A stretch of DNA of 64,000 bases from Candidatus Latescibacterota bacterium (lineage in GTDB: Bacteria; Latescibacterota; UBA2968). This document shows positions 1 through 64,000 of this stretch, one piece after another (the first letter of the stretch is position 1; each line of letters opens with the position of its first letter). The notes below the pieces were generated by a model. That model did not search any database, had not been told where the DNA came from, and saw nothing but the letters and a program-made list of their open reading frames with translations. The stretch covers positions 4,053,746 to 4,117,745 of the forward strand of contig OZ242195.1 in the NCBI GenBank assembly GCA_965205975.1, read 5' to 3'. A program made the translations under genes and the position numbers.

Positions 1-37
1 GAGACATAGTGGACTCCTTTTGAAAAAATAAATATCA

Positions 38-67
38 AACCCCAGGCGAAAATCGTCTGGGGTTTTT
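38..67. terminator. Intrinsic terminator-like hairpin downstream of the 105..473 gene
   Basis: aaaccccaggcg-aaaat-cgtctggggttttt inverted repeat with flanking A/T runs. Confidence 0.6.
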
Positions 68-104
68 ATGTCACAAATGGAAGGAGGGATACAGCACCAA
101 TCGG

Positions 105-473
105 TTAGCTATCAGCGGTCTCAGCCACAGAGGCACCCTTTGGTTTGCCGTGCATTCGTGCGTAAGTTTCTGCCAGAAGGTCTCGCAATTCTTCAGCAAT
201 CTCTGGATGAGGATCGCCAGCGAGGGCTTTGCAGGCCAGTTGTTCGGCTAAACGTGGTCGATTGCAATCCAAAGCCAGCCACCCTGCACTGCGGTGCAGC
301 ACCGACCAAGTTAGACCGTCCTGATCATACAGTTCGGCGATTGCAGCCAGTTCAAATTCCAACGCCTGCTCAAGAAACTCCGTTGCCCGTTCCTCGTTGC
401 TTCGCCGCCGTTCCAGATCAGCAAGATCAGCGAATTCCATAGCCTTGTTGTGAAGATCACTAACTTTGCTCAT
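105..473 (-). CDS. Hypothetical alpha-helical (TPR-like) protein, second gene of an overlapping pair
   Basis: ATG at 473 (MSKVSDLHNKAMEFAD); helical pattern with SVLHRSAGWLALDC; overlaps the 3' end of the upstream gene. Confidence 0.75.
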   Translation of the reverse strand: MSKVSDLHNKAMEFADLADLERRRSNEERATEFLEQALEFELAAIAELYDQDGLTWSVLHRSAGWLALDCNRPRLAEQLACKALAGDPHPEIAEELRDLLAETYARMHGKPKGASVAETADS

Positions 474-1056
474 TTCTCTTTTCTCCAACCTCGGCAAGTG
501 GCCTGCTAAATTCAACTACGATTACGTAAGCTGGCAATCTCAAAGCATTAGACCGGTTCATCTGTTGTAACTTTTGCTGCATTCTTGCTCTGACTTGGCG
601 GTCATTGCCCGCACGAATACCGGATACTTCCATCCTGCCTCGGACAACGAGGTTGTCATCTTGCAGAATGTGTCGCAAATCCGTCGTTACTTCGCGTTCA
701 ATAGCTGATATATTTAATATATCAGCATTACCCAGCCAGTAATCAAATCCCGTGCCTTTCCGTGAACGCGCAATAACGGTGTAACCAATTTCCTTGATTA
801 CCAATAGAATCGCTATGGCAGCAGCACCGGCCTCGGTAGCTTCATCGGGGTCATTCCAGGTCTGCAATGTCTGGTTATTTGCTGGCGTCCAAGCCATGGT
901 ATAGCTATTGTTAGCATATCCTTGAATTATAAGTTGGACACCCTGTTGGTGTCCTTGCAATTCCAAGCATACGGCCCCTGCCTGTGCCAGCTCATTGCCC
1001 TTTACTCGCGTGATACCAGGGATGTCATCAGTGTCCAGTTCATTCAAATTCAGCAT
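460..1056 (-). CDS. Hypothetical protein, possible PD-(D/E)XK-like nuclease fold
   Basis: 198-aa ORF with ATE.GA, KGTGFDYWLG and RMEVSGI motifs. Confidence 0.7.
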   Translation of the reverse strand: MLNLNELDTDDIPGITRVKGNELAQAGAVCLELQGHQQGVQLIIQGYANNSYTMAWTPANNQTLQTWNDPDEATEAGAAAIAILLVIKEIGYTVIARSRKGTGFDYWLGNADILNISAIEREVTTDLRHILQDDNLVVRGRMEVSGIRAGNDRQVRARMQQKLQQMNRSNALRLPAYVIVVEFSRPLAEVGEKRNEQS

Positions 1057-1119
1057 GTATTACCAGCTTCCATTGCGGCTTTGTTATGCCAGTCCGTATC
1101 AAATGACCAGCACTACCTA

Positions 1120-1147
1120 ATTATACGAGATAGAGGCGAAAAGGCAA
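1120..1147 (-). promoter_or_regulatory. Putative sigma-70 promoter for the 460..1056 pair
   Basis: Minus strand TTGCCT-16 nt-TATAAT. Confidence 0.45.
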
Positions 1148-1163
1148 ACCACTTTTGCGGCAG

Positions 1164-1868
1164 TTATTTTTTTAGCGCACAATTCCTTTCCCTCAGCGAC
1201 CAGGACTTATCCGGATTGTGATACAACCATTGCTCCACATTTCTTTTAATCCGGGACCATTCGGTATCCAGCATAGCAAACCATGTCGTATCCCGGTTGC
1301 GGTCTTTAACAATCATATGCTGGCGAAAAAGCCCTTCATAAGTGAACCCCAGGCGGAGCGCGGCAGACCGCGAGCGTCTATTGAGCGCATCGCACTTCCA
1401 CTCGACGCGGCGATAACCCATACAATCAAACGCCTCGCAAAGCATGAGATACGCCGCCTCGGTATTCACACACGTATTTTGTGCCTCCGGACCATACCAG
1501 ATATTCCCAAGCTCCAACCGTCGCGCATCGGACGCAATATTCAAAAAACTCACCATCCCAACAGGCCGATCAGATACTCTATCCCGAACACTAAAAAAGA
1601 GCGGATCCTCCGAATCTTCAATCCCCTCAAGCCACGCCTGCATATCCGACACATCTTCGAAAGGCCCATACGCCATATACGTCCACAACTGCTCCACAAA
1701 TTCCGTCCCGTGCGAACATGCAAATAACCCGGACGCATCCCTTTCGGGATCGAGTGGCGACAGCGCAATATACTGCCCCTCATAATCCACTCGTCGAGGG
1801 GTATGCACTTCAGACACAGACGGCACAAAATCGCCAACGGGAAGAGATGACATCTGTTTTGCCTCCAT
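1164..1868 (-). CDS. GNAT N-acetyltransferase, RimJ/RimL-like
   Basis: Motifs LELGNIWY, GYRRVEWKCDALN.RS..AA.RLGF.YEG.FR, RNRDT.WF; start may be 1853. Confidence 0.9.
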   Translation of the reverse strand: MEAKQMSSLPVGDFVPSVSEVHTPRRVDYEGQYIALSPLDPERDASGLFACSHGTEFVEQLWTYMAYGPFEDVSDMQAWLEGIEDSEDPLFFSVRDRVSDRPVGMVSFLNIASDARRLELGNIWYGPEAQNTCVNTEAAYLMLCEAFDCMGYRRVEWKCDALNRRSRSAALRLGFTYEGLFRQHMIVKDRNRDTTWFAMLDTEWSRIKRNVEQWLYHNPDKSWSLRERNCALKK

Positions 1869-1960
1869 AAGCTATAGTTGATGTGATATTCTGACTTTTC
1901 TGCCTATTCTTTGACAAAATCGAAACATTCGAGGTTTCCCCAAAACATCGTCCCAGAGAC

Positions 1961-1991
1961 AAAAAAAGCCCGTCCAAAAGGACGGGCTTCT
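1961..1991 (-). terminator. Intrinsic terminator after purA
   Basis: aagcccgtcc-aaaa-ggacgggctt stem with a U-tract on the minus strand. Confidence 0.8.
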
Positions 1992-2008
1992 CAGATAAGG
2001 AATCACAC

Positions 2009-3286
2009 TTACATCTCAATAATATCCTCCCGCCTCGGACCCACGGAAATCCACTTCACCGGAACCTCAAGCCACGCCTCGATATGCTTCACATAACGCT
2101 GTGCATTAGCTGGCAAATCCGAAAACCGGCGCACCGAAGAAATATCAGTTCTCCATCCCGGCAACTTTTCCAGAACAGGCGTCGCCCGATCCAGGAGGGA
2201 CGGAACCGGAAAAATATCTGTCTTCTCCCCATCGATATCATAAGCTGTACAAACCGGAATCTCATCCAGATAACCCAGCACATCGAGCAGCGACAACGCA
2301 ACCGCTGTCGCCCCTTGCATGCGACACCCATAGCGTGTAGCAACCGCATCGAACCAGCCCATCCTCCGGGGCCGCCCCGTCGTCGCACCGTACTCCCCTG
2401 CATCGCCGCCCCTCTCGCGAAGATCCTCCGCCTCCTCGCCAAAAATCTCAGAAATAAAAGGACCCGCCCCCACGCAAGAAGAATACGCCTTTGCAACAGC
2501 GACAACTTGCGTAATCGAATAAGGCGGAATCCCCGCCCCAATCGACGCAAAACCCGCCAACGTGGAAGAAGACGTAGGATAGGGATAAATACCGTGATCG
2601 GGATCGCGCAAAGCACCCAACTGCCCCTCCACGAGAATCTTCTTATTCTCCTTCAACGCATTGTGAAGCAACAACGACGTATCGCAAACATAAGACTCGA
2701 TCTGCTCTCCGGCCGCCATCAAATCTGGCACAACCTCCTCCAGAGACATCAGCGGCTTGTGATATAAATGCTCGAAAAGCACATTCTTCACCTCCAGCGC
2801 GCGCGCAACGCGATCCCGCAACCGGCCCTCATCGTACAAATCGGCAACCTGAACCCCCACCTTCAAATACTTATCCGAATAAAACGGCGCAATACCCGAC
2901 TTGGTCGAACCGTACTTTCGATCCCCCAACCGCTCCTCCTCGTACACATCCATCAGAAGATGATAGGGAAGCAACACCTGCGCTCGCTCGGATATACACA
3001 GATTCGGTTTCGGCACACCCCGGGCAATGAGATCATCTACCTCCTCTATAAAAGCCGGAATATTCAACGCGATCCCCGTACCGAGAATATTCGTCGTATG
3101 CGGATAAAACACGCCCGAAGGCAAAAGGTGAAGGGCAAATTTCCCATACTCATTAATAATCGTATGCCCGGCATTATTGCCACCCTGAAACCGAATAACA
3201 AAATCGGAATCCCGAGCCAGAACATCCGTCATCTTGCCCTTGCCTTCATCACCCCAATTTGCGCCTACAATTGCTGAAACAGACAT
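2009..3286 (-). CDS. purA: Adenylosuccinate synthetase
   Basis: GANWGDEGKGK, RFQGGNNAGHT and EYGATTGRPRRMGWFD signatures. Confidence 0.98.
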   Translation of the reverse strand: MSVSAIVGANWGDEGKGKMTDVLARDSDFVIRFQGGNNAGHTIINEYGKFALHLLPSGVFYPHTTNILGTGIALNIPAFIEEVDDLIARGVPKPNLCISERAQVLLPYHLLMDVYEEERLGDRKYGSTKSGIAPFYSDKYLKVGVQVADLYDEGRLRDRVARALEVKNVLFEHLYHKPLMSLEEVVPDLMAAGEQIESYVCDTSLLLHNALKENKKILVEGQLGALRDPDHGIYPYPTSSSTLAGFASIGAGIPPYSITQVVAVAKAYSSCVGAGPFISEIFGEEAEDLRERGGDAGEYGATTGRPRRMGWFDAVATRYGCRMQGATAVALSLLDVLGYLDEIPVCTAYDIDGEKTDIFPVPSLLDRATPVLEKLPGWRTDISSVRRFSDLPANAQRYVKHIEAWLEVPVKWISVGPRREDIIEM

Positions 3287-3324
3287 TTTTTATCCTTTTT
3301 TATAAGCAGTCAGCAAAAACTTCC

Positions 3325-3355
3325 TGGATCGCGGCTTTAAGCATGCCGCGATGAC
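3325..3355. repeat. Intergenic palindromic repeat (GTCAT-type), copy 1
   Basis: tggatcgcggc..catgccgcgatgac; second copy at 21056-21087. Confidence 0.65.
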
Positions 3356-3377
3356 GTGCCTTCTCACTTCACACTTC

Positions 3378-4964
3378 TTATAGCTTCACCTGTTTAACCC
3401 AGTTCACAAACTCCTGAGACACAATATCGCCCAGCACCTCATCCCGCACTGGCGTATCAATATTAAAAACCATAATCGCCTCCCCACCCTGGCTCCTGCG
3501 CCCCAGCGCCATATCGGAAATATTGATCCCATTTACCGCAAACAAATTGCCCATATGCCCCACCACACCGGGCACATCCCGATTGCCCAAAACGATCATA
3601 TTCCCCTCGAGCTTTGCCTTCACCTCAATATCATCTATGCGAACCAATCGCAAATCCCGGCGCCCAAAAACCGTCGCCGAAATCGATGTCGTCTCTTCCG
3701 AAGTCTCGACATCTATCGTAATCAAATTGCTATAATCCGCGTGACTACTCTTGGACTCTTCAACCCGAATACTGCGTGCCTTAGCCCATAAAGGCGCGTT
3801 GACCAGCGTCACCGGCTCCTCAGTCTGATATCCAAAAATACCTTTCAAAACCGCAGCCGTAAGCGGCGCCGTAGCGTATTCCTGAATCACACCCTGATAT
3901 CGATTAATCACCCTGTGCAAATGCCCGCCCATAAGTTGCGCGTGCAACGACCCCACCTTTTCTGCCAGCGACAAATAAGGACTAATCGCATCGAAATATT
4001 CCGGATCAATCGGCGGTAAATTGATACCACTCGGAACGGGCTTACCCTGCAGCGCAGCGCACAAATCCAGGGCAATCTGCCGCGCCACATTTTCCTGCGC
4101 CTCAAATGTCGAAGCCCCCAGATGCGGCGTAGAAACCACTTCTGACCTTCTAATTAGCGGATGATCAACCGAAGGCGGCTCCTCGCCAAACACATCCAAT
4201 GCAGCCCCTGCGACCTTCCCCGCTTCAATCGCCTTGGCAAGTGCGTCCTCATTCACAAGCTCGCCCCGCGCGCAATTAATAATACGCACCCCATCTTTGC
4301 ACCTTGCAAGCGCCGATGAAGAAATGAGATGATGCGTCTGATCTGTAAACGCTGCGTGCAACGTAATATAATCCGACCTGGCAAAAATCTCATCGTAAGA
4401 AGCCTGCTGTATATGCAACTGCCGCGCCAGATCATCCGACAAAAAAGGATCGGCACCCAACAACGTCATACCAAAAGCATGCGCGCGTCGCGCCACTTGC
4501 TGACCCACGCGCCCCACGCCGATAATACCCAAAATTTTGCCGTATAATTCAACACCCGTATATTTGCCGCGCTCCCATTCGCCAGCTTTAAGCGATGCTG
4601 TCGCCTGGGGGATATTGCGAGACAGCGCCATCATCATAGCCATCGCGTATTCGGCGGCAGAAATCGTATTGCCACCCGGTGCATTCATCACCACAATCCC
4701 CCGCTCAGTCGCGGCTTCCACATCGATATTATCCACACCAGCGCCCGCCCGACCAATCGCGCGAAGATTCACACCCTCTTCAATCACCCGCCGCGTAACC
4801 TCCGTTGCACTGCGCACAATCAGCCCGGCATAATCGCCAATAATCTCGCACAATTCATCTTCAGACAGACCCGTATTCACATCGACTTCTATATCTGAAG
4901 AAGCAAAAACATCCTGCCAACCATCAGCCAGGGAATCGGCAATCAGAACCTTTTCCATTTTCAC
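3378..4964 (-). CDS. serA: D-3-phosphoglycerate dehydrogenase (long form with ACT domain)
   Basis: RAGAGVDNID, GIIGVGRVG, INCARG, TPHLGAST and C-terminal NRDVPGVVG. Confidence 0.96.
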   Translation of the reverse strand: MKMEKVLIADSLADGWQDVFASSDIEVDVNTGLSEDELCEIIGDYAGLIVRSATEVTRRVIEEGVNLRAIGRAGAGVDNIDVEAATERGIVVMNAPGGNTISAAEYAMAMMMALSRNIPQATASLKAGEWERGKYTGVELYGKILGIIGVGRVGQQVARRAHAFGMTLLGADPFLSDDLARQLHIQQASYDEIFARSDYITLHAAFTDQTHHLISSSALARCKDGVRIINCARGELVNEDALAKAIEAGKVAGAALDVFGEEPPSVDHPLIRRSEVVSTPHLGASTFEAQENVARQIALDLCAALQGKPVPSGINLPPIDPEYFDAISPYLSLAEKVGSLHAQLMGGHLHRVINRYQGVIQEYATAPLTAAVLKGIFGYQTEEPVTLVNAPLWAKARSIRVEESKSSHADYSNLITIDVETSEETTSISATVFGRRDLRLVRIDDIEVKAKLEGNMIVLGNRDVPGVVGHMGNLFAVNGINISDMALGRRSQGGEAIMVFNIDTPVRDEVLGDIVSQEFVNWVKQVKL

Positions 4965-6065
4965 TCAATGTCCTCTCGCATCCACGGCCCATGTTTCTAC
5001 AAACATCCCGTTTTCATCAATCACGCACACCTCATCCCACAAATTCACGGTCGTACACACATGGCGCGGCACCAGATAAAATTGATCGCCCACACGCGGT
5101 CGCGGTGTGCCCTCCGGCACAGACAACAACTGGTGTTCCTCATTGCGCCGCACAAACGCAATATCATCAGGCAACCCCATCGCTCGAAAATGGGGCGCAG
5201 GCGTATCGGGCGCAACCGATTTACTGCCCGCATCCAGCGTGATCAGATGATCAGCAGTCGTACTGATCACACTGGACAAAACCAGTGCTGCCCATTCAAA
5301 GGGACTCTGCAACTTGTCACCATACCCCATATCCCAAAAAATCCACGTACCCGGCGAAACCTCATCTACCCCATCCACCCGTTGCGTATGCTCAAAACCC
5401 GGCGACCCCGAAGCCACCATTTTTTTCATCTCAATCCCAGAACGTTCTATCAGACCTCGGGTCTCAACAGCCCGCTCAATCGACTCAATCGCCGTCTTCT
5501 GACGCATATCCCCATCGAAATCACCCACATGCCCGTCATACACATGCAAACCCGCAAAACACAACCCCGGCGACTGTGCAATCTGCTGTGCCAAAGCCAA
5601 CGAAGGCGCGCCGGGCAATGCCCCCGTGCGATTCATCCCCGTATTGACATCCACCATAACACCCAGACGTACATCCGCCGATGTGCAAGCATCGGACAAC
5701 GCCTGAATATTATCCGCATCATCCGCAATAATTTTCAAATCGGTATCGGGGTACAACCGCTTCAAATCCACCACGCGCCCGATATTTGCCCCCACGATAT
5801 GATAAGAAATCAACACATCGGTCGCACCAATCGCAGCGAGCATCGCCGCCTCTTTGGGCGTTGCACACTTAAACTTATCAATCCCCTCATTCATCTCCAT
5901 ACGCGCAATCTGCGACATCTTATGCGTCTTGATATGCGGACGCAAACGCGCATAACCACCCATCATATCTCCAATCGCGCGAATATTATGCGCCACCGCC
6001 TCCTTGTAAACCAACAGCGCAGGCGTGGGAATCTCCTCGGCATTCTTTACCCGATAGTCAAGCAT
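4965..6065 (-). CDS. PLP-dependent enzyme, D-threonine aldolase/D-serine deaminase family (alanine-racemase fold)
   Basis: TPALLV, LRPHIKTHK, GMNRTG, YDGH, DAGSK, EEH, PRHVCTTVNLWD. Confidence 0.9.
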   Translation of the reverse strand: MLDYRVKNAEEIPTPALLVYKEAVAHNIRAIGDMMGGYARLRPHIKTHKMSQIARMEMNEGIDKFKCATPKEAAMLAAIGATDVLISYHIVGANIGRVVDLKRLYPDTDLKIIADDADNIQALSDACTSADVRLGVMVDVNTGMNRTGALPGAPSLALAQQIAQSPGLCFAGLHVYDGHVGDFDGDMRQKTAIESIERAVETRGLIERSGIEMKKMVASGSPGFEHTQRVDGVDEVSPGTWIFWDMGYGDKLQSPFEWAALVLSSVISTTADHLITLDAGSKSVAPDTPAPHFRAMGLPDDIAFVRRNEEHQLLSVPEGTPRPRVGDQFYLVPRHVCTTVNLWDEVCVIDENGMFVETWAVDARGH

Positions 6066-6645
6066 TCAGCACCTCTCCAATCCATCGCCAAACCGCGTCT
6101 TTGCCGCGACCCGTCGTAGCGGAAAACGGCAACAGATCAATATCCCCATGCAAAGCGAGCATGCGTCGCGTTTGATCCAATCGACTTTTGAGTTTATGCC
6201 CCGACAGCTTATCGGCCTTGGTAGCAACCACTACAAACGGCTTGTTGCCGTGTACCAGCCAATCGACCATCTGCAAATCATCTCGGCTCGGATCGTGCCT
6301 CGCATCAATTAACTGAACAAAACCCCTGATTGAAGGCCGATCCTGCACATACCCCTCAATCAGCTTTCCCCACGCCTGACGCTCTTCCCAACTGCGCTTT
6401 GCATAGCCATAACCGGGCAAATCGACAAAATAATACGCCTGGTTTACACGGTAAAAATTCAGCGTTCGCGTCTTCCCGGGCGTACTGCTGGTCTTCGCCA
6501 AATTTTTCCGATTGAACAGCCGATTGAGCAACGACGACTTGCCCACATTTGAACGCCCTGCAAATGCAATCTCAGCCATCCCATCGCGGGGCAACTGCCT
6601 CAAAAAACCAACACTCGTAACAAATTCGGCAGAATGGAATTGCAT
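6058..6645 (-). CDS. engB: Ribosome biogenesis GTP-binding protein YihA/YsxC
   Basis: GRSNVGKSS, PGKT, DLPGYGY, TKADK; directly downstream of clpX. Confidence 0.96.
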   Translation of the reverse strand: MQFHSAEFVTSVGFLRQLPRDGMAEIAFAGRSNVGKSSLLNRLFNRKNLAKTSSTPGKTRTLNFYRVNQAYYFVDLPGYGYAKRSWEERQAWGKLIEGYVQDRPSIRGFVQLIDARHDPSRDDLQMVDWLVHGNKPFVVVATKADKLSGHKLKSRLDQTRRMLALHGDIDLLPFSATTGRGKDAVWRWIGEVLNA

Positions 6646-6806
6646 GTTAGTAACCAGTTGTCAGTTCGCCCACCGAAAAGGCACGACACGCCTTTTATCT
6701 GTGTCCATCGGTGTTCATCTGTGGTTGCTTTTCGCTTCTTCCACACAAACGAAAACCGGGGTCCAATTCGGCCCCGGTTCCCCATCTTTGGGAAATATCT
6801 ATCTCT

Positions 6807-8054
6807 TTAAGCGCGTTTTTGGGTCGATTCGAGAACTTCAATACGCGGCTTGTTGCGGTTTTGAACCATATCGCAGGTCACTGTGACCTCGGTCAGGTCC
6901 TCATTGGTGGGTATATCGTACATCAAATCCGTCATAACGGCTTCGAGAACCGACCGCAACCCGCGCGCACCTGTACCCTTTTCCTGCGTAATGCGAACAA
7001 CCTCGCGCAGCGCGTCATCCTCAAAAGTCAGCTCAACCCCATCGAGCTCAAACAACTTTTGATATTGCTTGGTAATTGCATTTTGCGGTTCCGTCAAAAT
7101 TTGCAACAGAGCAGCCTCGTCCAGATTGCCCAACGCACACATTACGGGCATTCGCCCAACCAGTTCTGGAATCAAACCGTACTTAATCAAATCTTCCGGC
7201 TCGGCATGCTGAAAAATCTCACCGGTACTTTGCTCATCCAAATCGTTCGAATCGGACCCAAAACCAATGGTCTTCTTGCCGATGCGGGTGCTAATAACGC
7301 TTTCCAAACCATCAAATGCGCCGCCACAAATAAACAGAATATTTTTTGTATTGAGCTGAATCAGAGGTTGCTCGGGATGCTTGCGCCCCCCCTTGGGCGG
7401 AATACTCGCCACCGTACCTTCCAGAATTTTCAACAAAGCCTGCTGAACACCTTCCCCAGACACATCGCGCGTAATAGACGGATTGGCCGACTTTCGAGAA
7501 ATTTTATCGACCTCGTCCAAATACAAAATACCCATCTCTGCCTGCGCCACATCGTAATCCGCCGCCTGAAGCAGGCGCACCAGGATATTCTCAACATCTT
7601 CGCCAACATACCCCGCTTCGGTCAAAATAGTGGCATCTGCAATCGAAAATGGAACCTGCAAAATGCGCGCCAGCGTTTGCGCCAAAAGCGTCTTGCCAGT
7701 ACCCGTAGGCCCCATAAGCAAAATATTGCTCTTATCGAGTTCGACATCATCCGCAGACTGATTGGACCGAATGCGCTTGTAGTGATTATACACCGCAACC
7801 GAAAGAACGCGCTTGGCGCGCTCTTGACCAATCACATAATCGTCGAGACGGGCCTTAATCTCCTGCGGCTTGGGCAACCCTTTGTGAAGCGTCACGGGCT
7901 TTTTGAGATCGTCTTCTCGCAAAACCTCATTGCACAGCTTGATACACTCACTGCAAATATTCACGCTCGGGCCAGTGACGATCTTATCGACCTGATCGGC
8001 ACTCTTGCCACAAAAAGAACAGCGAATTTCTGTTCTGGAAGTCCGTCGTTTCAT
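6807..8054 (-). CDS. clpX: ATP-dependent Clp protease ATP-binding subunit
   Basis: CSFCGK zinc finger, [35 protein letters not shown] loop. Confidence 0.98.
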
Positions 8055-8066
8055 AACGCCCACTCC

Positions 8067-8684
8067 TCATAACAAGGCTTCGTCGATATCGGGGTTAGAA
8101 TTTTGATCGGGAATGAGCACTTCGTCAATCAAGCCATAATCCTTTGCCTCATCAGCCGACATAAAGAAATCGCGGTCCGCATCCCTTTCTATGCGCTCAA
8201 TACCCTGACCTGTACATTCGGATAAAATGGCGTTCAAACGGTCGCGATATTGCAAAATCTCTTCGGCATGTCGCTCGATATCCGAAGCCTGACCGCCTGC
8301 GCCACCAATGGGTTGATGCAGCAAAATGCGAGAATTTGGCAATGCGCGGCGCTGCCCCTTTGTACCCCCTGCAAGAAGCACCGCGCCCAGCGAAAAAGCC
8401 TGACCTACACAAACCGTTTCAACATCGTTGGGCACGTATTGCATCGTATCGTAAATCGCCAAACCCGCCGTAATACTACCGCCGGGAGAATTGATATACA
8501 GCCGAATAGGCTTCTCGGGTGTTTCAGACGTGCAAAACAACATCTGAGCAATCACCAGATTGGCAATCGTATCGTTAATCGGCGTACCAATAAAAATAAT
8601 ATTATCGCGCAACAGCCGCGAAAAAATGTCATAAGCGCGCTCGCCACGCCCTGTTTGTTCAAGAACTGTAGGAACCAGAGCCAC
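8067..8684 (-). CDS. clpP: Clp protease proteolytic subunit
   Basis: [26 protein letters not shown] (catalytic Ser), LLHQP. Confidence 0.97.
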
Positions 8685-8717
8685 ATTAAACTCCGTTTTA
8701 TTGTTTAAATGAAAAAA

Positions 8718-10061
8718 CTATTCGCCTTCAATTTCCTCAACATCTTCGACATCTGCGTTATCGATGAGAAAATCAAACGTCTTCTGCGTTTTAATCTCCG
8801 ACTCAATCTGATCGAGTTGTTCGGTTCGGCTCAAAATCTGACGCAGACGCGGCCCTTCGATATTGTGCCGTTGCGACATCTCTTCGAGATGCTTGTCCAG
8901 ATCGTCATCGGTCACCTCGATATTTTCCTGATCGGCAACAGCATCCAGCAACAAAAAGCGTTTAACACCGCGCTCGGCTTGATCGCGCCCTTCTTCGCGA
9001 AGCGCATCTTCGTCAATCCCCTGATCGTGACCCGCTTGCTCCCGCTTGTACGACTCAATCATACCATCGAGATAGTTTTCGACCATGCTATCGGGAACCT
9101 CAAAAGGATTCTCCTCGATCAGCGCATCCATCAAATTTTCCTCAACGCGCTGGCGAATAGCCTGATCGTACTGCGCCTGCATCTCATTGCGAATCTGCGT
9201 CTTGAGTTCGTCCAACGTCTCCACACCGCCGACATCCTGAGCCAACTCGTCATCCAACTCGGGCAACTCGCGCTCGCGTATTTCTTTCGCCATCACGCGA
9301 AACATCACAGTCTCTTCTTTCGGTCCTTCGTCTTGATCCCCATGATCGTGGTCATCGTGATCGTGGTCACAATCCTCGTGATCGTGCTCATCCTGAACGG
9401 GCCGCGTAATTTTAACCTCACGGGACTCACCGGCCGAAATGCCCATCAATTGCTCTGCCAAATCAGTCGGCTTATCGTCTTCCGTCTTAAACAACCGAAT
9501 CGATTGATCTTCTGACCTGTGATCGGCCACGGGACTGCCGCCCTCATCGAGCTCTTCGACATCGGCAAAAACCACATCGTCGAGATCGGCAGCACGCTCC
9601 ACGACCTGCTCGGTAGCACTTTCCTCTTGCATATATCGCAGCCGACTGTCAACATGCTCGTCTTCAACTGCAAACACGGGGCGCGTCACCTTCAACCCCT
9701 TATAGGTCTCCACGGTTATCTCTGGACGGACATCGACAGAAGCCTTGAACACCAGAGGCTGTCCCTCTTCAAAATTGATATCGTCAATACTCGCCTGAGA
9801 AACGGGTTGAATCCCTTCGGCTTCACTCGCCTCCCGGTAAAATTCCTCGACCATCTCCTGGACAACCTCGCCCTGGATAGCCGGCCCAAATTGCCGTTTA
9901 ATAACGCTCAGGGGAACTTTACCCTTGCGAAAACCCGGCAAATTGAGGGTCTTGCTGTATTTCCTGTAAGCGTCATTGAGACGCTTGTCCACATCTTCGG
10001 CCGGGGCCTCAATCTCCAATGTTCGACGCCACGTTCCCGACTCGGTCACCTGCACATTCAT
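8718..10061 (-). CDS. tig: Trigger factor with His/Asp-rich insertion
   Basis: PGFRKGKVP ribosome-binding motif; tig-clpP-clpX synteny; start MNVQVTE at 10061. Confidence 0.95.
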   Translation of the reverse strand: MNVQVTESGTWRRTLEIEAPAEDVDKRLNDAYRKYSKTLNLPGFRKGKVPLSVIKRQFGPAIQGEVVQEMVEEFYREASEAEGIQPVSQASIDDINFEEGQPLVFKASVDVRPEITVETYKGLKVTRPVFAVEDEHVDSRLRYMQEESATEQVVERAADLDDVVFADVEELDEGGSPVADHRSEDQSIRLFKTEDDKPTDLAEQLMGISAGESREVKITRPVQDEHDHEDCDHDHDDHDHGDQDEGPKEETVMFRVMAKEIRERELPELDDELAQDVGGVETLDELKTQIRNEMQAQYDQAIRQRVEENLMDALIEENPFEVPDSMVENYLDGMIESYKREQAGHDQGIDEDALREEGRDQAERGVKRFLLLDAVADQENIEVTDDDLDKHLEEMSQRHNIEGPRLRQILSRTEQLDQIESEIKTQKTFDFLIDNADVEDVEEIEGE

Positions 10062-10118
10062 CGCGTTGGATAATCCTTTCTTTAATAATACTTCACTAAC
10101 TAACTGGACCAACGAGCA

Positions 10119-10147
10119 ATAATAAACAAATGAAAACGCTTTGTCAA
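10119..10147 (-). promoter_or_regulatory. Putative sigma-70 promoter of the tig operon
   Basis: Minus strand TTGACA-17 nt-TATTAT. Confidence 0.65.
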
Positions 10148-10184
10148 TGGCGTTGGGGATGATGTTCACCTATCAGCGATCAGC

Positions 10185-10257
10185 GGGCGACCACAGGGAG
10201 TCGCCCCTACAAACCACAATATCATCGTAGGGGACGGCCCCTGTGCCGTGCCGTCCC
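10185..10257. repeat. Pair of GTAG-family REP palindromes (REPIN-like doublet)
   Basis: gggcgacc..gtcgcccctac and gtaggggacggcc..ccgtccc; related copies at 16386, 17883, 58565. Confidence 0.7.
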
Positions 10258-10261
10258 GGCC

Positions 10262-10984
10262 TCACCCATACCCCAACACCTTCAAATACGCCTTCACCGT
10301 ATTCTCCAACCCCATAAAAACAGTATCTGCGATCAGCGCGTGACCAATAGACACCTCGAGAACACCGGGAATCGTCACAAATTCCCCCAAATTATCGAGA
10401 TTGAGATCGTGCCCGGCATTAACCCCCAGCCCCGCATCCTGTGCTGCGCGAGCCGAATCCGCGTACTGCCGAAAAACAGGCCCCACATCGCCCCCGTCAT
10501 AAGCAGAAGCATAAGACTCCGTATAAAGTTCAACGCGATCCGCACCCAGAGCCTTTGCCAGAGCCATATCCTCTGACACCGGATCCATAAACAGAGAAAC
10601 CCGAATACCCAGATCTTTCAACTCCGCAATAATCGGCACAAGCCGCTCGCCATCTCGCCTCAAATCCCAACCGTGATCGGACGTACTCTGATCCGGTTCA
10701 TCTGGCACCAGCGTACACTGATCGGGCACCACATCCCGCACCATATCCATAAACTCGGGAAAGGGATTGCCCTCAATATTGTACTCCACCCCCGAAATCA
10801 CCTCTTTCAACTCATAAACATCCGTCCTGCGAATATGCCGCTCGTCGGGCCGGGGATGCACCGTAATCCCATGCGCCCCCGCATCAATACACACCTGCGC
10901 CGCCCTTGTCACACTGGGAAAAGTAAGCGGCCTACTATTCCGCAACAGCGCCACCCGATTCAAATTCACACTGAGTTTGGTCAT
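10262..10984 (-). CDS. pdxJ: Pyridoxine 5'-phosphate synthase
   Basis: LSVNLN..ALLRN, GITVHPRPDERHI, VSLFMDP, VNAGHDLN, EVSIGHAL. Confidence 0.97.
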   Translation of the reverse strand: MTKLSVNLNRVALLRNSRPLTFPSVTRAAQVCIDAGAHGITVHPRPDERHIRRTDVYELKEVISGVEYNIEGNPFPEFMDMVRDVVPDQCTLVPDEPDQSTSDHGWDLRRDGERLVPIIAELKDLGIRVSLFMDPVSEDMALAKALGADRVELYTESYASAYDGGDVGPVFRQYADSARAAQDAGLGVNAGHDLNLDNLGEFVTIPGVLEVSIGHALIADTVFMGLENTVKAYLKVLGYG

Positions 10985-11118
10985 TGTAATTCCTATTAAA
11001 AAGGTGAGACATGATCTGGATTACTGGCGTTGTAGCCTACGCCTGTGTCCATTTCCTACTTCACAGTGAACTGGTCTGGGAAACGACCAGTTGTACACCG
11101 TTCCCTACTTCACACTTC

Positions 11119-11700
11119 TCACGGCGCCAGCAAAGCGCGCCTCCACGCGCCATCATCTTGCCGAACATACAAAAACCGATCGTGCAACCGATCATCCCTA
11201 TTCACCCAAAATTCAAACCGATCGGGAACCACCCGATAGCCCCCCCAAAAATCCGGCAACGGCACATCCTCTCCCGGATATTTACGATCCAATTCTGCCA
11301 CGCGACCTTCCAAAAATGCCCGATCGGGAATCGCCTCGCTTTGCGGAGACGCCCACGCACTCAAACGACTACCCCGGGGACGCGAATCAAAATACGCTTT
11401 AGACACCTCATCCGAAACAGCCTCAACCCGTCCCTCAATACGCACCTGCCTGACCAGCGACTTCCAGTGAAACAGCAGGGCAGCCCTGGGATTCTCCGCC
11501 AACTCATCTGCCTTGCGACTCTCCAGATTCGTAAAAAACACAAACCCATCCCGATCGCACTGCTTCACCAGCACCATACGCACCGAAGGCTTTCCATCGC
11601 GCGTCGCCGTCGCCAGAGCCACGGCCTCGGGCAGCGTCGGCTCCGAAGCCCTCGCCTCTTCAAACCACATCTCAAACTGAACAAAAGGATCTGGATTCAT
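11119..11700 (-). CDS. pdxH: Pyridoxamine 5'-phosphate oxidase
   Basis: PSVRMVLVK, FFTN.ESRK, RQVRIEG, YFDSRP, ASPQS, FEFW...RLHDR. Confidence 0.96.
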   Translation of the reverse strand: MNPDPFVQFEMWFEEARASEPTLPEAVALATATRDGKPSVRMVLVKQCDRDGFVFFTNLESRKADELAENPRAALLFHWKSLVRQVRIEGRVEAVSDEVSKAYFDSRPRGSRLSAWASPQSEAIPDRAFLEGRVAELDRKYPGEDVPLPDFWGGYRVVPDRFEFWVNRDDRLHDRFLYVRQDDGAWRRALLAP

Positions 11701-12205
11701 ATTTTTTCCTGAGTGACTTAATCAAATAAATGCGCGTCTCTCGCCAGTTGCTCTGCCCACCATTGGCATCAGTATAAACACCCCGAGCCAAATACGGCTC
11801 CCATCCCGCATCCTTGTACCCGCGGCGAGCGTACAAATTGAGCGCAGGATGATTCTTCACGTAAACGCACAGACCAATATTCTCATAGCCCCGCTGAAAA
11901 GTAATCCGCTCACACACCTCTAACAACCGCGACGCAATGCCCCTTCGCCGATAATCTGGATGCACAAAAAGCGACGACACCTCGGGCCATGGTCGCACTT
12001 GCGGCGGCACGCCAGCAGCATCGCCACCTTCCCAATTGAGCAACACCTGAGCCACCGGCAAATTGCCCCGCCATGCCACGAAAAAAATGAGCCTGCCGGA
12101 TTCCTGTAGCATAAACCGCCGCCGCTGCGTTTCTTTACGACTAAACGGCAAATACTGAAGCCGAAACACTTCAGACGATTTCAGAGACCGAATATCAATA
12201 TCCAT
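11672..12205 (-). CDS. GNAT family N-acetyltransferase
   Basis: LFVHPDYRRRGIASRLL motif A; NHPALNLY.RRGY. Confidence 0.85.
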   Translation of the reverse strand: MDIDIRSLKSSEVFRLQYLPFSRKETQRRRFMLQESGRLIFFVAWRGNLPVAQVLLNWEGGDAAGVPPQVRPWPEVSSLFVHPDYRRRGIASRLLEVCERITFQRGYENIGLCVYVKNHPALNLYARRGYKDAGWEPYLARGVYTDANGGQSNWRETRIYLIKSLRKKYESRSFCSV

Positions 12206-12213
12206 AAAAGTAA

Positions 12214-12242
12214 ATTATACCGAACACCGCCCCAATATGCAA
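12214..12242 (-). promoter_or_regulatory. Putative sigma-70 promoter, near-leaderless, for GNAT-pdxH
   Basis: Minus strand TTGCAT-17 nt-TATAAT; ATG 8 nt downstream of the -10 box with no SD. Confidence 0.55.
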
Positions 12243-12243
12243 G

Positions 12244-12279
12244 ACACCGCGACGTACAATTTTCGCTCGCTCAGTCTAA
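12244..12279 (+). promoter_or_regulatory. Repeated motif, putative ECF-sigma promoter, copy 1
   Basis: acaccgcgacgtacaattttc-N9-gtctaa; repeated with the same spacing at 16340-16375. Confidence 0.45.
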
Positions 12280-12308
12280 GTCATATAACACATAACCGGA
12301 GCACTTTC

Positions 12309-12872
12309 ATGAACCATCTCATCTTGATCAAACACGCCCAGCCTCAAATCGACAAAACAAAATCCGCCCCAGACTGGCAACTATCGGACAGCGGACGCGC
12401 AAGTTGCACCCCTCTCGCCGAAGCATTGCGCCCCTACAAACCAGACCTCCTCATCACAAGCGAAGAACCCAAAGCACGAGAAACGGGTCAACGCGTCGCC
12501 GACATCCTTCAAATCCCCTATACATCAGCACCCAACCTTCACGAACACGACCGCAAAGGCGTCCCCTTTATCCCCCCAGAAACATGGCACACCACCGTAA
12601 AAACCTTCTTCGCACGCCCCAACGACCTGATATTCGGCAATGAAACAGCACATCAGGCCCGCACGCGATTCACTCAAGCCGTTGAAAAAGCAGTGAAAAC
12701 ACACCCGCACAAAACCATCGCCATCGCCACCCACGGCACCGTCATCTCTCTATTCACCGCCCAAAAAACCCGGACAAATGGCTTCGACCTCTGGCAACAA
12801 CTAAACCTCCCATCTTATGTGGTATTCGACCTGCCTGATTACAAATTGAACACCATTGTAACAGAAATATGA
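12309..12872 (+). CDS. Histidine phosphatase family protein
   Basis: LILIKHAQP (RHG variant), SEEPKARET, IATHG. Confidence 0.85.
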   Translation: MNHLILIKHAQPQIDKTKSAPDWQLSDSGRASCTPLAEALRPYKPDLLITSEEPKARETGQRVADILQIPYTSAPNLHEHDRKGVPFIPPETWHTTVKTFFARPNDLIFGNETAHQARTRFTQAVEKAVKTHPHKTIAIATHGTVISLFTAQKTRTNGFDLWQQLNLPSYVVFDLPDYKLNTIVTEI

Positions 12873-13303
12873 GGATTCGGAATGAGGAGCGCGAACAAGT
12901 GCGACTTGCAAACAAATTGCACGCGGCCTTTGAAACCGAGCCTCTTGAGGATGGTATGCACCATAAGGCTGAGGACATTATAGGACAGGCATTGCAATCT
13001 GGGGAAGACGTACGCATTCTCGAATGGTTGAGAGCCTTTTCCTTAGATGATACGCAACCGAGTTTCGCAGCGTCCATTCTGCGTTGTCTTCGTCGCCAGG
13101 AATATTTAGGAACAAGCTCATGGCGTTCTGAACTCGTACGCGATGCGTTAGCTTTAGATGATGTGGAGATTAGGGATGCCGCCGTTCAAGCAGCGGAATT
13201 GTGGGGCGATAGTGACATTCTGCCAGTTCTGAAATCGCATTCTGAGCCAGAATCGTGGCTGCGAGATTATATTTCTGACGTCATTGACGACCTTGGGGAA
13301 TAG
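12869..13303 (+). CDS. Hypothetical HEAT-repeat-like protein, possibly 5'-truncated
   Basis: DDVEIRDAAVQAAELWGD and EPESWLRDY. Confidence 0.6.
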   Translation: MRIRNEEREQVRLANKLHAAFETEPLEDGMHHKAEDIIGQALQSGEDVRILEWLRAFSLDDTQPSFAASILRCLRRQEYLGTSSWRSELVRDALALDDVEIRDAAVQAAELWGDSDILPVLKSHSEPESWLRDYISDVIDDLGE

Positions 13304-13355
13304 ACGCGACCAATTCTGCTCTAATTACGTGACTGCACCGAACCGCGCACGGGCG

Positions 13356-14233
13356 TGTTAGCGGACGGCCACACTATATTTCGCCAATCATATCCTTGAC
13401 CCTACATATACCATACTCGCTTACCTTCCAGGTCAATCCAAGTCGTGAACCGATTTCCCTGCGCTGCTCCTCATGTAGTTCCGCCAGGTTATAGTAAGCC
13501 TTCTTGAGTGAATTCCGTGTTGGCTGTGGGAATAGGGTCGCAAATCGGCCAGCCAGGTGCGATGGCATCCGCTGCTCGAACTGCCTGGGCGTGAATTTGT
13601 GTTCTCCCTGTAGATATGCATGCCATTTCTCCACGATGTTGCGTAGATCGGCAAACGACCAGGCTGCGGAATAGTACTCACCACGCTTCGTGTGCAAAAC
13701 AACATACACAAGCCAAGCCCAGAGACGTTCGTCTTCATGGATCAACAGTTCTTCACTGAGAGTCGGCCTGTTCTCGCGGCGTACCTTATCATTCGAAACT
13801 TGACACCATTCTTCAAGCCTGTCTGACTTCGACCAGATAAGATGAAAGGGCCCTCCCTTCCAACCTGGCAAGTCCTCCTCTATGTACAGATTGATGTCTG
13901 CCTTGACGCACGGCTCGAAAAGATAGATAACGAAATACTCCTTGATGTGATCTGCATCAAATCGGTGGAACCACGGTTCGGTCGCCCAATTCCACCTTTT
14001 AGACCAGACAGCATCTCGGATTTTCTGGGAATCAAGAACAACCCCTAAATCAAGGTCGGATTGCTCGTCCATTTCCCCGGTAGCTTGACTTCCGCTGACG
14101 AAGATGCCGATGACTCTGTCTATTTTCCGAAAGTGTCGCAATAGACTGTCAAAAACGCGTCTGTGCTCAGGGAGATTGACTATATCGAGCATCAGGAGAA
14201 TCCTTTGCCAGTATTGTGTGGCTGTCCGCTAAC
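13356..14233. mobile_element. Isolated integron-cassette-like element
   Basis: Terminal inverted repeats gttagcggacggccacac (13356-13373) and gtgtggctgtccgctaac (14216-14233) frame a single ORF; GTTAG/CTAAC core-like ends. Confidence 0.55.
13374..14192 (-). CDS. Pol-beta superfamily nucleotidyltransferase with C-terminal helical domain (antibiotic-adenylyltransferase-like)
   Basis: GSQATGEMDEQSDLDL motif; RGEY helical region. Confidence 0.75.
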   Translation of the reverse strand: MLDIVNLPEHRRVFDSLLRHFRKIDRVIGIFVSGSQATGEMDEQSDLDLGVVLDSQKIRDAVWSKRWNWATEPWFHRFDADHIKEYFVIYLFEPCVKADINLYIEEDLPGWKGGPFHLIWSKSDRLEEWCQVSNDKVRRENRPTLSEELLIHEDERLWAWLVYVVLHTKRGEYYSAAWSFADLRNIVEKWHAYLQGEHKFTPRQFEQRMPSHLAGRFATLFPQPTRNSLKKAYYNLAELHEEQRREIGSRLGLTWKVSEYGICRVKDMIGEI

Positions 14234-14535
14234 TACGTTATTCACGCACCAGTTCAGTTATACCATCAATATACAGGCACTACGCGAAAGTGTGCAAACG
14301 CGTTTTCGGACGAGGAATTTGTGAATAGGCTCGGGGTAGGATCACGCTTTGGGCTTTCCGCATTGAGACATTTTGAAGGGATTAAATTTTGCATATAATT
14401 ATCGTTATACGCAAAAACGTCATTGCAAGTCCCTGTTTTTTCAAGTAAATTGCAAATAGGCATTTATCATTATACGCAAAAAGCGGATGGGCAATTCGCC
14501 CGGTTCGACAGCGCGTTTTAGGAAATACTCAGGGT

Positions 14536-14874
14536 ATGAATGCGAAAGAACAAAAAATTACAGAACCGCTTTTGGATGAGATCGCAAACAAAATTGTCGA
14601 ACACTTTCATCCAGATCAGATTATCCTCTTTGGCTCTCATGCTTATGGCGAGCCAAAGACCGATAGCGATTTAGATTTGTTCGTCATTATGGATACAGAT
14701 TTGCGTCCAACCGCGCGCAGTGCCGCAATTGCTCGTATTTGTCGTCCCAAATACGTTGCGATGGATATTGTCGTGCGTACACCTGAAGAAATTCAAACCC
14801 ATCTGCAAAACTTTGATCCCTTTCTCGAGGAAATATTCAAACTTGGACGCACCCTCTACAAATCCGCCGGGTGA
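14536..14874 (+). CDS. Minimal nucleotidyltransferase (MNT antitoxin-like)
   Basis: IILFGSHAYG...DSDLDLFVI, MDIVVRTPEE. Confidence 0.9.
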   Translation: MNAKEQKITEPLLDEIANKIVEHFHPDQIILFGSHAYGEPKTDSDLDLFVIMDTDLRPTARSAAIARICRPKYVAMDIVVRTPEEIQTHLQNFDPFLEEIFKLGRTLYKSAG

Positions 14875-14895
14875 TATACAAGCGTGGGTCTATGT
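14843..14895 (+). pseudogene. Possible truncated N-terminus of a HEPN partner gene
   Basis: Overlapping frame DAPSTNPPGDIQAWV at the usual HEPN position, then unrelated sequence. Confidence 0.3.
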
Positions 14896-15037
14896 TGAAT
14901 CTCGAAGATGCATGATATCCTGCTCTATTGAACAAATTGGCGCATTGCGAACGCATCTGTTCTACCAGTCGTATCCACCTGAGCAAATTCTCCAGACACT
15001 GTCTGGAGAATCTGAATCCAGACAGGAGGATTAAACT

Positions 15038-15385
15038 ATGATGCTGAATACATCAGCAGTAGAGATTGATGAAAGTGGTATATCTATAAGCAAGATAGAC
15101 AATAATGTTACTGTCAGAGGCTCACTACAGAACCATCACGCTGAAAAGGTTAAAGTCATATTTTCCGCTGTCGTATTCTTAGCGGATGTGCGGATAGCCG
15201 ATAAGGGTGACAGAAATTTTTCTTTTGGGAGAAACGATATTCTTCATGAATTTTACCTTTCAGAAGAACTCGATGCACAAGAGCACAAACCATTTGAATC
15301 TATCCCTTATGAAATTAATGAGTCGGACGCCGACAACGCCATGCTTGCGTATTATACCACAGTGCTTGCGGTCTCTGAGTTATGA
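15038..15385 (+). CDS. Hypothetical protein
   Basis: 115-aa ORF with AGGAGG SD. Confidence 0.6.
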   Translation: MMLNTSAVEIDESGISISKIDNNVTVRGSLQNHHAEKVKVIFSAVVFLADVRIADKGDRNFSFGRNDILHEFYLSEELDAQEHKPFESIPYEINESDADNAMLAYYTTVLAVSEL

Positions 15386-15403
15386 TTGGAACGAAGGAGA
15401 ACC

Positions 15404-16321
15404 ATGAAACGAACGCAATGGTTACTCTTGATCTATACTGCAATCTCTCTAAACAGTACCTTTGCAGAAGAGCACGCGAAGAACGCACCAGTCTCCCTAA
15501 CCTCCCGGTGGGCGATTCCCGATTCTACTCAAATACAGGTACTTGAAACAACCGATGGATCGACAAATATCGGACGCATTGTGGAAATTGGTACTGAAGA
15601 GATCGCATTTAAGACAGACCTGGGCATTATCCACATCCCTATTTCAAAGATCAAACACATTGAAACAGTGTCTGCCGACTTAATACGAAAGGGAGAATTC
15701 TGGTTCCCAAATCCCAATATAACACGCCTATTCTTTGCACCTACGGCGCGCATGTTGAAACAGGGCAAAGGTTATTTTGCCGATTATTATCTCTTTTTTC
15801 CGGGCTTTGCTTATGGGATCACAGACCGCTTTACTCTGGGAGGTGGACTTTCCATCTTTCCCACCGTGGATATAAATGACCAATTATTTTTTCTTGCACC
15901 AAAATTCGGATTAGTACAGGAAAAGACTTTCTCCTTAGCCATAGGCGCACTTCTCGTGCGTATTCCCAATTATGAGAATGATGCCTCGCAAGATGACCCT
16001 GAAGTCGCGGGCATATTATATGGTGTAACAACATTTGGGCAACCCGATGCCAGCCTGACTGCAGGACTTGGTTATGGTTTTGTGGAGGGAGACCTCGCAG
16101 ATCGTCCCATGGTAATGATTGGGGGAGAGAAGCGCTTGACGCGACGGACGGCATTTGTTACAGAAAACTGGATCTTTCCCGGCATAGACGAACCCTTGAT
16201 CTCTTATGGAATAAGATTCTTTGGCAAACGATTAAGCGTAGATCTGGGACTGATCAATACAATCGGAGAAGGCGCAATTTTTCCCGGCGTTCCGTATATT
16301 GATTTTGTCGTCCAGTTTTGA
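15404..16321 (+). CDS. Secreted/outer-membrane hypothetical protein
   Basis: Signal-peptide-like N-terminus, RLFFAPTARML..G.GYF, alternating beta pattern, terminal Phe. Confidence 0.75.
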   Translation: MKRTQWLLLIYTAISLNSTFAEEHAKNAPVSLTSRWAIPDSTQIQVLETTDGSTNIGRIVEIGTEEIAFKTDLGIIHIPISKIKHIETVSADLIRKGEFWFPNPNITRLFFAPTARMLKQGKGYFADYYLFFPGFAYGITDRFTLGGGLSIFPTVDINDQLFFLAPKFGLVQEKTFSLAIGALLVRIPNYENDASQDDPEVAGILYGVTTFGQPDASLTAGLGYGFVEGDLADRPMVMIGGEKRLTRRTAFVTENWIFPGIDEPLISYGIRFFGKRLSVDLGLINTIGEGAIFPGVPYIDFVVQF

Positions 16322-16339
16322 TTACGCACTTTTTGCCGT

Positions 16340-16375
16340 ACACCGTGACGTACAATTTTCACCTGTCCGGTCTAA
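16340..16375 (+). promoter_or_regulatory. Repeated motif, putative ECF-sigma promoter, copy 2
   Basis: acaccgtgacgtacaattttc-N9-gtctaa. Confidence 0.4.
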
Positions 16376-16385
16376 TATACAGGCT

Positions 16386-16439
16386 GGGACGGCACAAGGG
16401 ACGGCCCCTACGATGACATTGTAATCGTCCGCTGACCGC
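16386..16439. repeat. GTAG REP, inverted partial copy of the 10.2-kb doublet
   Basis: gggacggcac..ggcccctacgatgacattgt is approximately the reverse complement of 10217-10257. Confidence 0.6.
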
Positions 16440-16705
16440 CGCCCCGCCTCATTTTCCAAAAAATAATTTTTTTGTATGGTACAGATTTTTTCTTGCACGA
16501 AAATACAGAACGGGCTATATTGTCCAATCCCAAAAACAAAAGCCCTCTGATATTAGGAGATAAATACCTTAAATTACACATATTTAGGTAAAAATAGATG
16601 GTCTATTCACACTGCCATTATCCCTCCAGGAGGCGGCGATTATGCCCTGGAGACTAAAATTTTGCCAACCCCTGAGTGGGGTTTTTGGTGCCTACACCCT
16701 ACGTG

Positions 16706-16740
16706 CCCGACATCGAGATAGATTCGATGTCGGGTTTTTT
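16706..16740 (+). terminator. Terminator-like hairpin in the leader of the ECF sigma gene
   Basis: cccgacatcga-gatagat-tcgatgtcggg followed by a T-run. Confidence 0.7.
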
Positions 16741-16834
16741 GTTGCCCTTCGGGGACCACCCCAAACACCCATCGGTGCAGAACACAGCAGATGATCCAAA
16801 AAACAACATGACCTCACGACACAAGAGGAGTATC

Positions 16835-17401
16835 ATGGCACCGAACGAAGAACAGACAATGGTACTAAAAGCGCGGATGGGTGATGGGATCGCATTTGGC
16901 AAATTGTACAAAGCAAACGTAGCCCGAATTTATGCAATCGTAGCCAGCCACACAAAAAACAAGGACGACATCGACGACCTCGTCCAAATCGCATTTATAA
17001 AAGCATACCAGGGACTCAACCGCTTTCGCGGTGACGCGGCATTCTCAACCTGGTTGACCCGCATAGCCGTGAACGTATGCCTCTCGCACTGCGAATCGCA
17101 ATCTGTGCGACGCAAATGGACAACCTATTTTCACACCCCAGAAGGCATAGAAAAAATCGCCCCATCCTGCGCCCAGGACCCGGAAACCGCCCTGCACGCA
17201 CGAGAAAGCCAGCACCTCGTACGCAAAAGCATACAAACACTGCCGCAACAATATCGCGAAGCCATGCGCTTGCGCTATATCGAGGACTACTCGTATGCCG
17301 AAATCGAAAAAGCAATGCAAGTACCCATAGGCACCGTAAAAACCTGGCTGTACCGCGGAAAAATCCTGCTTCGAGAAACCATTGGAGAAAGGGAAATGTA
17401 A
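16835..17401 (+). CDS. ECF RNA polymerase sigma factor
   Basis: DDLVQIAFIKAY, FRGDAAFSTWLTRIAVN, YSYAEI...PIGTVKTWLYRG. Confidence 0.93.
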   Translation: MAPNEEQTMVLKARMGDGIAFGKLYKANVARIYAIVASHTKNKDDIDDLVQIAFIKAYQGLNRFRGDAAFSTWLTRIAVNVCLSHCESQSVRRKWTTYFHTPEGIEKIAPSCAQDPETALHARESQHLVRKSIQTLPQQYREAMRLRYIEDYSYAEIEKAMQVPIGTVKTWLYRGKILLRETIGEREM

Positions 17402-17414
17402 ATCGGAGACCCCC

Positions 17415-17807
17415 ATGACCAAATTCAGCACAAAATACCTGCCCCAAAAACCCGACGTCACTGCACCCGACGGATCCGACGTCCGCATACTCCTCGTACT
17501 CAAAAACGGCGGCATGGCCCACTTTGAACTCCCCCCGGGAAAAACATCCATCGCCATTGCCCACCGCACCGTCGAAGAAATCTGGTACATCATCACCGGA
17601 CAGGGCGAAATGTGGCGCAAACAGGGCAACCGCGAAGAAATCGCATCCCTCGCCCCCGGCGTAACCCTCACCATACCACAGGGCACGCACTTCCAATTTC
17701 GCGCCCACAACAGCGAACCCCTGTGCGCCATCGCCATCACCATGCCCCCGTGGCCGGGCGACGATGAAGCCTACCGCGTACAGGGAAAATGGGAACCGAG
17801 GACATAA
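17415..17807 (+). CDS. Cupin domain protein
   Basis: APDGSDVR, HRTVEEIWY, IPQGTHFQFR, TMPPWPG. Confidence 0.9.
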   Translation: MTKFSTKYLPQKPDVTAPDGSDVRILLVLKNGGMAHFELPPGKTSIAIAHRTVEEIWYIITGQGEMWRKQGNREEIASLAPGVTLTIPQGTHFQFRAHNSEPLCAIAITMPPWPGDDEAYRVQGKWEPRT

Positions 17808-17840
17808 AAAAAGCCTGTACCGTTCGTGGTACAGGCTTTT
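17806..17840. terminator. Bidirectional terminator between convergent genes
   Basis: aaaaaagcctgtacc-gttcgt-ggtacaggctttt. Confidence 0.8.
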
Positions 17841-17909
17841 GAAATACCCGTCTGTGTGATCTGGAATCATCTATCCCGCCACGGGCGGGCACGGGGCCCC
17901 GCCCCTACA

Positions 17910-19676
17910 TCAAACTTCCTCATCCGGATCCTCAGCCGAAAGATCCTCTCCCCTGTGCAGTCGAAGTGCCAAATTCGCCGTCTGTCCCAACGCACGCGCC
18001 GTTGGTGCATGCGCTGCCAGATAGCGCGCCGCGCCCACCAGCGTAATCCATGCGCGCTCCTCATCCAACTCCTCTGCCTGGCTAAACGCCGACTCCAGCA
18101 TCTGAAACGAATGAAACTCGGCATCTTCTCGCAGCAACACATGGCCCAACCGCTCGCACAAAGCACCGCGCGGATGACCCAGCGACAAATACCGATACGC
18201 AATCCGTCCCGCCTCATCCACCTGTGCCTGAGTATCGAGCAATGCCACAAAAGAATCCAGCAACTCATCTGCATCCTCCGGCAACTGCTGGGTCGCGCGC
18301 TGATCCTGCGGCAAACGGGCGGCTGGCTTATTAAACCACCGATCAAAATACAGTGCCATTGCACCGTGAAAAATCCCCCGCGCCAGATCCAAAGACGGCG
18401 CGCGCTTTGCACATTGATGTAGCGCATTGGCCGCCGAATGCGTATGCAGCACAGCAATCCAATCGGCAAACTCATTCTTAATGTGAAACCGCGCAATCCG
18501 CAAAGCCGCTGCATAAGTCAGCGTCTGCGTCAACTGCGTCAGCGTCGCCCCCCCGGCAAACGCCGCCTTCAACCCATCCACAATCGCGTGCGGATCATCG
18601 CCTGACAAAACCTCCGTCAAAGCATCCGCATCGTCCCACGTCTTCCCCTCGCCCTCTCGCACCAGATCCTCAAGCTCATCAAACGCGCCGTTTAACAACG
18701 CCACCAGATCAACGGGACTGCGCCACCGATTGAGCTCCTCACTCCGCTGAGAACCCGAAAGCACCCCTACCAGCGACGGCAAAATCTCATCGGCCTTGTC
18801 CCATCCAATGCGCTCGAGCACCTCAAAACCCTTATTGATAAAATCCAGCACATGCCCGCCATCGCGATAAAAGTGATCCGTCGCTGCCGTCACCAGCATA
18901 TCGCACGTCTCCGAAGGCGTTGCCCCCATCTGGATCGCCGTCAACAACGCGCGCTCCGCCCCATCGGCATTCCGCACCTCAATCAAATAGCGGAACCACG
19001 CCTTAATCCGCGCCAGCGTCAACTCCTCTGTCTCCAGAGGCGTAAAAACAATCCTCGGCGCTGCATTACTCGTTTCGCTCGCCACATGCAACAACCCCTG
19101 ATACAACGCCAGAACCTGATCCTCGGGCGCCAGCTTTGGCACCACATTCGCCATACACGTCAAAATCGTCAACCCCGGACCCCATCCCTGACGCCGCCTC
19201 AGCGCACCATACCGCGCGCCAATCTCCGCTATCTCATCGCCATCGACCCGCTGACCCCGAAGCGCGATCACCGACTTGGCAATCACCAGATTGATATTCT
19301 GCTCCAAACTCTCGCTCAACCGCCGCTTCCAATGCCCCACCGGATCGGGATGCGTGGCATGCACATTGACATAAATCTCTCCATCCTGCACATCCACCGG
19401 ATAACTCCGCACATCATCCGCAAACGGATCAAACGTACACCCACTCACCAGATCAAACCGCGCGTGATGCCAGTGGCAAATAATCAACCCATTGTGAATC
19501 GTCCCCTCACTCAGCGGATATCCCATATGCGGACACCGGTTATCCACCGCCCGGATCTCGCCGTCCGACTTTGCCAGCGCAATCGCATAGCCCTCCACAT
19601 TCACCGCCATAATCCCACCCTCGGGAATATCCTCCACACGCGCGCAGGGCACATAATCAAGTGTCGTCACAGCCAT
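17910..19676 (-). CDS. Rieske (2Fe-2S) domain protein with a large helical C-terminal region
   Basis: CPHMG...CHWHHARFD Rieske motif; start MAVTT after AAGGAGG. Confidence 0.9.
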   Translation of the reverse strand: MAVTTLDYVPCARVEDIPEGGIMAVNVEGYAIALAKSDGEIRAVDNRCPHMGYPLSEGTIHNGLIICHWHHARFDLVSGCTFDPFADDVRSYPVDVQDGEIYVNVHATHPDPVGHWKRRLSESLEQNINLVIAKSVIALRGQRVDGDEIAEIGARYGALRRRQGWGPGLTILTCMANVVPKLAPEDQVLALYQGLLHVASETSNAAPRIVFTPLETEELTLARIKAWFRYLIEVRNADGAERALLTAIQMGATPSETCDMLVTAATDHFYRDGGHVLDFINKGFEVLERIGWDKADEILPSLVGVLSGSQRSEELNRWRSPVDLVALLNGAFDELEDLVREGEGKTWDDADALTEVLSGDDPHAIVDGLKAAFAGGATLTQLTQTLTYAAALRIARFHIKNEFADWIAVLHTHSAANALHQCAKRAPSLDLARGIFHGAMALYFDRWFNKPAARLPQDQRATQQLPEDADELLDSFVALLDTQAQVDEAGRIAYRYLSLGHPRGALCERLGHVLLREDAEFHSFQMLESAFSQAEELDEERAWITLVGAARYLAAHAPTARALGQTANLALRLHRGEDLSAEDPDEEV

Positions 19677-19830
19677 GGTATGCCTCCTTTTGAAAAGTAA
19701 GAAGTGAGAAGTAAGAAGTGAGAAGACCCAGCCCAACCACCCCATTGTCTCACCCCAAAAATACACCCTCCGAAATCCCAAAACACCGTCCCCAGGGACA
19801 AAAACAACCTGTCCTTTCGGACAGGTCATC

Positions 19831-20262
19831 CTACACCGGCGTCACACCCTTCTTCAAAATAACATTGCCGTATTTTGCCGTCTCCCCAGTCATAACAACC
19901 GCAAACGCATCTCTCGCCTGTTCGTAAAACGCAAAACGCTCAACGCGCGCAATAGGGGGTGTATCGGGCCATACCCTGTCAATAACAGCCCGGTAAGACG
20001 CCTCCACCGCGGGATCGAGCGCATCGCCCGGCACCGCATCCATCATAAAAACCGGACTATCCACATACGTATCCAGCACAAACAGGGGCAAAATCGCTTC
20101 CAGCAACGCCGCAACCCCCAGACCGTCTGCCCGCAGCGTATTGGCATTCACCGAATGCCCGGGAAAATGCGCATCTGCCAGAACAATCTCATCTCCGTGT
20201 CCCATGCGATAAATCGCAGCCAACAACTCGGGACTGAACAATGGGGATATACCAACGAGCAT
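19831..20262 (-). CDS. fucU: L-fucose mutarotase / RbsD-FucU family
   Basis: [39 protein letters not shown]. Confidence 0.9.
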
Positions 20263-20281
20263 AGTGATCTCCTGTTTCCAA

Positions 20282-21019
20282 CTACCTGAAATGCGCATCC
20301 GCTGCGTGGGCTGATCTAAGCCCCTTGCTCATCCGCATCAATTGCTTTTGCCTATCCGTGAGCCCGTCAAACCACTCAGGCGGAAACCCATCGTGGGGAT
20401 CCACCTGAAACATACACATCCGCTTGCGATAATGACCGAACAACGCGTGGCGATTCGTCGTCCCCGTATTCGCCCCGCCGCCATGCCATATTTGACCGTT
20501 AATAACAATCACACAACCCGCAGATCCCTCGGGTTGTGCGATATGCTTGACAGACACATCCTCTGGCGGGACAACCAACCCGCTCTTATGCGAACCCGGC
20601 ACCACGCGCGTACCGCCATTTATCGGCGAAAAATCATCCAGCATCCAGATCGTATTCATCATAACTGGCGAACTGAAATTCAGCATCTCCAGCGGAATAT
20701 CACTGTGCAAACCCTGGTCTGGATCGCCCGGGCGCACAATCCGGGCATTGAGACTCCCCAGAATAAGCGACTTCTCCAGATAATGCTCCAGCAACGGCAG
20801 AATCCGCGGATGGTCAATAGTCTTGTGAAAAACGCGATCCAGCACCGGCAAATTGGCAACGTGGCGAGCAGTACCCCGATTTCTGGCCTCCGTGCCAACT
20901 TCCTTTTCACAGCGCATAAGCGCCTCGCGCATATCGCCTGCTTCTTCAGTTGTCAAAACATTTTCGACAACCGTAAAGCCATAAACATCGAGTTCAAACA
21001 AGTGTTGTTGATTATTCAT
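20282..21019 (-). CDS. Phytanoyl-CoA dioxygenase (PhyH) family Fe(II)/2OG oxygenase
   Basis: LHSD, WMLDDF...[18 protein letters not shown]...R. Confidence 0.9.
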
Positions 21020-21055
21020 ATTGTCCTCTATAGAAAGTAACCACAAAAAACCTTC

Positions 21056-21087
21056 TGGATCGCGGCTCAAAACCATGCCGCGATGAC
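21056..21087. repeat. Intergenic palindromic repeat (GTCAT-type), copy 2
   Basis: tggatcgcggc..catgccgcgatgac followed by ttcacac heptamers, as at 3.3 kb. Confidence 0.65.
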
Positions 21088-21114
21088 AGTCTCCCTTCAC
21101 ACTTCACACTTCTC

Positions 21115-22302
21115 CTACCAATTCGCATTCCCCTTATCCCAGGGATGCGCTTTGAGCACCTCTTCAACCATCTCGATACCCCATCCCGGACCTGAGGGAA
21201 TCGTCAGATACCCATTCTCAATATGTGGCACATTCGCCACCATATCTTCGCGCCAGGGCACATCGTCAACATCAATCTCCATAATACGCACATTCGGCAA
21301 AACCGCGCACAGGCTGGCACTGATACATGTCGAAAGATGGCTATAATAATTGTGCGGCGCAACATTGAGTTGATACGCCTCGGCCAAATCCCCCACCTTC
21401 TTCGACTGGGCAAACCCATTCCACGGCACATCGATCATAAACACATCCGCAGAACGCGCCTGGAAATAAGGAATAAACTCGCGCATATAAAACAAATTCT
21501 CACCCGTACAAATTTTAGTACTCGTCGCATCCTTAATTTGCCGAATCGCATCTGGCTCATACATATCGATCTCCAGCCACAGCAAATCAAATTGTTCGAG
21601 CACCTGGGCAATACGCATACACGACTCGGGTTTGAAATTAAAATTGAGATCCAGGTTGATATCGACATCCGGACCCACCGCATCTCGAAACGTACCAATA
21701 AGCGTCTCAATATGGCGGAGCATCTGCCGTGAAACCACGCCATCCGTCGTCCCCGGCTCCCCGCCAAATCCCCCAAAATACACGCCGGCAGGATCCCCCG
21801 GTATAACGATATTCGTCTTCAACGCCGTGTATCCCCTCGCCACAACCTCCCGCCCCAGCGCGGCAATATCATCCATCGTCCGAAGCGGTGGCGTATTGAG
21901 CAAATCGCTATTGCGCGCACGCGAAGTACCGCAATGCGACCAGTAAACGCGAACCCGCTCGCGCGTTGGACCCCCAAAAAGTTCCACAACAGAAATACCG
22001 AGCGCACGCGCCTTAATATCAATAAGCGCGAGTTCAACACCCGCAATAGCCTTCGCCGCAATCCCCCCCGGACTCTGCCGCGTCCCCCGCAACATATCCC
22101 AAAAGCGCATCTCATAAGCGCGCGGATCCTTGCCGATGAGCAAAGGCGTCAAATCGCGCACCGTACCCGTAACCCCATAGGGACTGCGACCATCGCTGCA
22201 CTCTCCCCAGCCGCTAATACCTTCATCTGTATCCACCCGAACAAATATCCACGGGCGCCAACCCGCATCCACAATAAACGTCTCAATATTGGTAATCTTC
22301 AT
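21115..22302 (-). CDS. Mandelate racemase/muconate lactonizing enzyme family (acid-sugar dehydratase-like)
   Basis: MKITNIETF, TDEGISGWGE, ALIDIKA, YWSHCG, WLEID, TGENL, APHN, PSGPGWG. Confidence 0.9.
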   Translation of the reverse strand: MKITNIETFIVDAGWRPWIFVRVDTDEGISGWGECSDGRSPYGVTGTVRDLTPLLIGKDPRAYEMRFWDMLRGTRQSPGGIAAKAIAGVELALIDIKARALGISVVELFGGPTRERVRVYWSHCGTSRARNSDLLNTPPLRTMDDIAALGREVVARGYTALKTNIVIPGDPAGVYFGGFGGEPGTTDGVVSRQMLRHIETLIGTFRDAVGPDVDINLDLNFNFKPESCMRIAQVLEQFDLLWLEIDMYEPDAIRQIKDATSTKICTGENLFYMREFIPYFQARSADVFMIDVPWNGFAQSKKVGDLAEAYQLNVAPHNYYSHLSTCISASLCAVLPNVRIMEIDVDDVPWREDMVANVPHIENGYLTIPSGPGWGIEMVEEVLKAHPWDKGNANW

Positions 22303-22312
22303 ATAATGTTCC

Positions 22313-23056
22313 TCATACCGGCGGATGTGTAACGCGATTAAACCCCATCGTATCCTCGCCGTGAATAACCGGAAGCGCGTGATCTTCGGAATCGTACTTG
22401 AGAACATGAACAATCGGAGGAATCGCGCGCACCGCCAGACCAATGCGACGCAAATCCGAGAAATTGGCTTTCGAGTGATGCAACGTGCGCTCATTAAACA
22501 AAATAAACTCTCCGGGTTGCATCTCGAGATCGACCAGTTGCTCCGGATCGTAATACCCCGCATCGGCCATCTCCTGAAACTGCACATCGGGCGTGGCTTT
22601 GACATGGGGAATTATTTTGCGATGTGACCCGGGAATAAGCTGCAAATTCCCATTCTCCTTAGTCGAAGCATCCACTGCAATCCACGCCGAAACAATAATC
22701 GGCGGCTCGAGCGGCCAATAATTGAAATCCTGATGCCAGGGAATCGCCTTCGTACCCTTGTACTTGATAAAAAAATTTGTGCGCCACAACAACAAATCCG
22801 CCCCGTACAGCGCCACCATCCGGCTGAGAATCTCGGGATGCGTTGACAAATCGTAAACCACGCGACTATCCAGATGCCGGTTGTGAATGCGATTCTTAGC
22901 ATTCGGCGGATCCGTCTCCAGCACCTTTTCAATCGCCGGACGAAGCTCCGCCATCTCCGCCTCCGAACACAGCGAATACGGACCGCTATAGCCCCGCGTG
23001 CGAAAATGCAGCAACTCCTCTTCCGTCAGTACCGCAGGTACTTCAGCTATTGCCAT
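22313..23056 (-). CDS. PhyH family Fe(II)/2OG oxygenase
   Basis: FFIK...IPWHQD, WIAVD...ENG.LQLIPGSH, LHHS.AN...RR. Confidence 0.9.
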   Translation of the reverse strand: MAIAEVPAVLTEEELLHFRTRGYSGPYSLCSEAEMAELRPAIEKVLETDPPNAKNRIHNRHLDSRVVYDLSTHPEILSRMVALYGADLLLWRTNFFIKYKGTKAIPWHQDFNYWPLEPPIIVSAWIAVDASTKENGNLQLIPGSHRKIIPHVKATPDVQFQEMADAGYYDPEQLVDLEMQPGEFILFNERTLHHSKANFSDLRRIGLAVRAIPPIVHVLKYDSEDHALPVIHGEDTMGFNRVTHPPV

Positions 23057-23057
23057 C

Positions 23058-24236
23058 TCATATCTCCTTTATTATATCACCAACCTCAATCCGATACATC
23101 TGCCGTCCATTGCCCTCATGAACTGAATCAATCACCACAAACTGCCCATCGGGGCTATAGCGCGGATGCAAATCACAACGCCACTCACCCGTATAGGGAT
23201 CCGGCGACGGAAAAACACCCAGATCGACGCGCTTGCCAGTCGCAACGTGATACAGATACGGAATCTGACTGCGGTCGCCCTGTGACGGATACGTATCGTT
23301 GAGAATCCACTCATTTCCCGGCAAATACGTACAGTGACCATTCACCGTCATAACCCCATCACCAATCACCTCTGGCTCCGCATCGGACAGATCCCGATAG
23401 CGATAAAACTTATTCCCGTGCGACGGGTGATACGCCCACCCGAGAATCGTCTCTGCATCGCGCCAGATAAAATGCGACATCTTGCCGTAATCATCAACCA
23501 CATGCAAATTTGACCCATCGGCACTTGCCGTAATCATCCGCGTATCAAAACCGCCCTCTCCAAATCGCCAACGGTGCAAAAAAATGAACCGCGACCCATC
23601 CGTATTAAACAACAAATGATTAAAATAGTGCCGCGCCCCGGAAATATCGCCATGCGGATACGGAATCGCAGCAACCTCGGCAATCGCAACAACAAGCCTT
23701 GACTCACCCGTCTCCAGATCCACAGAATAAACACCCACATCATCCGGCGCGCGCACATCGCGATTGGGATCGGGAATCCCCGCATACCCATACCCGGGCC
23801 GCATGTGATTAATCCGACGGAAATCCGCACCAATAGCAGTCTTCCCATCGGGTGAAACCGTATAAATCGCCTGCGGAAGCGTCCGGGCCGCCCCCGTTTT
23901 CACATTGTAAATCCGCGAGACAAACGCATCCCCCTCGCGATCATTAAAAATAACCTCCGTATCCGAATTGGGAATCCACTGCAACATACACCCCTGTTGC
24001 CAGCACCAGGCCCGGGTGCGCCCAAACTCAGACCACGTATCGCCATCCTTCATATCAATAATACCCAGCCCGACCGTATCATCCGCCTCAGGCGACCGGT
24101 GTTCAAAATCCACCGCCATACCGAGCGCGTATCGGCCTGAAGGGTCTATTTGCCACTTGTCGTAATAACCAAACCAGTGGTATTCCGGTCCCCGAGTAAT
24201 CGCGCGAATGGGGGGATAATCAGACATTTTATTCAC
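23058..24236 (-). CDS. Beta-propeller protein, oligogalacturonate-lyase-like
   Basis: HWFGYYDK, AWCWQQGCMLQW, NHLLFN.DG.RFIFLHRW, SHFIW, NDTYP, RCDLHPR. Confidence 0.75.
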   Translation of the reverse strand: MNKMSDYPPIRAITRGPEYHWFGYYDKWQIDPSGRYALGMAVDFEHRSPEADDTVGLGIIDMKDGDTWSEFGRTRAWCWQQGCMLQWIPNSDTEVIFNDREGDAFVSRIYNVKTGAARTLPQAIYTVSPDGKTAIGADFRRINHMRPGYGYAGIPDPNRDVRAPDDVGVYSVDLETGESRLVVAIAEVAAIPYPHGDISGARHYFNHLLFNTDGSRFIFLHRWRFGEGGFDTRMITASADGSNLHVVDDYGKMSHFIWRDAETILGWAYHPSHGNKFYRYRDLSDAEPEVIGDGVMTVNGHCTYLPGNEWILNDTYPSQGDRSQIPYLYHVATGKRVDLGVFPSPDPYTGEWRCDLHPRYSPDGQFVVIDSVHEGNGRQMYRIEVGDIIKEI

Positions 24237-24562
24237 CTTCGAAAAAATAAGCGATCAGCAAAACAAGCGACGTAGCGAAGCGAATATCCAGATCCCGTCC
24301 ATCCGGACGGCGCAAATTTGTCCTTCTTGCGCCAGAATCTATCAATAATGAGACCTGACTTTCGCGCATCTTCCCTTTGACACGGATTTGGACACTCTTT
24401 GACACATTTAGAAAAACATAAAGGACTCTAAAGCCTAATAATACAATAATTTAAATAACAACAGTGTCGCTTTAAGTATAACATAAATTATGCTTCAAAT
24501 AACATTCTCGCAACCGTTATAAGAACCGCTATATAACCTTTCGACTCGATGATTTTGTCCCC

Positions 24563-25891
24563 GGTCAAGTCCAAAAAGTTCTGTAAAATAGTAGCTCCGT
24601 GAAATAGGGGTCAGTGATTTTGTTTTAGGTACGTCATGTCCAGATAGCGTCTGCCTGTGATCCACTCATCAGACCATTCCATACACAACGCGCCGATGAG
24701 ACGTTCACAAGCCTTCTGGTTGGGGAAGATCTGCACGACATCGGCACGTCTTTTGATCTCCCGGTTGAGTCTCTCCAACAGGTTGGTGGTACGAATGCGT
24801 CTTTGGTGCTGTTGTGGAAAGTGGAAGCAGGCCAGAGCATGGATAATATCCTGGTCTATCTTGTCCACGAGCTTGGGCAGTATCTCTTCATAGGTGTCCA
24901 TCATAGCAGATAGGCGCGCTTGTGCAGTGGCCTGATCGGGGGCATTGAAAACGTCTTTGAGTGCTTGGGCAACTTCGCGTTGATACTTAGGCGGTGTAAT
25001 GCCTTTGACATTTCTGTGAAAATGGGTTTGACAATGCTGCCAAGAAGCCCCTTGAAAGTGTCGTTTGATGGCGTTTTGTAAGCCTTCGTGGTGGTCAGAG
25101 ATAACCAGTTGCACACCCTTTAACCCACGCTTTTTAAGGTCTTTAAACAAATCCCCATACGTGGCTTCTGTCTCGGTGTGCGCCACGTCAATGGCCAAAA
25201 TGTCGCGGTGCCCACTCTCTGCGATCCCAGAAACGATTAAGACGGCCTCAGAAGCGACCTGTCCTCGACTACGGATGTGGAGATAGGTCGCATCAATGAT
25301 CAGATAAGGGTATCCTTGCTCAAGGGAACGCCCCCGCCAGGCTTTAATATCTGCATCCAGGTCTTGACAAAGCTGTGAGACTTGGGACTTTGAAAAAGAG
25401 GTGCCACACAAGGCTTCTGTGATCTTTGTCACTTTGCGTGTGGAGACCCCTTGCAAATACGCCTCTTGAAGGGCAAGAATCAGTGCTTTTTCACTGCGTT
25501 GAAACCGTGAGAATAACTCACTACTAAATCGCCCTTCCCGATCTTGAGGCACGCACAACTCGATACGGCCTACGCGCGTCTTGAGGACACGAGGCTTATA
25601 TCCGTTACGGTAGCCTGTCCGCTCGCCAGTTCTTTCATAAGGTTCTGCTTGTAAACACGACGTGATCTCGGCTTCCATAAACTGTTGCAGGAAGCGGGTG
25701 ATGGCCTGATTGAGAAAATCAGGGTCATTCAAAAGTGCAAATTGCTCTGGCGCGGCAATTTTTATATCTTTGGGGTAAGTCATCGTAGCCTCCAAGGTTA
25801 GGGTTTATATTACTACTCACCCCTATTTTAAGATTTTTCTCGGAGCTACGGTGACTTTTTTTCCTTTTTACAGAAATTTAAGGACGCTATC
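24563..25891 (-). mobile_element. Complete IS256-family insertion sequence (1329 bp)
   Basis: Imperfect 26-bp terminal IRs (ggtcaagtccaaaaagttctgtaaaa / gatagcgtccttaaatttctgtaaaa); 8-bp direct repeat ttgtcccc at 24555-24562 and 25892-25899. Confidence 0.93.
24611..25783 (-). CDS. IS256 family transposase
   Basis: YRNGY, VPQDREG, GVSTRKV, IDATY, ISDHHEGL, QHCQTHF, TTNLLERLNREIKRR. Confidence 0.97.
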   Translation of the reverse strand: MTYPKDIKIAAPEQFALLNDPDFLNQAITRFLQQFMEAEITSCLQAEPYERTGERTGYRNGYKPRVLKTRVGRIELCVPQDREGRFSSELFSRFQRSEKALILALQEAYLQGVSTRKVTKITEALCGTSFSKSQVSQLCQDLDADIKAWRGRSLEQGYPYLIIDATYLHIRSRGQVASEAVLIVSGIAESGHRDILAIDVAHTETEATYGDLFKDLKKRGLKGVQLVISDHHEGLQNAIKRHFQGASWQHCQTHFHRNVKGITPPKYQREVAQALKDVFNAPDQATAQARLSAMMDTYEEILPKLVDKIDQDIIHALACFHFPQQHQRRIRTTNLLERLNREIKRRADVVQIFPNQKACERLIGALCMEWSDEWITGRRYLDMTYLKQNH

Positions 25892-25990
25892 TTGTCCCCC
25901 AGCCCTACCGCATCGACTGGCAATACCATAGATTCTAACTTCAGATCGCACGCGATGGGATGCGACAAAAACTCGAGAGGAGGTGAAATC

Positions 25991-26167
25991 ATGGCCGACT
26001 CAAAAACTCAAGAATGGGCTACTGAGCGCGGGAAGACCGACGCGATCAAAGGCCAGTACAATAACGTGTCAAATCCTTCTGGATTTGGCATCCTGAAGTC
26101 CAATGACCCGATTCTGGCCGAGAAGTACGACCAGGGCTACTACGGCGAGAAGAATAGCGAAGAATAG
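25991..26167 (+). CDS. Small hypothetical protein (58 aa)
   Basis: GAGGAGGTG SD before ATG; MADSKTQEWATERGKTDAIKG...YDQGYYG. Confidence 0.65.
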   Translation: MADSKTQEWATERGKTDAIKGQYNNVSNPSGFGILKSNDPILAEKYDQGYYGEKNSEE

Positions 26168-26329
26168 CGAAAAGAATAGCTAGGTTTGCTGTTCATTTCG
26201 CATCTAAGACGGTAGCATAATGTGTTTCCAACGCGTGCGATTACTCACTCCAAGCTATCCATCATCGTTTTTCGAAAGCTGAGACTTGAAGACTCCCAAA
26301 ACTGCAACTTAAAGGAGGTGAAGCACAAC

Positions 26330-26428
26330 ATGGGCAAAATTTCTTCTTCACGTTGTCAAGAGCTCAGGACTCGAGCTGAGACCGCGCTCAAGGGACGACG
26401 AAGGGGCGTCCTTCGACCAGCAGGTTGA
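26330..26428 (+). CDS. Small Arg-rich peptide ORF (32 aa), possibly frameshifted
   Basis: AAGGAGGTG SD; MGKISSSRCQELRTRAETALKGRRRGVLRPAG. Confidence 0.4.
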   Translation: MGKISSSRCQELRTRAETALKGRRRGVLRPAG

Positions 26429-26776
26429 CTGGCGGCGAAGACACTCCCAGGACATGCACAGAGAAAAATATTTATGACGCTGTCCGGTTTAAAAGAAAGT
26501 GATCCGTTCAATCGGGCCATTTGTAGTTTCTGTTCTTACAGATAACTGATCAAACCCTGGTGCATCGTGGCAAAGATGTACCGATTCTCGCATATTCGAT
26601 GATTTAGGTCATAGCACAGCCGATATGCAAGATCCTCTTACCACGATGCACTGGACTTGACCCTGCGAAAATTCCATTTGACATTGCACTATGAAAGGTT
26701 ATTTAATGCTGCGACACGACAAAGTTTGCTGGACAGATATCAAAAACAGTATATCCGGGTTGAGGAGTCTCAAGAT

Positions 26777-27808
26777 ATGGATGTTAGCTTAACTACCCCA
26801 AAAATACGTCAGTATATCATTTTAGGATTCTTCTGCTTATTATATGTTGTGTACTCTGTGCTGACATTGCAGGAGCTAATACCAATACCAAAATTGGGTA
26901 ATAATTACCAGGTGACTGACTATACAGTATTCAAAAATTCATTGACTCCTGGTAAATCAGCAATAAAGAGTCTTCTGCATATTCTAATTCTTTTTAAATC
27001 TTTTTTCCTGCTCAAATCCATAAGCAAAAAGTGGGGTTGGGACATACTACCTTTACAGAAGTGGCCGATCAGAAAGATCATAACAATTTTTGTCATCGTC
27101 CTTGTCAGCCAGATTATTATTACGATTGCAGAATTCATTATCACCGGAAGGAGTTTATGGCCTCTAATTAACCTCCTCCGAGAAGTTTCCGAGACATTGC
27201 TGGATTACGATCAGTACTATTACTTATTTTATTTTTTCGCTATGGGCTTGGCGAAAATATTGATACCAGGGATGATCTTAACGTCCCTCATCCTCATTCC
27301 AAAGATAATATTTGACGAGAAAGAAGTACTGCTTAAAATGGTCGAAAGCGAAAAACGCGAAAATCAACAATTGCAAAAACAGGTTGAAGAAAAGGCAAAC
27401 ATTATTATTATCCAGTGGAATAAAACAAAATTCAGTCCGATTGACTTAAACAACATTTCTCTTTTCACAACCGGAAACAGTTGTGTGCAGGTTTATGACA
27501 AACAATTGAATGAAGTATTAGAGGCTACGGAAGATTCCCTCACGAAAATTGAGAAGAAAATTGAAAATTCTGGTTGGAGCGAAGACAAATTTCTGCGTGT
27601 CTCAGATAGCCTACTTATCAAGCCGAGTAGTATAAGAGTTTGGGTAACAGATTCTGGTGAAGACGTTATATATTTGAAGTATTACCGTAAATACGGAGAA
27701 ACTATTCTCGGCCAAAAAGTCGTAAACGGAATTAAGGTATCCAACTCCAAAAAATATGGAGAAAACCAACAGATAATGCGGGATATGTTTCAGTCTAAAA
27801 AAATATGA
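26777..27808 (+). CDS. Multi-pass membrane protein with a C-terminal LytTR-like DNA-binding domain
   Basis: About 4 hydrophobic segments, a coiled-coil linker, then IDLNNISLF..GNSCVQVY..SLTKIEKKI..FLRVSDSLLI; GAGGAG SD before ATG 26777; AT-rich. Confidence 0.65.
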   Translation: MDVSLTTPKIRQYIILGFFCLLYVVYSVLTLQELIPIPKLGNNYQVTDYTVFKNSLTPGKSAIKSLLHILILFKSFFLLKSISKKWGWDILPLQKWPIRKIITIFVIVLVSQIIITIAEFIITGRSLWPLINLLREVSETLLDYDQYYYLFYFFAMGLAKILIPGMILTSLILIPKIIFDEKEVLLKMVESEKRENQQLQKQVEEKANIIIIQWNKTKFSPIDLNNISLFTTGNSCVQVYDKQLNEVLEATEDSLTKIEKKIENSGWSEDKFLRVSDSLLIKPSSIRVWVTDSGEDVIYLKYYRKYGETILGQKVVNGIKVSNSKKYGENQQIMRDMFQSKKI

Positions 27809-28024
27809 CATACCGCCTAGCCTTTGTCGTGGCGGTTTTTGTTGTACGCCCAAGCGTACTTACATCCTGTACCCCAATTGCTATCCCACCATTCATCACC
27901 CCTTCAAAAAGCCTCCACGCCTTATCTTAAAGCAGTCGGCACTCAGCCTACATGACCCAAAATCGTTGTGAGTTTCGATCTGTATTTCACATCTGGACTG
28001 CGGCTCAACATCCTGTCCTGCACC

Positions 28025-28090
28025 ATAGACCATTGACTTTTTACTTTGATAGCATATCTTCTTCAAAAAAGCCGCCCCCTCTATCCAAAG
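28025..28090 (+). repeat. Promoter-like direct repeat, copy 1
   Basis: atagaccattgactttt..gatagcatatctt..ccgccccctct..ccaaag; copy 2 at 29796-29861. Confidence 0.65.
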
Positions 28091-28231
28091 GCCCAGAGCA
28101 TCTCGCATGGCAAAATTTGATACCATCTCCAACACTTGATTTAATCTTATCCCGACGATTTCTCATGCTTCACACCCGAACAAGACAATGTCGAGGTCAT
28201 TTGAAAAAATCGCAAGGCAAAGGTGCATAAA

Positions 28232-29779
28232 ATGACCAAACGCAGACTGCCCATTGGCATTCAGACCTTTCGCAAAATTCGGGAGGAAAACTGCTACTAT
28301 GTCGATAAAACGGCCCACATACAGCGGCTGATAGACGAGGACACGCACTACTTTTTATCGCGTCCGCGTCGGTTTGGCAAAAGCCTGTTTCTGGACACGT
28401 TGAAGGAACTGTTCGAGGGCAATGAACCGCTGTTTGAGGGGCTGTACATCCACGACCACTGGGACTGGTCTGTTCGCTATCCTGTCCTGCGCCTCGACTT
28501 TGGCAGCGGCAATTTTGATGCGCCTGGGATCTTGCACAAAGAGGTGATGGCACAACTGGACGCCGTAGAAAAAGAAACAGGCGTAGAAAGCCACTACGAT
28601 ACGGCTTCCGCACGCTTTCGCCATATCATCCAGATGTTGCATAGCCAGGCGGGACAGCGCGTTGTCGTTCTGGTTGATGAATACGACAAACCGATCTTAG
28701 ATGTGCTGGATGAGCCTGAAGTCGCCCGTGCCAACCGCGATTTTCTGCGGGGTCTGTACTCGACGATCAAGTCCAACGATGCCCATGTCAAGTTCACATT
28801 CCTCACTGGCGTCAGCAAGTTCTCAAAAGTACATCTGTTCTCTGGCCTCAACAACCTCACAGACATCACCATTGACCCGAGCTATTCCGCCTTATGCGGC
28901 TACACCGAGGAGGACCTCGACACGGTATTCGCGCCAGAGCTGCCGGGTCTGGATCGAGATGAAATCCGCGACTGGTACAACGGCTATAGCTGGCGGGGAC
29001 AGGAGAAAGTGTATAACCCCTTCGACATCCTCCTGCTGTTCCGAAAACGCAACTTCGAAGCCTACTGGTTCGAGACCGGCACCCCCACCTTTCTCATTGA
29101 GACCCTGTTCAAACGCCAGGTCAGTTCCTTGAAACTCGACGAGATGATCGGCAGTAGCAACTTGCTATCGACCTTCGATGTGGATAACATTGCGACCGAA
29201 GCTCTGCTATTCCAGACCGGATATCTGACCATTACCGGTGAGGAGAACCTCGGCGGCACGTCATTCTATCGGTTGGGCTATCCCAATCGTGAGGTGCGTC
29301 AAAGTCTCAATGAGAGCCTCCTGGACTACCTGTTGAAAGATTCGTCCGGCCAGATGGCGAACAGCGTGCAACTCTACCGTTTGCTGGGAGCCAACGACTT
29401 TGCTGGCCTCAAAACCTTATTCCACGCCTTTTATGCCAGCATTCCCTACGAGTGGTACACCAACAACGACATCGCCAAATTTGAAGGCTACTACGCCAGC
29501 GTGTTCTACTCCTATTTCGCGGGACTGGGGCTCAATATTACGGTAGAGGACAGCAGCAGCCATGGGCGTGTGGATATGACCGTTCACTTCAACGATAACA
29601 TCTATCTATTCGAGTTCAAGGTGGTGGAACTGGCGTCTGAGGGTGCTGCGATGGCGCAATTGCAGGAAAAGGGATACGCGGACAAATACCGGGGTCTGGA
29701 TCAGCCGATTCACCTGATCGGGGTAGAATTCAGCAAGGACACCCGCAATATAACCGCCTTTGAGGTCGTACATGCGTGA
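28232..29779 (+). CDS. AAA-ATPase-like protein with C-terminal PD-(D/E)XK domain (DUF1703-type)
   Basis: LPIGIQTF, YVDKT, RPRRFGKSL, VDEYDKP, TGVSKFSK, WYNGY, YWFETGTP, GRVDM...FEFK. Confidence 0.93.
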   Translation: MTKRRLPIGIQTFRKIREENCYYVDKTAHIQRLIDEDTHYFLSRPRRFGKSLFLDTLKELFEGNEPLFEGLYIHDHWDWSVRYPVLRLDFGSGNFDAPGILHKEVMAQLDAVEKETGVESHYDTASARFRHIIQMLHSQAGQRVVVLVDEYDKPILDVLDEPEVARANRDFLRGLYSTIKSNDAHVKFTFLTGVSKFSKVHLFSGLNNLTDITIDPSYSALCGYTEEDLDTVFAPELPGLDRDEIRDWYNGYSWRGQEKVYNPFDILLLFRKRNFEAYWFETGTPTFLIETLFKRQVSSLKLDEMIGSSNLLSTFDVDNIATEALLFQTGYLTITGEENLGGTSFYRLGYPNREVRQSLNESLLDYLLKDSSGQMANSVQLYRLLGANDFAGLKTLFHAFYASIPYEWYTNNDIAKFEGYYASVFYSYFAGLGLNITVEDSSSHGRVDMTVHFNDNIYLFEFKVVELASEGAAMAQLQEKGYADKYRGLDQPIHLIGVEFSKDTRNITAFEVVHA

Positions 29780-29795
29780 CGCGATGACGGGAGCT

Positions 29796-29861
29796 ATAGA
29801 CCATTGACTTTTTGCTGGGATAGCATATCTTGTTTATATGACTCCGCCCCCTCTCCCCAAA
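29796..29861 (+). repeat. Promoter-like direct repeat, copy 2
   Basis: TTGACT-16 nt-TATCTT inside a block similar to 28025-28090. Confidence 0.65.
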
Positions 29862-29877
29862 GAGAAACAGGAGATCT

Positions 29878-30207
29878 ATGATGGCCGAAACCACCGAATC
29901 TCAAGCGACCACATCTGACGATAATACCCATTGGGGCATTGCGTATCTACGCGAAGACCTGCAAGACATACGCCTGCAGATGCGCGAAGACAGCAAAGAA
30001 TTGCGCTTGCAGATGGTCGAAACAAATAAGCGCATTGACGAGACAAATAAGCGTATTGACGAGACCAACCAGTCCCTGGGACAGCGCATTGACGAGACCA
30101 ATAAACGCATTGATGACACGAATAAAATCCTTGAAACCCGTTTCATCTGGCTCATCACGACCATGGTGGCCATAGCGGGCATTCTCATCGCCGTCATCAA
30201 ACTGTAA
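29878..30207 (+). CDS. Heptad-repeat coiled-coil protein with C-terminal TM anchor (DUF1640/Bdr-like)
   Basis: (ETNKRID)n 21-nt tandem repeats at 30019-30126; hydrophobic C-terminus. Confidence 0.8.
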   Translation: MMAETTESQATTSDDNTHWGIAYLREDLQDIRLQMREDSKELRLQMVETNKRIDETNKRIDETNQSLGQRIDETNKRIDDTNKILETRFIWLITTMVAIAGILIAVIKL

Positions 30208-30216
30208 GACCTGCCC

Positions 30217-30804
30217 TTGTCCTCAAATAGTAATAACAGCCGTTTTCAGACCCGCGACGTAATCACCCTCTCCGGAGGACATGCGGTACACGACACATAC
30301 AGCGGATTCTTACCCCCCTTACTCCCCATCTTCATACAAACCCTATCCCTATCCAAAACCGAAGCCAGCTTGTGGCTATCGGGCGCATCTCTTTCCGTAC
30401 TGGAAGGCGCGGGCATTGGCGGCGCGCTAATCGGCGGATGGGTAAGCGACCGATGGGGGCGCAAACAAATCCTCGGCTTCTCCATGATCGCAACCCCCCT
30501 CCTCCTATTTGTCTTTCTCGAAACCCAGGGCTGGGCCTTATTTTCCATTTTAATCATCCTGGGCTTTGTCGCCCTATCCACCGGTCCCGTAGTCATGGCA
30601 ATGGTACAGGAAAGCTGTCCAGAAAACCGGGCATTTGCCAATGGCCTTTATATGGGTGCGGGATTCGCGCTTCGCGGCGTGGCCATGTTGCTCTTCGGCA
30701 TCATGGCAGATGCATACAGCCTGCGCCGGGCTTTTGAAATCAGCGCGATCTTGATGTTACTCGGCGTTGTGCTGGTATTTCGGATACCGGGTAGAAGCAC
30801 CTGA
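30217..30804 (+). pseudogene. MFS transporter (Fsr-like) with a large in-frame internal deletion
   Basis: N-terminal HAVHDTY.GFLPPLLP joined almost directly to C-half GGWVSDRWGRK; 195 aa versus the usual ~400. Confidence 0.7.
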
Positions 30805-30907
30805 TTTACGCGGCAAACCCAACCGCGCTCCCTCCCATTTCTCATCTGACCCAATCGCGGCAAGGATGCCGCTCCTACCGCTTAATTTCTCACTTCACAC
30901 TTCCCTC

Positions 30908-31028
30908 AAGTGTTCATTTTCGGACACTACTGTATCAAAATCGGACACTTCCTAAACTGCCAATTTCAAGCAAATTCTCATAACTCCTTGTTATTTCATT
31001 ATTTGAATCTTTTGGCACGATTATTGCA
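30908..31028 (+). promoter_or_regulatory. Sigma-54 promoter with tandem activator sites and IHF-like site, copy 1
   Basis: TGT-N10-ACA (30911), TGT-N11-ACA (30931), taactccttgtta (30981), TGGCAC-N5-TTGCA (31013-31028). Confidence 0.8.
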
Positions 31029-31074
31029 GTAAAATCGGGACAAAGAACACGCGACGACATCCAGGGAGAACAAA

Positions 31075-33438
31075 ATGTTCCGCAATTATCTGACCGTAGC
31101 GTACCGCAACCTCGTCCGTTACAAAGTGTATTCTGCGATCAACATCACTGGCCTGGCAATCGGCATTGCGTTTTGCATCTTAACCTTCCTTTACATACGA
31201 CATGAATGGTCCTTTGACGCATTCCACGAAAAAGCAGATCGAATTTATCGCGTTTACAATAGAGGAGAAGTGGGAGAAGGCGGCGATGCCTCGGCTGCTA
31301 TGCCGGGTCCTCTCGGTCCAAAGTTGGCAGAAGCATTCCCCACACAAATGCAACATGTCGTGAGAATTAACACCACTTCTCGCACACTCCAATACGGCGA
31401 CCATGCATCTCAAGAGCGCGTTATTTACGTCGATCCGGGCTTCTGGGACATCTTTTCATTTCCCCTCGTGAAAGGTGACTCCGCAACAGCACTGAATGGC
31501 AAAGATGCCATTGTTATATCAGAAACAGCCGCTCAAAAATTCTTCGGCAACACCGACCCAATGGGGAAAACGGTCTCTTTCACCGGAAACTCAAAAATCC
31601 ACCAAGCTCTAATCACGGGCATCGTGAAAGACATCCCCGAAACATCCAGCATTCAATTCGACTGCATCCAGTCCTATGGGAATGTCGAAGACGCGCTCAA
31701 CTCGTGGAACTACACAGGTAACACCAGCACCTACGTCTTGCTCCACAATCAGGCTCGCCCCGAAGACATAGAAAAATTATTTCCGCGTTTTATAAACTGG
31801 TCGTGGCCCATCATCGGGGAAAACCAGGAACTGAAATTGCAGCCCCTTGCCGATGTGCATTTCAGTCCAGAGATCCGCGCACCCGAACCCGCCACTGACC
31901 CGGCATACAGCTACATCCTGTTGTGCATTACAGCCCTGGTCCTCTTTGTCGCCTGCGTGAACTTTATGACCCTCGCACTGGGACGGTCAGCCTCTCGGGC
32001 GCGGGAAATCGGCATCCGCAAAGTCGTTGGCGCACACAAGCCCCAGGTCATCGTGCAATTCCTCACAGAATCCGTACTCTTAAGCCTCATAGCATTTGTA
32101 ATCGGACTCGCACTATCAGAACTTTTAATGCCATTGTTCAACAACCTCATGGCGCAAAAACTATCCATAGTTGCACATCTGGATAGCCTGGCATTTGCCT
32201 CACTCATGGGTCTAACTCTAATCGTCGGCCTCCTCGCAGGTACCTATCCAGCCTTTGTCCTGTCCGGCTTTATGCCAATTCAGGTACTCAAAGGCAGATT
32301 GAAAATTGTCAGCGCGGGACTTTTCAGCCAGTTTCTCGTAATCTTCCAGATCGCGATGTCTGCGGTCCTGGTCATCAGTGCCCTCATTATGACCTCTCAA
32401 CTCGACTATTTGCGGACCAAACCCCTGGGATTTGACAGCGAACACCTAATTGCCGTAAGCCGCCTCAGCAAGCTGCGAGATCTGGGACCAAAAGGCATTG
32501 AAACCTATCGGGACGCCCTCTTATCCCATCACGCAATTCTCGGTGTAACCCAAATATATCACATGATGCGCAATGGATACCAGTCGCGCGGGGCTGTGGT
32601 ACATGAAGGAACAACCTTAAAAGGCGTGGAGATATTCTTCGTCGATTACGACTTTGTACCAACCCTCGACATCAAATTGATCGAAGGCCGAAATTATTCA
32701 CGGGACCTTGTGACAGACCCTGCTAAGTCTGTAATCATCAACCAAACCCTGGCCAAACAACTGGGACCGGGACCACCGCTCGGAAAAACACTGAAATTTT
32801 TTGATGATATGACAGTAATCGGCGTAGTAAACGATTTTCATTTTCGCTCTCTCCACCACAAAATTGGTCCCGCACTCCTGAAATGCAATCCAGAACATCA
32901 ATTTAGCCGATTGCTGGTTCGGGTGCGTGCCAACGATATCCCCGGCACACTGTCATTTATGGAAGCGCAATGGGAAGCCGTAACACAGTCCTCTGGATTC
33001 CGCTATTCATTTCTCGATGAAGGCATTGATCGCCAATACCGAACCGAAGAGCGCTGGCATCGCATGATCGGATACGGAACCCTGTTTGCCATTTTTATCG
33101 CGTGCCTGGGCGCATTTGGATTGACAGCACTCGCCGTGACCCGGCGCACCAAAGAGATCGGCATTCGCAAAATATTGGGTGCCAGCGTCACAAACGTGGT
33201 GCGTTTGCTATCGCGCGAATTCGTTCTGTTGGTCGGCATAGCAAATGTACTCGCCTGGCCAGTCGCCTATTGGGCAATGAGCAAATGGCTATCGGACTTC
33301 GCGTATCGAATTAAACTGGGCATCGGAGCATTCGCGCTGGGCGGTGTATTGACACTCTTAGTCGTAATCGGAACAGTGAGCCTGCAAGCCGTGAAAGCGG
33401 CAAAGATGAACCCCGTGGAGGCATTGCGATATGAATAA
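31075..33438 (+). CDS. ABC transporter permease, duplicated MacB-PCD/FtsX (ADOP-like), no. 1
   Basis: NYL..A.RNL, ACVNF, REIGIRKVVGA, RTKEIGIRK.LGA, PVEALRYE. Confidence 0.95.
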   Translation: MFRNYLTVAYRNLVRYKVYSAINITGLAIGIAFCILTFLYIRHEWSFDAFHEKADRIYRVYNRGEVGEGGDASAAMPGPLGPKLAEAFPTQMQHVVRINTTSRTLQYGDHASQERVIYVDPGFWDIFSFPLVKGDSATALNGKDAIVISETAAQKFFGNTDPMGKTVSFTGNSKIHQALITGIVKDIPETSSIQFDCIQSYGNVEDALNSWNYTGNTSTYVLLHNQARPEDIEKLFPRFINWSWPIIGENQELKLQPLADVHFSPEIRAPEPATDPAYSYILLCITALVLFVACVNFMTLALGRSASRAREIGIRKVVGAHKPQVIVQFLTESVLLSLIAFVIGLALSELLMPLFNNLMAQKLSIVAHLDSLAFASLMGLTLIVGLLAGTYPAFVLSGFMPIQVLKGRLKIVSAGLFSQFLVIFQIAMSAVLVISALIMTSQLDYLRTKPLGFDSEHLIAVSRLSKLRDLGPKGIETYRDALLSHHAILGVTQIYHMMRNGYQSRGAVVHEGTTLKGVEIFFVDYDFVPTLDIKLIEGRNYSRDLVTDPAKSVIINQTLAKQLGPGPPLGKTLKFFDDMTVIGVVNDFHFRSLHHKIGPALLKCNPEHQFSRLLVRVRANDIPGTLSFMEAQWEAVTQSSGFRYSFLDEGIDRQYRTEERWHRMIGYGTLFAIFIACLGAFGLTALAVTRRTKEIGIRKILGASVTNVVRLLSREFVLLVGIANVLAWPVAYWAMSKWLSDFAYRIKLGIGAFALGGVLTLLVVIGTVSLQAVKAAKMNPVEALRYE

Positions 33439-34012
33439 ACGATCAGACATAGAAAACGATGTGCAATTGATCCACATGATAAAAGCCGGCGACGAAAGCG
33501 CGTTTGGCAAACTCTACTATCTGCACCAGAATCGCGTGCGCGCCATTGTCGGGCGATATGTGCAAGACCGCGAGGAAGCCGATGACTTGATGCAGGTGGT
33601 ATTCATGAAAGTCTTTCAGAGCCTGCGCCATTTTCGCGGCGACTCGGCATTCACAACCTGGCTAACGCGCATTGCCTTCAACGTCGGACGTTCACACCTT
33701 CGGTCTCGACTATCCCGAAAAAACGGCCTAGAAACAGCAGCGCGACAAATGCCCGAACCAATTACTCTCACAACGCCAGAAGATAGCGTCATAAAAAAGG
33801 AACGCCATCAACTCTTAGCACAGGGCATGCGCACATTGCCCAAAGTGCAACAACGCGCAATGTGGCTCCGCTACATAAAAGAACTGTCCTACCGCGAAAT
33901 CGTATGGGAGATGCAAGCCCCCCTCGGCACCGTGAAAATCTGGCTCTACCGAGGGCGTCACCAGCTAAAACGCGCATTGGAAAAACAAGAGGCCGGAGGC
34001 TGGGCGGGCTGA
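33431..34012 (+). CDS. ECF RNA polymerase sigma factor, paralogue of 16835..17401
   Basis: FRGDSAFTTWLTRIAFN, LSYREI...PLGTVKIWLYRG; ATG overlaps the permease 1 stop. Confidence 0.93.
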   Translation: MNKRSDIENDVQLIHMIKAGDESAFGKLYYLHQNRVRAIVGRYVQDREEADDLMQVVFMKVFQSLRHFRGDSAFTTWLTRIAFNVGRSHLRSRLSRKNGLETAARQMPEPITLTTPEDSVIKKERHQLLAQGMRTLPKVQQRAMWLRYIKELSYREIVWEMQAPLGTVKIWLYRGRHQLKRALEKQEAGGWAG

Positions 34013-34041
34013 GTACTGGGGACGGCACAGGAGATAAGACC

Positions 34042-36546
34042 ATGATCAAAAATTATCTAACCGTTGCGATCCGCAATCTGATGCGGCACAAATTGTACAC
34101 ATCCATCAATGTACTGGGCCTTGCCATCGGCCTGGCGTGTGGCATCTTGATCCTGTTGTATATCCAGCAGGAATTTGCAGTAAATCGCTCCCACACACTG
34201 GGCGACCGCATTTACAAAGTAATTCGAGAAGAGCGCAGCAGCACACAAACAACTTACAGTAGCGGCACATCAGGCGCACTCGGACCTGTGCTAAAAGAAA
34301 CATTTCCTGAAGTAGAAACAACGGTGCGTATCTGGCGGTGGACCGTATCTGCACAATACGGCGAACGCCAGGGTCGATACTCCTTTGCACTGACAGATGA
34401 CAACTTTTTGGACGTATTTGATTTTCCCCTCATAAAAGGCGACCCAGAAACCGCGTTTCGCACACCCTACTCTGTGGTCATTACCGACGACATGGCGCAA
34501 CACTTGTTTGGCGATACGGACCCAATGGGCAAAACAGTTTCAATCGATAATCGCAGTTTTCCGGGCGAATACACAGTAACGGGCATCGTAAAAGCACCAC
34601 ATCTCTCATCAGGCTTTTATTTTCAAATACTCTCAACCACAATACCCCCCGTAGAAGAAACGCAAGAGGTGTGGACAATGTGGCGACCCACGCAATCCTG
34701 GCGTCCGGTAAACACCTATGTGCTATTAAAAGTGGGACAAAACGCAGAAAGCCTACAAGCGAAAATGCAGTCGCTGATCAAACAGTATATGGGGGATGAA
34801 GTTACTGCTCAACATAAGTCCCATTGGCCTCATTATCCCCTTCAGCCGTTGATCAAGCAGCATATGGAAGATGAAGTTGCAGCAAAAAACGCCTATCACC
34901 TACAGCCCCTGCATCGCGTGTACCTGTATGGCGAATCCGATTTTAACCCAACTGCCGACAGCCCCGTGCAACACATTTACATGCTGGCAGCTATTGGGCT
35001 GATCCTCGTGGTCATTGCCTGCGTGAACTTTACAAATCTGGCAACTGCACGCGCTGTCACCCGCAAGCGCGAAGTCGGCGTGCGAAAAGTCGTTGGCGCG
35101 CATCGTCCACAACTGATGGTCCAGTTTTTGAGCGAATCCCTGCTTTTAACCTGTTCCGCCCTGCTGATTGCCCTCGCACTGGTCGAGCTATGCCTGCCCT
35201 TATTCAACCAATTCGTGCGCGGCGATCTACACCTCAACGCGGCTACAGTAATAATAGGTACACCGGCAGTACTGGCACTAACAGTGTTGGTCGGACTGCT
35301 GGCGGGATGGTATCCAGCGTTTTTCCTCTCATCCTTTCGCCCGGTAACAGCATTAAAAAGCAGCGCGTCTTCCTCCCCGGGTTCCACAGGACTGAAGAAA
35401 GGACTCGTAGTATTTCAGTTCGGCATGTCTATCTTGCTGGTGATCTGTACCCTAATAGTTTATCAGCAACTGAAATTTATAGAAACCAAAGACATGGGCT
35501 TTGCACGCGATCACATTGTGAGTTTACCCATTTTTGTCCCTGACTTTTCCGGAGAGCCAAACCCACAAAAACGCCTTTCAGCACGCCACCAAATGGTCAA
35601 ACAGGTCTTTCTCGAACACCCCAATATCCTCAGCGCATCGGCTCTGCGATACGAAATCACGGGATACAGCGGACGACTGCGACTCGCCTGGCCCGATGGG
35701 GACCGAACAAAAGAACAGACATTTCGCATAAACGAAGTTGATGATTCATTCTTTGAAACATTTGAAATCCCCGTGCTTCGCGGTCGTGCCTTTTCAGCCG
35801 ATGTTGCCAGCGATACATCTCAGGCAATTATCTTAAACGAAACAGCCGTGCGACTCCTCGGCTGGGAGGAAGATCCGATTGGCAAACAGATTGTGTTACC
35901 AGCATACGACAACCTATCCTTGACCGTAATTGGGGTCGTAAAAGACTACCACAATTTGACGCTCCGAGAAGAAATCGCCCCTATGGGATTTTTGGCCCGC
36001 TGGAAGATGTTTTATTCCCTGACTTTACGCATCCGACCAGAAAACACCGCGCAAACCCTGTCCTTCCTCGAAACGCAGTGGAAACGCTTTGTGCCGGACG
36101 CACCCTTTGAATATCACTTCCTGGACGAACTCATAGATTGGATCTATTTCAACGAGCAACTCACCGGCAAAATGCTCGGCGTGTTCTCACTACTGGCAAT
36201 TTTTGTAGCGTGTTTGGGACTGTTCGGACTGGCCGCATTTATGGTTCAATCTCGCACCAAAGAAATTGGCGTGCGGAAGGTACTGGGCGCATCCACATCG
36301 CATCTGGTCATGCTACTCTCGCGCGAATTTATATTTCTCGTTCTTCTCGCCAATCTCATCGCCTGGCCAACCGCCTACTATCTGATGCGCGACTGGCTCT
36401 CCGGGTTTGCCTATCAGACAGACCTGAATGTCTTGCCATTTGTTGCAAGCGCGATAATGGCTCTGATCATCGCCTTTGGAACCGTGAGCCTGCAGGCCAT
36501 TCGCGCAGCGCGATCCAATCCCATTGACGCCTTGCGGTATGAGTAA
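34042..36546 (+). CDS. ABC transporter permease no. 2, with internal tandem duplication
   Basis: Same motifs; start MIKNYL after AGGAG. Confidence 0.95.
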   Translation: MIKNYLTVAIRNLMRHKLYTSINVLGLAIGLACGILILLYIQQEFAVNRSHTLGDRIYKVIREERSSTQTTYSSGTSGALGPVLKETFPEVETTVRIWRWTVSAQYGERQGRYSFALTDDNFLDVFDFPLIKGDPETAFRTPYSVVITDDMAQHLFGDTDPMGKTVSIDNRSFPGEYTVTGIVKAPHLSSGFYFQILSTTIPPVEETQEVWTMWRPTQSWRPVNTYVLLKVGQNAESLQAKMQSLIKQYMGDEVTAQHKSHWPHYPLQPLIKQHMEDEVAAKNAYHLQPLHRVYLYGESDFNPTADSPVQHIYMLAAIGLILVVIACVNFTNLATARAVTRKREVGVRKVVGAHRPQLMVQFLSESLLLTCSALLIALALVELCLPLFNQFVRGDLHLNAATVIIGTPAVLALTVLVGLLAGWYPAFFLSSFRPVTALKSSASSSPGSTGLKKGLVVFQFGMSILLVICTLIVYQQLKFIETKDMGFARDHIVSLPIFVPDFSGEPNPQKRLSARHQMVKQVFLEHPNILSASALRYEITGYSGRLRLAWPDGDRTKEQTFRINEVDDSFFETFEIPVLRGRAFSADVASDTSQAIILNETAVRLLGWEEDPIGKQIVLPAYDNLSLTVIGVVKDYHNLTLREEIAPMGFLARWKMFYSLTLRIRPENTAQTLSFLETQWKRFVPDAPFEYHFLDELIDWIYFNEQLTGKMLGVFSLLAIFVACLGLFGLAAFMVQSRTKEIGVRKVLGASTSHLVMLLSREFIFLVLLANLIAWPTAYYLMRDWLSGFAYQTDLNVLPFVASAIMALIIAFGTVSLQAIRAARSNPIDALRYE

Positions 36547-36572
36547 TCAATTCCTATGTAAAGGAGAAACCA

Positions 36573-38972
36573 ATGTTCGGTGAAATATCTCTACTCAGCA
36601 GCTATCTGAAAACGGCGATCCGCAACCTCGCCAGGTATCGCATTTACTCCGCCATCAACATCATCGGCATTGCCATCGGCCTCGCCTTTTGCATCCTCAC
36701 CTTCCTCTTTGTCCACCACGAATGGACATACGACACCTTTCACAAAAACGCCGACCACATCTACCGGATTACAGCAAAAGAAAAAGGTCCTTTTGGTGAT
36801 CGTATGATTGGTGGGGTGCCACACGCTCTCGGTCCTGCAATCAGCGAAACATTCCCCAACATACAGACTGTTCGTTTCAGCAATGACAGCGGGGATGTGA
36901 GTATAGAAGATCGCACTTTTCGACCGCTCCTGGGTTTTGTTGATCCCAACTTCCTCGACATTTTTTCTTTCCCACTCATTCATGGCGACCCTGCGAATGC
37001 CCTTAAAGACAAATATTCTGCACTGATTACAGAAGAAGCAGCACAGAAGTATTTCAACAAAGCCAACCCGGTCGGAGAACCACTTCCAATTCAGCGGGAA
37101 AAGGAAATTCACAACTACACCATCACGGGCATCCTAAAAGACGTACCCAAAAACTCCACGCTTGAATTTGAAGTGCTACTGCCTTATGAACAGTTAGAAG
37201 CTGAGATAGAAGCTATGCAGAGGCAGTATAACTACACCTCTTTACAGGATACGTATATACTGCTCCCCCCGGATGTACACCCCAATAGTATCGAACAACA
37301 ATCTACCAAATGGATCAAAAACTGGTGGAGCGAAAGCAGAGGCGAAGAGAGACAACTCAAACTCCTCCCTATCACCCAGATGCACTTCAACCAGAACTTG
37401 CAGGAATACAACATCAGTAATCCAGTTTATTCATACATATTATCGGGCATTGCAATCCTCGTCCTGTTTATCGCCTGCGTCAACTTCACAACCTTAACCC
37501 TCGGACGGCAGGCAACCCGGGCGCGAGAAGTCGGCTTGCGAAAAGTCGTCGGCGCAAAGTGCTCGCAGATTGCAAACCAATTTATCGGGGAATCACTCTT
37601 ACTCATCCTCATCGCGCTTATCGCTGGCATTGCCATAGCAGAACTCGCCTTGCCAACGTTCAACAACTTAGTCGGACTAACCTTAGTCGGAAAATCCCTG
37701 TCCATGAGCGATGGCCTCAATCTCACAACACTCGCCTTTCTCATTCTGCTTGTCATCCTCGTCGGCATCACAGCAGGTGGGTATCCCGCCTTTATCTTAT
37801 CCCGATTGCAGCCGACCCAAATCATAGCGAGCAGATTGCAAATGAAAACCGGCAATCGTTTTGGCAATGTATTGATCATTTTTCAATTTGCCCTGTCCAT
37901 ATTTCTCATCATCACCACCCTGATGATGGGCAAACAACTCACATTTTTGCGAACCCAACCTTTGGGGTATCAAACCGAAAACATTATTACTATATCGACC
38001 TATCCTCTGGAAGAAGAAAGCAAAACCTTATCAACTGTTTTTCGGGATGCCCTACAGTCTCACCATGCAGTAGTCAGCGCGACCTGGATGGATTACAGTC
38101 TAACTAATAACACCGGGCGTAGTATGAGCTATCGAAGTTATAAAGGAAGTCCAGAGTACCGCGTTGAAAACATTGGAATTGATTACGACTTTTTCAAAAC
38201 ACTCGGCATAAAACTCGTTGCGGGTCGAGAATTCTCCAGAGAATTTCCATCTGATGAAAAAAAATCGATCATTGTCAACGAAGCATTCGTCGAAAAATTC
38301 GGCATAGAAGACCCCATTGGCAAAACAATCCAATATGGCGCATACAACAAGGCTATCATCGGCGTTGTTCGCAACTTCCACTTTCTTTCCCTGCACCATA
38401 AAATAGAACCCGCTACTATGATCCTCCAGGCATGGACTAACAAATTGTATGTTCGCATCCGTCCCGAGGATATGCCTGGCACCATTGCATTTATCAAAGA
38501 ACAGTGGGAAAAAGTCGCACCTCATCACGCATTCAGATTTTCGTTTCTCGATGAAAACATCGACAAACAATACAAAAAAGAAGAACGCTGGAACCTCATG
38601 ATCCAATACGCCACAGGATTCGCCATCTTCATCGCTGCACTCGGCGCATTTGGACTGGCGGCTCTCGCCACAACCAGACGCACCAAAGAAATCGGCATTC
38701 GCAAAGTCCTGGGCGCATCCCAAACGCAAATCCTATCCCTGCTCTCACGAGAATTTGTCCTCTACATCGCCCTATCAAGCCTCATCGCATTCCCCATCGC
38801 CTATTACGCGACCAATCAATGGTTACAAACCTTCGCCTACCGCACCGAATTGGGTATTGGCACCTTCTTACTCGGCAGCCTTATCTTGTTCTTCATCGTA
38901 CTCACAACCATCACGACCCAGACCCTCAAAGCCGCACACGCAAATCCGGCAGACGCTTTGAGAGATGAATAG
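36573..38972 (+). CDS. ABC transporter permease no. 3
   Basis: Same motifs, ends PADALRDE; close paralogue of no. 5. Confidence 0.95.
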   Translation: MFGEISLLSSYLKTAIRNLARYRIYSAINIIGIAIGLAFCILTFLFVHHEWTYDTFHKNADHIYRITAKEKGPFGDRMIGGVPHALGPAISETFPNIQTVRFSNDSGDVSIEDRTFRPLLGFVDPNFLDIFSFPLIHGDPANALKDKYSALITEEAAQKYFNKANPVGEPLPIQREKEIHNYTITGILKDVPKNSTLEFEVLLPYEQLEAEIEAMQRQYNYTSLQDTYILLPPDVHPNSIEQQSTKWIKNWWSESRGEERQLKLLPITQMHFNQNLQEYNISNPVYSYILSGIAILVLFIACVNFTTLTLGRQATRAREVGLRKVVGAKCSQIANQFIGESLLLILIALIAGIAIAELALPTFNNLVGLTLVGKSLSMSDGLNLTTLAFLILLVILVGITAGGYPAFILSRLQPTQIIASRLQMKTGNRFGNVLIIFQFALSIFLIITTLMMGKQLTFLRTQPLGYQTENIITISTYPLEEESKTLSTVFRDALQSHHAVVSATWMDYSLTNNTGRSMSYRSYKGSPEYRVENIGIDYDFFKTLGIKLVAGREFSREFPSDEKKSIIVNEAFVEKFGIEDPIGKTIQYGAYNKAIIGVVRNFHFLSLHHKIEPATMILQAWTNKLYVRIRPEDMPGTIAFIKEQWEKVAPHHAFRFSFLDENIDKQYKKEERWNLMIQYATGFAIFIAALGAFGLAALATTRRTKEIGIRKVLGASQTQILSLLSREFVLYIALSSLIAFPIAYYATNQWLQTFAYRTELGIGTFLLGSLILFFIVLTTITTQTLKAAHANPADALRDE

Positions 38973-38995
38973 AGAATAATGACAGGAATCTTCCC

Positions 38996-41395
38996 ATGAT
39001 CAAAAATTATCTAACCGTTGCCATCCGCAACATTGCCAGAAACAAAACATTCTCTACCATCAACATCCTCGGTCTCGCCATTGGCATGGCCTGTTGCATC
39101 CTCATCCTGCTCTATGTGCAAGATGAACTGAGCTACGATCAGCACCACGAACACGCGCACCGAATCTATCGGATTGCCATAGAGGCGAAAATCGGCGGGG
39201 TTATGCGTCAGGCCCCGGTCACGTCATTTCCGATGGGACCTGCACTTGTCAAAGACTATCCCGAAGTGATAGAAACTGTGCGGTTTTTTGACGGGCACGA
39301 TCCAAGGACACTTGTTGAGGACCAACACGGTCAAGTCTTCTTTGAAGATAATCTCTGGTTCACCGATCCAAACTTTTTTCAAGTCTTCACTTTTCCACTC
39401 AGCAAGGGAGATCCTGAGACAGCATTTTTGGAACCCTATTCTGTTGTGATTACAGAAGCGGTGGCTCAAAAGTATTTTGGAGAACAAGATCCAATAGGTC
39501 AAATCCTGTCATTCTATGAATTGGAAAGAAAAAGAGCATTTAAGGTGACAGGTGTTTTTAAGAACACGACTCACAATACTCATTTCCAATTCGACTTTCT
39601 CGCGTCTCCTATACGCCATCATGAACCAGATTGGGCAACGAATGTTTTTTATACCTATTTGCTGCTTCAGGAAAAAGATTCTGCCCAGGGATTAGAAGCG
39701 AAATTGCCCGCCTTTATGACGACACATACAGGTGGACAACACGAGGCTACGGGCTTTAAAATGGATTACTTCCTGCAACCCCTGACGGATATTCATTTGT
39801 ATAATTTGGAAAGGGAAATGGGCGAAAACAGCGATATTCGGTATGTCTATCTCTTCCTTATCATTGCTCTTTTCGTCCTCATACTCGCCTGCGTCAACTT
39901 TATGAACCTCTCAACGGCTCGCTCAGCGACCCGGTCAAAAGAGGTCGGCATGCGAAAAGTCGTTGGCGCAAATCGCACACAACTAATCCGTCAGTTTATG
40001 GGCGAATCCATATTGCTGGCGTTATTAGCCCTATTTTTTGCCCTTGCTCTTGTCGAAATCTCACTCTCCGCGTTCAACGCCTTTATCCAGCGCGAATTGG
40101 TATTGGATTACGCGGGCAATTGGCAGGTCGTATTAGCCCTGCTCAGTGTTGCCTTATTTGCAGGGATGCTCTCGGGAATCTATCCCGCCTTATTCCTCTC
40201 GGCTTTTCAGCCAATAGAGGTGTTAAAAAACACTCTGAGGCGAGGGTTAAAAACCTCCAGTTCTCGCAAAACGCTCGTCGTATTTCAGTTTGTCATCTCA
40301 ATTATTCTCATCATTGGAACGGTTGTCGTTTACCATCAAGCGGATTACATCAAAAACAAGAAACTCGGTTTCAACAAAGAACAGATCATTGTCATGCCCT
40401 ATCCCGGTATGCAGGTGACAGAGCGATATAAATCGCGATTGTCGGGGTATGCAAATGTATTGAGCACTTCGACATCTTCGAGTGTGCCGGGCCGACCTTT
40501 TGGCGGTAGTTTTTTTCGGCCTCGTGGTGATGACACATATCAGGGCCGTTTCGCGATGGCCAAAATTGTGGTTGACCGCGAATTTATCTCGACTTATGGC
40601 CTTGAACTTGTAGAAGGCAGAGACTTTTCAAAAGATATGATGAATGACGGAGAGGGTGAACTTATCCTGAATGAAGCCGCCATGCGGCACTTTGGATGGA
40701 CTTCATGTGCGGGTAAAGAAGTGGAAAATATATGGCCACAGGGTGACAAGGTAAAGGTAGAGTATAGAGGAGAGGTCGTAGGTGTGGTGAAAGACTTTCA
40801 TTATCAGTCCCTACATCATAAAATAGAACCTCTGATTATCACCACGGTGGAAAGCTGGTTTGAGTATTTTGCTATACGGATTCGATCCGATGATGTCGTA
40901 GGCACACTCAGCTTTCTGAAGACACAATGGAAGGAAATCGCACCGAATAAGCCATTCGACTATTTCTTTCTCGACGACGATTACGACAAACTCTATCGCA
41001 CAGAAGAACAAATAGGCACTCTCTTTGGACTCTTCTCTATCCTCGCCATCTTTGTCGCCAGCCTTGGACTGTTCGGCCTCGCCTCCTTCACCGCACAACA
41101 ACGCATCAAAGAAATCGGCATCCGAAAAGTATTGGGCGCATCCGTTTCCAACCTCGTACTCATGTTGTCAAAAGAGTTCGCCATACTTGTCGGCATTGCC
41201 AATCTCATTGCCTGGCCAATTGCCTATTATGCGATGCACAGGTGGCTGCAGGACTTCGCCTATCGCATTGATCTGGGTATATGGGCGTTTGTTCTGAGTG
41301 GTCTTCTGGCGTTGTTTATCGCATTGACCACAGTGAGTTATCAAGCGTGGAAAGTTGCCCGCACCAATCCCGTAGATGCCTTGAGATATGAGTAA
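38996..41395 (+). CDS. ABC transporter permease no. 4
   Basis: Same motifs, ends PVDALRYE. Confidence 0.95.
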   Translation: MIKNYLTVAIRNIARNKTFSTINILGLAIGMACCILILLYVQDELSYDQHHEHAHRIYRIAIEAKIGGVMRQAPVTSFPMGPALVKDYPEVIETVRFFDGHDPRTLVEDQHGQVFFEDNLWFTDPNFFQVFTFPLSKGDPETAFLEPYSVVITEAVAQKYFGEQDPIGQILSFYELERKRAFKVTGVFKNTTHNTHFQFDFLASPIRHHEPDWATNVFYTYLLLQEKDSAQGLEAKLPAFMTTHTGGQHEATGFKMDYFLQPLTDIHLYNLEREMGENSDIRYVYLFLIIALFVLILACVNFMNLSTARSATRSKEVGMRKVVGANRTQLIRQFMGESILLALLALFFALALVEISLSAFNAFIQRELVLDYAGNWQVVLALLSVALFAGMLSGIYPALFLSAFQPIEVLKNTLRRGLKTSSSRKTLVVFQFVISIILIIGTVVVYHQADYIKNKKLGFNKEQIIVMPYPGMQVTERYKSRLSGYANVLSTSTSSSVPGRPFGGSFFRPRGDDTYQGRFAMAKIVVDREFISTYGLELVEGRDFSKDMMNDGEGELILNEAAMRHFGWTSCAGKEVENIWPQGDKVKVEYRGEVVGVVKDFHYQSLHHKIEPLIITTVESWFEYFAIRIRSDDVVGTLSFLKTQWKEIAPNKPFDYFFLDDDYDKLYRTEEQIGTLFGLFSILAIFVASLGLFGLASFTAQQRIKEIGIRKVLGASVSNLVLMLSKEFAILVGIANLIAWPIAYYAMHRWLQDFAYRIDLGIWAFVLSGLLALFIALTTVSYQAWKVARTNPVDALRYE

Positions 41396-41399
41396 GCTA

Positions 41400-41744
41400 T
41401 CATAGGTTGCGCCCTGTAAGTTTTCCAAGCTCCTCAAATATTGCGTTCAAAACCTGGGTATTCACAGTCCCAATGCGTTCCTGAAGGCGACGACGATCAA
41501 TCGCCCTCAGTTGAAATACGAGTGCCACCGATTCGTGTTGCAACCCATTTTCTGGTGTGGGACGAATGAACGTCGTACCGGCAAAACGAACTGCTGACCT
41601 TACTGTCGTCAGAGGTATCACAAGTACAACAGGCAAGCCATCACCATAATTGTCATCTTGTAAAATCACAGCGGGACGACGCCCGCGTTGCTCATGGCCA
41701 TTGACGGAGGGCAGATCGACCCAATGAATGTCGCCAACACTCAC
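41400..41744 (-). CDS. PemK/MazF family toxin
   Basis: GDIHWVDLP...GHEQRGRRPAVIL, IPLT, NGL, QLRAIDRRRL; GTG start overlaps the upstream stop. Confidence 0.9.
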   Translation of the reverse strand: MSVGDIHWVDLPSVNGHEQRGRRPAVILQDDNYGDGLPVVLVIPLTTVRSAVRFAGTTFIRPTPENGLQHESVALVFQLRAIDRRRLQERIGTVNTQVLNAIFEELGKLTGRNL

Positions 41745-41953
41745 CGCTCTTCTGTCTCCCATTGATCAATCAGTGCCCATGCCTCATCGCTCGCCTTGTC
41801 CCACTGGTCTAATTCAGACTTGAGTTCAGGCGTCATATCCACCGGACGAATGAGAATATCTACATAGATCCCATTGGGCAAAGGAGTATTGCTCTGGGGC
41901 ACAACCACACCGTCTTTGATAATCCCTGGGATTGTCCAACGCTCGGTTTTCAT
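41741..41953 (-). CDS. Putative antitoxin (70 aa)
   Basis: GIIKDGVVVP beta-rich N-terminus and acidic C-terminus; coupled upstream of the toxin. Confidence 0.7.
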   Translation of the reverse strand: MKTERWTIPGIIKDGVVVPQSNTPLPNGIYVDILIRPVDMTPELKSELDQWDKASDEAWALIDQWETEER

Positions 41954-42058
41954 AAAAAAGTCTCCAACACGCAATGCGAATTTCTTTTTATTTCTCGTGA
42001 TTTTAAATATCGTGAATTTCCGGTAGTTTTGCAATTCTGTATTTATAGGAGAAGTAAA

Positions 42059-44422
42059 ATGTTCAGAGCCAGTGTTGAAATATCTTTATTCAGCAGCTAC
42101 CTGAAAACGGCGATCCGCAACCTCGCCAGGCACCGCATTTACTCCGCCATCAACATCATCGGCATTGCCATTGGCCTCGCCTTCTGCATCCTCACCTACC
42201 TCTTTGTCCACAATGAATGGACCTATGACACCTTTCACGAAAATGCCGACCGCATCTATCGGGTTTATATAAAACATATAAAAGGACGAAACGAGCGCGT
42301 TCACGGTGTAACACCCGGCCCTCTCGGACCCGCAATAGCAGAAGCATTTCCCGACATGCAAACGGTTCGCTTCACATCTCGCACGGGAAAAATTGGCACG
42401 GAAAATCGCGCTTTTCGGGCACAGTTGGGATTTACCGATCCCAACTTCCTCGACATTTTTTCTTTTCCAATCCTTCGAGGCGATCCATCTTTGCAAGACA
42501 AATACGCCGCACTCATAACAGAAAAAACCGCGCAGAAATATTTCAACAAAGCCAACCCCGTCGGAGCAGTGCTTCCCATTGAATACAAAAATGAAATCCA
42601 GGATTACACCATCACGGGCATTGTGAAAAACGCGCCCAAAAACTCCACAATTCAATTTGACGTACTACTACCCTTTGAACAAAGCAAGGTCGAAGACAGA
42701 TGGAATTCCTACAGCATATTTACTTTCATGATGCTCCCCCCGAATATATCTCCAAACAGTCTCGAACAACAATTTCCCAGATGGACCAAAAACTGGTGGG
42801 ATGAAAAGCGCGAAAACCAGATCAAACTTCAACCACTCACCCAGATGCACTTCGATCAAACCATGTACGTAAGCCGTCGCAGCAATCCCGTTTATTCATA
42901 CATCTTATCGGGCATGGCGCTACTCGTCCTATTTATCGCCTGCGTCAACTTCACAACCTTAACCCTCGGACGACAGGCAATGCGAGCGCGAGAAATCGGC
43001 TTGCGAAAAGTCGTCGGCGCAAAACGCTCACAAATCGCAAACCAATTTATCGGCGAATCGCTCTTACTCATCCTTATCGCGCTCACAGCCGGCATTGCCA
43101 TCGCAGAACTCACATTGCCAACATTCAATAACCTATCTGGAAAATCCCTATCCTTGACCGACGGCCTCAACACCACAACACTTGCATTTCTCATTCTGCT
43201 GGTCAGCCTCGTTGGCATCACAGCAGGGGGCTATCCCGCCCTGATCCTATCCCGAATGCAACCAACTCAAATCATCGCGAGCAGATTGCAAATCAAAACG
43301 GGCAATCGTTTTGGCAACGTATTGATCGTTTTTCAGTTCGCCCTATCCATATTTTTAATCATCACCACCTTGATGATGGGCAAACAACTCACCTTTTTGA
43401 GAACCCAACCCCTGGGATATCAAACCGAACACGTCGTCGCCATTCAGACTCATGACCTGCGAAAAGAAAACAAAACCTTACCAACTGTTTTTCGGGACGC
43501 CCTGCTGTCTCACCAGGCCGTGATCAGCACGACATGGCTTAACCATCCTCTAAACAACGACATGAGCTTGTCAACCCATGTAACATATCGTGGAAGTCCG
43601 GAGCAACCCGTTGAAGGTATTGGTATTGACTATGACCTGTTCAAAACGCTCGACATGAAACTCGTTGCAGGTCGAGAATACGACAGAGAATTTCCGACCG
43701 ATCAAACGGAAGCGGTCATTGTCAACGAAGCACTCGTCCAAAAATTCGGCATAGAAGACCCCGTTGGCAAAACAATCACATACAGCGGCTCAAAAGACAG
43801 AACCATCATCGGCGTTGTTCAAGATTTCCACTTTCGCTCTCTGCATCATACAATCAGACCCGCTGTTCTGCCACTCAGCACATCCACTGGACGCTTATTG
43901 GTCCGCATCTATCCCGAAAATGTGCCCGGCACCATCGCATTCATCAAAGAACAATGGGAAAAAGTCGCCCCCAATCATGCATTCAACTTCTCATTCATCA
44001 ATGAAGACCTGGACAAACAATACAAAAAAGAAGAACGCTGGAATCAAATGATCCAATACGCCACAGGATTCGCCATCTTCATCGCTGCACTCGGCGCATT
44101 CGGACTGGCCGCTCTCGCCACAACAAGACGCACCAAAGAAATCGGCATCCGCAAAGTCTTAGGCGCATCCCAAACGCAAATCCTATCCCTGCTCTCACGA
44201 GAATTTGTCCTCTACATCGCCCTCTCAAGCCTCATCGCATTCCCCATCGCCTATTACGCGACCAATCAATGGTTACAAACCTTCGCCTACCGCACGGAAT
44301 TGGGTATTGGTATATTCTTACTCGGTAGCGTAGCCCTGTTCCTCGTCGTCCTCACAACCGTCACTACCCAGACCCTCAAAGCCGCACGCGCAAACCCGGC
44401 GGATGCCTTAAGAGATGAGTGA
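42059..44422 (+). CDS. ABC transporter permease no. 5
   Basis: Same motifs; near-identical to no. 3 in TM and C-terminal regions. Confidence 0.95.
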   Translation: MFRASVEISLFSSYLKTAIRNLARHRIYSAINIIGIAIGLAFCILTYLFVHNEWTYDTFHENADRIYRVYIKHIKGRNERVHGVTPGPLGPAIAEAFPDMQTVRFTSRTGKIGTENRAFRAQLGFTDPNFLDIFSFPILRGDPSLQDKYAALITEKTAQKYFNKANPVGAVLPIEYKNEIQDYTITGIVKNAPKNSTIQFDVLLPFEQSKVEDRWNSYSIFTFMMLPPNISPNSLEQQFPRWTKNWWDEKRENQIKLQPLTQMHFDQTMYVSRRSNPVYSYILSGMALLVLFIACVNFTTLTLGRQAMRAREIGLRKVVGAKRSQIANQFIGESLLLILIALTAGIAIAELTLPTFNNLSGKSLSLTDGLNTTTLAFLILLVSLVGITAGGYPALILSRMQPTQIIASRLQIKTGNRFGNVLIVFQFALSIFLIITTLMMGKQLTFLRTQPLGYQTEHVVAIQTHDLRKENKTLPTVFRDALLSHQAVISTTWLNHPLNNDMSLSTHVTYRGSPEQPVEGIGIDYDLFKTLDMKLVAGREYDREFPTDQTEAVIVNEALVQKFGIEDPVGKTITYSGSKDRTIIGVVQDFHFRSLHHTIRPAVLPLSTSTGRLLVRIYPENVPGTIAFIKEQWEKVAPNHAFNFSFINEDLDKQYKKEERWNQMIQYATGFAIFIAALGAFGLAALATTRRTKEIGIRKVLGASQTQILSLLSREFVLYIALSSLIAFPIAYYATNQWLQTFAYRTELGIGIFLLGSVALFLVVLTTVTTQTLKAARANPADALRDE

Positions 44423-44425
44423 GTT

Positions 44426-44513
44426 GTATAACCCCTTGTTTTTTCGCTTAAATTGCGGATATTTGTAAACGCGGATCCAGGGATCTCGAATGGACTTCTG
44501 AGAAGTTGTACAA
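44426..44513 (+). repeat. ~90-bp conserved intergenic element, copy 1 (others at 48198-48285, 53052-53140)
   Basis: tataaccccttgttttttcgcttaaattgcggatatttgtaaacgcgg..gatctcgaatggacttctgagaagttgtacaat. Confidence 0.8.
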
Positions 44514-44515
44514 TA

Positions 44516-45062
44516 GTGGTATCCCAGGCTCGCACATGCCACCGCCAAAGAAAGACGCAACTGGCGATGTACCGGGGGAGGCATCCAATGGCCCGATCTG
44601 AACGAAAATCTCAGTGTTGAGACTCTGTTTACAGGCCGTCCCACAGAAGAAAAGCAGAAGTCCGACAAAACAAAGCCGCCAGTTCTGGACGAGTCTGCAT
44701 TGGTGGAAGGACGACTGATGGAAGTGAACTGGGCTCGCGGGACAGCGGAACTGCACTTCATTCCCCAAAGAGTCGTACCATTGCGTTTCGATCCAGCACT
44801 AAACGACGACATGCGTCGGCTGGCGACACAGTATGTCGAGATCAGAGGCCGTGGTCGCTTCAACGACAATGACGAATGGGATATTATTTACGTAGAGCAG
44901 ATAACCGACACACGGTCATGGTCAGAGCCGTTTGACCTTGACGCATTTCGCAACGATCCCAATCCGAAGATTTTCGATCCTGAAAAAGTCGTCGCCATTG
45001 ACTTGACAGAAGAAGAGTGGGAGGCTTTCCATCGTGTGATATGTGAAGGACGGAATGTCTAA
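44516..45062 (+). pseudogene. 5'-deleted copy of the DUF2442-fusion gene (C-terminal part open 44700..45062)
   Basis: Begins at WYPRLAHAT; near-identical to 48407 onward; start and SD missing. Confidence 0.75.
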
Positions 45063-45070
45063 TGCTTTCA

Positions 45071-45151
45071 AACGACCACGACTTCTCCGACATTCCCGAC
45101 CTGGAACTCATCCAGGCACCGGCACCACAACCAGATCAGTTACAGGAATAA
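45071..45151 (+). pseudogene. C-terminal remnant of a PIN/VapC toxin
   Basis: Frame NDHDFSDIPDLELIQAPAPQPDQLQE*; tail shared with 49075-49127. Confidence 0.55.
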
Positions 45152-45157
45152 CGAATT

Positions 45158-45472
45158 ATGAAACTACATGTCGATAAGGAAGCCAACGCGCTCTATCTGC
45201 GCCTTGACGACTCTGCTATCGTCGAATCAGAAGAGGTCTCGCCGGGTATGGTGCTTGATTACAATGCATCAAATGAAGTAGTAGGTGTGTCTATGAATCA
45301 GTTTGCGATTTATGCTTTTGCACGTGAAATTGCCGAGCTTGAAACCACAGCCTTTTTTCAAAATCAATATGCGGGCAAAAACAAACGAGAAATTCTGGAG
45401 GCATTTGACGCTGTTATGAGCAAACAAATCCCCGCCCAAACACCTCCTGATTGGGACCAATTGGATAGATGA
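45158..45472 (+). CDS. Chimeric DUF2283 / antitoxin-like protein
   Basis: First 44 aa match 53157 (MKLHVDKEA..EVVGV), then switch to SMNQFAIYAFAREI. Confidence 0.6.
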   Translation: MKLHVDKEANALYLRLDDSAIVESEEVSPGMVLDYNASNEVVGVSMNQFAIYAFAREIAELETTAFFQNQYAGKNKREILEAFDAVMSKQIPAQTPPDWDQLDR

Positions 45473-45500
45473 GTGAGCCAATTTTGCATCCACCCATCAG

Positions 45501-46286
45501 CTACACCTCGGAAACCACACCAGGATACCGATTTTGAATCCACCAATCCGAGTGTGGCATCCCGCTCGCGCGCGTCTTTTTCACCAGCAAATCGATATCT
45601 ATTGGCACGCGGCGTAACTCAATACGAAGGCTCTTATTCTCCCATGCAATAACGCCATATTCTGCCCAGGGAGGATATCCCCTATCGTGTGAATCATCCA
45701 ATGAACCTCGGAGAACCCGGCGTATCCGATCCTGTGCGGGAACAGGCGCACCAACACTTCCGGGATTGATGATCGTGCTATCTGCATAATAACGAACCAT
45801 CTGTGTATGCGTATGTCCCCCAGCCAACACCATCGCGTGATACCCAGACAGCATGCGTTCCATCTCCTCATCTGGCGTGTGAGAAGCGATTCCATCTTCA
45901 TTAGACCGTGGAGAACCGTGATAGCAAAGAAGATTGGTGGTCGCATCCAGAGGTATTTCGACCGTTGCCTGGAACGTCCGCATGTAGTCGAGATCATCAG
46001 GTGAAAGCTTACGGACACCCCAGAATCGAACTTCATTCCCTCGCCTGGCATTCTCGCTCTTTCCCCTACCAGGACGTGGATCAAGACACCACACGTCCAT
46101 ATTCCCCATAACAACAGAACCATTCAGAGATTTCAACTGAGCAATAACCTCACATGGTTGGGGACCATCAGAGACGGTATCACCCAGGCACACAATGTGA
46201 TCAATGGATTCTGTTTTGAGATCTTTCAAGACAGCTTCCAGAGCCACTGCATTTCCATGAATATCAGAGATGATGGCGATTCGCAT
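45501..46286 (-). CDS. Metallophosphoesterase (calcineurin-like), copy 1
   Basis: ISDIHGN, CLGD, GNMD, HGSP, GHTH, NPGSVG. Confidence 0.92.
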   Translation of the reverse strand: MRIAIISDIHGNAVALEAVLKDLKTESIDHIVCLGDTVSDGPQPCEVIAQLKSLNGSVVMGNMDVWCLDPRPGRGKSENARRGNEVRFWGVRKLSPDDLDYMRTFQATVEIPLDATTNLLCYHGSPRSNEDGIASHTPDEEMERMLSGYHAMVLAGGHTHTQMVRYYADSTIINPGSVGAPVPAQDRIRRVLRGSLDDSHDRGYPPWAEYGVIAWENKSLRIELRRVPIDIDLLVKKTRASGMPHSDWWIQNRYPGVVSEV

Positions 46287-46344
46287 ATTTATACCTCCTT
46301 ATCGTAAGAGAGCTTCAAAGGAATTTTTGTGCATCACTGGCCTT

Positions 46345-46479
46345 AAAAACAAAAAAGCGCGGAAAATCTACCATAGGAGATGTATCCTCCTATAGCAGCT
46401 CCCCCGCGCCATCGCTTCAGTTGACGCAAATCTGCTATTCATCTACACCAATGGTACGCTATAGAGCATCAGAAAACAA
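46345..46479 (-). promoter_or_regulatory. Promoter plus attenuator-like leader, copy 1
   Basis: TTGTTT-17-TACCAT, then a long gcgcgg..ccgcgc hairpin with U-tract upstream of the CDS. Confidence 0.6.
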
Positions 46480-46651
46480 GTCTTTTGGATTCGCACATTA
46501 AGACATTTTGAACAAGTGAATTTTTGAGTATAATATACTTTATATTCAAAATTCGCCATGTCCTCACACACGCAGAATACACTCGTCGCACGCGAGAAGG
46601 CACGTTGTAAGAAGGAGTACTTGATGGCTGACATACAGAGAGTTTGGTATC

Positions 46652-47364
46652 ATGAAATATAAGGCCATAATTTTCGACTTATTTGGGACTTTGGTTGATA
46701 ATTTTAGCAAAAAAAAGCACGACAAAGTACATGCATTGATGGCCGAAACATTGTCGGTGCCATATAAAGCGTTTAGACAAGCATTCGGCTCTTCTTTTTC
46801 TGACCTATGTATTGGGAAATTCAGGTCAATAGAAGAAATTATCGCTGTATGTTGCGCTCAAATTGGTCTATCTCCCAGTGACTGCAAAATCAACACAGCC
46901 GCGCAATATCGATACGACTTCACAATGAAGACACTCAAACCAAAAATTGAAGTCCTGCTTACGCTTCAAAAACTAAAAGATGATGGCTATAAAATTGGAC
47001 TCATAACAAACTGCGGTCCAGATGTCCCTCTACTCTGGCACACTTCTCCTTTATCAGAGCATATCGATTTACCGCTCTTTTCTTGTACAGAAAAAATACA
47101 AAAGCCCGCTATTGAAATCTATAAACGGGCACATGAACAGTTGGGACTTCCGTCAAATGCTGTGTTTATGTGGGCGATGGTAGCAGCCGGGAAATGACCG
47201 GTGCGAAAGAAATAGGTTTCTTGCCCGTGCTAAAGCAAGTCGATTTAGAAGATGTATATGATGACGCAAGACCAGACATAATTGGGTGGCGTGGGTTATC
47301 AATTACTGAAATTGAGGAACTGCCTGAATTACTTGCGCGCATCAATAGCCCGGATCATAACTAA
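46652..47364 (+). pseudogene. HAD family hydrolase, frameshifted near 47155
   Basis: FDLFGTL, GLITN and KP motifs in the first frame; CVYVGDG..EMTGA in a shifted frame. Confidence 0.75.
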
Positions 47365-47690
47365 ACAGCAACGACCCGCTGATGGCCGCTTCTATCTTCC
47401 GAATGCGTAATGCGAATCTCGATATTGCGGTTCAGCCGATTCAGAAACCCAAACAGTCTCTCTACACTAAAACGGCTAAAATCACCGTTCTTCAGCCGGG
47501 ATACATCGGACTGATTGATCCCGAGAATTTCCCCCGCTTTTGCCTGCGTCAGCTTTCGCCCTTCAAGAATACTATAGATTTCAAATGCCAGATCTGCCTT
47601 CAGCAACTCACGTTCAGCCTCTGATTCTGAGAAACCGATGTCCCGAAATACATTTCCAGAGCTTTGCTCAAATTTGACTTTTTCATTCAT
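47361..47690 (-). CDS. XRE/HigA-like HTH antitoxin
   Basis: SSGNVFRDIG, LTQAKAGEILGINQSDVSRL, FSVERL. Confidence 0.9.
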   Translation of the reverse strand: MNEKVKFEQSSGNVFRDIGFSESEAERELLKADLAFEIYSILEGRKLTQAKAGEILGINQSDVSRLKNGDFSRFSVERLFGFLNRLNRNIEIRITHSEDRSGHQRVVAV

Positions 47691-48057
47691 TTTGGGTCTC
47701 CATATTTTTCGCTATTTTCAGCCGCAATTTAATCAGGTCAATTGCCTGCTTAGGTGTTCTAATGCCACGAGTGGATTTCTTCTGGAACGCATGAAGCACA
47801 TAGATTTTCTCGCCAATCTTGACGGTATAAACAGCGCGATAGGTATTTGTATCGTAAGGAACGACAATCTCCAATACGCCAGAACCCACTGATCGTAGTG
47901 GCTTTGACTTTGGGTGTTTACCGCCCCATTGAGCAAAACGCAACGCTTCACCCACTGTTCTTCTCGCAGCTTTGGGAAAACTTCGGACTTGCTCACGAGA
48001 ATCCCCGACCCATGTTACACTTTTTATTTTTTCATTCAAAATTGTACCTTCCTTCAA
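47683..48057 (-). CDS. RelE/HigB-like (Gp49/DUF891-type) toxin
   Basis: WVGDS....FP, GVLEI, YRAVY, YVLHAFQKKS..GI.TP; start uncertain. Confidence 0.9.
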   Translation of the reverse strand: MKEGTILNEKIKSVTWVGDSREQVRSFPKAARRTVGEALRFAQWGGKHPKSKPLRSVGSGVLEIVVPYDTNTYRAVYTVKIGEKIYVLHAFQKKSTRGIRTPKQAIDLIKLRLKIAKNMETQNE

Positions 48058-48109
48058 TTTATGGCAAATTTACCATATTTATATGAAAAATTCAAGGTTT
48101 TTTTAGGTA

Positions 48110-48193
48110 TTGTTAATCACATTGACCACAGTGAGTTATCAGGCGTGGAAAATTGCCCGCACCAATCCCGTGGATGCCCTGCGATATGAGTGA
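48110..48193 (+). pseudogene. Orphan 3' end of an ABC permease gene
   Basis: LTTVSYQAWKIARTNPVDALRYE*; near-identical to 41312-41395. Confidence 0.85.
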
Positions 48194-48298
48194 GCTATAT
48201 AACCCCTTGTTTTTTCGCTTAAATTACGGATATTTGTAAACGCGGATCCAGTGATCTCGAATGGACTTCTAAGAAGTTGTACAATATGGAGGCCTGAG

Positions 48299-48952
48299 AT
48301 GAATATTTCGACAATTGATATGCCGCAGGCTGAGCGCGTGGAAGTAAGCGAGGATACGCTGACGGCGGTACTCTCCGATGGACGAACCATCTCCGTGCCC
48401 CTGAAATGGTATCCCAGACTCGCACACGCCACCGCCAAAGAAAGACGCAACTGGCGACGTACCAGTGGAGGCATCCACTGGCCCGACCTCAACGAAAACC
48501 TCAGCGTTGAGGCACTGTTTGCAGGCCATCCCAGAAAAGAAAAGCAGAAGTCCGACAAGACAAAGCTGCCGGTTCTGGACGAGCCTGCACTGGTGGAAGG
48601 GCGACTGATGGAGGTGAACTGGGCTTATGGCACAGCAGAGTTGCATTACATCCCGCAAAGAGTCGTGCCGTTGCGTTTCGATCCGGCACTAAACGACGAC
48701 ATGCGTCGGCTGGCGACCCAGTATGTCGAGATCAGAGGCCGCGGTCACTTCAACGACAATGACGAATGGGATATTATTTACGTAAAGCAGATAACCTGCA
48801 CGCGGTCATGGTCCGAGCCGTTTGACCTCGAGGCATTTCGCAACGATCCCAATCCGAAGATTTTCGATCCTGAAAAGGTCGTTACCGTCAGTGAACCTTT
48901 CGACGTAGATGAGTTCATTCGCGTCATCCACGAAGGCCGAGATGTTGAGTGA
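48299..48952 (+). CDS. DUF2442-like domain fused to a hypothetical antitoxin-like domain
   Basis: LSDGRTISVPLKWYPRL.HAT...GIHWPDLNENLSV; GGAGG SD. Confidence 0.8.
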   Translation: MNISTIDMPQAERVEVSEDTLTAVLSDGRTISVPLKWYPRLAHATAKERRNWRRTSGGIHWPDLNENLSVEALFAGHPRKEKQKSDKTKLPVLDEPALVEGRLMEVNWAYGTAELHYIPQRVVPLRFDPALNDDMRRLATQYVEIRGRGHFNDNDEWDIIYVKQITCTRSWSEPFDLEAFRNDPNPKIFDPEKVVTVSEPFDVDEFIRVIHEGRDVE

Positions 48953-49137
48953 AAGGAATCTTCAAGTTGGTAATCCTGGATACCAATATCGTTTCATACA
49001 TCTTCAATAAAGATACCAGGGCACTGTATTACCAGAACCAGATTCAAGGCCAACGCGTGTTCATCTCATTCCAGACCTGGTACTCATCCAGGCACCGGCA
49101 CCACAACCAGATCAGTCACAGGAATAACGAAGGGTAG
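48949..49137 (+). pseudogene. PIN/VapC toxin with internal deletion
   Basis: VILDTNIVSY..ISFQT N-terminus joined out of frame to the C-terminal tail. Confidence 0.7.
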
Positions 49138-49185
49138 AATGATCGAATAAAATCCCCACGGCTACCATTTGCATCCACCCATCAG

Positions 49186-49971
49186 CTACACCTCGGAAAC
49201 CACACCGGGATACCGATTTTCAATCCACCAATCCGCGTGTGGCATCCCGCTCTCGTGCGTTTTTTTCACCAGCAAATCGATATCTATCAGCACGCGACGT
49301 AACTCGATCCGAAGGCTCTTATTCTCCCAGGCAATAACGCCATATTCTGCCCAGGGAGGATATCCCCTATCGTCCGGATTATCCAATGGATCTCGAAGAA
49401 CCCGGCGTATCCGATCCTGTGCGGGAACAGGCGCACCCACACTCCCGGGATTGATGATCGTACTATCTCCATAATAACGAACCATCTGTGTATGCGTATG
49501 CCCCCCAGCCAATACCATCGCGTGATACCCAGACAGCATGCGTTCCATCTCCTCATCTGGCGTGTGAGAAGCGATTCCATCTTCATTAGACCGTGGAGAA
49601 CCGTGATAGCAAAGAAGATTGGTAGTCGCATCCAAAGGTATTTCGACCGTTGCCTGGAACGTCCGCATGTAGTCGAGATCGTCAGGTGAAAGCCTGCGGA
49701 CATCCCAGAATCGAACTTCATTTCCTCGCCTGGCATTCTCGCTCTTTCCCCTACCCGGATGAGGATCAAGACACCACACATCCATATTCCCCATAACAAC
49801 AGAACCATTCAGAGATTTCAAACGAGCAAGAACCTCACATGGTTGGGGACCGTCAGAAACGGTATCACCCAGACACACAATATGATCAATGGATTCTGTT
49901 TTGAGATCATTCAAAACAGCTTCTAAAGCCACTGCATTTCCATGAATATCAGAGATGAGGGCGATTCGCAT
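49186..49971 (-). CDS. Metallophosphoesterase, copy 2
   Basis: Near-identical to 45501..46286. Confidence 0.92.
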   Translation of the reverse strand: MRIALISDIHGNAVALEAVLNDLKTESIDHIVCLGDTVSDGPQPCEVLARLKSLNGSVVMGNMDVWCLDPHPGRGKSENARRGNEVRFWDVRRLSPDDLDYMRTFQATVEIPLDATTNLLCYHGSPRSNEDGIASHTPDEEMERMLSGYHAMVLAGGHTHTQMVRYYGDSTIINPGSVGAPVPAQDRIRRVLRDPLDNPDDRGYPPWAEYGVIAWENKSLRIELRRVLIDIDLLVKKTHESGMPHADWWIENRYPGVVSEV

Positions 49972-50029
49972 ATTCATACCTCCTTGTAGTGAGAGAGCTT
50001 CAAAGGAATTTTTGTACATCATTGGCCTC

Positions 50030-50187
50030 AAAAACAAAAAAAGCGCGGACAATCTACCATAGGAGATGTATCCTCCTATAGCAGCTCCCCCGCGCCATCG
50101 CTTCAGTTGACGCAAAATATTAGCTCGATCAATAGGTTTTTATTGCCTGTTTACACCAATGATACTCTATAGATCTTCGTAATGCAA
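50030..50187 (-). promoter_or_regulatory. Promoter plus attenuator-like leader, copy 2
   Basis: TTGCAT-17-TATCAT; same hairpin and U-tract as copy 1. Confidence 0.6.
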
Positions 50188-50248
50188 GCCTTTTGGAGAG
50201 ATTTCTCAGCCCAATGGACCTCCACCTTTCTTAATAGGACTCGGACAC

Positions 50249-50773
50249 TTACTTTTTTAACTTTACAAATTCAGCAAATCCCATCCTCTTACCAGTGAGC
50301 GAAAAGATGACCATTTCATGACACACAACAACAACACGCTGAAAGGTCCGGTATCGTTCCAATACGCGACCAACACGACCACGCACACTGGACATCGGCT
50401 CCCAATCTCTCGTCTCTCCTATAGGCCACTCACTTCCCAGTTCATGCATTTCTGCCTCTGTTTCTTCGACAAGCTCCATCGAATCTCGCCATCCGCAAAT
50501 CCATTCGTGCAGATCAAACTCGACTCGAAGTGGAAGATCGAGTATTCGGCTGAGTATAGCAGCCGATTGGAGCGCCCGTGACATTGGGGATGAAATAACA
50601 ATCTGAGGATCTTCATTTGACAGGGATTTTGAAGCATTCTCAATCTGGCTGATCCCCTTATCGGTCAACGGAATAATATGGGCTGCCCAACCCTCCTCTG
50701 CGCCTTTGAGATTCCCACCAGCAGCTAAATCCCAAATGGGTTCTCCATGTCGAATAAGATAGAAAGTCGTCAT
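50249..50773 (-). CDS. Histidine phosphatase family protein
   Basis: YLIRHGE, SSPMSRALQSA, DLHEW, VVCH. Confidence 0.9.
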   Translation of the reverse strand: MTTFYLIRHGEPIWDLAAGGNLKGAEEGWAAHIIPLTDKGISQIENASKSLSNEDPQIVISSPMSRALQSAAILSRILDLPLRVEFDLHEWICGWRDSMELVEETEAEMHELGSEWPIGETRDWEPMSSVRGRVGRVLERYRTFQRVVVVCHEMVIFSLTGKRMGFAEFVKLKK

Positions 50774-50831
50774 TCCTCAATCTCCACTTATATGTGAAAC
50801 TGAAAGACTCTCAACAGCATACGCCATCATA

Positions 50832-50869
50832 CCTGTTGACCGTTCATCAGCCTGTTAAACCGCTTATCA
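50832..50869 (+). promoter_or_regulatory. Direct repeat, putative LytTR-family binding sites
   Basis: cctgttgaccgttcatca / cctgttaaaccgcttatca; cores 20 bp apart, resembling AlgR CCGTTCGTC. Confidence 0.5.
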
Positions 50870-50953
50870 TCTTTTGCTTCTTAAAACGCGATAGATCGCC
50901 TACCTTTTGATTGATCACAAAAGAGAAGTATTCACCGTCAAAAGGAGGATGTC

Positions 50954-51817
50954 ATGTCAAAATGGAAACACGTCATATTGCAAATGAGTGCAATCTTTAT
51001 AGCGCTTTTAACACCGATTCTCGCATCTGCACAGACAGATAATCCGCAACCTTTCAAAGTGGAAATAACGGGGTCCGGACATCCGATGATCTTGATTCCC
51101 GGTCTAAGTAGCTCTGGAGACGTCTGGCGCGAAACAGTCAGCCGATACCAGAACAGCTTTGAATGTCATGTCTTTACACTGGCGGGATTTGCCGGACAGC
51201 CACCCGTGCAAACAGACCATTATTTGCAAACCATGAGAGACGCCCTTATTGCATACATCCAGGAAAACGATCTAAAAAAACCAATCCTTGCAGGACACAG
51301 TTTGGGTGGTTTTCTATCGTTGTGGGTTGCTGCAAGCATACCCGAAAGCGTGGGATCGCTTATTATTGTCGATGCCGTGCCCTTTTTACCCGCATTACAA
51401 AACCCGGCAACAACCGTTGAATTTATGCGCGCGCCAGCAGAACAAACACGCGCCTGGATACGCTCTCAAACACCTGAACAAAGAGAAAAAGCAACGCCAT
51501 CTATGCTCAAAATGATGATCACAGACCCCGCAAAAATAGATACGGCTGTCGTGTGGAGTCTATCTTCGGACCCAAACACAGTTGCCCAAGCAATGTACGA
51601 AATGTTCTTGACAGACTTGCGGACCGAAATAAAAAAAATACAAACCCCTGTACTGGTATTGGGAGCCTGGATTTCGGGGCAATCTCAGGGCGCAACGCGG
51701 GAAAGCTCACTATTGGATCTGTACAACTTTTGTTGTGGACACACCTGCTCAGAATCATATTCAAAAAGCGGCATTGGGTCACACTGCCTTTGTGGAAACT
51801 CTTTATCCGAGTATTGA
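50954..51817 (+). pseudogene. Secreted alpha/beta hydrolase, 3'-truncated near 51705
   Basis: Signal peptide, IPGLSS, GHSLGG nucleophile; C-terminal catalytic His region replaced by out-of-frame kinase sequence. Confidence 0.75.
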
Positions 51818-52370
51818 TAGCCGACCTTGTCATCGCGATTATCAGCCAGAGCATTCAGATCTTTGGTTATTTTTATATCGATGAGATTTCGCTTGAACAA
51901 TTCCGTTGGAAATTGTATGGCATCCAAATACTCAACACGAACTTTATCCTCTGGATATGGTCGCTGTTATATGTCGTGTTCCACATGTTTGACATAACCA
52001 AACGCGGAGAACGCGAAAAATGGGAATTGCAAACAGCGGTTCAAGAAGCCGAATTGATGGCACTAAAAGCCCAGATAAATCCCCATTTTCTCTTTAACAG
52101 CCTCAACAATATCCGTGCACTGGTCATTGAAAACCCCGCACGAGCACGCGACATGATCTCAAAACTATCTGAACTATTCCGATACGCACTACAGGTCAGC
52201 AACACCAGAAGTGTGCTATTGAAAGAGGAATTGGCAATTGCGAAAAACTATCTCCAACTCGAAGCCACCCAATTGGAAGACAGGTTGCGCTATCAATTTG
52301 ACATCGCACCGGAAACACGACAAGTCGAAATTCCTCCGATGACCATACAAACTCTGGTCGAAAATGCTAT
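51705..52370 (+). pseudogene. LytS/YehU-family sensor kinase fragment
   Basis: LKAQINPHFLFNSLNNI, PPMTIQTLVENAI then truncated; no start, ATP-binding boxes missing. Confidence 0.8.
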
Positions 52371-52372
52371 AA

Positions 52373-52777
52373 CGCCTTGCAAGCGCGATTGAAAAACTAC
52401 ACGCCCAAACGCTTTCTCCTGATGAAGCTGTTGCACCGGCATTGACAGATTCGAGTCGCGTCTTTGTAAAAGATGGGGACCAGTGCTGGTTTATCAAACT
52501 CTCAGATATTCAATTGTTCGAAGTTTCTGGCAATCACACGCGGGTCTATTTTCAAAAATTCAAACCCCTTATTCCGCGCACCCTCAACCACCTTGAAGAG
52601 CGTCTGGACAAACGCATATTTTTTCGCGTCAATCGCCAACAAATTGTCAATTTACAGTATATCGAAAAAATTGAGCCCTATTTTCAAGGCAGCCTGAAAG
52701 TATTTTTGAAAGGGGGCTATGAAATTGAAATTTCCCGACGTCAGACACAAAAGTTTCGAGAACGCCTGAGTCTTTAA
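52373..52777 (+). pseudogene. LytTR response regulator, receiver domain deleted
   Basis: RLASAIEK..VFVKDGDQCWF..FFRVNRQQIVNL..ISRR. Confidence 0.8.
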
Positions 52778-52820
52778 TCCGCACAATCCAATGTACCAAC
52801 TGGAAGGAGGTAACGTTATT

Positions 52821-52991
52821 ATGGCAGATTTCGGTGCAGGTATCGCCGTAGGAGTAGGTGCTGGGAATCAAAGCGCGTACAAGAAACGTGAGAAACAGCT
52901 ACGCAAAGCGATCTCCGACAACGAGCTTTCTATTCGCGATAAAAATGGGGAGCCGTTGACAGTCGATGAATTTTTTGAGCTTCTCGACTAA
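52821..52991 (+). CDS. Small hypothetical protein
   Basis: AAGGAGG SD; MADFGAGIAVGVGAG. Confidence 0.55.
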   Translation: MADFGAGIAVGVGAGNQSAYKKREKQLRKAISDNELSIRDKNGEPLTVDEFFELLD

Positions 52992-53156
52992 AACCATATG
53001 GACTTAACCCATTTTAGTGAATATCTCATCTTTTCAGATTAAAAATACGTATTATAAACCCTTGTTTTTCCGCTTAAATTGCGGATATTTGTAAATGCGG
53101 GCATGCTGATCTCGAAGGGACTTCTGAAAAGTAGTACACAATGGGGGTAATGAATT

Positions 53157-53357
53157 ATGAAACTACATGTCGATAAGGAAGCCGACGCACTCTATCTACG
53201 CCTTGACGACTCTGCTATTGTCGAGTCAGAAGAGGTCTCGCCGGGCGTGGTGCTCGATTACAATGCATCAAACGAAGTAGTGGGCGTAGAAATACTCTAT
53301 CTCTCCAAACGCTCCTCTAATCTGAATCTTTCCGCTCTGCAATTTGAGACAGCTTGA
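53157..53357 (+). CDS. DUF2283 family protein (putative antitoxin)
   Basis: DKEADALYLRL..ESEEVSPGVVLDY..VVGVEIL. Confidence 0.85.
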   Translation: MKLHVDKEADALYLRLDDSAIVESEEVSPGVVLDYNASNEVVGVEILYLSKRSSNLNLSALQFETA

Positions 53358-53430
53358 TCGTTTCCTACAAGAACTATCATTTTTATTTTTAACATATTCA
53401 GCCGCGCACCCTGAAGCCCATGAACGCGAT

Positions 53431-53697
53431 ATGGCAACCGGATCGATAAAGCTGGAATTTAGCAAACATGCGGTTCTTGCAAGGACAGAACGCATGATCC
53501 CTCAGGAGTGGGTCGAACGGGTGGTAGCCGAACCGATGTTGCGTATATCCGACCCGAATGACCTTGAGGTAGAACGATTTTTTCGAATCATCCCGGAACA
53601 GGGTGGCCGCGTGTTGCGCGTAGCCGTGAACACCTCCGTTACGCCCTGGCGGGTGGTGAGCGTATTCTTTGATCGAAATATGAAAGGCAAACTGTAA
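53431..53697 (+). CDS. DUF4258 family protein (putative toxin)
   Basis: FSKHA..R..ER.I..EWV, GGRVLRV.VN, VVSVFFDR. Confidence 0.75.
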   Translation: MATGSIKLEFSKHAVLARTERMIPQEWVERVVAEPMLRISDPNDLEVERFFRIIPEQGGRVLRVAVNTSVTPWRVVSVFFDRNMKGKL

Positions 53698-53737
53698 AAC
53701 TCCATTGTAATAAATGATAGTCCTACGGCTAACACAG

Positions 53738-53779
53738 CAGGCACATTGTTCTGATTTCAATGTGCCTGTTTTTTATTTT
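53738..53779 (+). terminator. Intrinsic terminator
   Basis: caggcacattg..caatgtgcctg followed by a T-run. Confidence 0.75.
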
Positions 53780-53900
53780 AAGTGTTCATTTTCGGACACT
53801 ACTGTATCAAAATCGGACACTTATTGAACTGCGCTCATGACACAAATTTTCATAACTACTTGTAAAATATAGAGAATAAGTTTTTGGCACAGGAATTGCT
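53780..53900 (+). promoter_or_regulatory. Sigma-54 promoter with tandem activator sites, copy 2
   Basis: 43-bp block identical to 30908-30950; TGGCAC-N5-TTGCT at 53885-53900; same spacing as copy 1. Confidence 0.8.
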
Positions 53901-54061
53901 TACTATTTTTATACATTCGCTCTATATGGATGAATGAGTAAAAATAGGGGCTGGAGATTGATAAGAGGCACACTGACGCAAAACAAAGTTGAATATTGTT
54001 CAAAGTATGACTATTTTTCCCATTCAGCTTTCACACCAAACTCTGGATAGAGGATTTAAAC

Positions 54062-55420
54062 GTGTCAACACCCGAACGAGATGATGCGCCAAAAAAGAAA
54101 GCCGTACCCAGCTTTGTAGGCAGGGGTTCTTCATCGTCCCAACCGTCAACAGACACCACGGGCCAGGATGGCATGGACCGCAGGGTCGAAAAAAAAGTAT
54201 GGACACCAAAGCGCATCGCCAGCATCAGCGGGATCGCCGTATTTGTGTGTGCCGTGATCTACATGGCGATCTTTGGCGACCACAGCGCCCGGCTCAATGT
54301 ACAGATCGACCGGATTACCATCTCGGAAGTCACGCGCGGTCCTTTCCAGGAATTTACTGTCCAGCGCGGCACCGTATTGCCAATTCAAACATATTATATC
54401 GACGCACTGGAAGGCGGACAAATAGAGGAAATCTTCCTGGAAGAAGGAACCATGGTCGAAAAAGGCATACCCATTTTGAAATTGTCAAACCCCACCCTGG
54501 AACAAAATATTTTAACCCAGGAAGCCCGTTTATTTGAACAAATCAACAACATGGAAAACACCCGGTTGAATCTGGAAAATCGGGCCATTAGCAACCGCCA
54601 GGAACTGATGCGCGTTGAATTGAACTTGCGGGAGACAGAACGACAATACGAAAAGCAGAAAGTTTTGTTCGAACGCGGATTGACTTCCCAAGACCTGTTT
54701 GAAAGTGCGCGGGATCGATATCAAAACGATCAAAAACGCAGGTCATTTGCATTGGAAACAGTACGCCAGGACTCGCTGTATCGCATCAACCAACTCGCTG
54801 CACTGGACACGAGTGCCAGGAGTTTGCAACGGCAATTGGAGCATGTGCGCCGTCCGTTAGAGAACCTGACCGTGCGCGCGCCCATTTCCGGACAATTATC
54901 CCAATTAAATGCAGAAATCGGCCAGTTGATGAACAGGGGAAGGCGCATTGGTCAGGTCGATGTGCTCGACGCCTATAAAATGCGGGTGGGCATCGATGAA
55001 TTTTACATCACCAGAATCACAAAAGGACTCAAAGGCACCATTGAAATCGACGATGAAACTTATGAACTAACAATCCGTCGGGTCTTTCCCGAAGTCTTAG
55101 AGGGACAATTTGAAGTCGATATGGATTTTGTGGATGCGACACCGCAAAGCATTCGGCGCGGTCAAACAGAACAGATCCGATTGGAACTCGACGCACCCGA
55201 AGAAGCCCTCTTGCTCCCCCGCGGTGGATTTTATCAAACAACAGGCGGCAACTGGGTATTTGTCATCGAAGGCGACGAAGCCATACGCCGCGAAGTGCGC
55301 ATAGGCCGCCAAAGCCCCGAATACTTCGAAGTCCTCGCCGGCCTCTCTCCCGGCGAGCGCGTGGTCACATCGTCTTATGACAATTACGAAGAAATCGACA
55401 AGCTGGTTTTAAAGCGGTAA
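54062..55420 (+). CDS. Periplasmic adaptor / membrane fusion protein (HlyD/MacA-like)
   Basis: N-terminal TM, EGGQIEE lipoyl half, coiled coil, RAPISGQL, GGFYQTTGGNW, GLSPGERV; start may be MDRRV. Confidence 0.92.
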   Translation: MSTPERDDAPKKKAVPSFVGRGSSSSQPSTDTTGQDGMDRRVEKKVWTPKRIASISGIAVFVCAVIYMAIFGDHSARLNVQIDRITISEVTRGPFQEFTVQRGTVLPIQTYYIDALEGGQIEEIFLEEGTMVEKGIPILKLSNPTLEQNILTQEARLFEQINNMENTRLNLENRAISNRQELMRVELNLRETERQYEKQKVLFERGLTSQDLFESARDRYQNDQKRRSFALETVRQDSLYRINQLAALDTSARSLQRQLEHVRRPLENLTVRAPISGQLSQLNAEIGQLMNRGRRIGQVDVLDAYKMRVGIDEFYITRITKGLKGTIEIDDETYELTIRRVFPEVLEGQFEVDMDFVDATPQSIRRGQTEQIRLELDAPEEALLLPRGGFYQTTGGNWVFVIEGDEAIRREVRIGRQSPEYFEVLAGLSPGERVVTSSYDNYEEIDKLVLKR

Positions 55421-55451
55421 ACCAATCGCTTTTTACAAAAGGAGTCTCACA

Positions 55452-56129
55452 ATGATCAAAACCGTCAACCTCCAGAAAGTCTATACCACAGAAGAAGTGG
55501 AAACAACCGCCCTGAACAATGTCAACATAGACATTGACGAAGGCGAATTCGTCGCCGTAATGGGACCCTCAGGATGCGGCAAATCCACACTCTTGAACGT
55601 ACTCGGCCTGCTGGACAACCCGAGCGACGGAGAATACTTTCTAAACGAAGAAGAAGTATCCAAACACACCGAACGGCAAAGAGCCAACACCCGCAAGTCA
55701 AACATCGGCTTTGTATTTCAAAGTTTCAACCTCATCGACGAACTGACCGTCGCCGAAAACGTGGAACTGCCCCTGTTATATCTGGGCTTACCGGCCAGCG
55801 AGCGCAAACAGCGCCTGGATGAATCGCTGGAATACATGGGCATCAAACACCGCGAAAAGCATTTCCCTCAGCAACTGTCAGGCGGTCAGCAGCAGCGCGT
55901 AGCCGTAGCCAGAGCCGTCATAGCAAACCCCAACATCATCCTCGCAGACGAGCCAACGGGTAATCTCGACTCGGCAAACGGCAACGAGGTCATGGACCTG
56001 TTGACCGAACTGAACAAAAACGGCACCACAATCGTCATGGTAACCCACAACTCGCACGACGCGGGCTACGCCCATCGCATCATCCACCTGTTCGACGGTC
56101 ATGTCGTCACGGAGAACATCAGGGGATAG
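55452..56129 (+). CDS. ABC transporter ATP-binding protein (LolD/MacB-type) no. 1
   Basis: [29 protein letters not shown]. Confidence 0.96.
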   Translation: MIKTVNLQKVYTTEEVETTALNNVNIDIDEGEFVAVMGPSGCGKSTLLNVLGLLDNPSDGEYFLNEEEVSKHTERQRANTRKSNIGFVFQSFNLIDELTVAENVELPLLYLGLPASERKQRLDESLEYMGIKHREKHFPQQLSGGQQQRVAVARAVIANPNIILADEPTGNLDSANGNEVMDLLTELNKNGTTIVMVTHNSHDAGYAHRIIHLFDGHVVTENIRG

Positions 56130-56141
56130 CGGAAAAACCAC

Positions 56142-58568
56142 ATGCTCAAAAACTATCTCAAAATCGCCATTCGCAACATCGCCAGAAATAAGACATTCTC
56201 CGCAATCAACATCATCGGGCTCGCGATTGGAATGGCGTGCTGTGTTCTGATTTTTTCGACGGTGCATCAACAATGGTCTTTTGATCGGTTTCACAAAAAC
56301 AGAGATGTGATCTTTCGGGTATTAACGCGGGAAATTACCAGAGAAGGCGAAGTCGCATTTATGGTATTACAGCCGAAGGAACTCGCAGGCACATTGAAGG
56401 ACGCATTTCCAGAAATCGTTCATACAACGCGATTTGCCAATTCGTATGTGATTGTCGGGCGTGAAGACAAGCTGTTTCAAGAACGCATTGCACTAATAGA
56501 TCCGCCTTATTTGCAGATATTCACCTATCCGCTATTAGCCGGAGATGCAACTGACGATTTGCACAGCGTGGTCATCAGCGAGCGCGTGGCGAAAAAATAC
56601 TTTGGTGAAACAGAAAATTACGCCCGTGTGATAGGCCAATCGCTGCGTATTAAAGGCGCTCGAGATCCACAAGATTTTGTGGTGACAGGCATTATGAAAG
56701 CCTTGCCGTTGACCTCGAGTATGCGTGGAAATGACATTCTCATCCCCTTTGAGAATGCATATCGAGATGACACATGGTATTTCAGGACATCGCAGACCCG
56801 GAGTGGGAATGTTGTATCGACTTATGTTCAAATCCAGGACGCGAGTCAGGCAACTGCATTAAATGAAAAACTCGCTTCTTTTACCAGCGAACTTCTGGAC
56901 AAGCAGCGAAGCAGAAGGATCAAGAGCGGGCGTATTCAAGATCGCGCCGATGCGTTTCGATTGCAATTGCAAGCACTCGTAGATATTCATTTTCAAAATG
57001 AAATGCGCGGAGGATACGCACAAAAGATCAGCCCGATATTTGCTTATATCCTATCAGCCATTGGTGTGGTGGTGTTGCTGATCGCCTGTATCAATTTTAC
57101 AACCCTGTCACTGGGACAATCGACGCAGCGGTCACTGGAAGTGGGCATGCGCAAGGTGTTGGGCGCACATCGCGGTAATTTGATGCGGCAGTTTTGGGGT
57201 GAAACCCTGCTGATGAGTTTGCTCGCCCTGATCCTGGGATTGGTACTTGCAGAATTGTTTCTACCGGTATTTAACAACCTGATGGGCGGGGCAGTGGCGA
57301 TTGTGCCGAGTTGGGAATTGGTCGTTGCGTTGATGGGTATTCTCGTATTTGTCGGACTCGCCGCAGGCAGTTATCCAGCACTAATACTGTCAAAATTTCA
57401 ACCCATATCCGTATTTAAGGGCAACACGCGGACAAGACGGCGCAAACCCTTTACACGCGCCCTCGTCATCGTACAATATGCCTTGTCGATTGTTTTGATG
57501 ATCGGCACGGGCATTATGGCGCAACAATTGGATTATTTGCAGTCAAAAAGTTTGGGATATACCAGCGAACAGGTGGTGGTCCTGGACAAAGCGACGCCGG
57601 AAACGCCCCAACGCTTGCGCGATGCCTTACGCGGTCATGATCGCATCGTAAATATTGCTGGCGGTGGCTATTCATTTGTAAATAGTCAAGAACAAAGAGG
57701 CCATAGATTGCCCAATGGCAAGTCGATCACTATCTGGACCATGTGGATTGATGAAGCCTATCTGAAAACACTGGGTATTGGCCTGAAGATGGGGCGAAAC
57801 TTTTCTCCAGAATTTCCGAGCGATCCTCAGCGGGCTGTAATTGTGAACGAGAAGCTGGTAGATATCTTTGGATGGGATAACCCCATTGGACAACCCTTTC
57901 CCGTACTGAACAAAAAAGAGCCGCACCAGGTGGTTGGCGTGGTGAAAAATTTTCACTTCGAATCACTTCACAACGAAATCGAGCCAATTGCATTCTATAA
58001 CTCAATAGGCGACTCGCCAGGGGATCGCGGCCCGAGCGTGATACTCGTGCGTATTCGTCCAGAAGATGTGAACGGCAGCATTGAGTTGCTGCGAGAAACC
58101 TGGAAAAAAATTGCACCCGATCGTCCATTTTCGATCGCATTCCTGGATCAACAGGTCAACCGGCAATACCACGCAGAGCAACAATGGCTCCAAATCGTCT
58201 GGTACGCATCGGGATTTGGCATCTTAATTGCGTGTCTGGGTTTATTTGGCCTCGCATCCCTATCTGTGTCGCAGCGCACCAAAGAAATAGGCATCCGCAA
58301 AGTATTAGGCGCATCGGTAAGTGAAATCACCGCGCTTCTATCCCGGGAATTTGTACTCCTGCTCACCATCGCCAATCTCATTGCCTGGCCCATAGCCTAC
58401 TGGGCAATGGGCCAGTGGCTCAACAGCTTTGCGTATCGCATTGAACCCGGCATAAAAATATATCTTCTGTGTAGCCTGTTAGCCGTTGTCATCGCCCTGT
58501 GTACCATAAGCCTTCAAGCCATCCGCGCCGCGCGTTCCAATCCCGTTGACGCCCTGCGGTATGAGTAG
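56142..58568 (+). CDS. ABC transporter permease no. 6
   Basis: Same permease motifs, ends PVDALRYE. Confidence 0.95.
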   Translation: MLKNYLKIAIRNIARNKTFSAINIIGLAIGMACCVLIFSTVHQQWSFDRFHKNRDVIFRVLTREITREGEVAFMVLQPKELAGTLKDAFPEIVHTTRFANSYVIVGREDKLFQERIALIDPPYLQIFTYPLLAGDATDDLHSVVISERVAKKYFGETENYARVIGQSLRIKGARDPQDFVVTGIMKALPLTSSMRGNDILIPFENAYRDDTWYFRTSQTRSGNVVSTYVQIQDASQATALNEKLASFTSELLDKQRSRRIKSGRIQDRADAFRLQLQALVDIHFQNEMRGGYAQKISPIFAYILSAIGVVVLLIACINFTTLSLGQSTQRSLEVGMRKVLGAHRGNLMRQFWGETLLMSLLALILGLVLAELFLPVFNNLMGGAVAIVPSWELVVALMGILVFVGLAAGSYPALILSKFQPISVFKGNTRTRRRKPFTRALVIVQYALSIVLMIGTGIMAQQLDYLQSKSLGYTSEQVVVLDKATPETPQRLRDALRGHDRIVNIAGGGYSFVNSQEQRGHRLPNGKSITIWTMWIDEAYLKTLGIGLKMGRNFSPEFPSDPQRAVIVNEKLVDIFGWDNPIGQPFPVLNKKEPHQVVGVVKNFHFESLHNEIEPIAFYNSIGDSPGDRGPSVILVRIRPEDVNGSIELLRETWKKIAPDRPFSIAFLDQQVNRQYHAEQQWLQIVWYASGFGILIACLGLFGLASLSVSQRTKEIGIRKVLGASVSEITALLSREFVLLLTIANLIAWPIAYWAMGQWLNSFAYRIEPGIKIYLLCSLLAVVIALCTISLQAIRAARSNPVDALRYE

Positions 58569-58598
58569 GGGCGACCCCCTGTGGTCGCCCGCTGACCG
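58565..58598. repeat. GTAG REP overlapping the permease stop codon
   Basis: gtaggggcgaccccctgtggtcgcccgctgaccg; reverse complement of 10178-10210 with few mismatches. Confidence 0.7.
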
Positions 58599-58616
58599 TT
58601 GTTCCGGAGAATCACC

Positions 58617-58874
58617 ATGCCCAAAATCTCTATCAAATTGCCGCCTTTAGACGCCGAAGACACCGTGGAAGTAACCGTAGTGGTAAACGGCAAAAGCAGA
58701 AAATACGATTACCGCATGGAACTATTCGCCTGGGAGGAACACGTCGAACCCCACGAACAGAGGGTCATGTGTTTGAAACGGATTGTGGAAAACTACGACG
58801 AAGACTGGTCGCTCGTAGAAATTGGCGAACCATCCGAACACGAGGTATCTATCCTGTTCGAACGCCGCGCATAA
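58617..58874 (+). CDS. Small hypothetical protein (85 aa) in the ABC operon
   Basis: GGAGA SD; MPKISIKLPP..VEVTVVVNG..YRMELFAW. Confidence 0.75.
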   Translation: MPKISIKLPPLDAEDTVEVTVVVNGKSRKYDYRMELFAWEEHVEPHEQRVMCLKRIVENYDEDWSLVEIGEPSEHEVSILFERRA

Positions 58875-58884
58875 GGAGACAGAC

Positions 58885-59559
58885 ATGATCGAACTAAAAA
58901 ACATCGAAAAATACTACGAAAACGGCATCGTAAAAACATTCGTACTGCGGCGCATTGATCTACAAATTCGCGAAGGGGAATTTGTATCCATCATGGGACC
59001 CTCTGGTGCTGGCAAATCAACCCTATTGCACATCCTGGGCATGCTGGACACCGCCTCGAATGGAGAGTACCATTTTTACAACCGCGCAGTTCACAAACTG
59101 GATGAACGCGCATTGACCGAACTACACCGCGACCACATCGGATTTGTATTTCAAAGCTACCATCTAATCGACGAACTAACAGTCTCCGAAAATTTGGAAA
59201 CCCCCCTCTTATATCAAAAAGTAAAAGGTGCCGAGCGCAAAGGCCGCATCGCCGAAATGCTGGACCGCTTCAACATCGTGGCAAAAAAGCGACTATTCCC
59301 CAACCAGTTATCCGGCGGACAACAGCAGTTGGTAGGCATAGCCCGAGCATTGATCACACAACCAAAATTGATACTGGCCGACGAGCCAACCGGCAACCTG
59401 AACTCGGCAGAAGGCGAGCGGATCATGACCCTGTTCAAACACCTGAATGCCGAAGGCGTAACCATTGTCCAATGCACGCACTCAGAGAAAAACGCCGCTT
59501 ACGGAGACCGCATCGTACACCTATCGGACGGATGGTTGGACCGGGACGAGCAGTTGTAA
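58885..59559 (+). CDS. ABC transporter ATP-binding protein no. 2
   Basis: [26 protein letters not shown]. Confidence 0.96.
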
Positions 59560-59612
59560 TCCCTCCAATTAAATTCATCACTCGAACATTTTTAGAGAAA
59601 GATGGTGCCAAA

Positions 59613-60209
59613 ATGAAAGAACACGTCGATCCAACACTCGCGAACGAATTGGCCGAAGGCACGTCAGACAAAAAAATAAATGCCCTGTTCGCCTACATGG
59701 AAGCGAGGGGCCAGTCCTACTACGACGAAGTCGTAACGCAACTCGAACACGCGCTCCAGTGCGCCAATCTGGCCCAGCTCGCCAATGGAGACGCGATTCA
59801 GATAACTGCCGCACTATTGCACGATATCGGCCATTTTCTGATGGACGAACACGCAGAAAACGCAGATTTCCACACCCAGGACTTTCTCCACGAAGAAGTG
59901 GGCGCCGCGTACATAGCACCCTTTTTTATCGAGGCGGTGACCGAACCGGTGAAACTTCACGTTCCGGCCAAGCGATACATCTGCACCACGGATTCGACCT
60001 ACTACAACACCCTTTCCGAAGCCTCTAAGCATAGTTTCCAACTGCAAGGAGGCCTCATGTCAGATCGGGAAAGGACCGAGTTCGAAAGCAATCCTTACTA
60101 CCAGAATGCCGTGCACCTCAGGAAATGGGATGATCTGGCCAAGGTGAAGAACCTGGAAACCCCAGAGCTCGAAACGTACAGGGACGCAGTGGCGCATTGT
60201 CTGAAGTAA
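59613..60209 (+). CDS. HD-domain protein, PhnZ/TmpB-like
   Basis: Y.E.VTQLEHALQCA, AALLHDIGH, HEEVGA, LHVPAKRY, LSEAS..S..LQGG, LRKWDD.AK. Confidence 0.88.
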   Translation: MKEHVDPTLANELAEGTSDKKINALFAYMEARGQSYYDEVVTQLEHALQCANLAQLANGDAIQITAALLHDIGHFLMDEHAENADFHTQDFLHEEVGAAYIAPFFIEAVTEPVKLHVPAKRYICTTDSTYYNTLSEASKHSFQLQGGLMSDRERTEFESNPYYQNAVHLRKWDDLAKVKNLETPELETYRDAVAHCLK

Positions 60210-60246
60210 CTGGTTGCCCGACCAATGCACACATTTAAAAAAAATC

Positions 60247-62649
60247 ATGCTCCAAAACTATCTAAAAATCGCCCTGCGAAATTTGATGCGCCACAAGGGA
60301 TACTCGCTGATCAACGTACTGGGATTATCGGTGGGCGTGGCCTGTTGTGTCCTCATCGGATTATTTATTCACGATGAATTTCGCGTCAATCGGTTTCACA
60401 CAAAGAGCGACCGAATTTGCAAATTGCTCCGCGAGATGCGCAACGATGACGGCACCCGGGACATGGGATTTGGCACATCGGGCGCAGCGGGACCCGCGCT
60501 AAAAAAAGACTATTCAGAAATCGAAACAGTCGTGCGATACCTGTCGTGGGGCTATATCTGGACCACGTATAAAGACCGCAAATTCAATCAGCGATTCTGT
60601 TTGACAGATCCCGATTTTTTGGATGTCTTCGATTTTGAACTGATGAAGGGAGATCGCGCGACAGTACTCAAAGAACCGCTTTCCATCCTGGTGACAGAAG
60701 CAACCGCGCGGCGATTTTTTGGGGATGACGACCCAATAGGAAAAGTGCTTACCGTCGATGACCGGTATATGGGCGGGGTATATACGATTACCGGGGTACT
60801 AAAAAACGTGCCTCGGCAATCAACCATGCAATTTGACATCGTATGTGCAACCGTAAATACCTATTGGACGCGGAACGTATTTGAAAACTGGGCGGTGGAT
60901 TCAACCTGGCGACCGGCACACAATTACATCTTATTGCGAGAAGGCGCAGATGCGAAAGCACTCGAAGCAAAATTGCCCGAATTCATGGCGCGATACATGG
61001 GCGATGAAATCGTCAAAAAGAGCACCTATTTTTTGCAACCCTTAGAGCGAATCTATCTGTATTCCAAAGTGGATTATGGCATCTCATTTCACAGCGACAT
61101 CACGTATGTGTACCTGTTTGCAATCATCGGACTTTTTATTTTACTGATTGCGTGCATCAATTTTATGAACCTGTCAACAGCGCGCTCTGCGCGACGGGCA
61201 CGCGAAGTCGGATTGCGAAAAGTAGTGGGAGCCTATCGCGCCCAATTGATTCGACAGTTCTTGGGAGAGACATTTTTGACCGCACTGTTGGCCGGGCTAT
61301 TGTCGCTAATTATTGTGAAAATTTCACTACCTCTCCTGAACAACTTTGCCAGAAAAACAATTGCACTTGAAGGACAGACCCTGTGGTATGCGGTTGCCGG
61401 ACTATTTGTTTTAACCGTGCTGGTAAGCCTGCTCTCCGGAGGATATCCCGCGCTATTTCTATCCAGTTTTCGACCCGTAACAGTACTGAAAGGCACGCTT
61501 ATTTCGGGTACCAGAAGCGGCCGATTGCGACAGATCCTCGTGATATTTCAATTTGCGATCTCGACATTTTTAATCGCGGGTACATACACCGTGTATCAGC
61601 AATTGAATTATGTGCAAAATAAAAATCTGGGATTCGATAAAGATCTCATAGTTCTAACCTGGTTATTTTCTACAGACCGACGCTTGACAGATAATTATGT
61701 GAATATCAAAAATGAATATCTGAAGCACCCAAACATCTTGAAAGCATCGGCATCGCATTCTTCGATGGGATATGGGGGACAACTGGACAGGGTATTTCCC
61801 GAAGGCAGGGGAGGGGAAGACTGGCGGATGCGCGTCCTGGGCGTGGATGAAGCCTTTTTAGACACCTATAATCTGGAACTCACAGCGGGCCGCAATTTTT
61901 CACTATCAGTGACAACCGACACATCTCAGGCATTTATCCTGAACGAAACTGCCGTGAAGCGATTGGGATGGACCGAGCCGCTTGGAAAGGCGTTTGGATG
62001 GGCTGCATCAAACCGGGAGAAAGGCGTTGTGATCGGCGTGGTAAAAGATTTTCACAACCGGTCGCTACACGAAATCATCCGCCCCGTGGCGATTGCCATG
62101 TGGCAACCCAAGTTCAACGTACTAACACTAAAAATTCGCGGTCAGGATATTGATGAAACGCTTAAATATATCGGTGAAATATGGCGGAAATATATTCCCG
62201 AAAAGCCGTTTGAATATCGCTTTTTAGACGAAAACCTGGCGCGTTATTATCTGGCCGAACAACGGATAGGAACACTTATAACCGTATTTGCCGGGCTGGC
62301 GATTGTAATCGCGTGCCTGGGCCTGTTTGGCCTCGCGGCATTTACAGCAGAGCAACGCACCAAAGAAATTGGCATCCGCAAAACCCTGGGCGCATCCGTC
62401 CCCAATATTGTGCGCTTGCTCTCGCGAGAAGTTGTGATTCTGGTACTACTGGCCAATCTAATCGCATTCCCACTGGCCTATTGGGTCATGAATGAATGGT
62501 TGGCGGGATTTGCGTACCGCATAGATCTGGGCGCGCTGGTATTTGTATTGAGCGGATTACTAACAATGGCAATCGCGATCATGACCGTGAGCACACAGGC
62601 GATTCGCGCAGCCCTGACCGATCCAGCGACAGCATTGCGATATGAATAG
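60247..62649 (+). CDS. ABC transporter permease no. 7
   Basis: Same permease motifs, ends PATALRYE. Confidence 0.95.
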   Translation: MLQNYLKIALRNLMRHKGYSLINVLGLSVGVACCVLIGLFIHDEFRVNRFHTKSDRICKLLREMRNDDGTRDMGFGTSGAAGPALKKDYSEIETVVRYLSWGYIWTTYKDRKFNQRFCLTDPDFLDVFDFELMKGDRATVLKEPLSILVTEATARRFFGDDDPIGKVLTVDDRYMGGVYTITGVLKNVPRQSTMQFDIVCATVNTYWTRNVFENWAVDSTWRPAHNYILLREGADAKALEAKLPEFMARYMGDEIVKKSTYFLQPLERIYLYSKVDYGISFHSDITYVYLFAIIGLFILLIACINFMNLSTARSARRAREVGLRKVVGAYRAQLIRQFLGETFLTALLAGLLSLIIVKISLPLLNNFARKTIALEGQTLWYAVAGLFVLTVLVSLLSGGYPALFLSSFRPVTVLKGTLISGTRSGRLRQILVIFQFAISTFLIAGTYTVYQQLNYVQNKNLGFDKDLIVLTWLFSTDRRLTDNYVNIKNEYLKHPNILKASASHSSMGYGGQLDRVFPEGRGGEDWRMRVLGVDEAFLDTYNLELTAGRNFSLSVTTDTSQAFILNETAVKRLGWTEPLGKAFGWAASNREKGVVIGVVKDFHNRSLHEIIRPVAIAMWQPKFNVLTLKIRGQDIDETLKYIGEIWRKYIPEKPFEYRFLDENLARYYLAEQRIGTLITVFAGLAIVIACLGLFGLAAFTAEQRTKEIGIRKTLGASVPNIVRLLSREVVILVLLANLIAFPLAYWVMNEWLAGFAYRIDLGALVFVLSGLLTMAIAIMTVSTQAIRAALTDPATALRYE

Positions 62650-62679
62650 CCGACACCTGTGCGCCTATGAACTGCTATG

Positions 62680-62726
62680 ATTCGCTGTTCCGTTGATTCG
62701 TTGATTCGTCTATTCGTCTATTCGTC
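62680..62726. repeat. Degenerate 8-mer tandem repeat
   Basis: attcgttg/attcgtct units between convergent genes. Confidence 0.6.
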
Positions 62727-62733
62727 CCTTCGC

Positions 62734-64000
62734 TCACACCCCACGCGACATAGACAACCCCTCTTGCTCCCGCCACAAATACAACACATGGCGCGACTTC
62801 CGCAAATGGCGTTCATACTCCTTGCTAAAATCCCGACGCTTGCCACTCGGCGTCCTGCCATTGGGTCGCGCATTGCACTTCCCGCGCGCCTGCGTAATGC
62901 TTCGGCTGCCATTTTGCACGGCAATCGTCATCACCCGATGCGTCTCATCCTCCGGCGTCGTAACCTGCATCGTCCAGATTGACGATTTCCCGGTCTTGCA
63001 ATTATTCGCATAAGACCCCACGCAGTGATGCATCTTGCGTCCCTCGAGGGACAACTCTTTGGCCGACAGCAACTCCGTAATCGTCCACCGCTCCTTTTCA
63101 TTTCCATAATTATCCGTCGCCGTCCAATCCAGTTCATTGAGACCCGAAGGAGCCCAAACCTTTGCCGGCAAGCGATTCTGCCTCGCCAACTGCCGGTGCC
63201 AAAACTCAACCTGTCGCAGCAACTTGACCACACTGCGCCCCTTAATCGAAAAATTCGGCTGCTCGGGCGGCAACTGCACAACCTCGCCACCAACCGTCTC
63301 TTCCCGAGACACGTATTTCTGATTGTGAATATAATCCACAATCGGTCCCACCTCATCGGGATCGAGCATTGGATTATTCACAAAGAAATGCACCACCTTA
63401 TGCCAGAAATCCTCGCACTCAAAAGACGACCCCAACCGCGTACTGTTCACCGCGCGCACCAGCGGTTCTTCCCCGCCAAGCCCCAGAATTTGACCGTGCC
63501 GAAACGCCTCGTAAATCGCGTAATCGTGCGGCGACTCCAAAAACAAATGCGCCATCTTCTTCGTCAGCGTCAGCGGAACATCTGCCTTGCGAATATTCCC
63601 ACCCGTTCCCACATGCACAAACCAGCCCTGCTGCTGCCGCGCCTCATCTTCCTCACCGAAAAACCACGCGATATCCATAAACGCGGGCACATCGTACTTC
63701 GCGAGCAAATGTCGCGCAAGCGAACCAAATTGTTTGCGCCCATTGTGCGAACCTGGCCGCCACTCTCCTGGATCGCGCAACCACCGCTTGTGCCAGCGCG
63801 CCAGGGCGCCCAACCCCTCGATAAATGTATTGCCATCAGAAGGTCCCAGGCGCACAATCGCGGGCTTGACGTCAAAAAAATCGCCCCGTTTTTCCACATG
63901 AAGCAACAACTGCAGCAGCGCGCGTCGCCCCTTGCGGTCTCTCCCCAGCCCATCAAAAGCCCGCTGGATCTTTTGCAGATGGGGACGATTCAACTCTGCC
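62734..64000 (-). CDS. PcfJ-domain-containing protein; 5' end probably outside the window
   Basis: ITELLSAKELSLEGRKMHHCVGSY...QARGKCN motif. Confidence 0.75.
   Translation of the reverse strand, partial: AELNRPHLQKIQRAFDGLGRDRKGRRALLQLLLHVEKRGDFFDVKPAIVRLGPSDGNTFIEGLGALARWHKRWLRDPGEWRPGSHNGRKQFGSLARHLLAKYDVPAFMDIAWFFGEEDEARQQQGWFVHVGTGGNIRKADVPLTLTKKMAHLFLESPHDYAIYEAFRHGQILGLGGEEPLVRAVNSTRLGSSFECEDFWHKVVHFFVNNPMLDPDEVGPIVDYIHNQKYVSREETVGGEVVQLPPEQPNFSIKGRSVVKLLRQVEFWHRQLARQNRLPAKVWAPSGLNELDWTATDNYGNEKERWTITELLSAKELSLEGRKMHHCVGSYANNCKTGKSSIWTMQVTTPEDETHRVMTIAVQNGSRSITQARGKCNARPNGRTPSGKRRDFSKEYERHLRKSRHVLYLWREQEGLSMSRGV

Follow-up and report, generated by a model that had tools for sequence, protein, structure and literature searches.

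A putative sigma-54-dependent regulon of duplicated MacB-type permeases around a conserved adaptor–ATPase core in a Latescibacterota bacterium

The permease array analysed here probably represents the principal part of an envelope-transport regulon that depends on sigma-54 and is assembled from type VII (MacB-type) ABC parts, a reading to which we assign a probability of about 0.6. It lies in a window of 64,000 nucleotides (positions 4,053,746 to 4,117,745 of contig OZ242195.1, assembly GCA_965205975.1) from an uncultured, sponge-associated bacterium of the Latescibacterota. The window contains seven intact, duplicated MacB_PCD/FtsX permeases of about 790–830 aa, all on the + strand, the 81-nt 3' remnant of another, a single HlyD adaptor, two ATPases, an 85-aa orphan gene, an ECF sigma gene and a PhnZ-like gene. 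This inventory agrees with the initial annotation in its count of seven full permeases and an eighth, 3' remnant on the + strand (although the remnant is tiny, at 27 aa), in the five permeases that lack an adjacent ATPase (P1–P5; a MacB/LolD-type ATPase adjoins P6 and P7 only), and in a second unit holding one adaptor, two ATPases and an 85-aa ORF without a family match. The ECF sigma and PhnZ-like genes had been omitted there, and at 30908, the position at which the array was said to begin, a repeated upstream regulatory site starts and not a gene. The features, in positions of the window, are as follows.

30910–30950, +, putative upstream activator site 1, a 41-nt tandem of two half-palindromes containing TCGGACAC, identical to 53782–53822
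31013–31027, +, predicted sigma-54 promoter 1 (TGGCACGATTATTGC), 62 nt before the P1 start codon
31075–33438, +, P1, duplicated MacB_PCD/FtsX permease, 787 aa, without an adjacent ATPase (Pfam and NCBIfam)
33431–34012, +, ECF-type sigma-70 family factor, 193 aa (Sigma70_r2, r4_2; TIGR02937)
34042–36546, +, P2, permease, 834 aa (Pfam and NCBIfam)
36573–38972, +, P3, permease, 799 aa, 75% identical to P5 (Pfam)
38996–41395, +, P4, permease, 799 aa (Pfam and NCBIfam)
41400–42034, −, MazF/PemK toxin gene (41400–41762; PemK_toxin, E 5e-25) and an upstream 97-aa ORF
42059–44422, +, P5, permease, 787 aa from the ATG at 42059 (Pfam)
48110–48190, +, 3' permease remnant, 27 aa, P4-like, at the edge of the segmental duplication 48163–50116
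53782–53822, +, putative upstream activator site 2, 41 nt, identical to site 1
53885–53899, +, predicted sigma-54 promoter 2 (TGGCACAGGAATTGC), 163–177 nt before the adaptor start
54062–55420, +, HlyD-type periplasmic adaptor, 452 aa (HlyD_3, HlyD_D23; TIGR01730)
55452–56129, +, ATP1, MacB/LolD-type ABC ATPase, 225 aa (ABC_tran)
56142–58568, +, P6, permease, 808 aa (Pfam and NCBIfam)
58617–58874, +, U91, acidic protein of 85 aa (ORF without a family match)
58885–59559, +, ATP2, second MacB/LolD-type ATPase, 224 aa, 52% identical to ATP1 (Pfam and NCBIfam)
59613–60209, +, PhnZ-like HD-domain oxygenase, 198 aa (NF052439 and TIGR03276, both below cut-off)
60247–62649, +, P7, permease, 800 aa from the ATG at 60247 (Pfam and NCBIfam)

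All seven permeases carry two MacB_PCD (PF12704) and two FtsX (PF02687) stretches with eight predicted TM helices, as befits type VII ABC (MacB-family) permeases, in which a TM helix and a MacB-like periplasmic core come before an FtsX C-terminal module of three TM helices, and the nearest solved chains are those of MacB (5lil, E 2.9e-11). The copies are 22–48% identical in pairwise comparison, P3 and P5 (75%) being the sole exception, and on these sequence identities they are old paralogues. Divergence is stronger in the periplasmic domains, as the initial annotation had proposed, with mean pairwise identities among the seven of 31.5% and 33.9% compared with 49–60% in the N-terminal/TM and FtsX modules. 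Its description of the array as diversifying has to be given up, since the copies are old and dN/dS in the periplasmic domains (0.07–0.40) is far below 1, by which positive selection on them is rejected at the domain level. All permease domains are under purifying selection (dN/dS 0.04–0.40): between orthologues of P1, P2, P5, P6 and P7 the values are 0.035–0.20 for the TM modules and 0.07–0.28 for the periplasmic domains, those of P1, P2 and P5 falling in the same range as those of the ATPase-adjacent P6 and P7, and in the young pair P3/P5 the periplasmic domains give 0.30–0.40. The genome encodes 21 full-length permeases, of which 18 have no neighbouring MacB-type ATPase. Coupling-helix and C-terminal motifs are nearly invariant by eye in about 18 of the 21, and being conserved across the family they single out no particular partner.

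Comparisons were made with five other arrays, 15 related loci (all from Latescibacterota/Latescibacteria MAGs) and 21 related genomes, and across the related Latescibacterota genomes the series adaptor–ATP1–U91–ATP2 is invariant. The adaptor is 90–98% conserved in all five compared arrays; ATP1 was found in 15 of the 15 related loci and has a 96% copy at genome position 2789417; and ATP2 is 97–100% conserved in the five arrays and 90–100% across the 14 related loci that reach this gene, in every one of which (14/14) U91 lies directly before it. The permeases are far more fluid, with 7 to about 13 intact copies per array and types that move into and out of it. P1 orthologues are 91–96% identical in 5/5 compared genomes and P5 orthologues 89–93% identical in three of the five other arrays, while P6 is full length in 11 of the 15 related loci and missing or cut to at most 267 aa in the other four. 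At one locus (L056) the ATPases have no intact permease next to them on the downstream side, and between the adaptor and the sole upstream permease match lie 1.3 kb of unmatched DNA. A fixed array content, which the initial annotation had named as an argument against its own proposal of a permease repertoire on a shared motor, thus does not apply. The variable permease set and the invariant core favour that proposal, and on this gene-content evidence they fit a shared motor; that the orphan permeases physically use these ATPases is something we infer.

The 85-aa protein U91 has no Pfam or NCBIfam match and no TM helix evident by eye, and its homologues form only 16 clusters, all at least 67% identical. 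An AF2 model has a mean pLDDT of 79.4, and a Foldseek search of this fold against the PDB had no hit with an E-value of 0.001 or lower; its highest-ranked rows, kinase lobes with TM 0.3, are noise. When U91 was modelled together with ATP1 and ATP2 the complex scored 0.41, compared with 0.00 for the best of three controls, a mark that 58 of the 80 solved complexes used for calibration reached, as did 2 of the 110 mismatched pairs, although scores that reach it and stay at or below 0.60 occurred in only 7 of the 80 solved complexes and in both mismatched pairs. Contacts agreed by at least 86% between U91–ATPase runs, the partner pLDDT was at least 75, and swapping out ATP1 abolished the score. 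These models hint that U91 may associate with ATP1 and ATP2.

The ADOP family (TIGR03434) is defined by an internal duplication and membership of a large paralogous family; to our knowledge it is restricted to Acidobacteria, and its ATPase genes are essentially never adjacent. The present permeases are similar in being internally duplicated MacB_PCD+FtsX proteins of about 800 aa that belong to a large paralogous family, mostly without an adjacent ATPase, but P1–P7 score 302–339 bits, well under the cut-off of 622.3, and the host belongs to the Latescibacterota, not the Acidobacteriota. In the available part of one report, a 42-kb ADOP cluster of Psychroflexus torquis comprises ten paralogues with ATP-binding transporters and a MazEF module (PMC3914696), and to that extent it shares with this locus the clustering of permeases with few ATP-binding transporters and MazEF. 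FtsX-like permeases (COG0577/COG1136) have also been placed computationally under sigma-54, with enrichment in Gammaproteobacteria, Opitutia and Bacteroidia and with promoter matrices, according to the accessible text of PMC12316311. The array was initially put forward as a candidate for an undescribed system, but, with ADOP catalogued and, as far as these partial texts go, both a cluster (PMC3914696) and, from 2025, a sigma-54 link (PMC12316311) in print, arrays of this kind are already known. What is defined here in addition, relative to ADOP and the P. torquis cluster, is a promoter module, a likely regulator and the invariant adaptor–ATP1–U91–ATP2 core and, relative to the accessible text of PMC12316311, a particular upstream site with its spacing and a candidate cognate two-component activator in Latescibacterota. 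In a literature search, no study addressing the function of this permease family was found, nor any account of arrays in the Latescibacterota.

Among other known systems, MacAB–TolC (5lil, 5nik) offers the FtsX-type 4-TM module with a periplasmic core, the LolD/MacB-type ATPase and an HlyD adaptor in the operon. MacB, however, forms a homodimer and has its ATPase fused at the N terminus, whereas here the two halves are fused and there are two kinds of separate ATPase genes, and no TolC gene is present at this locus: TolC-type (OEP) genes are absent from the window, with nine elsewhere in the genome. DarBCD (NF038008, NF038010, NF038007) combines a duplicated permease of about 780 aa with an adaptor and a separate ATPase, and its models are the named equivalogs that the adaptor and both ATPases match best, but all scores fall below the equivalog cut-offs (permeases 74–147 bits against 700; adaptor, DarC, 193 against 450; ATPases 242–278 against 375, with ATP1 matching DarD at 278), and no precursor peptide or radical-SAM gene was seen in the window. 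With TIGR01730 the adaptor scores 124 bits (cut-off 94.9).

From these elements the following scheme can be proposed. Each permease of about 800 aa would be a covalent pseudo-dimer, (4 TM + periplasmic domain) × 2, whose two conserved cytoplasmic coupling helices would bind two ATPase subunits. Only four MacB-type ATPase genes carry the promoter module described below, namely ATP1, ATP2, the 96% ATP1 copy and a lone 61% relative of ATP2, and for this reason the permeases without an ATPase of their own would borrow ATP1, ATP2 and their relatives under the same module, a sharing of motors that gene content makes reasonably plausible. The motor may be an ATP1–ATP2 heterodimer with U91 as an accessory, and the lone HlyD adaptor would link at least some of the permeases to a TolC-like duct encoded elsewhere. 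Substrates might be driven out of the periplasm or of the inner membrane's outer leaflet, both the direction and the class of substrate being tentative, and recognition would be set by the two diverged periplasmic domains of each permease.

It could instead be argued that the permeases are not efflux pumps but mechanotransmitters, as in FtsEX–EnvC and YbbAP–TesA, forming a repertoire of partner-specific actuators on common ATPases. This we consider unlikely, and we are equally doubtful of its more detailed form, in which each pair of periplasmic domains docks or switches a different periplasmic enzyme, or extracts a lipid-like compound for one. Type VII ABC systems do include non-efflux members, and the genome has just one adaptor gene for 21 permeases. 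In the portion of PMC12646458 available, YbbP of E. coli is likewise an internally duplicated, pseudosymmetric single-chain permease that takes two ATPase copies through two coupling helices (two YbbA to one YbbP and one TesA), although it is described there as having ten TM helices with a linking pair, compared with eight predicted TM helices and two full periplasmic domains here. Candidate partners could also be pointed to: the promoter module is common to predicted secreted LRR/dockerin, redoxin/dockerin and 370-aa proteins; two permeases elsewhere in the genome, g3070 and g3074, each have a DUF5128 beta-propeller gene as partner; and the array includes an alpha/beta hydrolase gene with an apparent N-terminal signal peptide (by eye) that is kept in 5/5 other arrays. 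Against this, no partner enzyme is consistently paired with P1–P7, the YbbP model is matched only negligibly (26 bits, cut-off 999), the conserved core includes an HlyD adaptor, the hallmark of tripartite efflux, and the best sub-threshold NCBIfam matches of all three core parts are to the peptide exporter components DarB, DarC and DarD.

The transport reading gains its regulatory side from the sequences that precede both operons of the window, P1–P4(P5) and adaptor–P7. The co-regulation by sigma-54 put forward in the initial annotation is supported by the identical 41-nt site and the TGGCAC-N5-TTGC element found before each of them: the site has two exact matches in the window where none is expected, and the strict −24/−12 pattern has two (31013 and 53885) where 0.19 are expected. 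A looser pattern, TGGC-N8-TGC, was uninformative (14 matches, 10.8 expected) and was replaced by the strict one. P1–P4 form a tight operon with gaps of 23–30 nt, and the MazF gene and 97-aa ORF, on the opposite strand between P4 and P5, separate P5 from the promoter. In the whole genome, where rpoN was found once, site and promoter occur together at eight loci (seven exact, one with a single mismatch), heading in addition four permeases (g2321, g2785, g2951 and g4816), the ATP2-like ATPase that stands alone and an operon whose products, LRR/dockerin and redoxin proteins, are predicted to be secreted. The promoter lies 92–95 nt behind the upstream site in 20/20 modules of six arrays, and in a sister family it follows, at that distance, eight of the nine upstream sites listed for three arrays. 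The site pattern, with up to two mismatches, is present in 20 of 21 related genomes, compared with 0–1 matches per genome for the reversed control. About 10 of the 21 permeases are without a recognised site (g4803 retains the −24/−12 element but not the site), so the regulon covers only part of the permease family.

No gene for an enhancer-binding protein was found in the window, beside the seven other site loci or inside five same-genus arrays. In three genomes of the sister family (G015, G016 and G017), a REC–Sigma54_activat–HTH_8 gene and a kinase gene lie divergently beside the first upstream site. The orthologue of this regulator in the present genome, encoded at 4294873–4296249, is 76% identical, the next best match being 38%, and its gene and that of the kinase are 177 kb from the array, with no upstream site beside the regulator gene. 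The regulator is single-copy in 20 of the 21 genomes; G014, where it was not found, is also the only genome that lacks an upstream site, so that regulator and site co-occur in all 20 of the others. Drawing on adjacency in one sister family and this single informative absence, the activator of the 41-nt site is most likely to be this NtrC-type response regulator with its kinase. The kinase, which has a membrane hairpin of two adjacent TM helices joined by about four residues and no periplasmic domain, would phosphorylate the regulator, which would bind the 41-nt site and activate the sigma-54 promoters about 94 nt downstream at the eight loci, giving joint expression.

In BceAB–BceS, transport activity is signalled from permease to kinase. 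By analogy, the permeases here might double as sensors, a substrate-engaged permease signalling to the sensor-less kinase, so that the permease set decides the inducers of the regulon. The short-looped kinase without a periplasmic domain, its gene's position beside the array in the sister family, and the fact that BceB is an FtsX-domain permease of the type VII class all speak for this, and solved BceAB–BceS entries (8G4C, 7TCG) serve as comparisons for YbbAP in the available part of PMC12646458. We nevertheless regard it as improbable, for the response regulator is NtrC-type and those of Bce modules are OmpR-type, and kinase and array are 177 kb apart in this genome; it would in any case supplement the transport reading and not replace it. 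Very improbable indeed is the notion that the ATPase-less copies are silent spares or decaying genes, raw material for recombination, for although remnants and chimeras do occur, such as the 27-aa piece at 48110, a partial permease of 495 aa and further fragments in the genome and in other arrays, and although dS between P3 and P5 drops from 1.0 in the first periplasmic domain to 0.19–0.28 at the gene ends, a pattern expected from gene conversion, all seven permeases are intact, three to five other genomes have intact orthologues of P1, P2 and P5 with dN/dS of 0.035–0.28, and P1–P4 form a tight operon behind a conserved promoter. The initial annotation had counted non-expression of the orphan permeases as an argument against its proposal, and contigs matching the locus in three RNA libraries weakly favour expression; they are mostly 90–95% alike (from relatives), with DNA carry-over possible, and the data are assembled contigs without depth, strand or transcript ends, two libraries (X21 and X22) leaving 8–9 of 30 bins uncovered.

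Other genes of the array are conserved to differing degrees. The ECF factor (TIGR02937, 91 bits, cut-off 42.9) is encoded by a gene that overlaps the P1 stop by 8 nt and is followed by no anti-sigma gene; the P1–ECF pair is kept in 5/5 other arrays, and in the sister family the ECF gene comes first behind the promoter, ahead of the adaptor (3/3). Lying within the regulon, it may extend the response. A search upstream of ten permeases without the upstream site gave no convincing ECF-type promoter or common 8-mer. The PhnZ-like gene between ATP2 and P7 occurs in 11 of 14 related loci, and its 198-aa product narrowly misses both curated cut-offs for PhnZ/HD-domain phosphonate oxygenases (NF052439, 272 bits against 300; TIGR03276, 198 against 214.6). 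Toxin–antitoxin-type genes in and around the array include MazF/PemK, a Gp49/HTH_37 pair (47361–48057) and DUF4258, DUF2442 and DUF2283 ORFs. MazF has no match within the five other arrays compared, and the 97-aa ORF upstream of it has no family match. A segmental duplication (44391–46430 and 48163–50116, 90–95% identity) has the permease remnant at its left edge, where 27 C-terminal residues, 89% like P4, are encoded.

In several phyla, duplicated 'orphan' MacB-type permeases rank with the largest of the transporter families that await characterisation, and we know of no demonstration of their cargo or power source. The locus provides a clean comparative case, with a defined sigma-54 module, a likely two-component activator and a core that survives the deletion of a neighbouring permease, to which a lone ATPase gene under the same switch can be added. 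The probable borrowing of ATPases is now reduced to specific, testable protein pairs and a specific DNA site, and as the host is uncultured, tests will need heterologous systems or cultivable bacteria with similar arrays. A broader picture, which we find rather unlikely, is that adaptor–ATP1–U91–ATP2 acts as a universal motor for a dozen ancient, cassette-like permease types that are gained, lost and moved, while the sensor-less kinase reads the transport of the engaged permease in a Bce-like manner coupled to sigma-54, the whole forming a repertoire for envelope defence that a sponge symbiont could induce and reconfigure. If this universal motor with flux sensing were true, it would offer a general answer to the role of 'orphan' ADOP-type permeases.

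The locus is a Latescibacterota member of the known class of arrays of duplicated, 'orphan' MacB-type permeases; the array described in the initial annotation is real, and the reading given to it there is right in part. ORF listing and Pfam/NCBIfam scans gave seven intact + strand permease genes (P1–P7, 787–834 aa), all with two MacB_PCD and two FtsX stretches and eight predicted TM helices, so that each permease would be the single-chain equivalent of a MacB transmembrane dimer. They are arranged as two units, as follows.

Genes of the two units (window coordinates)
31075-33438, + strand: P1, permease (unit 1)
33431-34012, + strand: ECF sigma gene, overlapping P1 by 8 nt (unit 1)
after the ECF sigma gene, + strand: permeases P2, P3 and P4, gaps of 23–30 nt (unit 1)
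41400-42034, opposite strand: MazF/PemK pair between P4 and P5 (unit 1)
from 42059, + strand: P5, permease (unit 1)
54062-55420: HlyD adaptor, first gene of unit 2
then, in order: ATP1 (MacB/LolD-type ATPase), permease P6, U91 (58617-58874, 85-aa ORF), ATP2 (the second such ATPase), a PhnZ-like HD oxygenase and permease P7 (unit 2)

The gene content reported in the initial annotation was correct as far as it went, but the ECF sigma and PhnZ-like genes had been left out. The eighth 3' remnant claimed there was recovered by tblastn of the permeases against the window (48110-48190), though it amounts to only 27 codons; a segmental duplication of the stretch behind P5 (44391-46430 and 48163-50116, 90–95% identity) has its edge here. 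The closest solved chains to the permeases are MacB (5lil, E 2.9e-11) and Spr0695, and they are predicted to work like type VII ABC permeases. Membership of ADOP (TIGR03434) is ruled out for all seven by the curated threshold (302–339 bits against a cut-off of 622.3). All seven also match DarB, the darobactin-exporter permease, below its cut-off, as the adaptor and both ATPases do DarC and DarD.

The DNA between the units carries toxin-antitoxin-type ORFs, two metallophosphoesterase copies, hydrolases and a truncated His_kinase/LytTR pair. In the latter (51553-52777), a His_kinase (PF06580) ORF stops at the N-box, without HATPase_c, and the LytTR ORF behind it lacks a receiver domain; the two resemble what a deletion through a LytS/LytT-type pair would leave, and both pieces are retained at 88–97% identity in five other genomes. 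The copies of the duplicated segment differ in gene structure (44700-45062 and 48251-48952): the C-terminal part of a 233-aa DUF2442 ORF in one copy is a separate 120-aa ORF in the other. Directly upstream of the array is a 195-aa MFS fragment (30217-30804), split in two in four of five other genomes of the genus, as would be an old pseudogene. IS256/Mutator-family transposase copies adjoin two permease loci (window 24611-25795, - strand; host locus L011 4295-5479, - strand), and paralogous 518-aa AAA-ATPase_like + PDDEXK_9 proteins flank two regulon loci (window 28223-29779; host locus L004 2094-3650).

Co-regulation by sigma-54, as had been proposed, is supported by the DNA before both operons. 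The start originally given for the array, 30908, is where a regulatory element starts: one and the same 41-nt sequence occurs at 30910-30950 and 53782-53822 (0 expected), and behind both sites, 94 nt from the first TCGGACAC half-site, stands TGGCAC-N5-TTGC (two matches against 0.19 expected), 62 nt from the first start codon in unit 1 and 177 nt in unit 2. Six further copies of this module of site and promoter bring the host genome to eight loci; they head the permeases g2321, g2785 (with a copy of ATP1) and g2951, an operon with g4816, a lone ATP2-like ATPase, and an operon of predicted secreted LRR/dockerin and redoxin/dockerin proteins. The last (L031, G000:C1:2003001-2012000; site at genome 2009691-2009719, - strand) has a site and sigma-54 promoter whose closest counterpart in sequence is that of the adaptor operon, and it specifies three proteins whose N-termini look, by eye, like signal peptides: an LRR/dockerin/cohesin-like one of 682 aa, one of 230 aa with dockerin and redoxin, and one of 370 aa. 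About 10–11 of the 21 full-length permeases of the host genome stand behind the module; none was found before the others, g4803 retaining only the -24/-12 element. The genome has one copy of rpoN. The site is present in 20 of 21 related genomes, with 1–13 copies within the genus (the reversed pattern, as a control, gave 0–1 per genome), and in six arrays of the genus, with 2–4 modules each, the distance from site to promoter is 92–95 nt in 20 of 20 modules. In three of three sister-family arrays the ECF sigma gene comes first behind the promoter, ahead of the adaptor, which makes it an old component of the unit; a search for target promoters of this sigma factor found none.

None of the approximately 21 enhancer-binding protein genes of the host genome adjoins a site. 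In three genomes of the sister family (G015, G016, G017), the DNA directly beside the first site of the array encodes, divergently, a kinase and a response regulator of the NtrC type (REC, Sigma54_activat, HTH_8). The host orthologue of this regulator is 76% identical (next best match, 38%); its gene, G000:C1:4294873-4296249, is some 177 kb past the window, and the kinase gene overlaps it at the end. The regulator has a single copy in 20 of 21 genomes; only in G014 was it not found, where the site was not found either and there are just two permease matches, a co-occurrence that, since the relatives are not independent, amounts to one informative absence. In the kinase, two helices form a hairpin whose outer loop is about four residues long, and there is no periplasmic domain. 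This response regulator, with its sensor-less kinase, is likely to be the activator of the module.

The closed, 5.56 Mb host genome carries 21 full-length permease paralogues plus fragments. Pairwise identities are 22–48%, except for P3/P5 (75%) and g3070/g3074 (74%), indicating an old family with no recent burst. Just three of the 21 have an adjoining MacB-type ATPase gene, and the four ATPase genes form two pairs, ATP1 with a 96% copy near g2785, and ATP2 with a 61% relative standing alone. Between g2785 and the ATP1 copy are two ORFs without an assigned family (225 and 197 aa; L003 9075-10314, G000:C1:2788075-2789314), the 197-aa one with a faint sulfotransferase match. The genes g3070 and g3074 are divergent (L011, G000:C1:3064001-3083000), each preceded by a DUF5128 six-bladed beta-propeller gene, with a peroxiredoxin-like gene and a subtilase gene upstream.

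Array content differs between genomes. Synteny of the locus extends to five other genomes of the genus, where it lies between the MFS fragment and a PcfJ-like gene and has 9–13 intact permeases, against seven in the host. Both ends are retained, P1-ECF at one and adaptor-ATP1-P6-U91-ATP2-PhnZ-P7 at the other, although in four of the five the latter contains an inserted g542-type permease. A FastTree phylogeny of 82 permeases, from which no rows were dropped, resolved about a dozen old types, with P1, P2, P6 and P7 in all six genomes, extra copies in the P3/P5 and P2 clades, and one type found in all five others and absent from the host. The g542 and g2951 types, dispersed in the host, belong to the array in four and three other genomes, respectively. 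Fifteen loci retrieved via U91, all titled Latescibacterota or Latescibacteria MAGs, may overlap the five syntenic genomes, and the two counts are not independent. ATP1 is present in 15/15 and ATP2 directly behind U91 in 14/14 (one locus is cut); P6 is full length in 11/15 and absent or at most 267 aa in four (L046, L049, L055, L056), the PhnZ-like gene is present in 11/14, and P7 is intact in 13/14. The invariant core is thus adaptor-ATP1-U91-ATP2, and it is the best evidence in this analysis for what we infer, that the ATPases would serve permeases besides their neighbours. An ATP2 fragment of 23–29 codons (92–100% identical) behind the PhnZ-like gene in seven of the 15 loci (L042, L045, L046, L050, L052–L054) marks a past rearrangement within this chassis. 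The PhnZ-like HD-domain oxygenase itself (59613-60209, between ATP2 and P7; 272 bits against a cut-off of 300) is 95–99% conserved, and no link to phosphonate genes was seen near it.

U91 has no family match in Pfam or NCBIfam, and its homologues form only 16 clusters, all at least 67% identical. The AF2 model (mean pLDDT 79.4; strand-strand-helix-helix-strand-strand) had no fold match in the PDB. A complex of U91 with ATP1 and ATP2 was weakly supported, scoring 0.41 against 0.00 for the best of three controls; of 80 solved complexes 58 attain this mark, as do 2 of 110 mismatched pairs, but of those reaching it only seven of the 80 solved complexes, and both mismatches, score at or below 0.60. 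At least 86% of contacts agreed between runs, partner pLDDT was at least 75, and replacing ATP1 abolished the score. From the prediction and its fixed position, a role for U91 as a motor accessory is a reasonable but unproven guess.

The strong divergence of the periplasmic domains noted at the outset is real: mean identity among the seven window permeases is 31.5% and 33.9% in these domains and 49–60% in the TM/cytoplasmic modules, and for P3/P5 the figures are 59–66% versus 89–94%. The term 'diversifying', however, does not hold at the domain level. P3/P5 dN/dS is 0.30–0.40 in the periplasmic domains and 0.09–0.24 elsewhere, and between orthologues (P1, P2, P5, P6 and P7 against three to five other genomes) it is 0.07–0.28 in periplasmic domains and 0.035–0.20 in TM modules, so that the former are less constrained yet clearly under purifying selection. 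By orthologue dN/dS, constraint on the ATPase-less copies equals that on P6 and P7. Gene conversion is suggested at the ends of P3 and P5, where their dS falls from 1.0 to 0.19–0.28.

Runs labelled sponge metagenome contained 17–27% of sampled words of the P1–P4 stretch; the best-matching runs (about 90%) have coded organism labels. Three RNA libraries of three studies have contigs that align with the 20 kb from 30800 (identity at least 88%) and cover 30, 21 and 22 of 30 bins; most contigs are 90–95% alike and so derive from relatives. They are a weak hint that such arrays are transcribed, as the contigs show no strand, level or ends and DNA carry-over is possible. Several have other gene orders, such as the P5 end joined to the P2 start or a P3/P5 recombinant, in agreement with the structural variation between genomes.

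A literature search found no functional study of this permease family and nothing on Latescibacterota. In P. torquis, ten ADOP paralogues share a 42-kb cluster with a MazEF module, a thioesterase and further transporters, ATP-binding ones among them; the cluster is described as highly translated, its role unknown (PMC3914696). YbbAP-TesA illustrates the way in which two ATPases attach to a pseudosymmetric permease (PMC12646458). According to a 2025 survey, COG0577 FtsX-like permeases and their COG1136 ATPases are over-represented in predicted sigma-54 regulons, and the survey claims to be the first to link FtsX-like permeases to sigma-54 (PMC12316311). The window contributes a sigma-54 promoter module that is precisely defined and stands at eight loci, a likely activator of the NtrC type whose kinase is sensor-less, and an invariant adaptor-ATP1-U91-ATP2 core that includes a small protein specific to the clade. 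It also shows clearly that ancient permease types, while under purifying selection, turn over between genomes.
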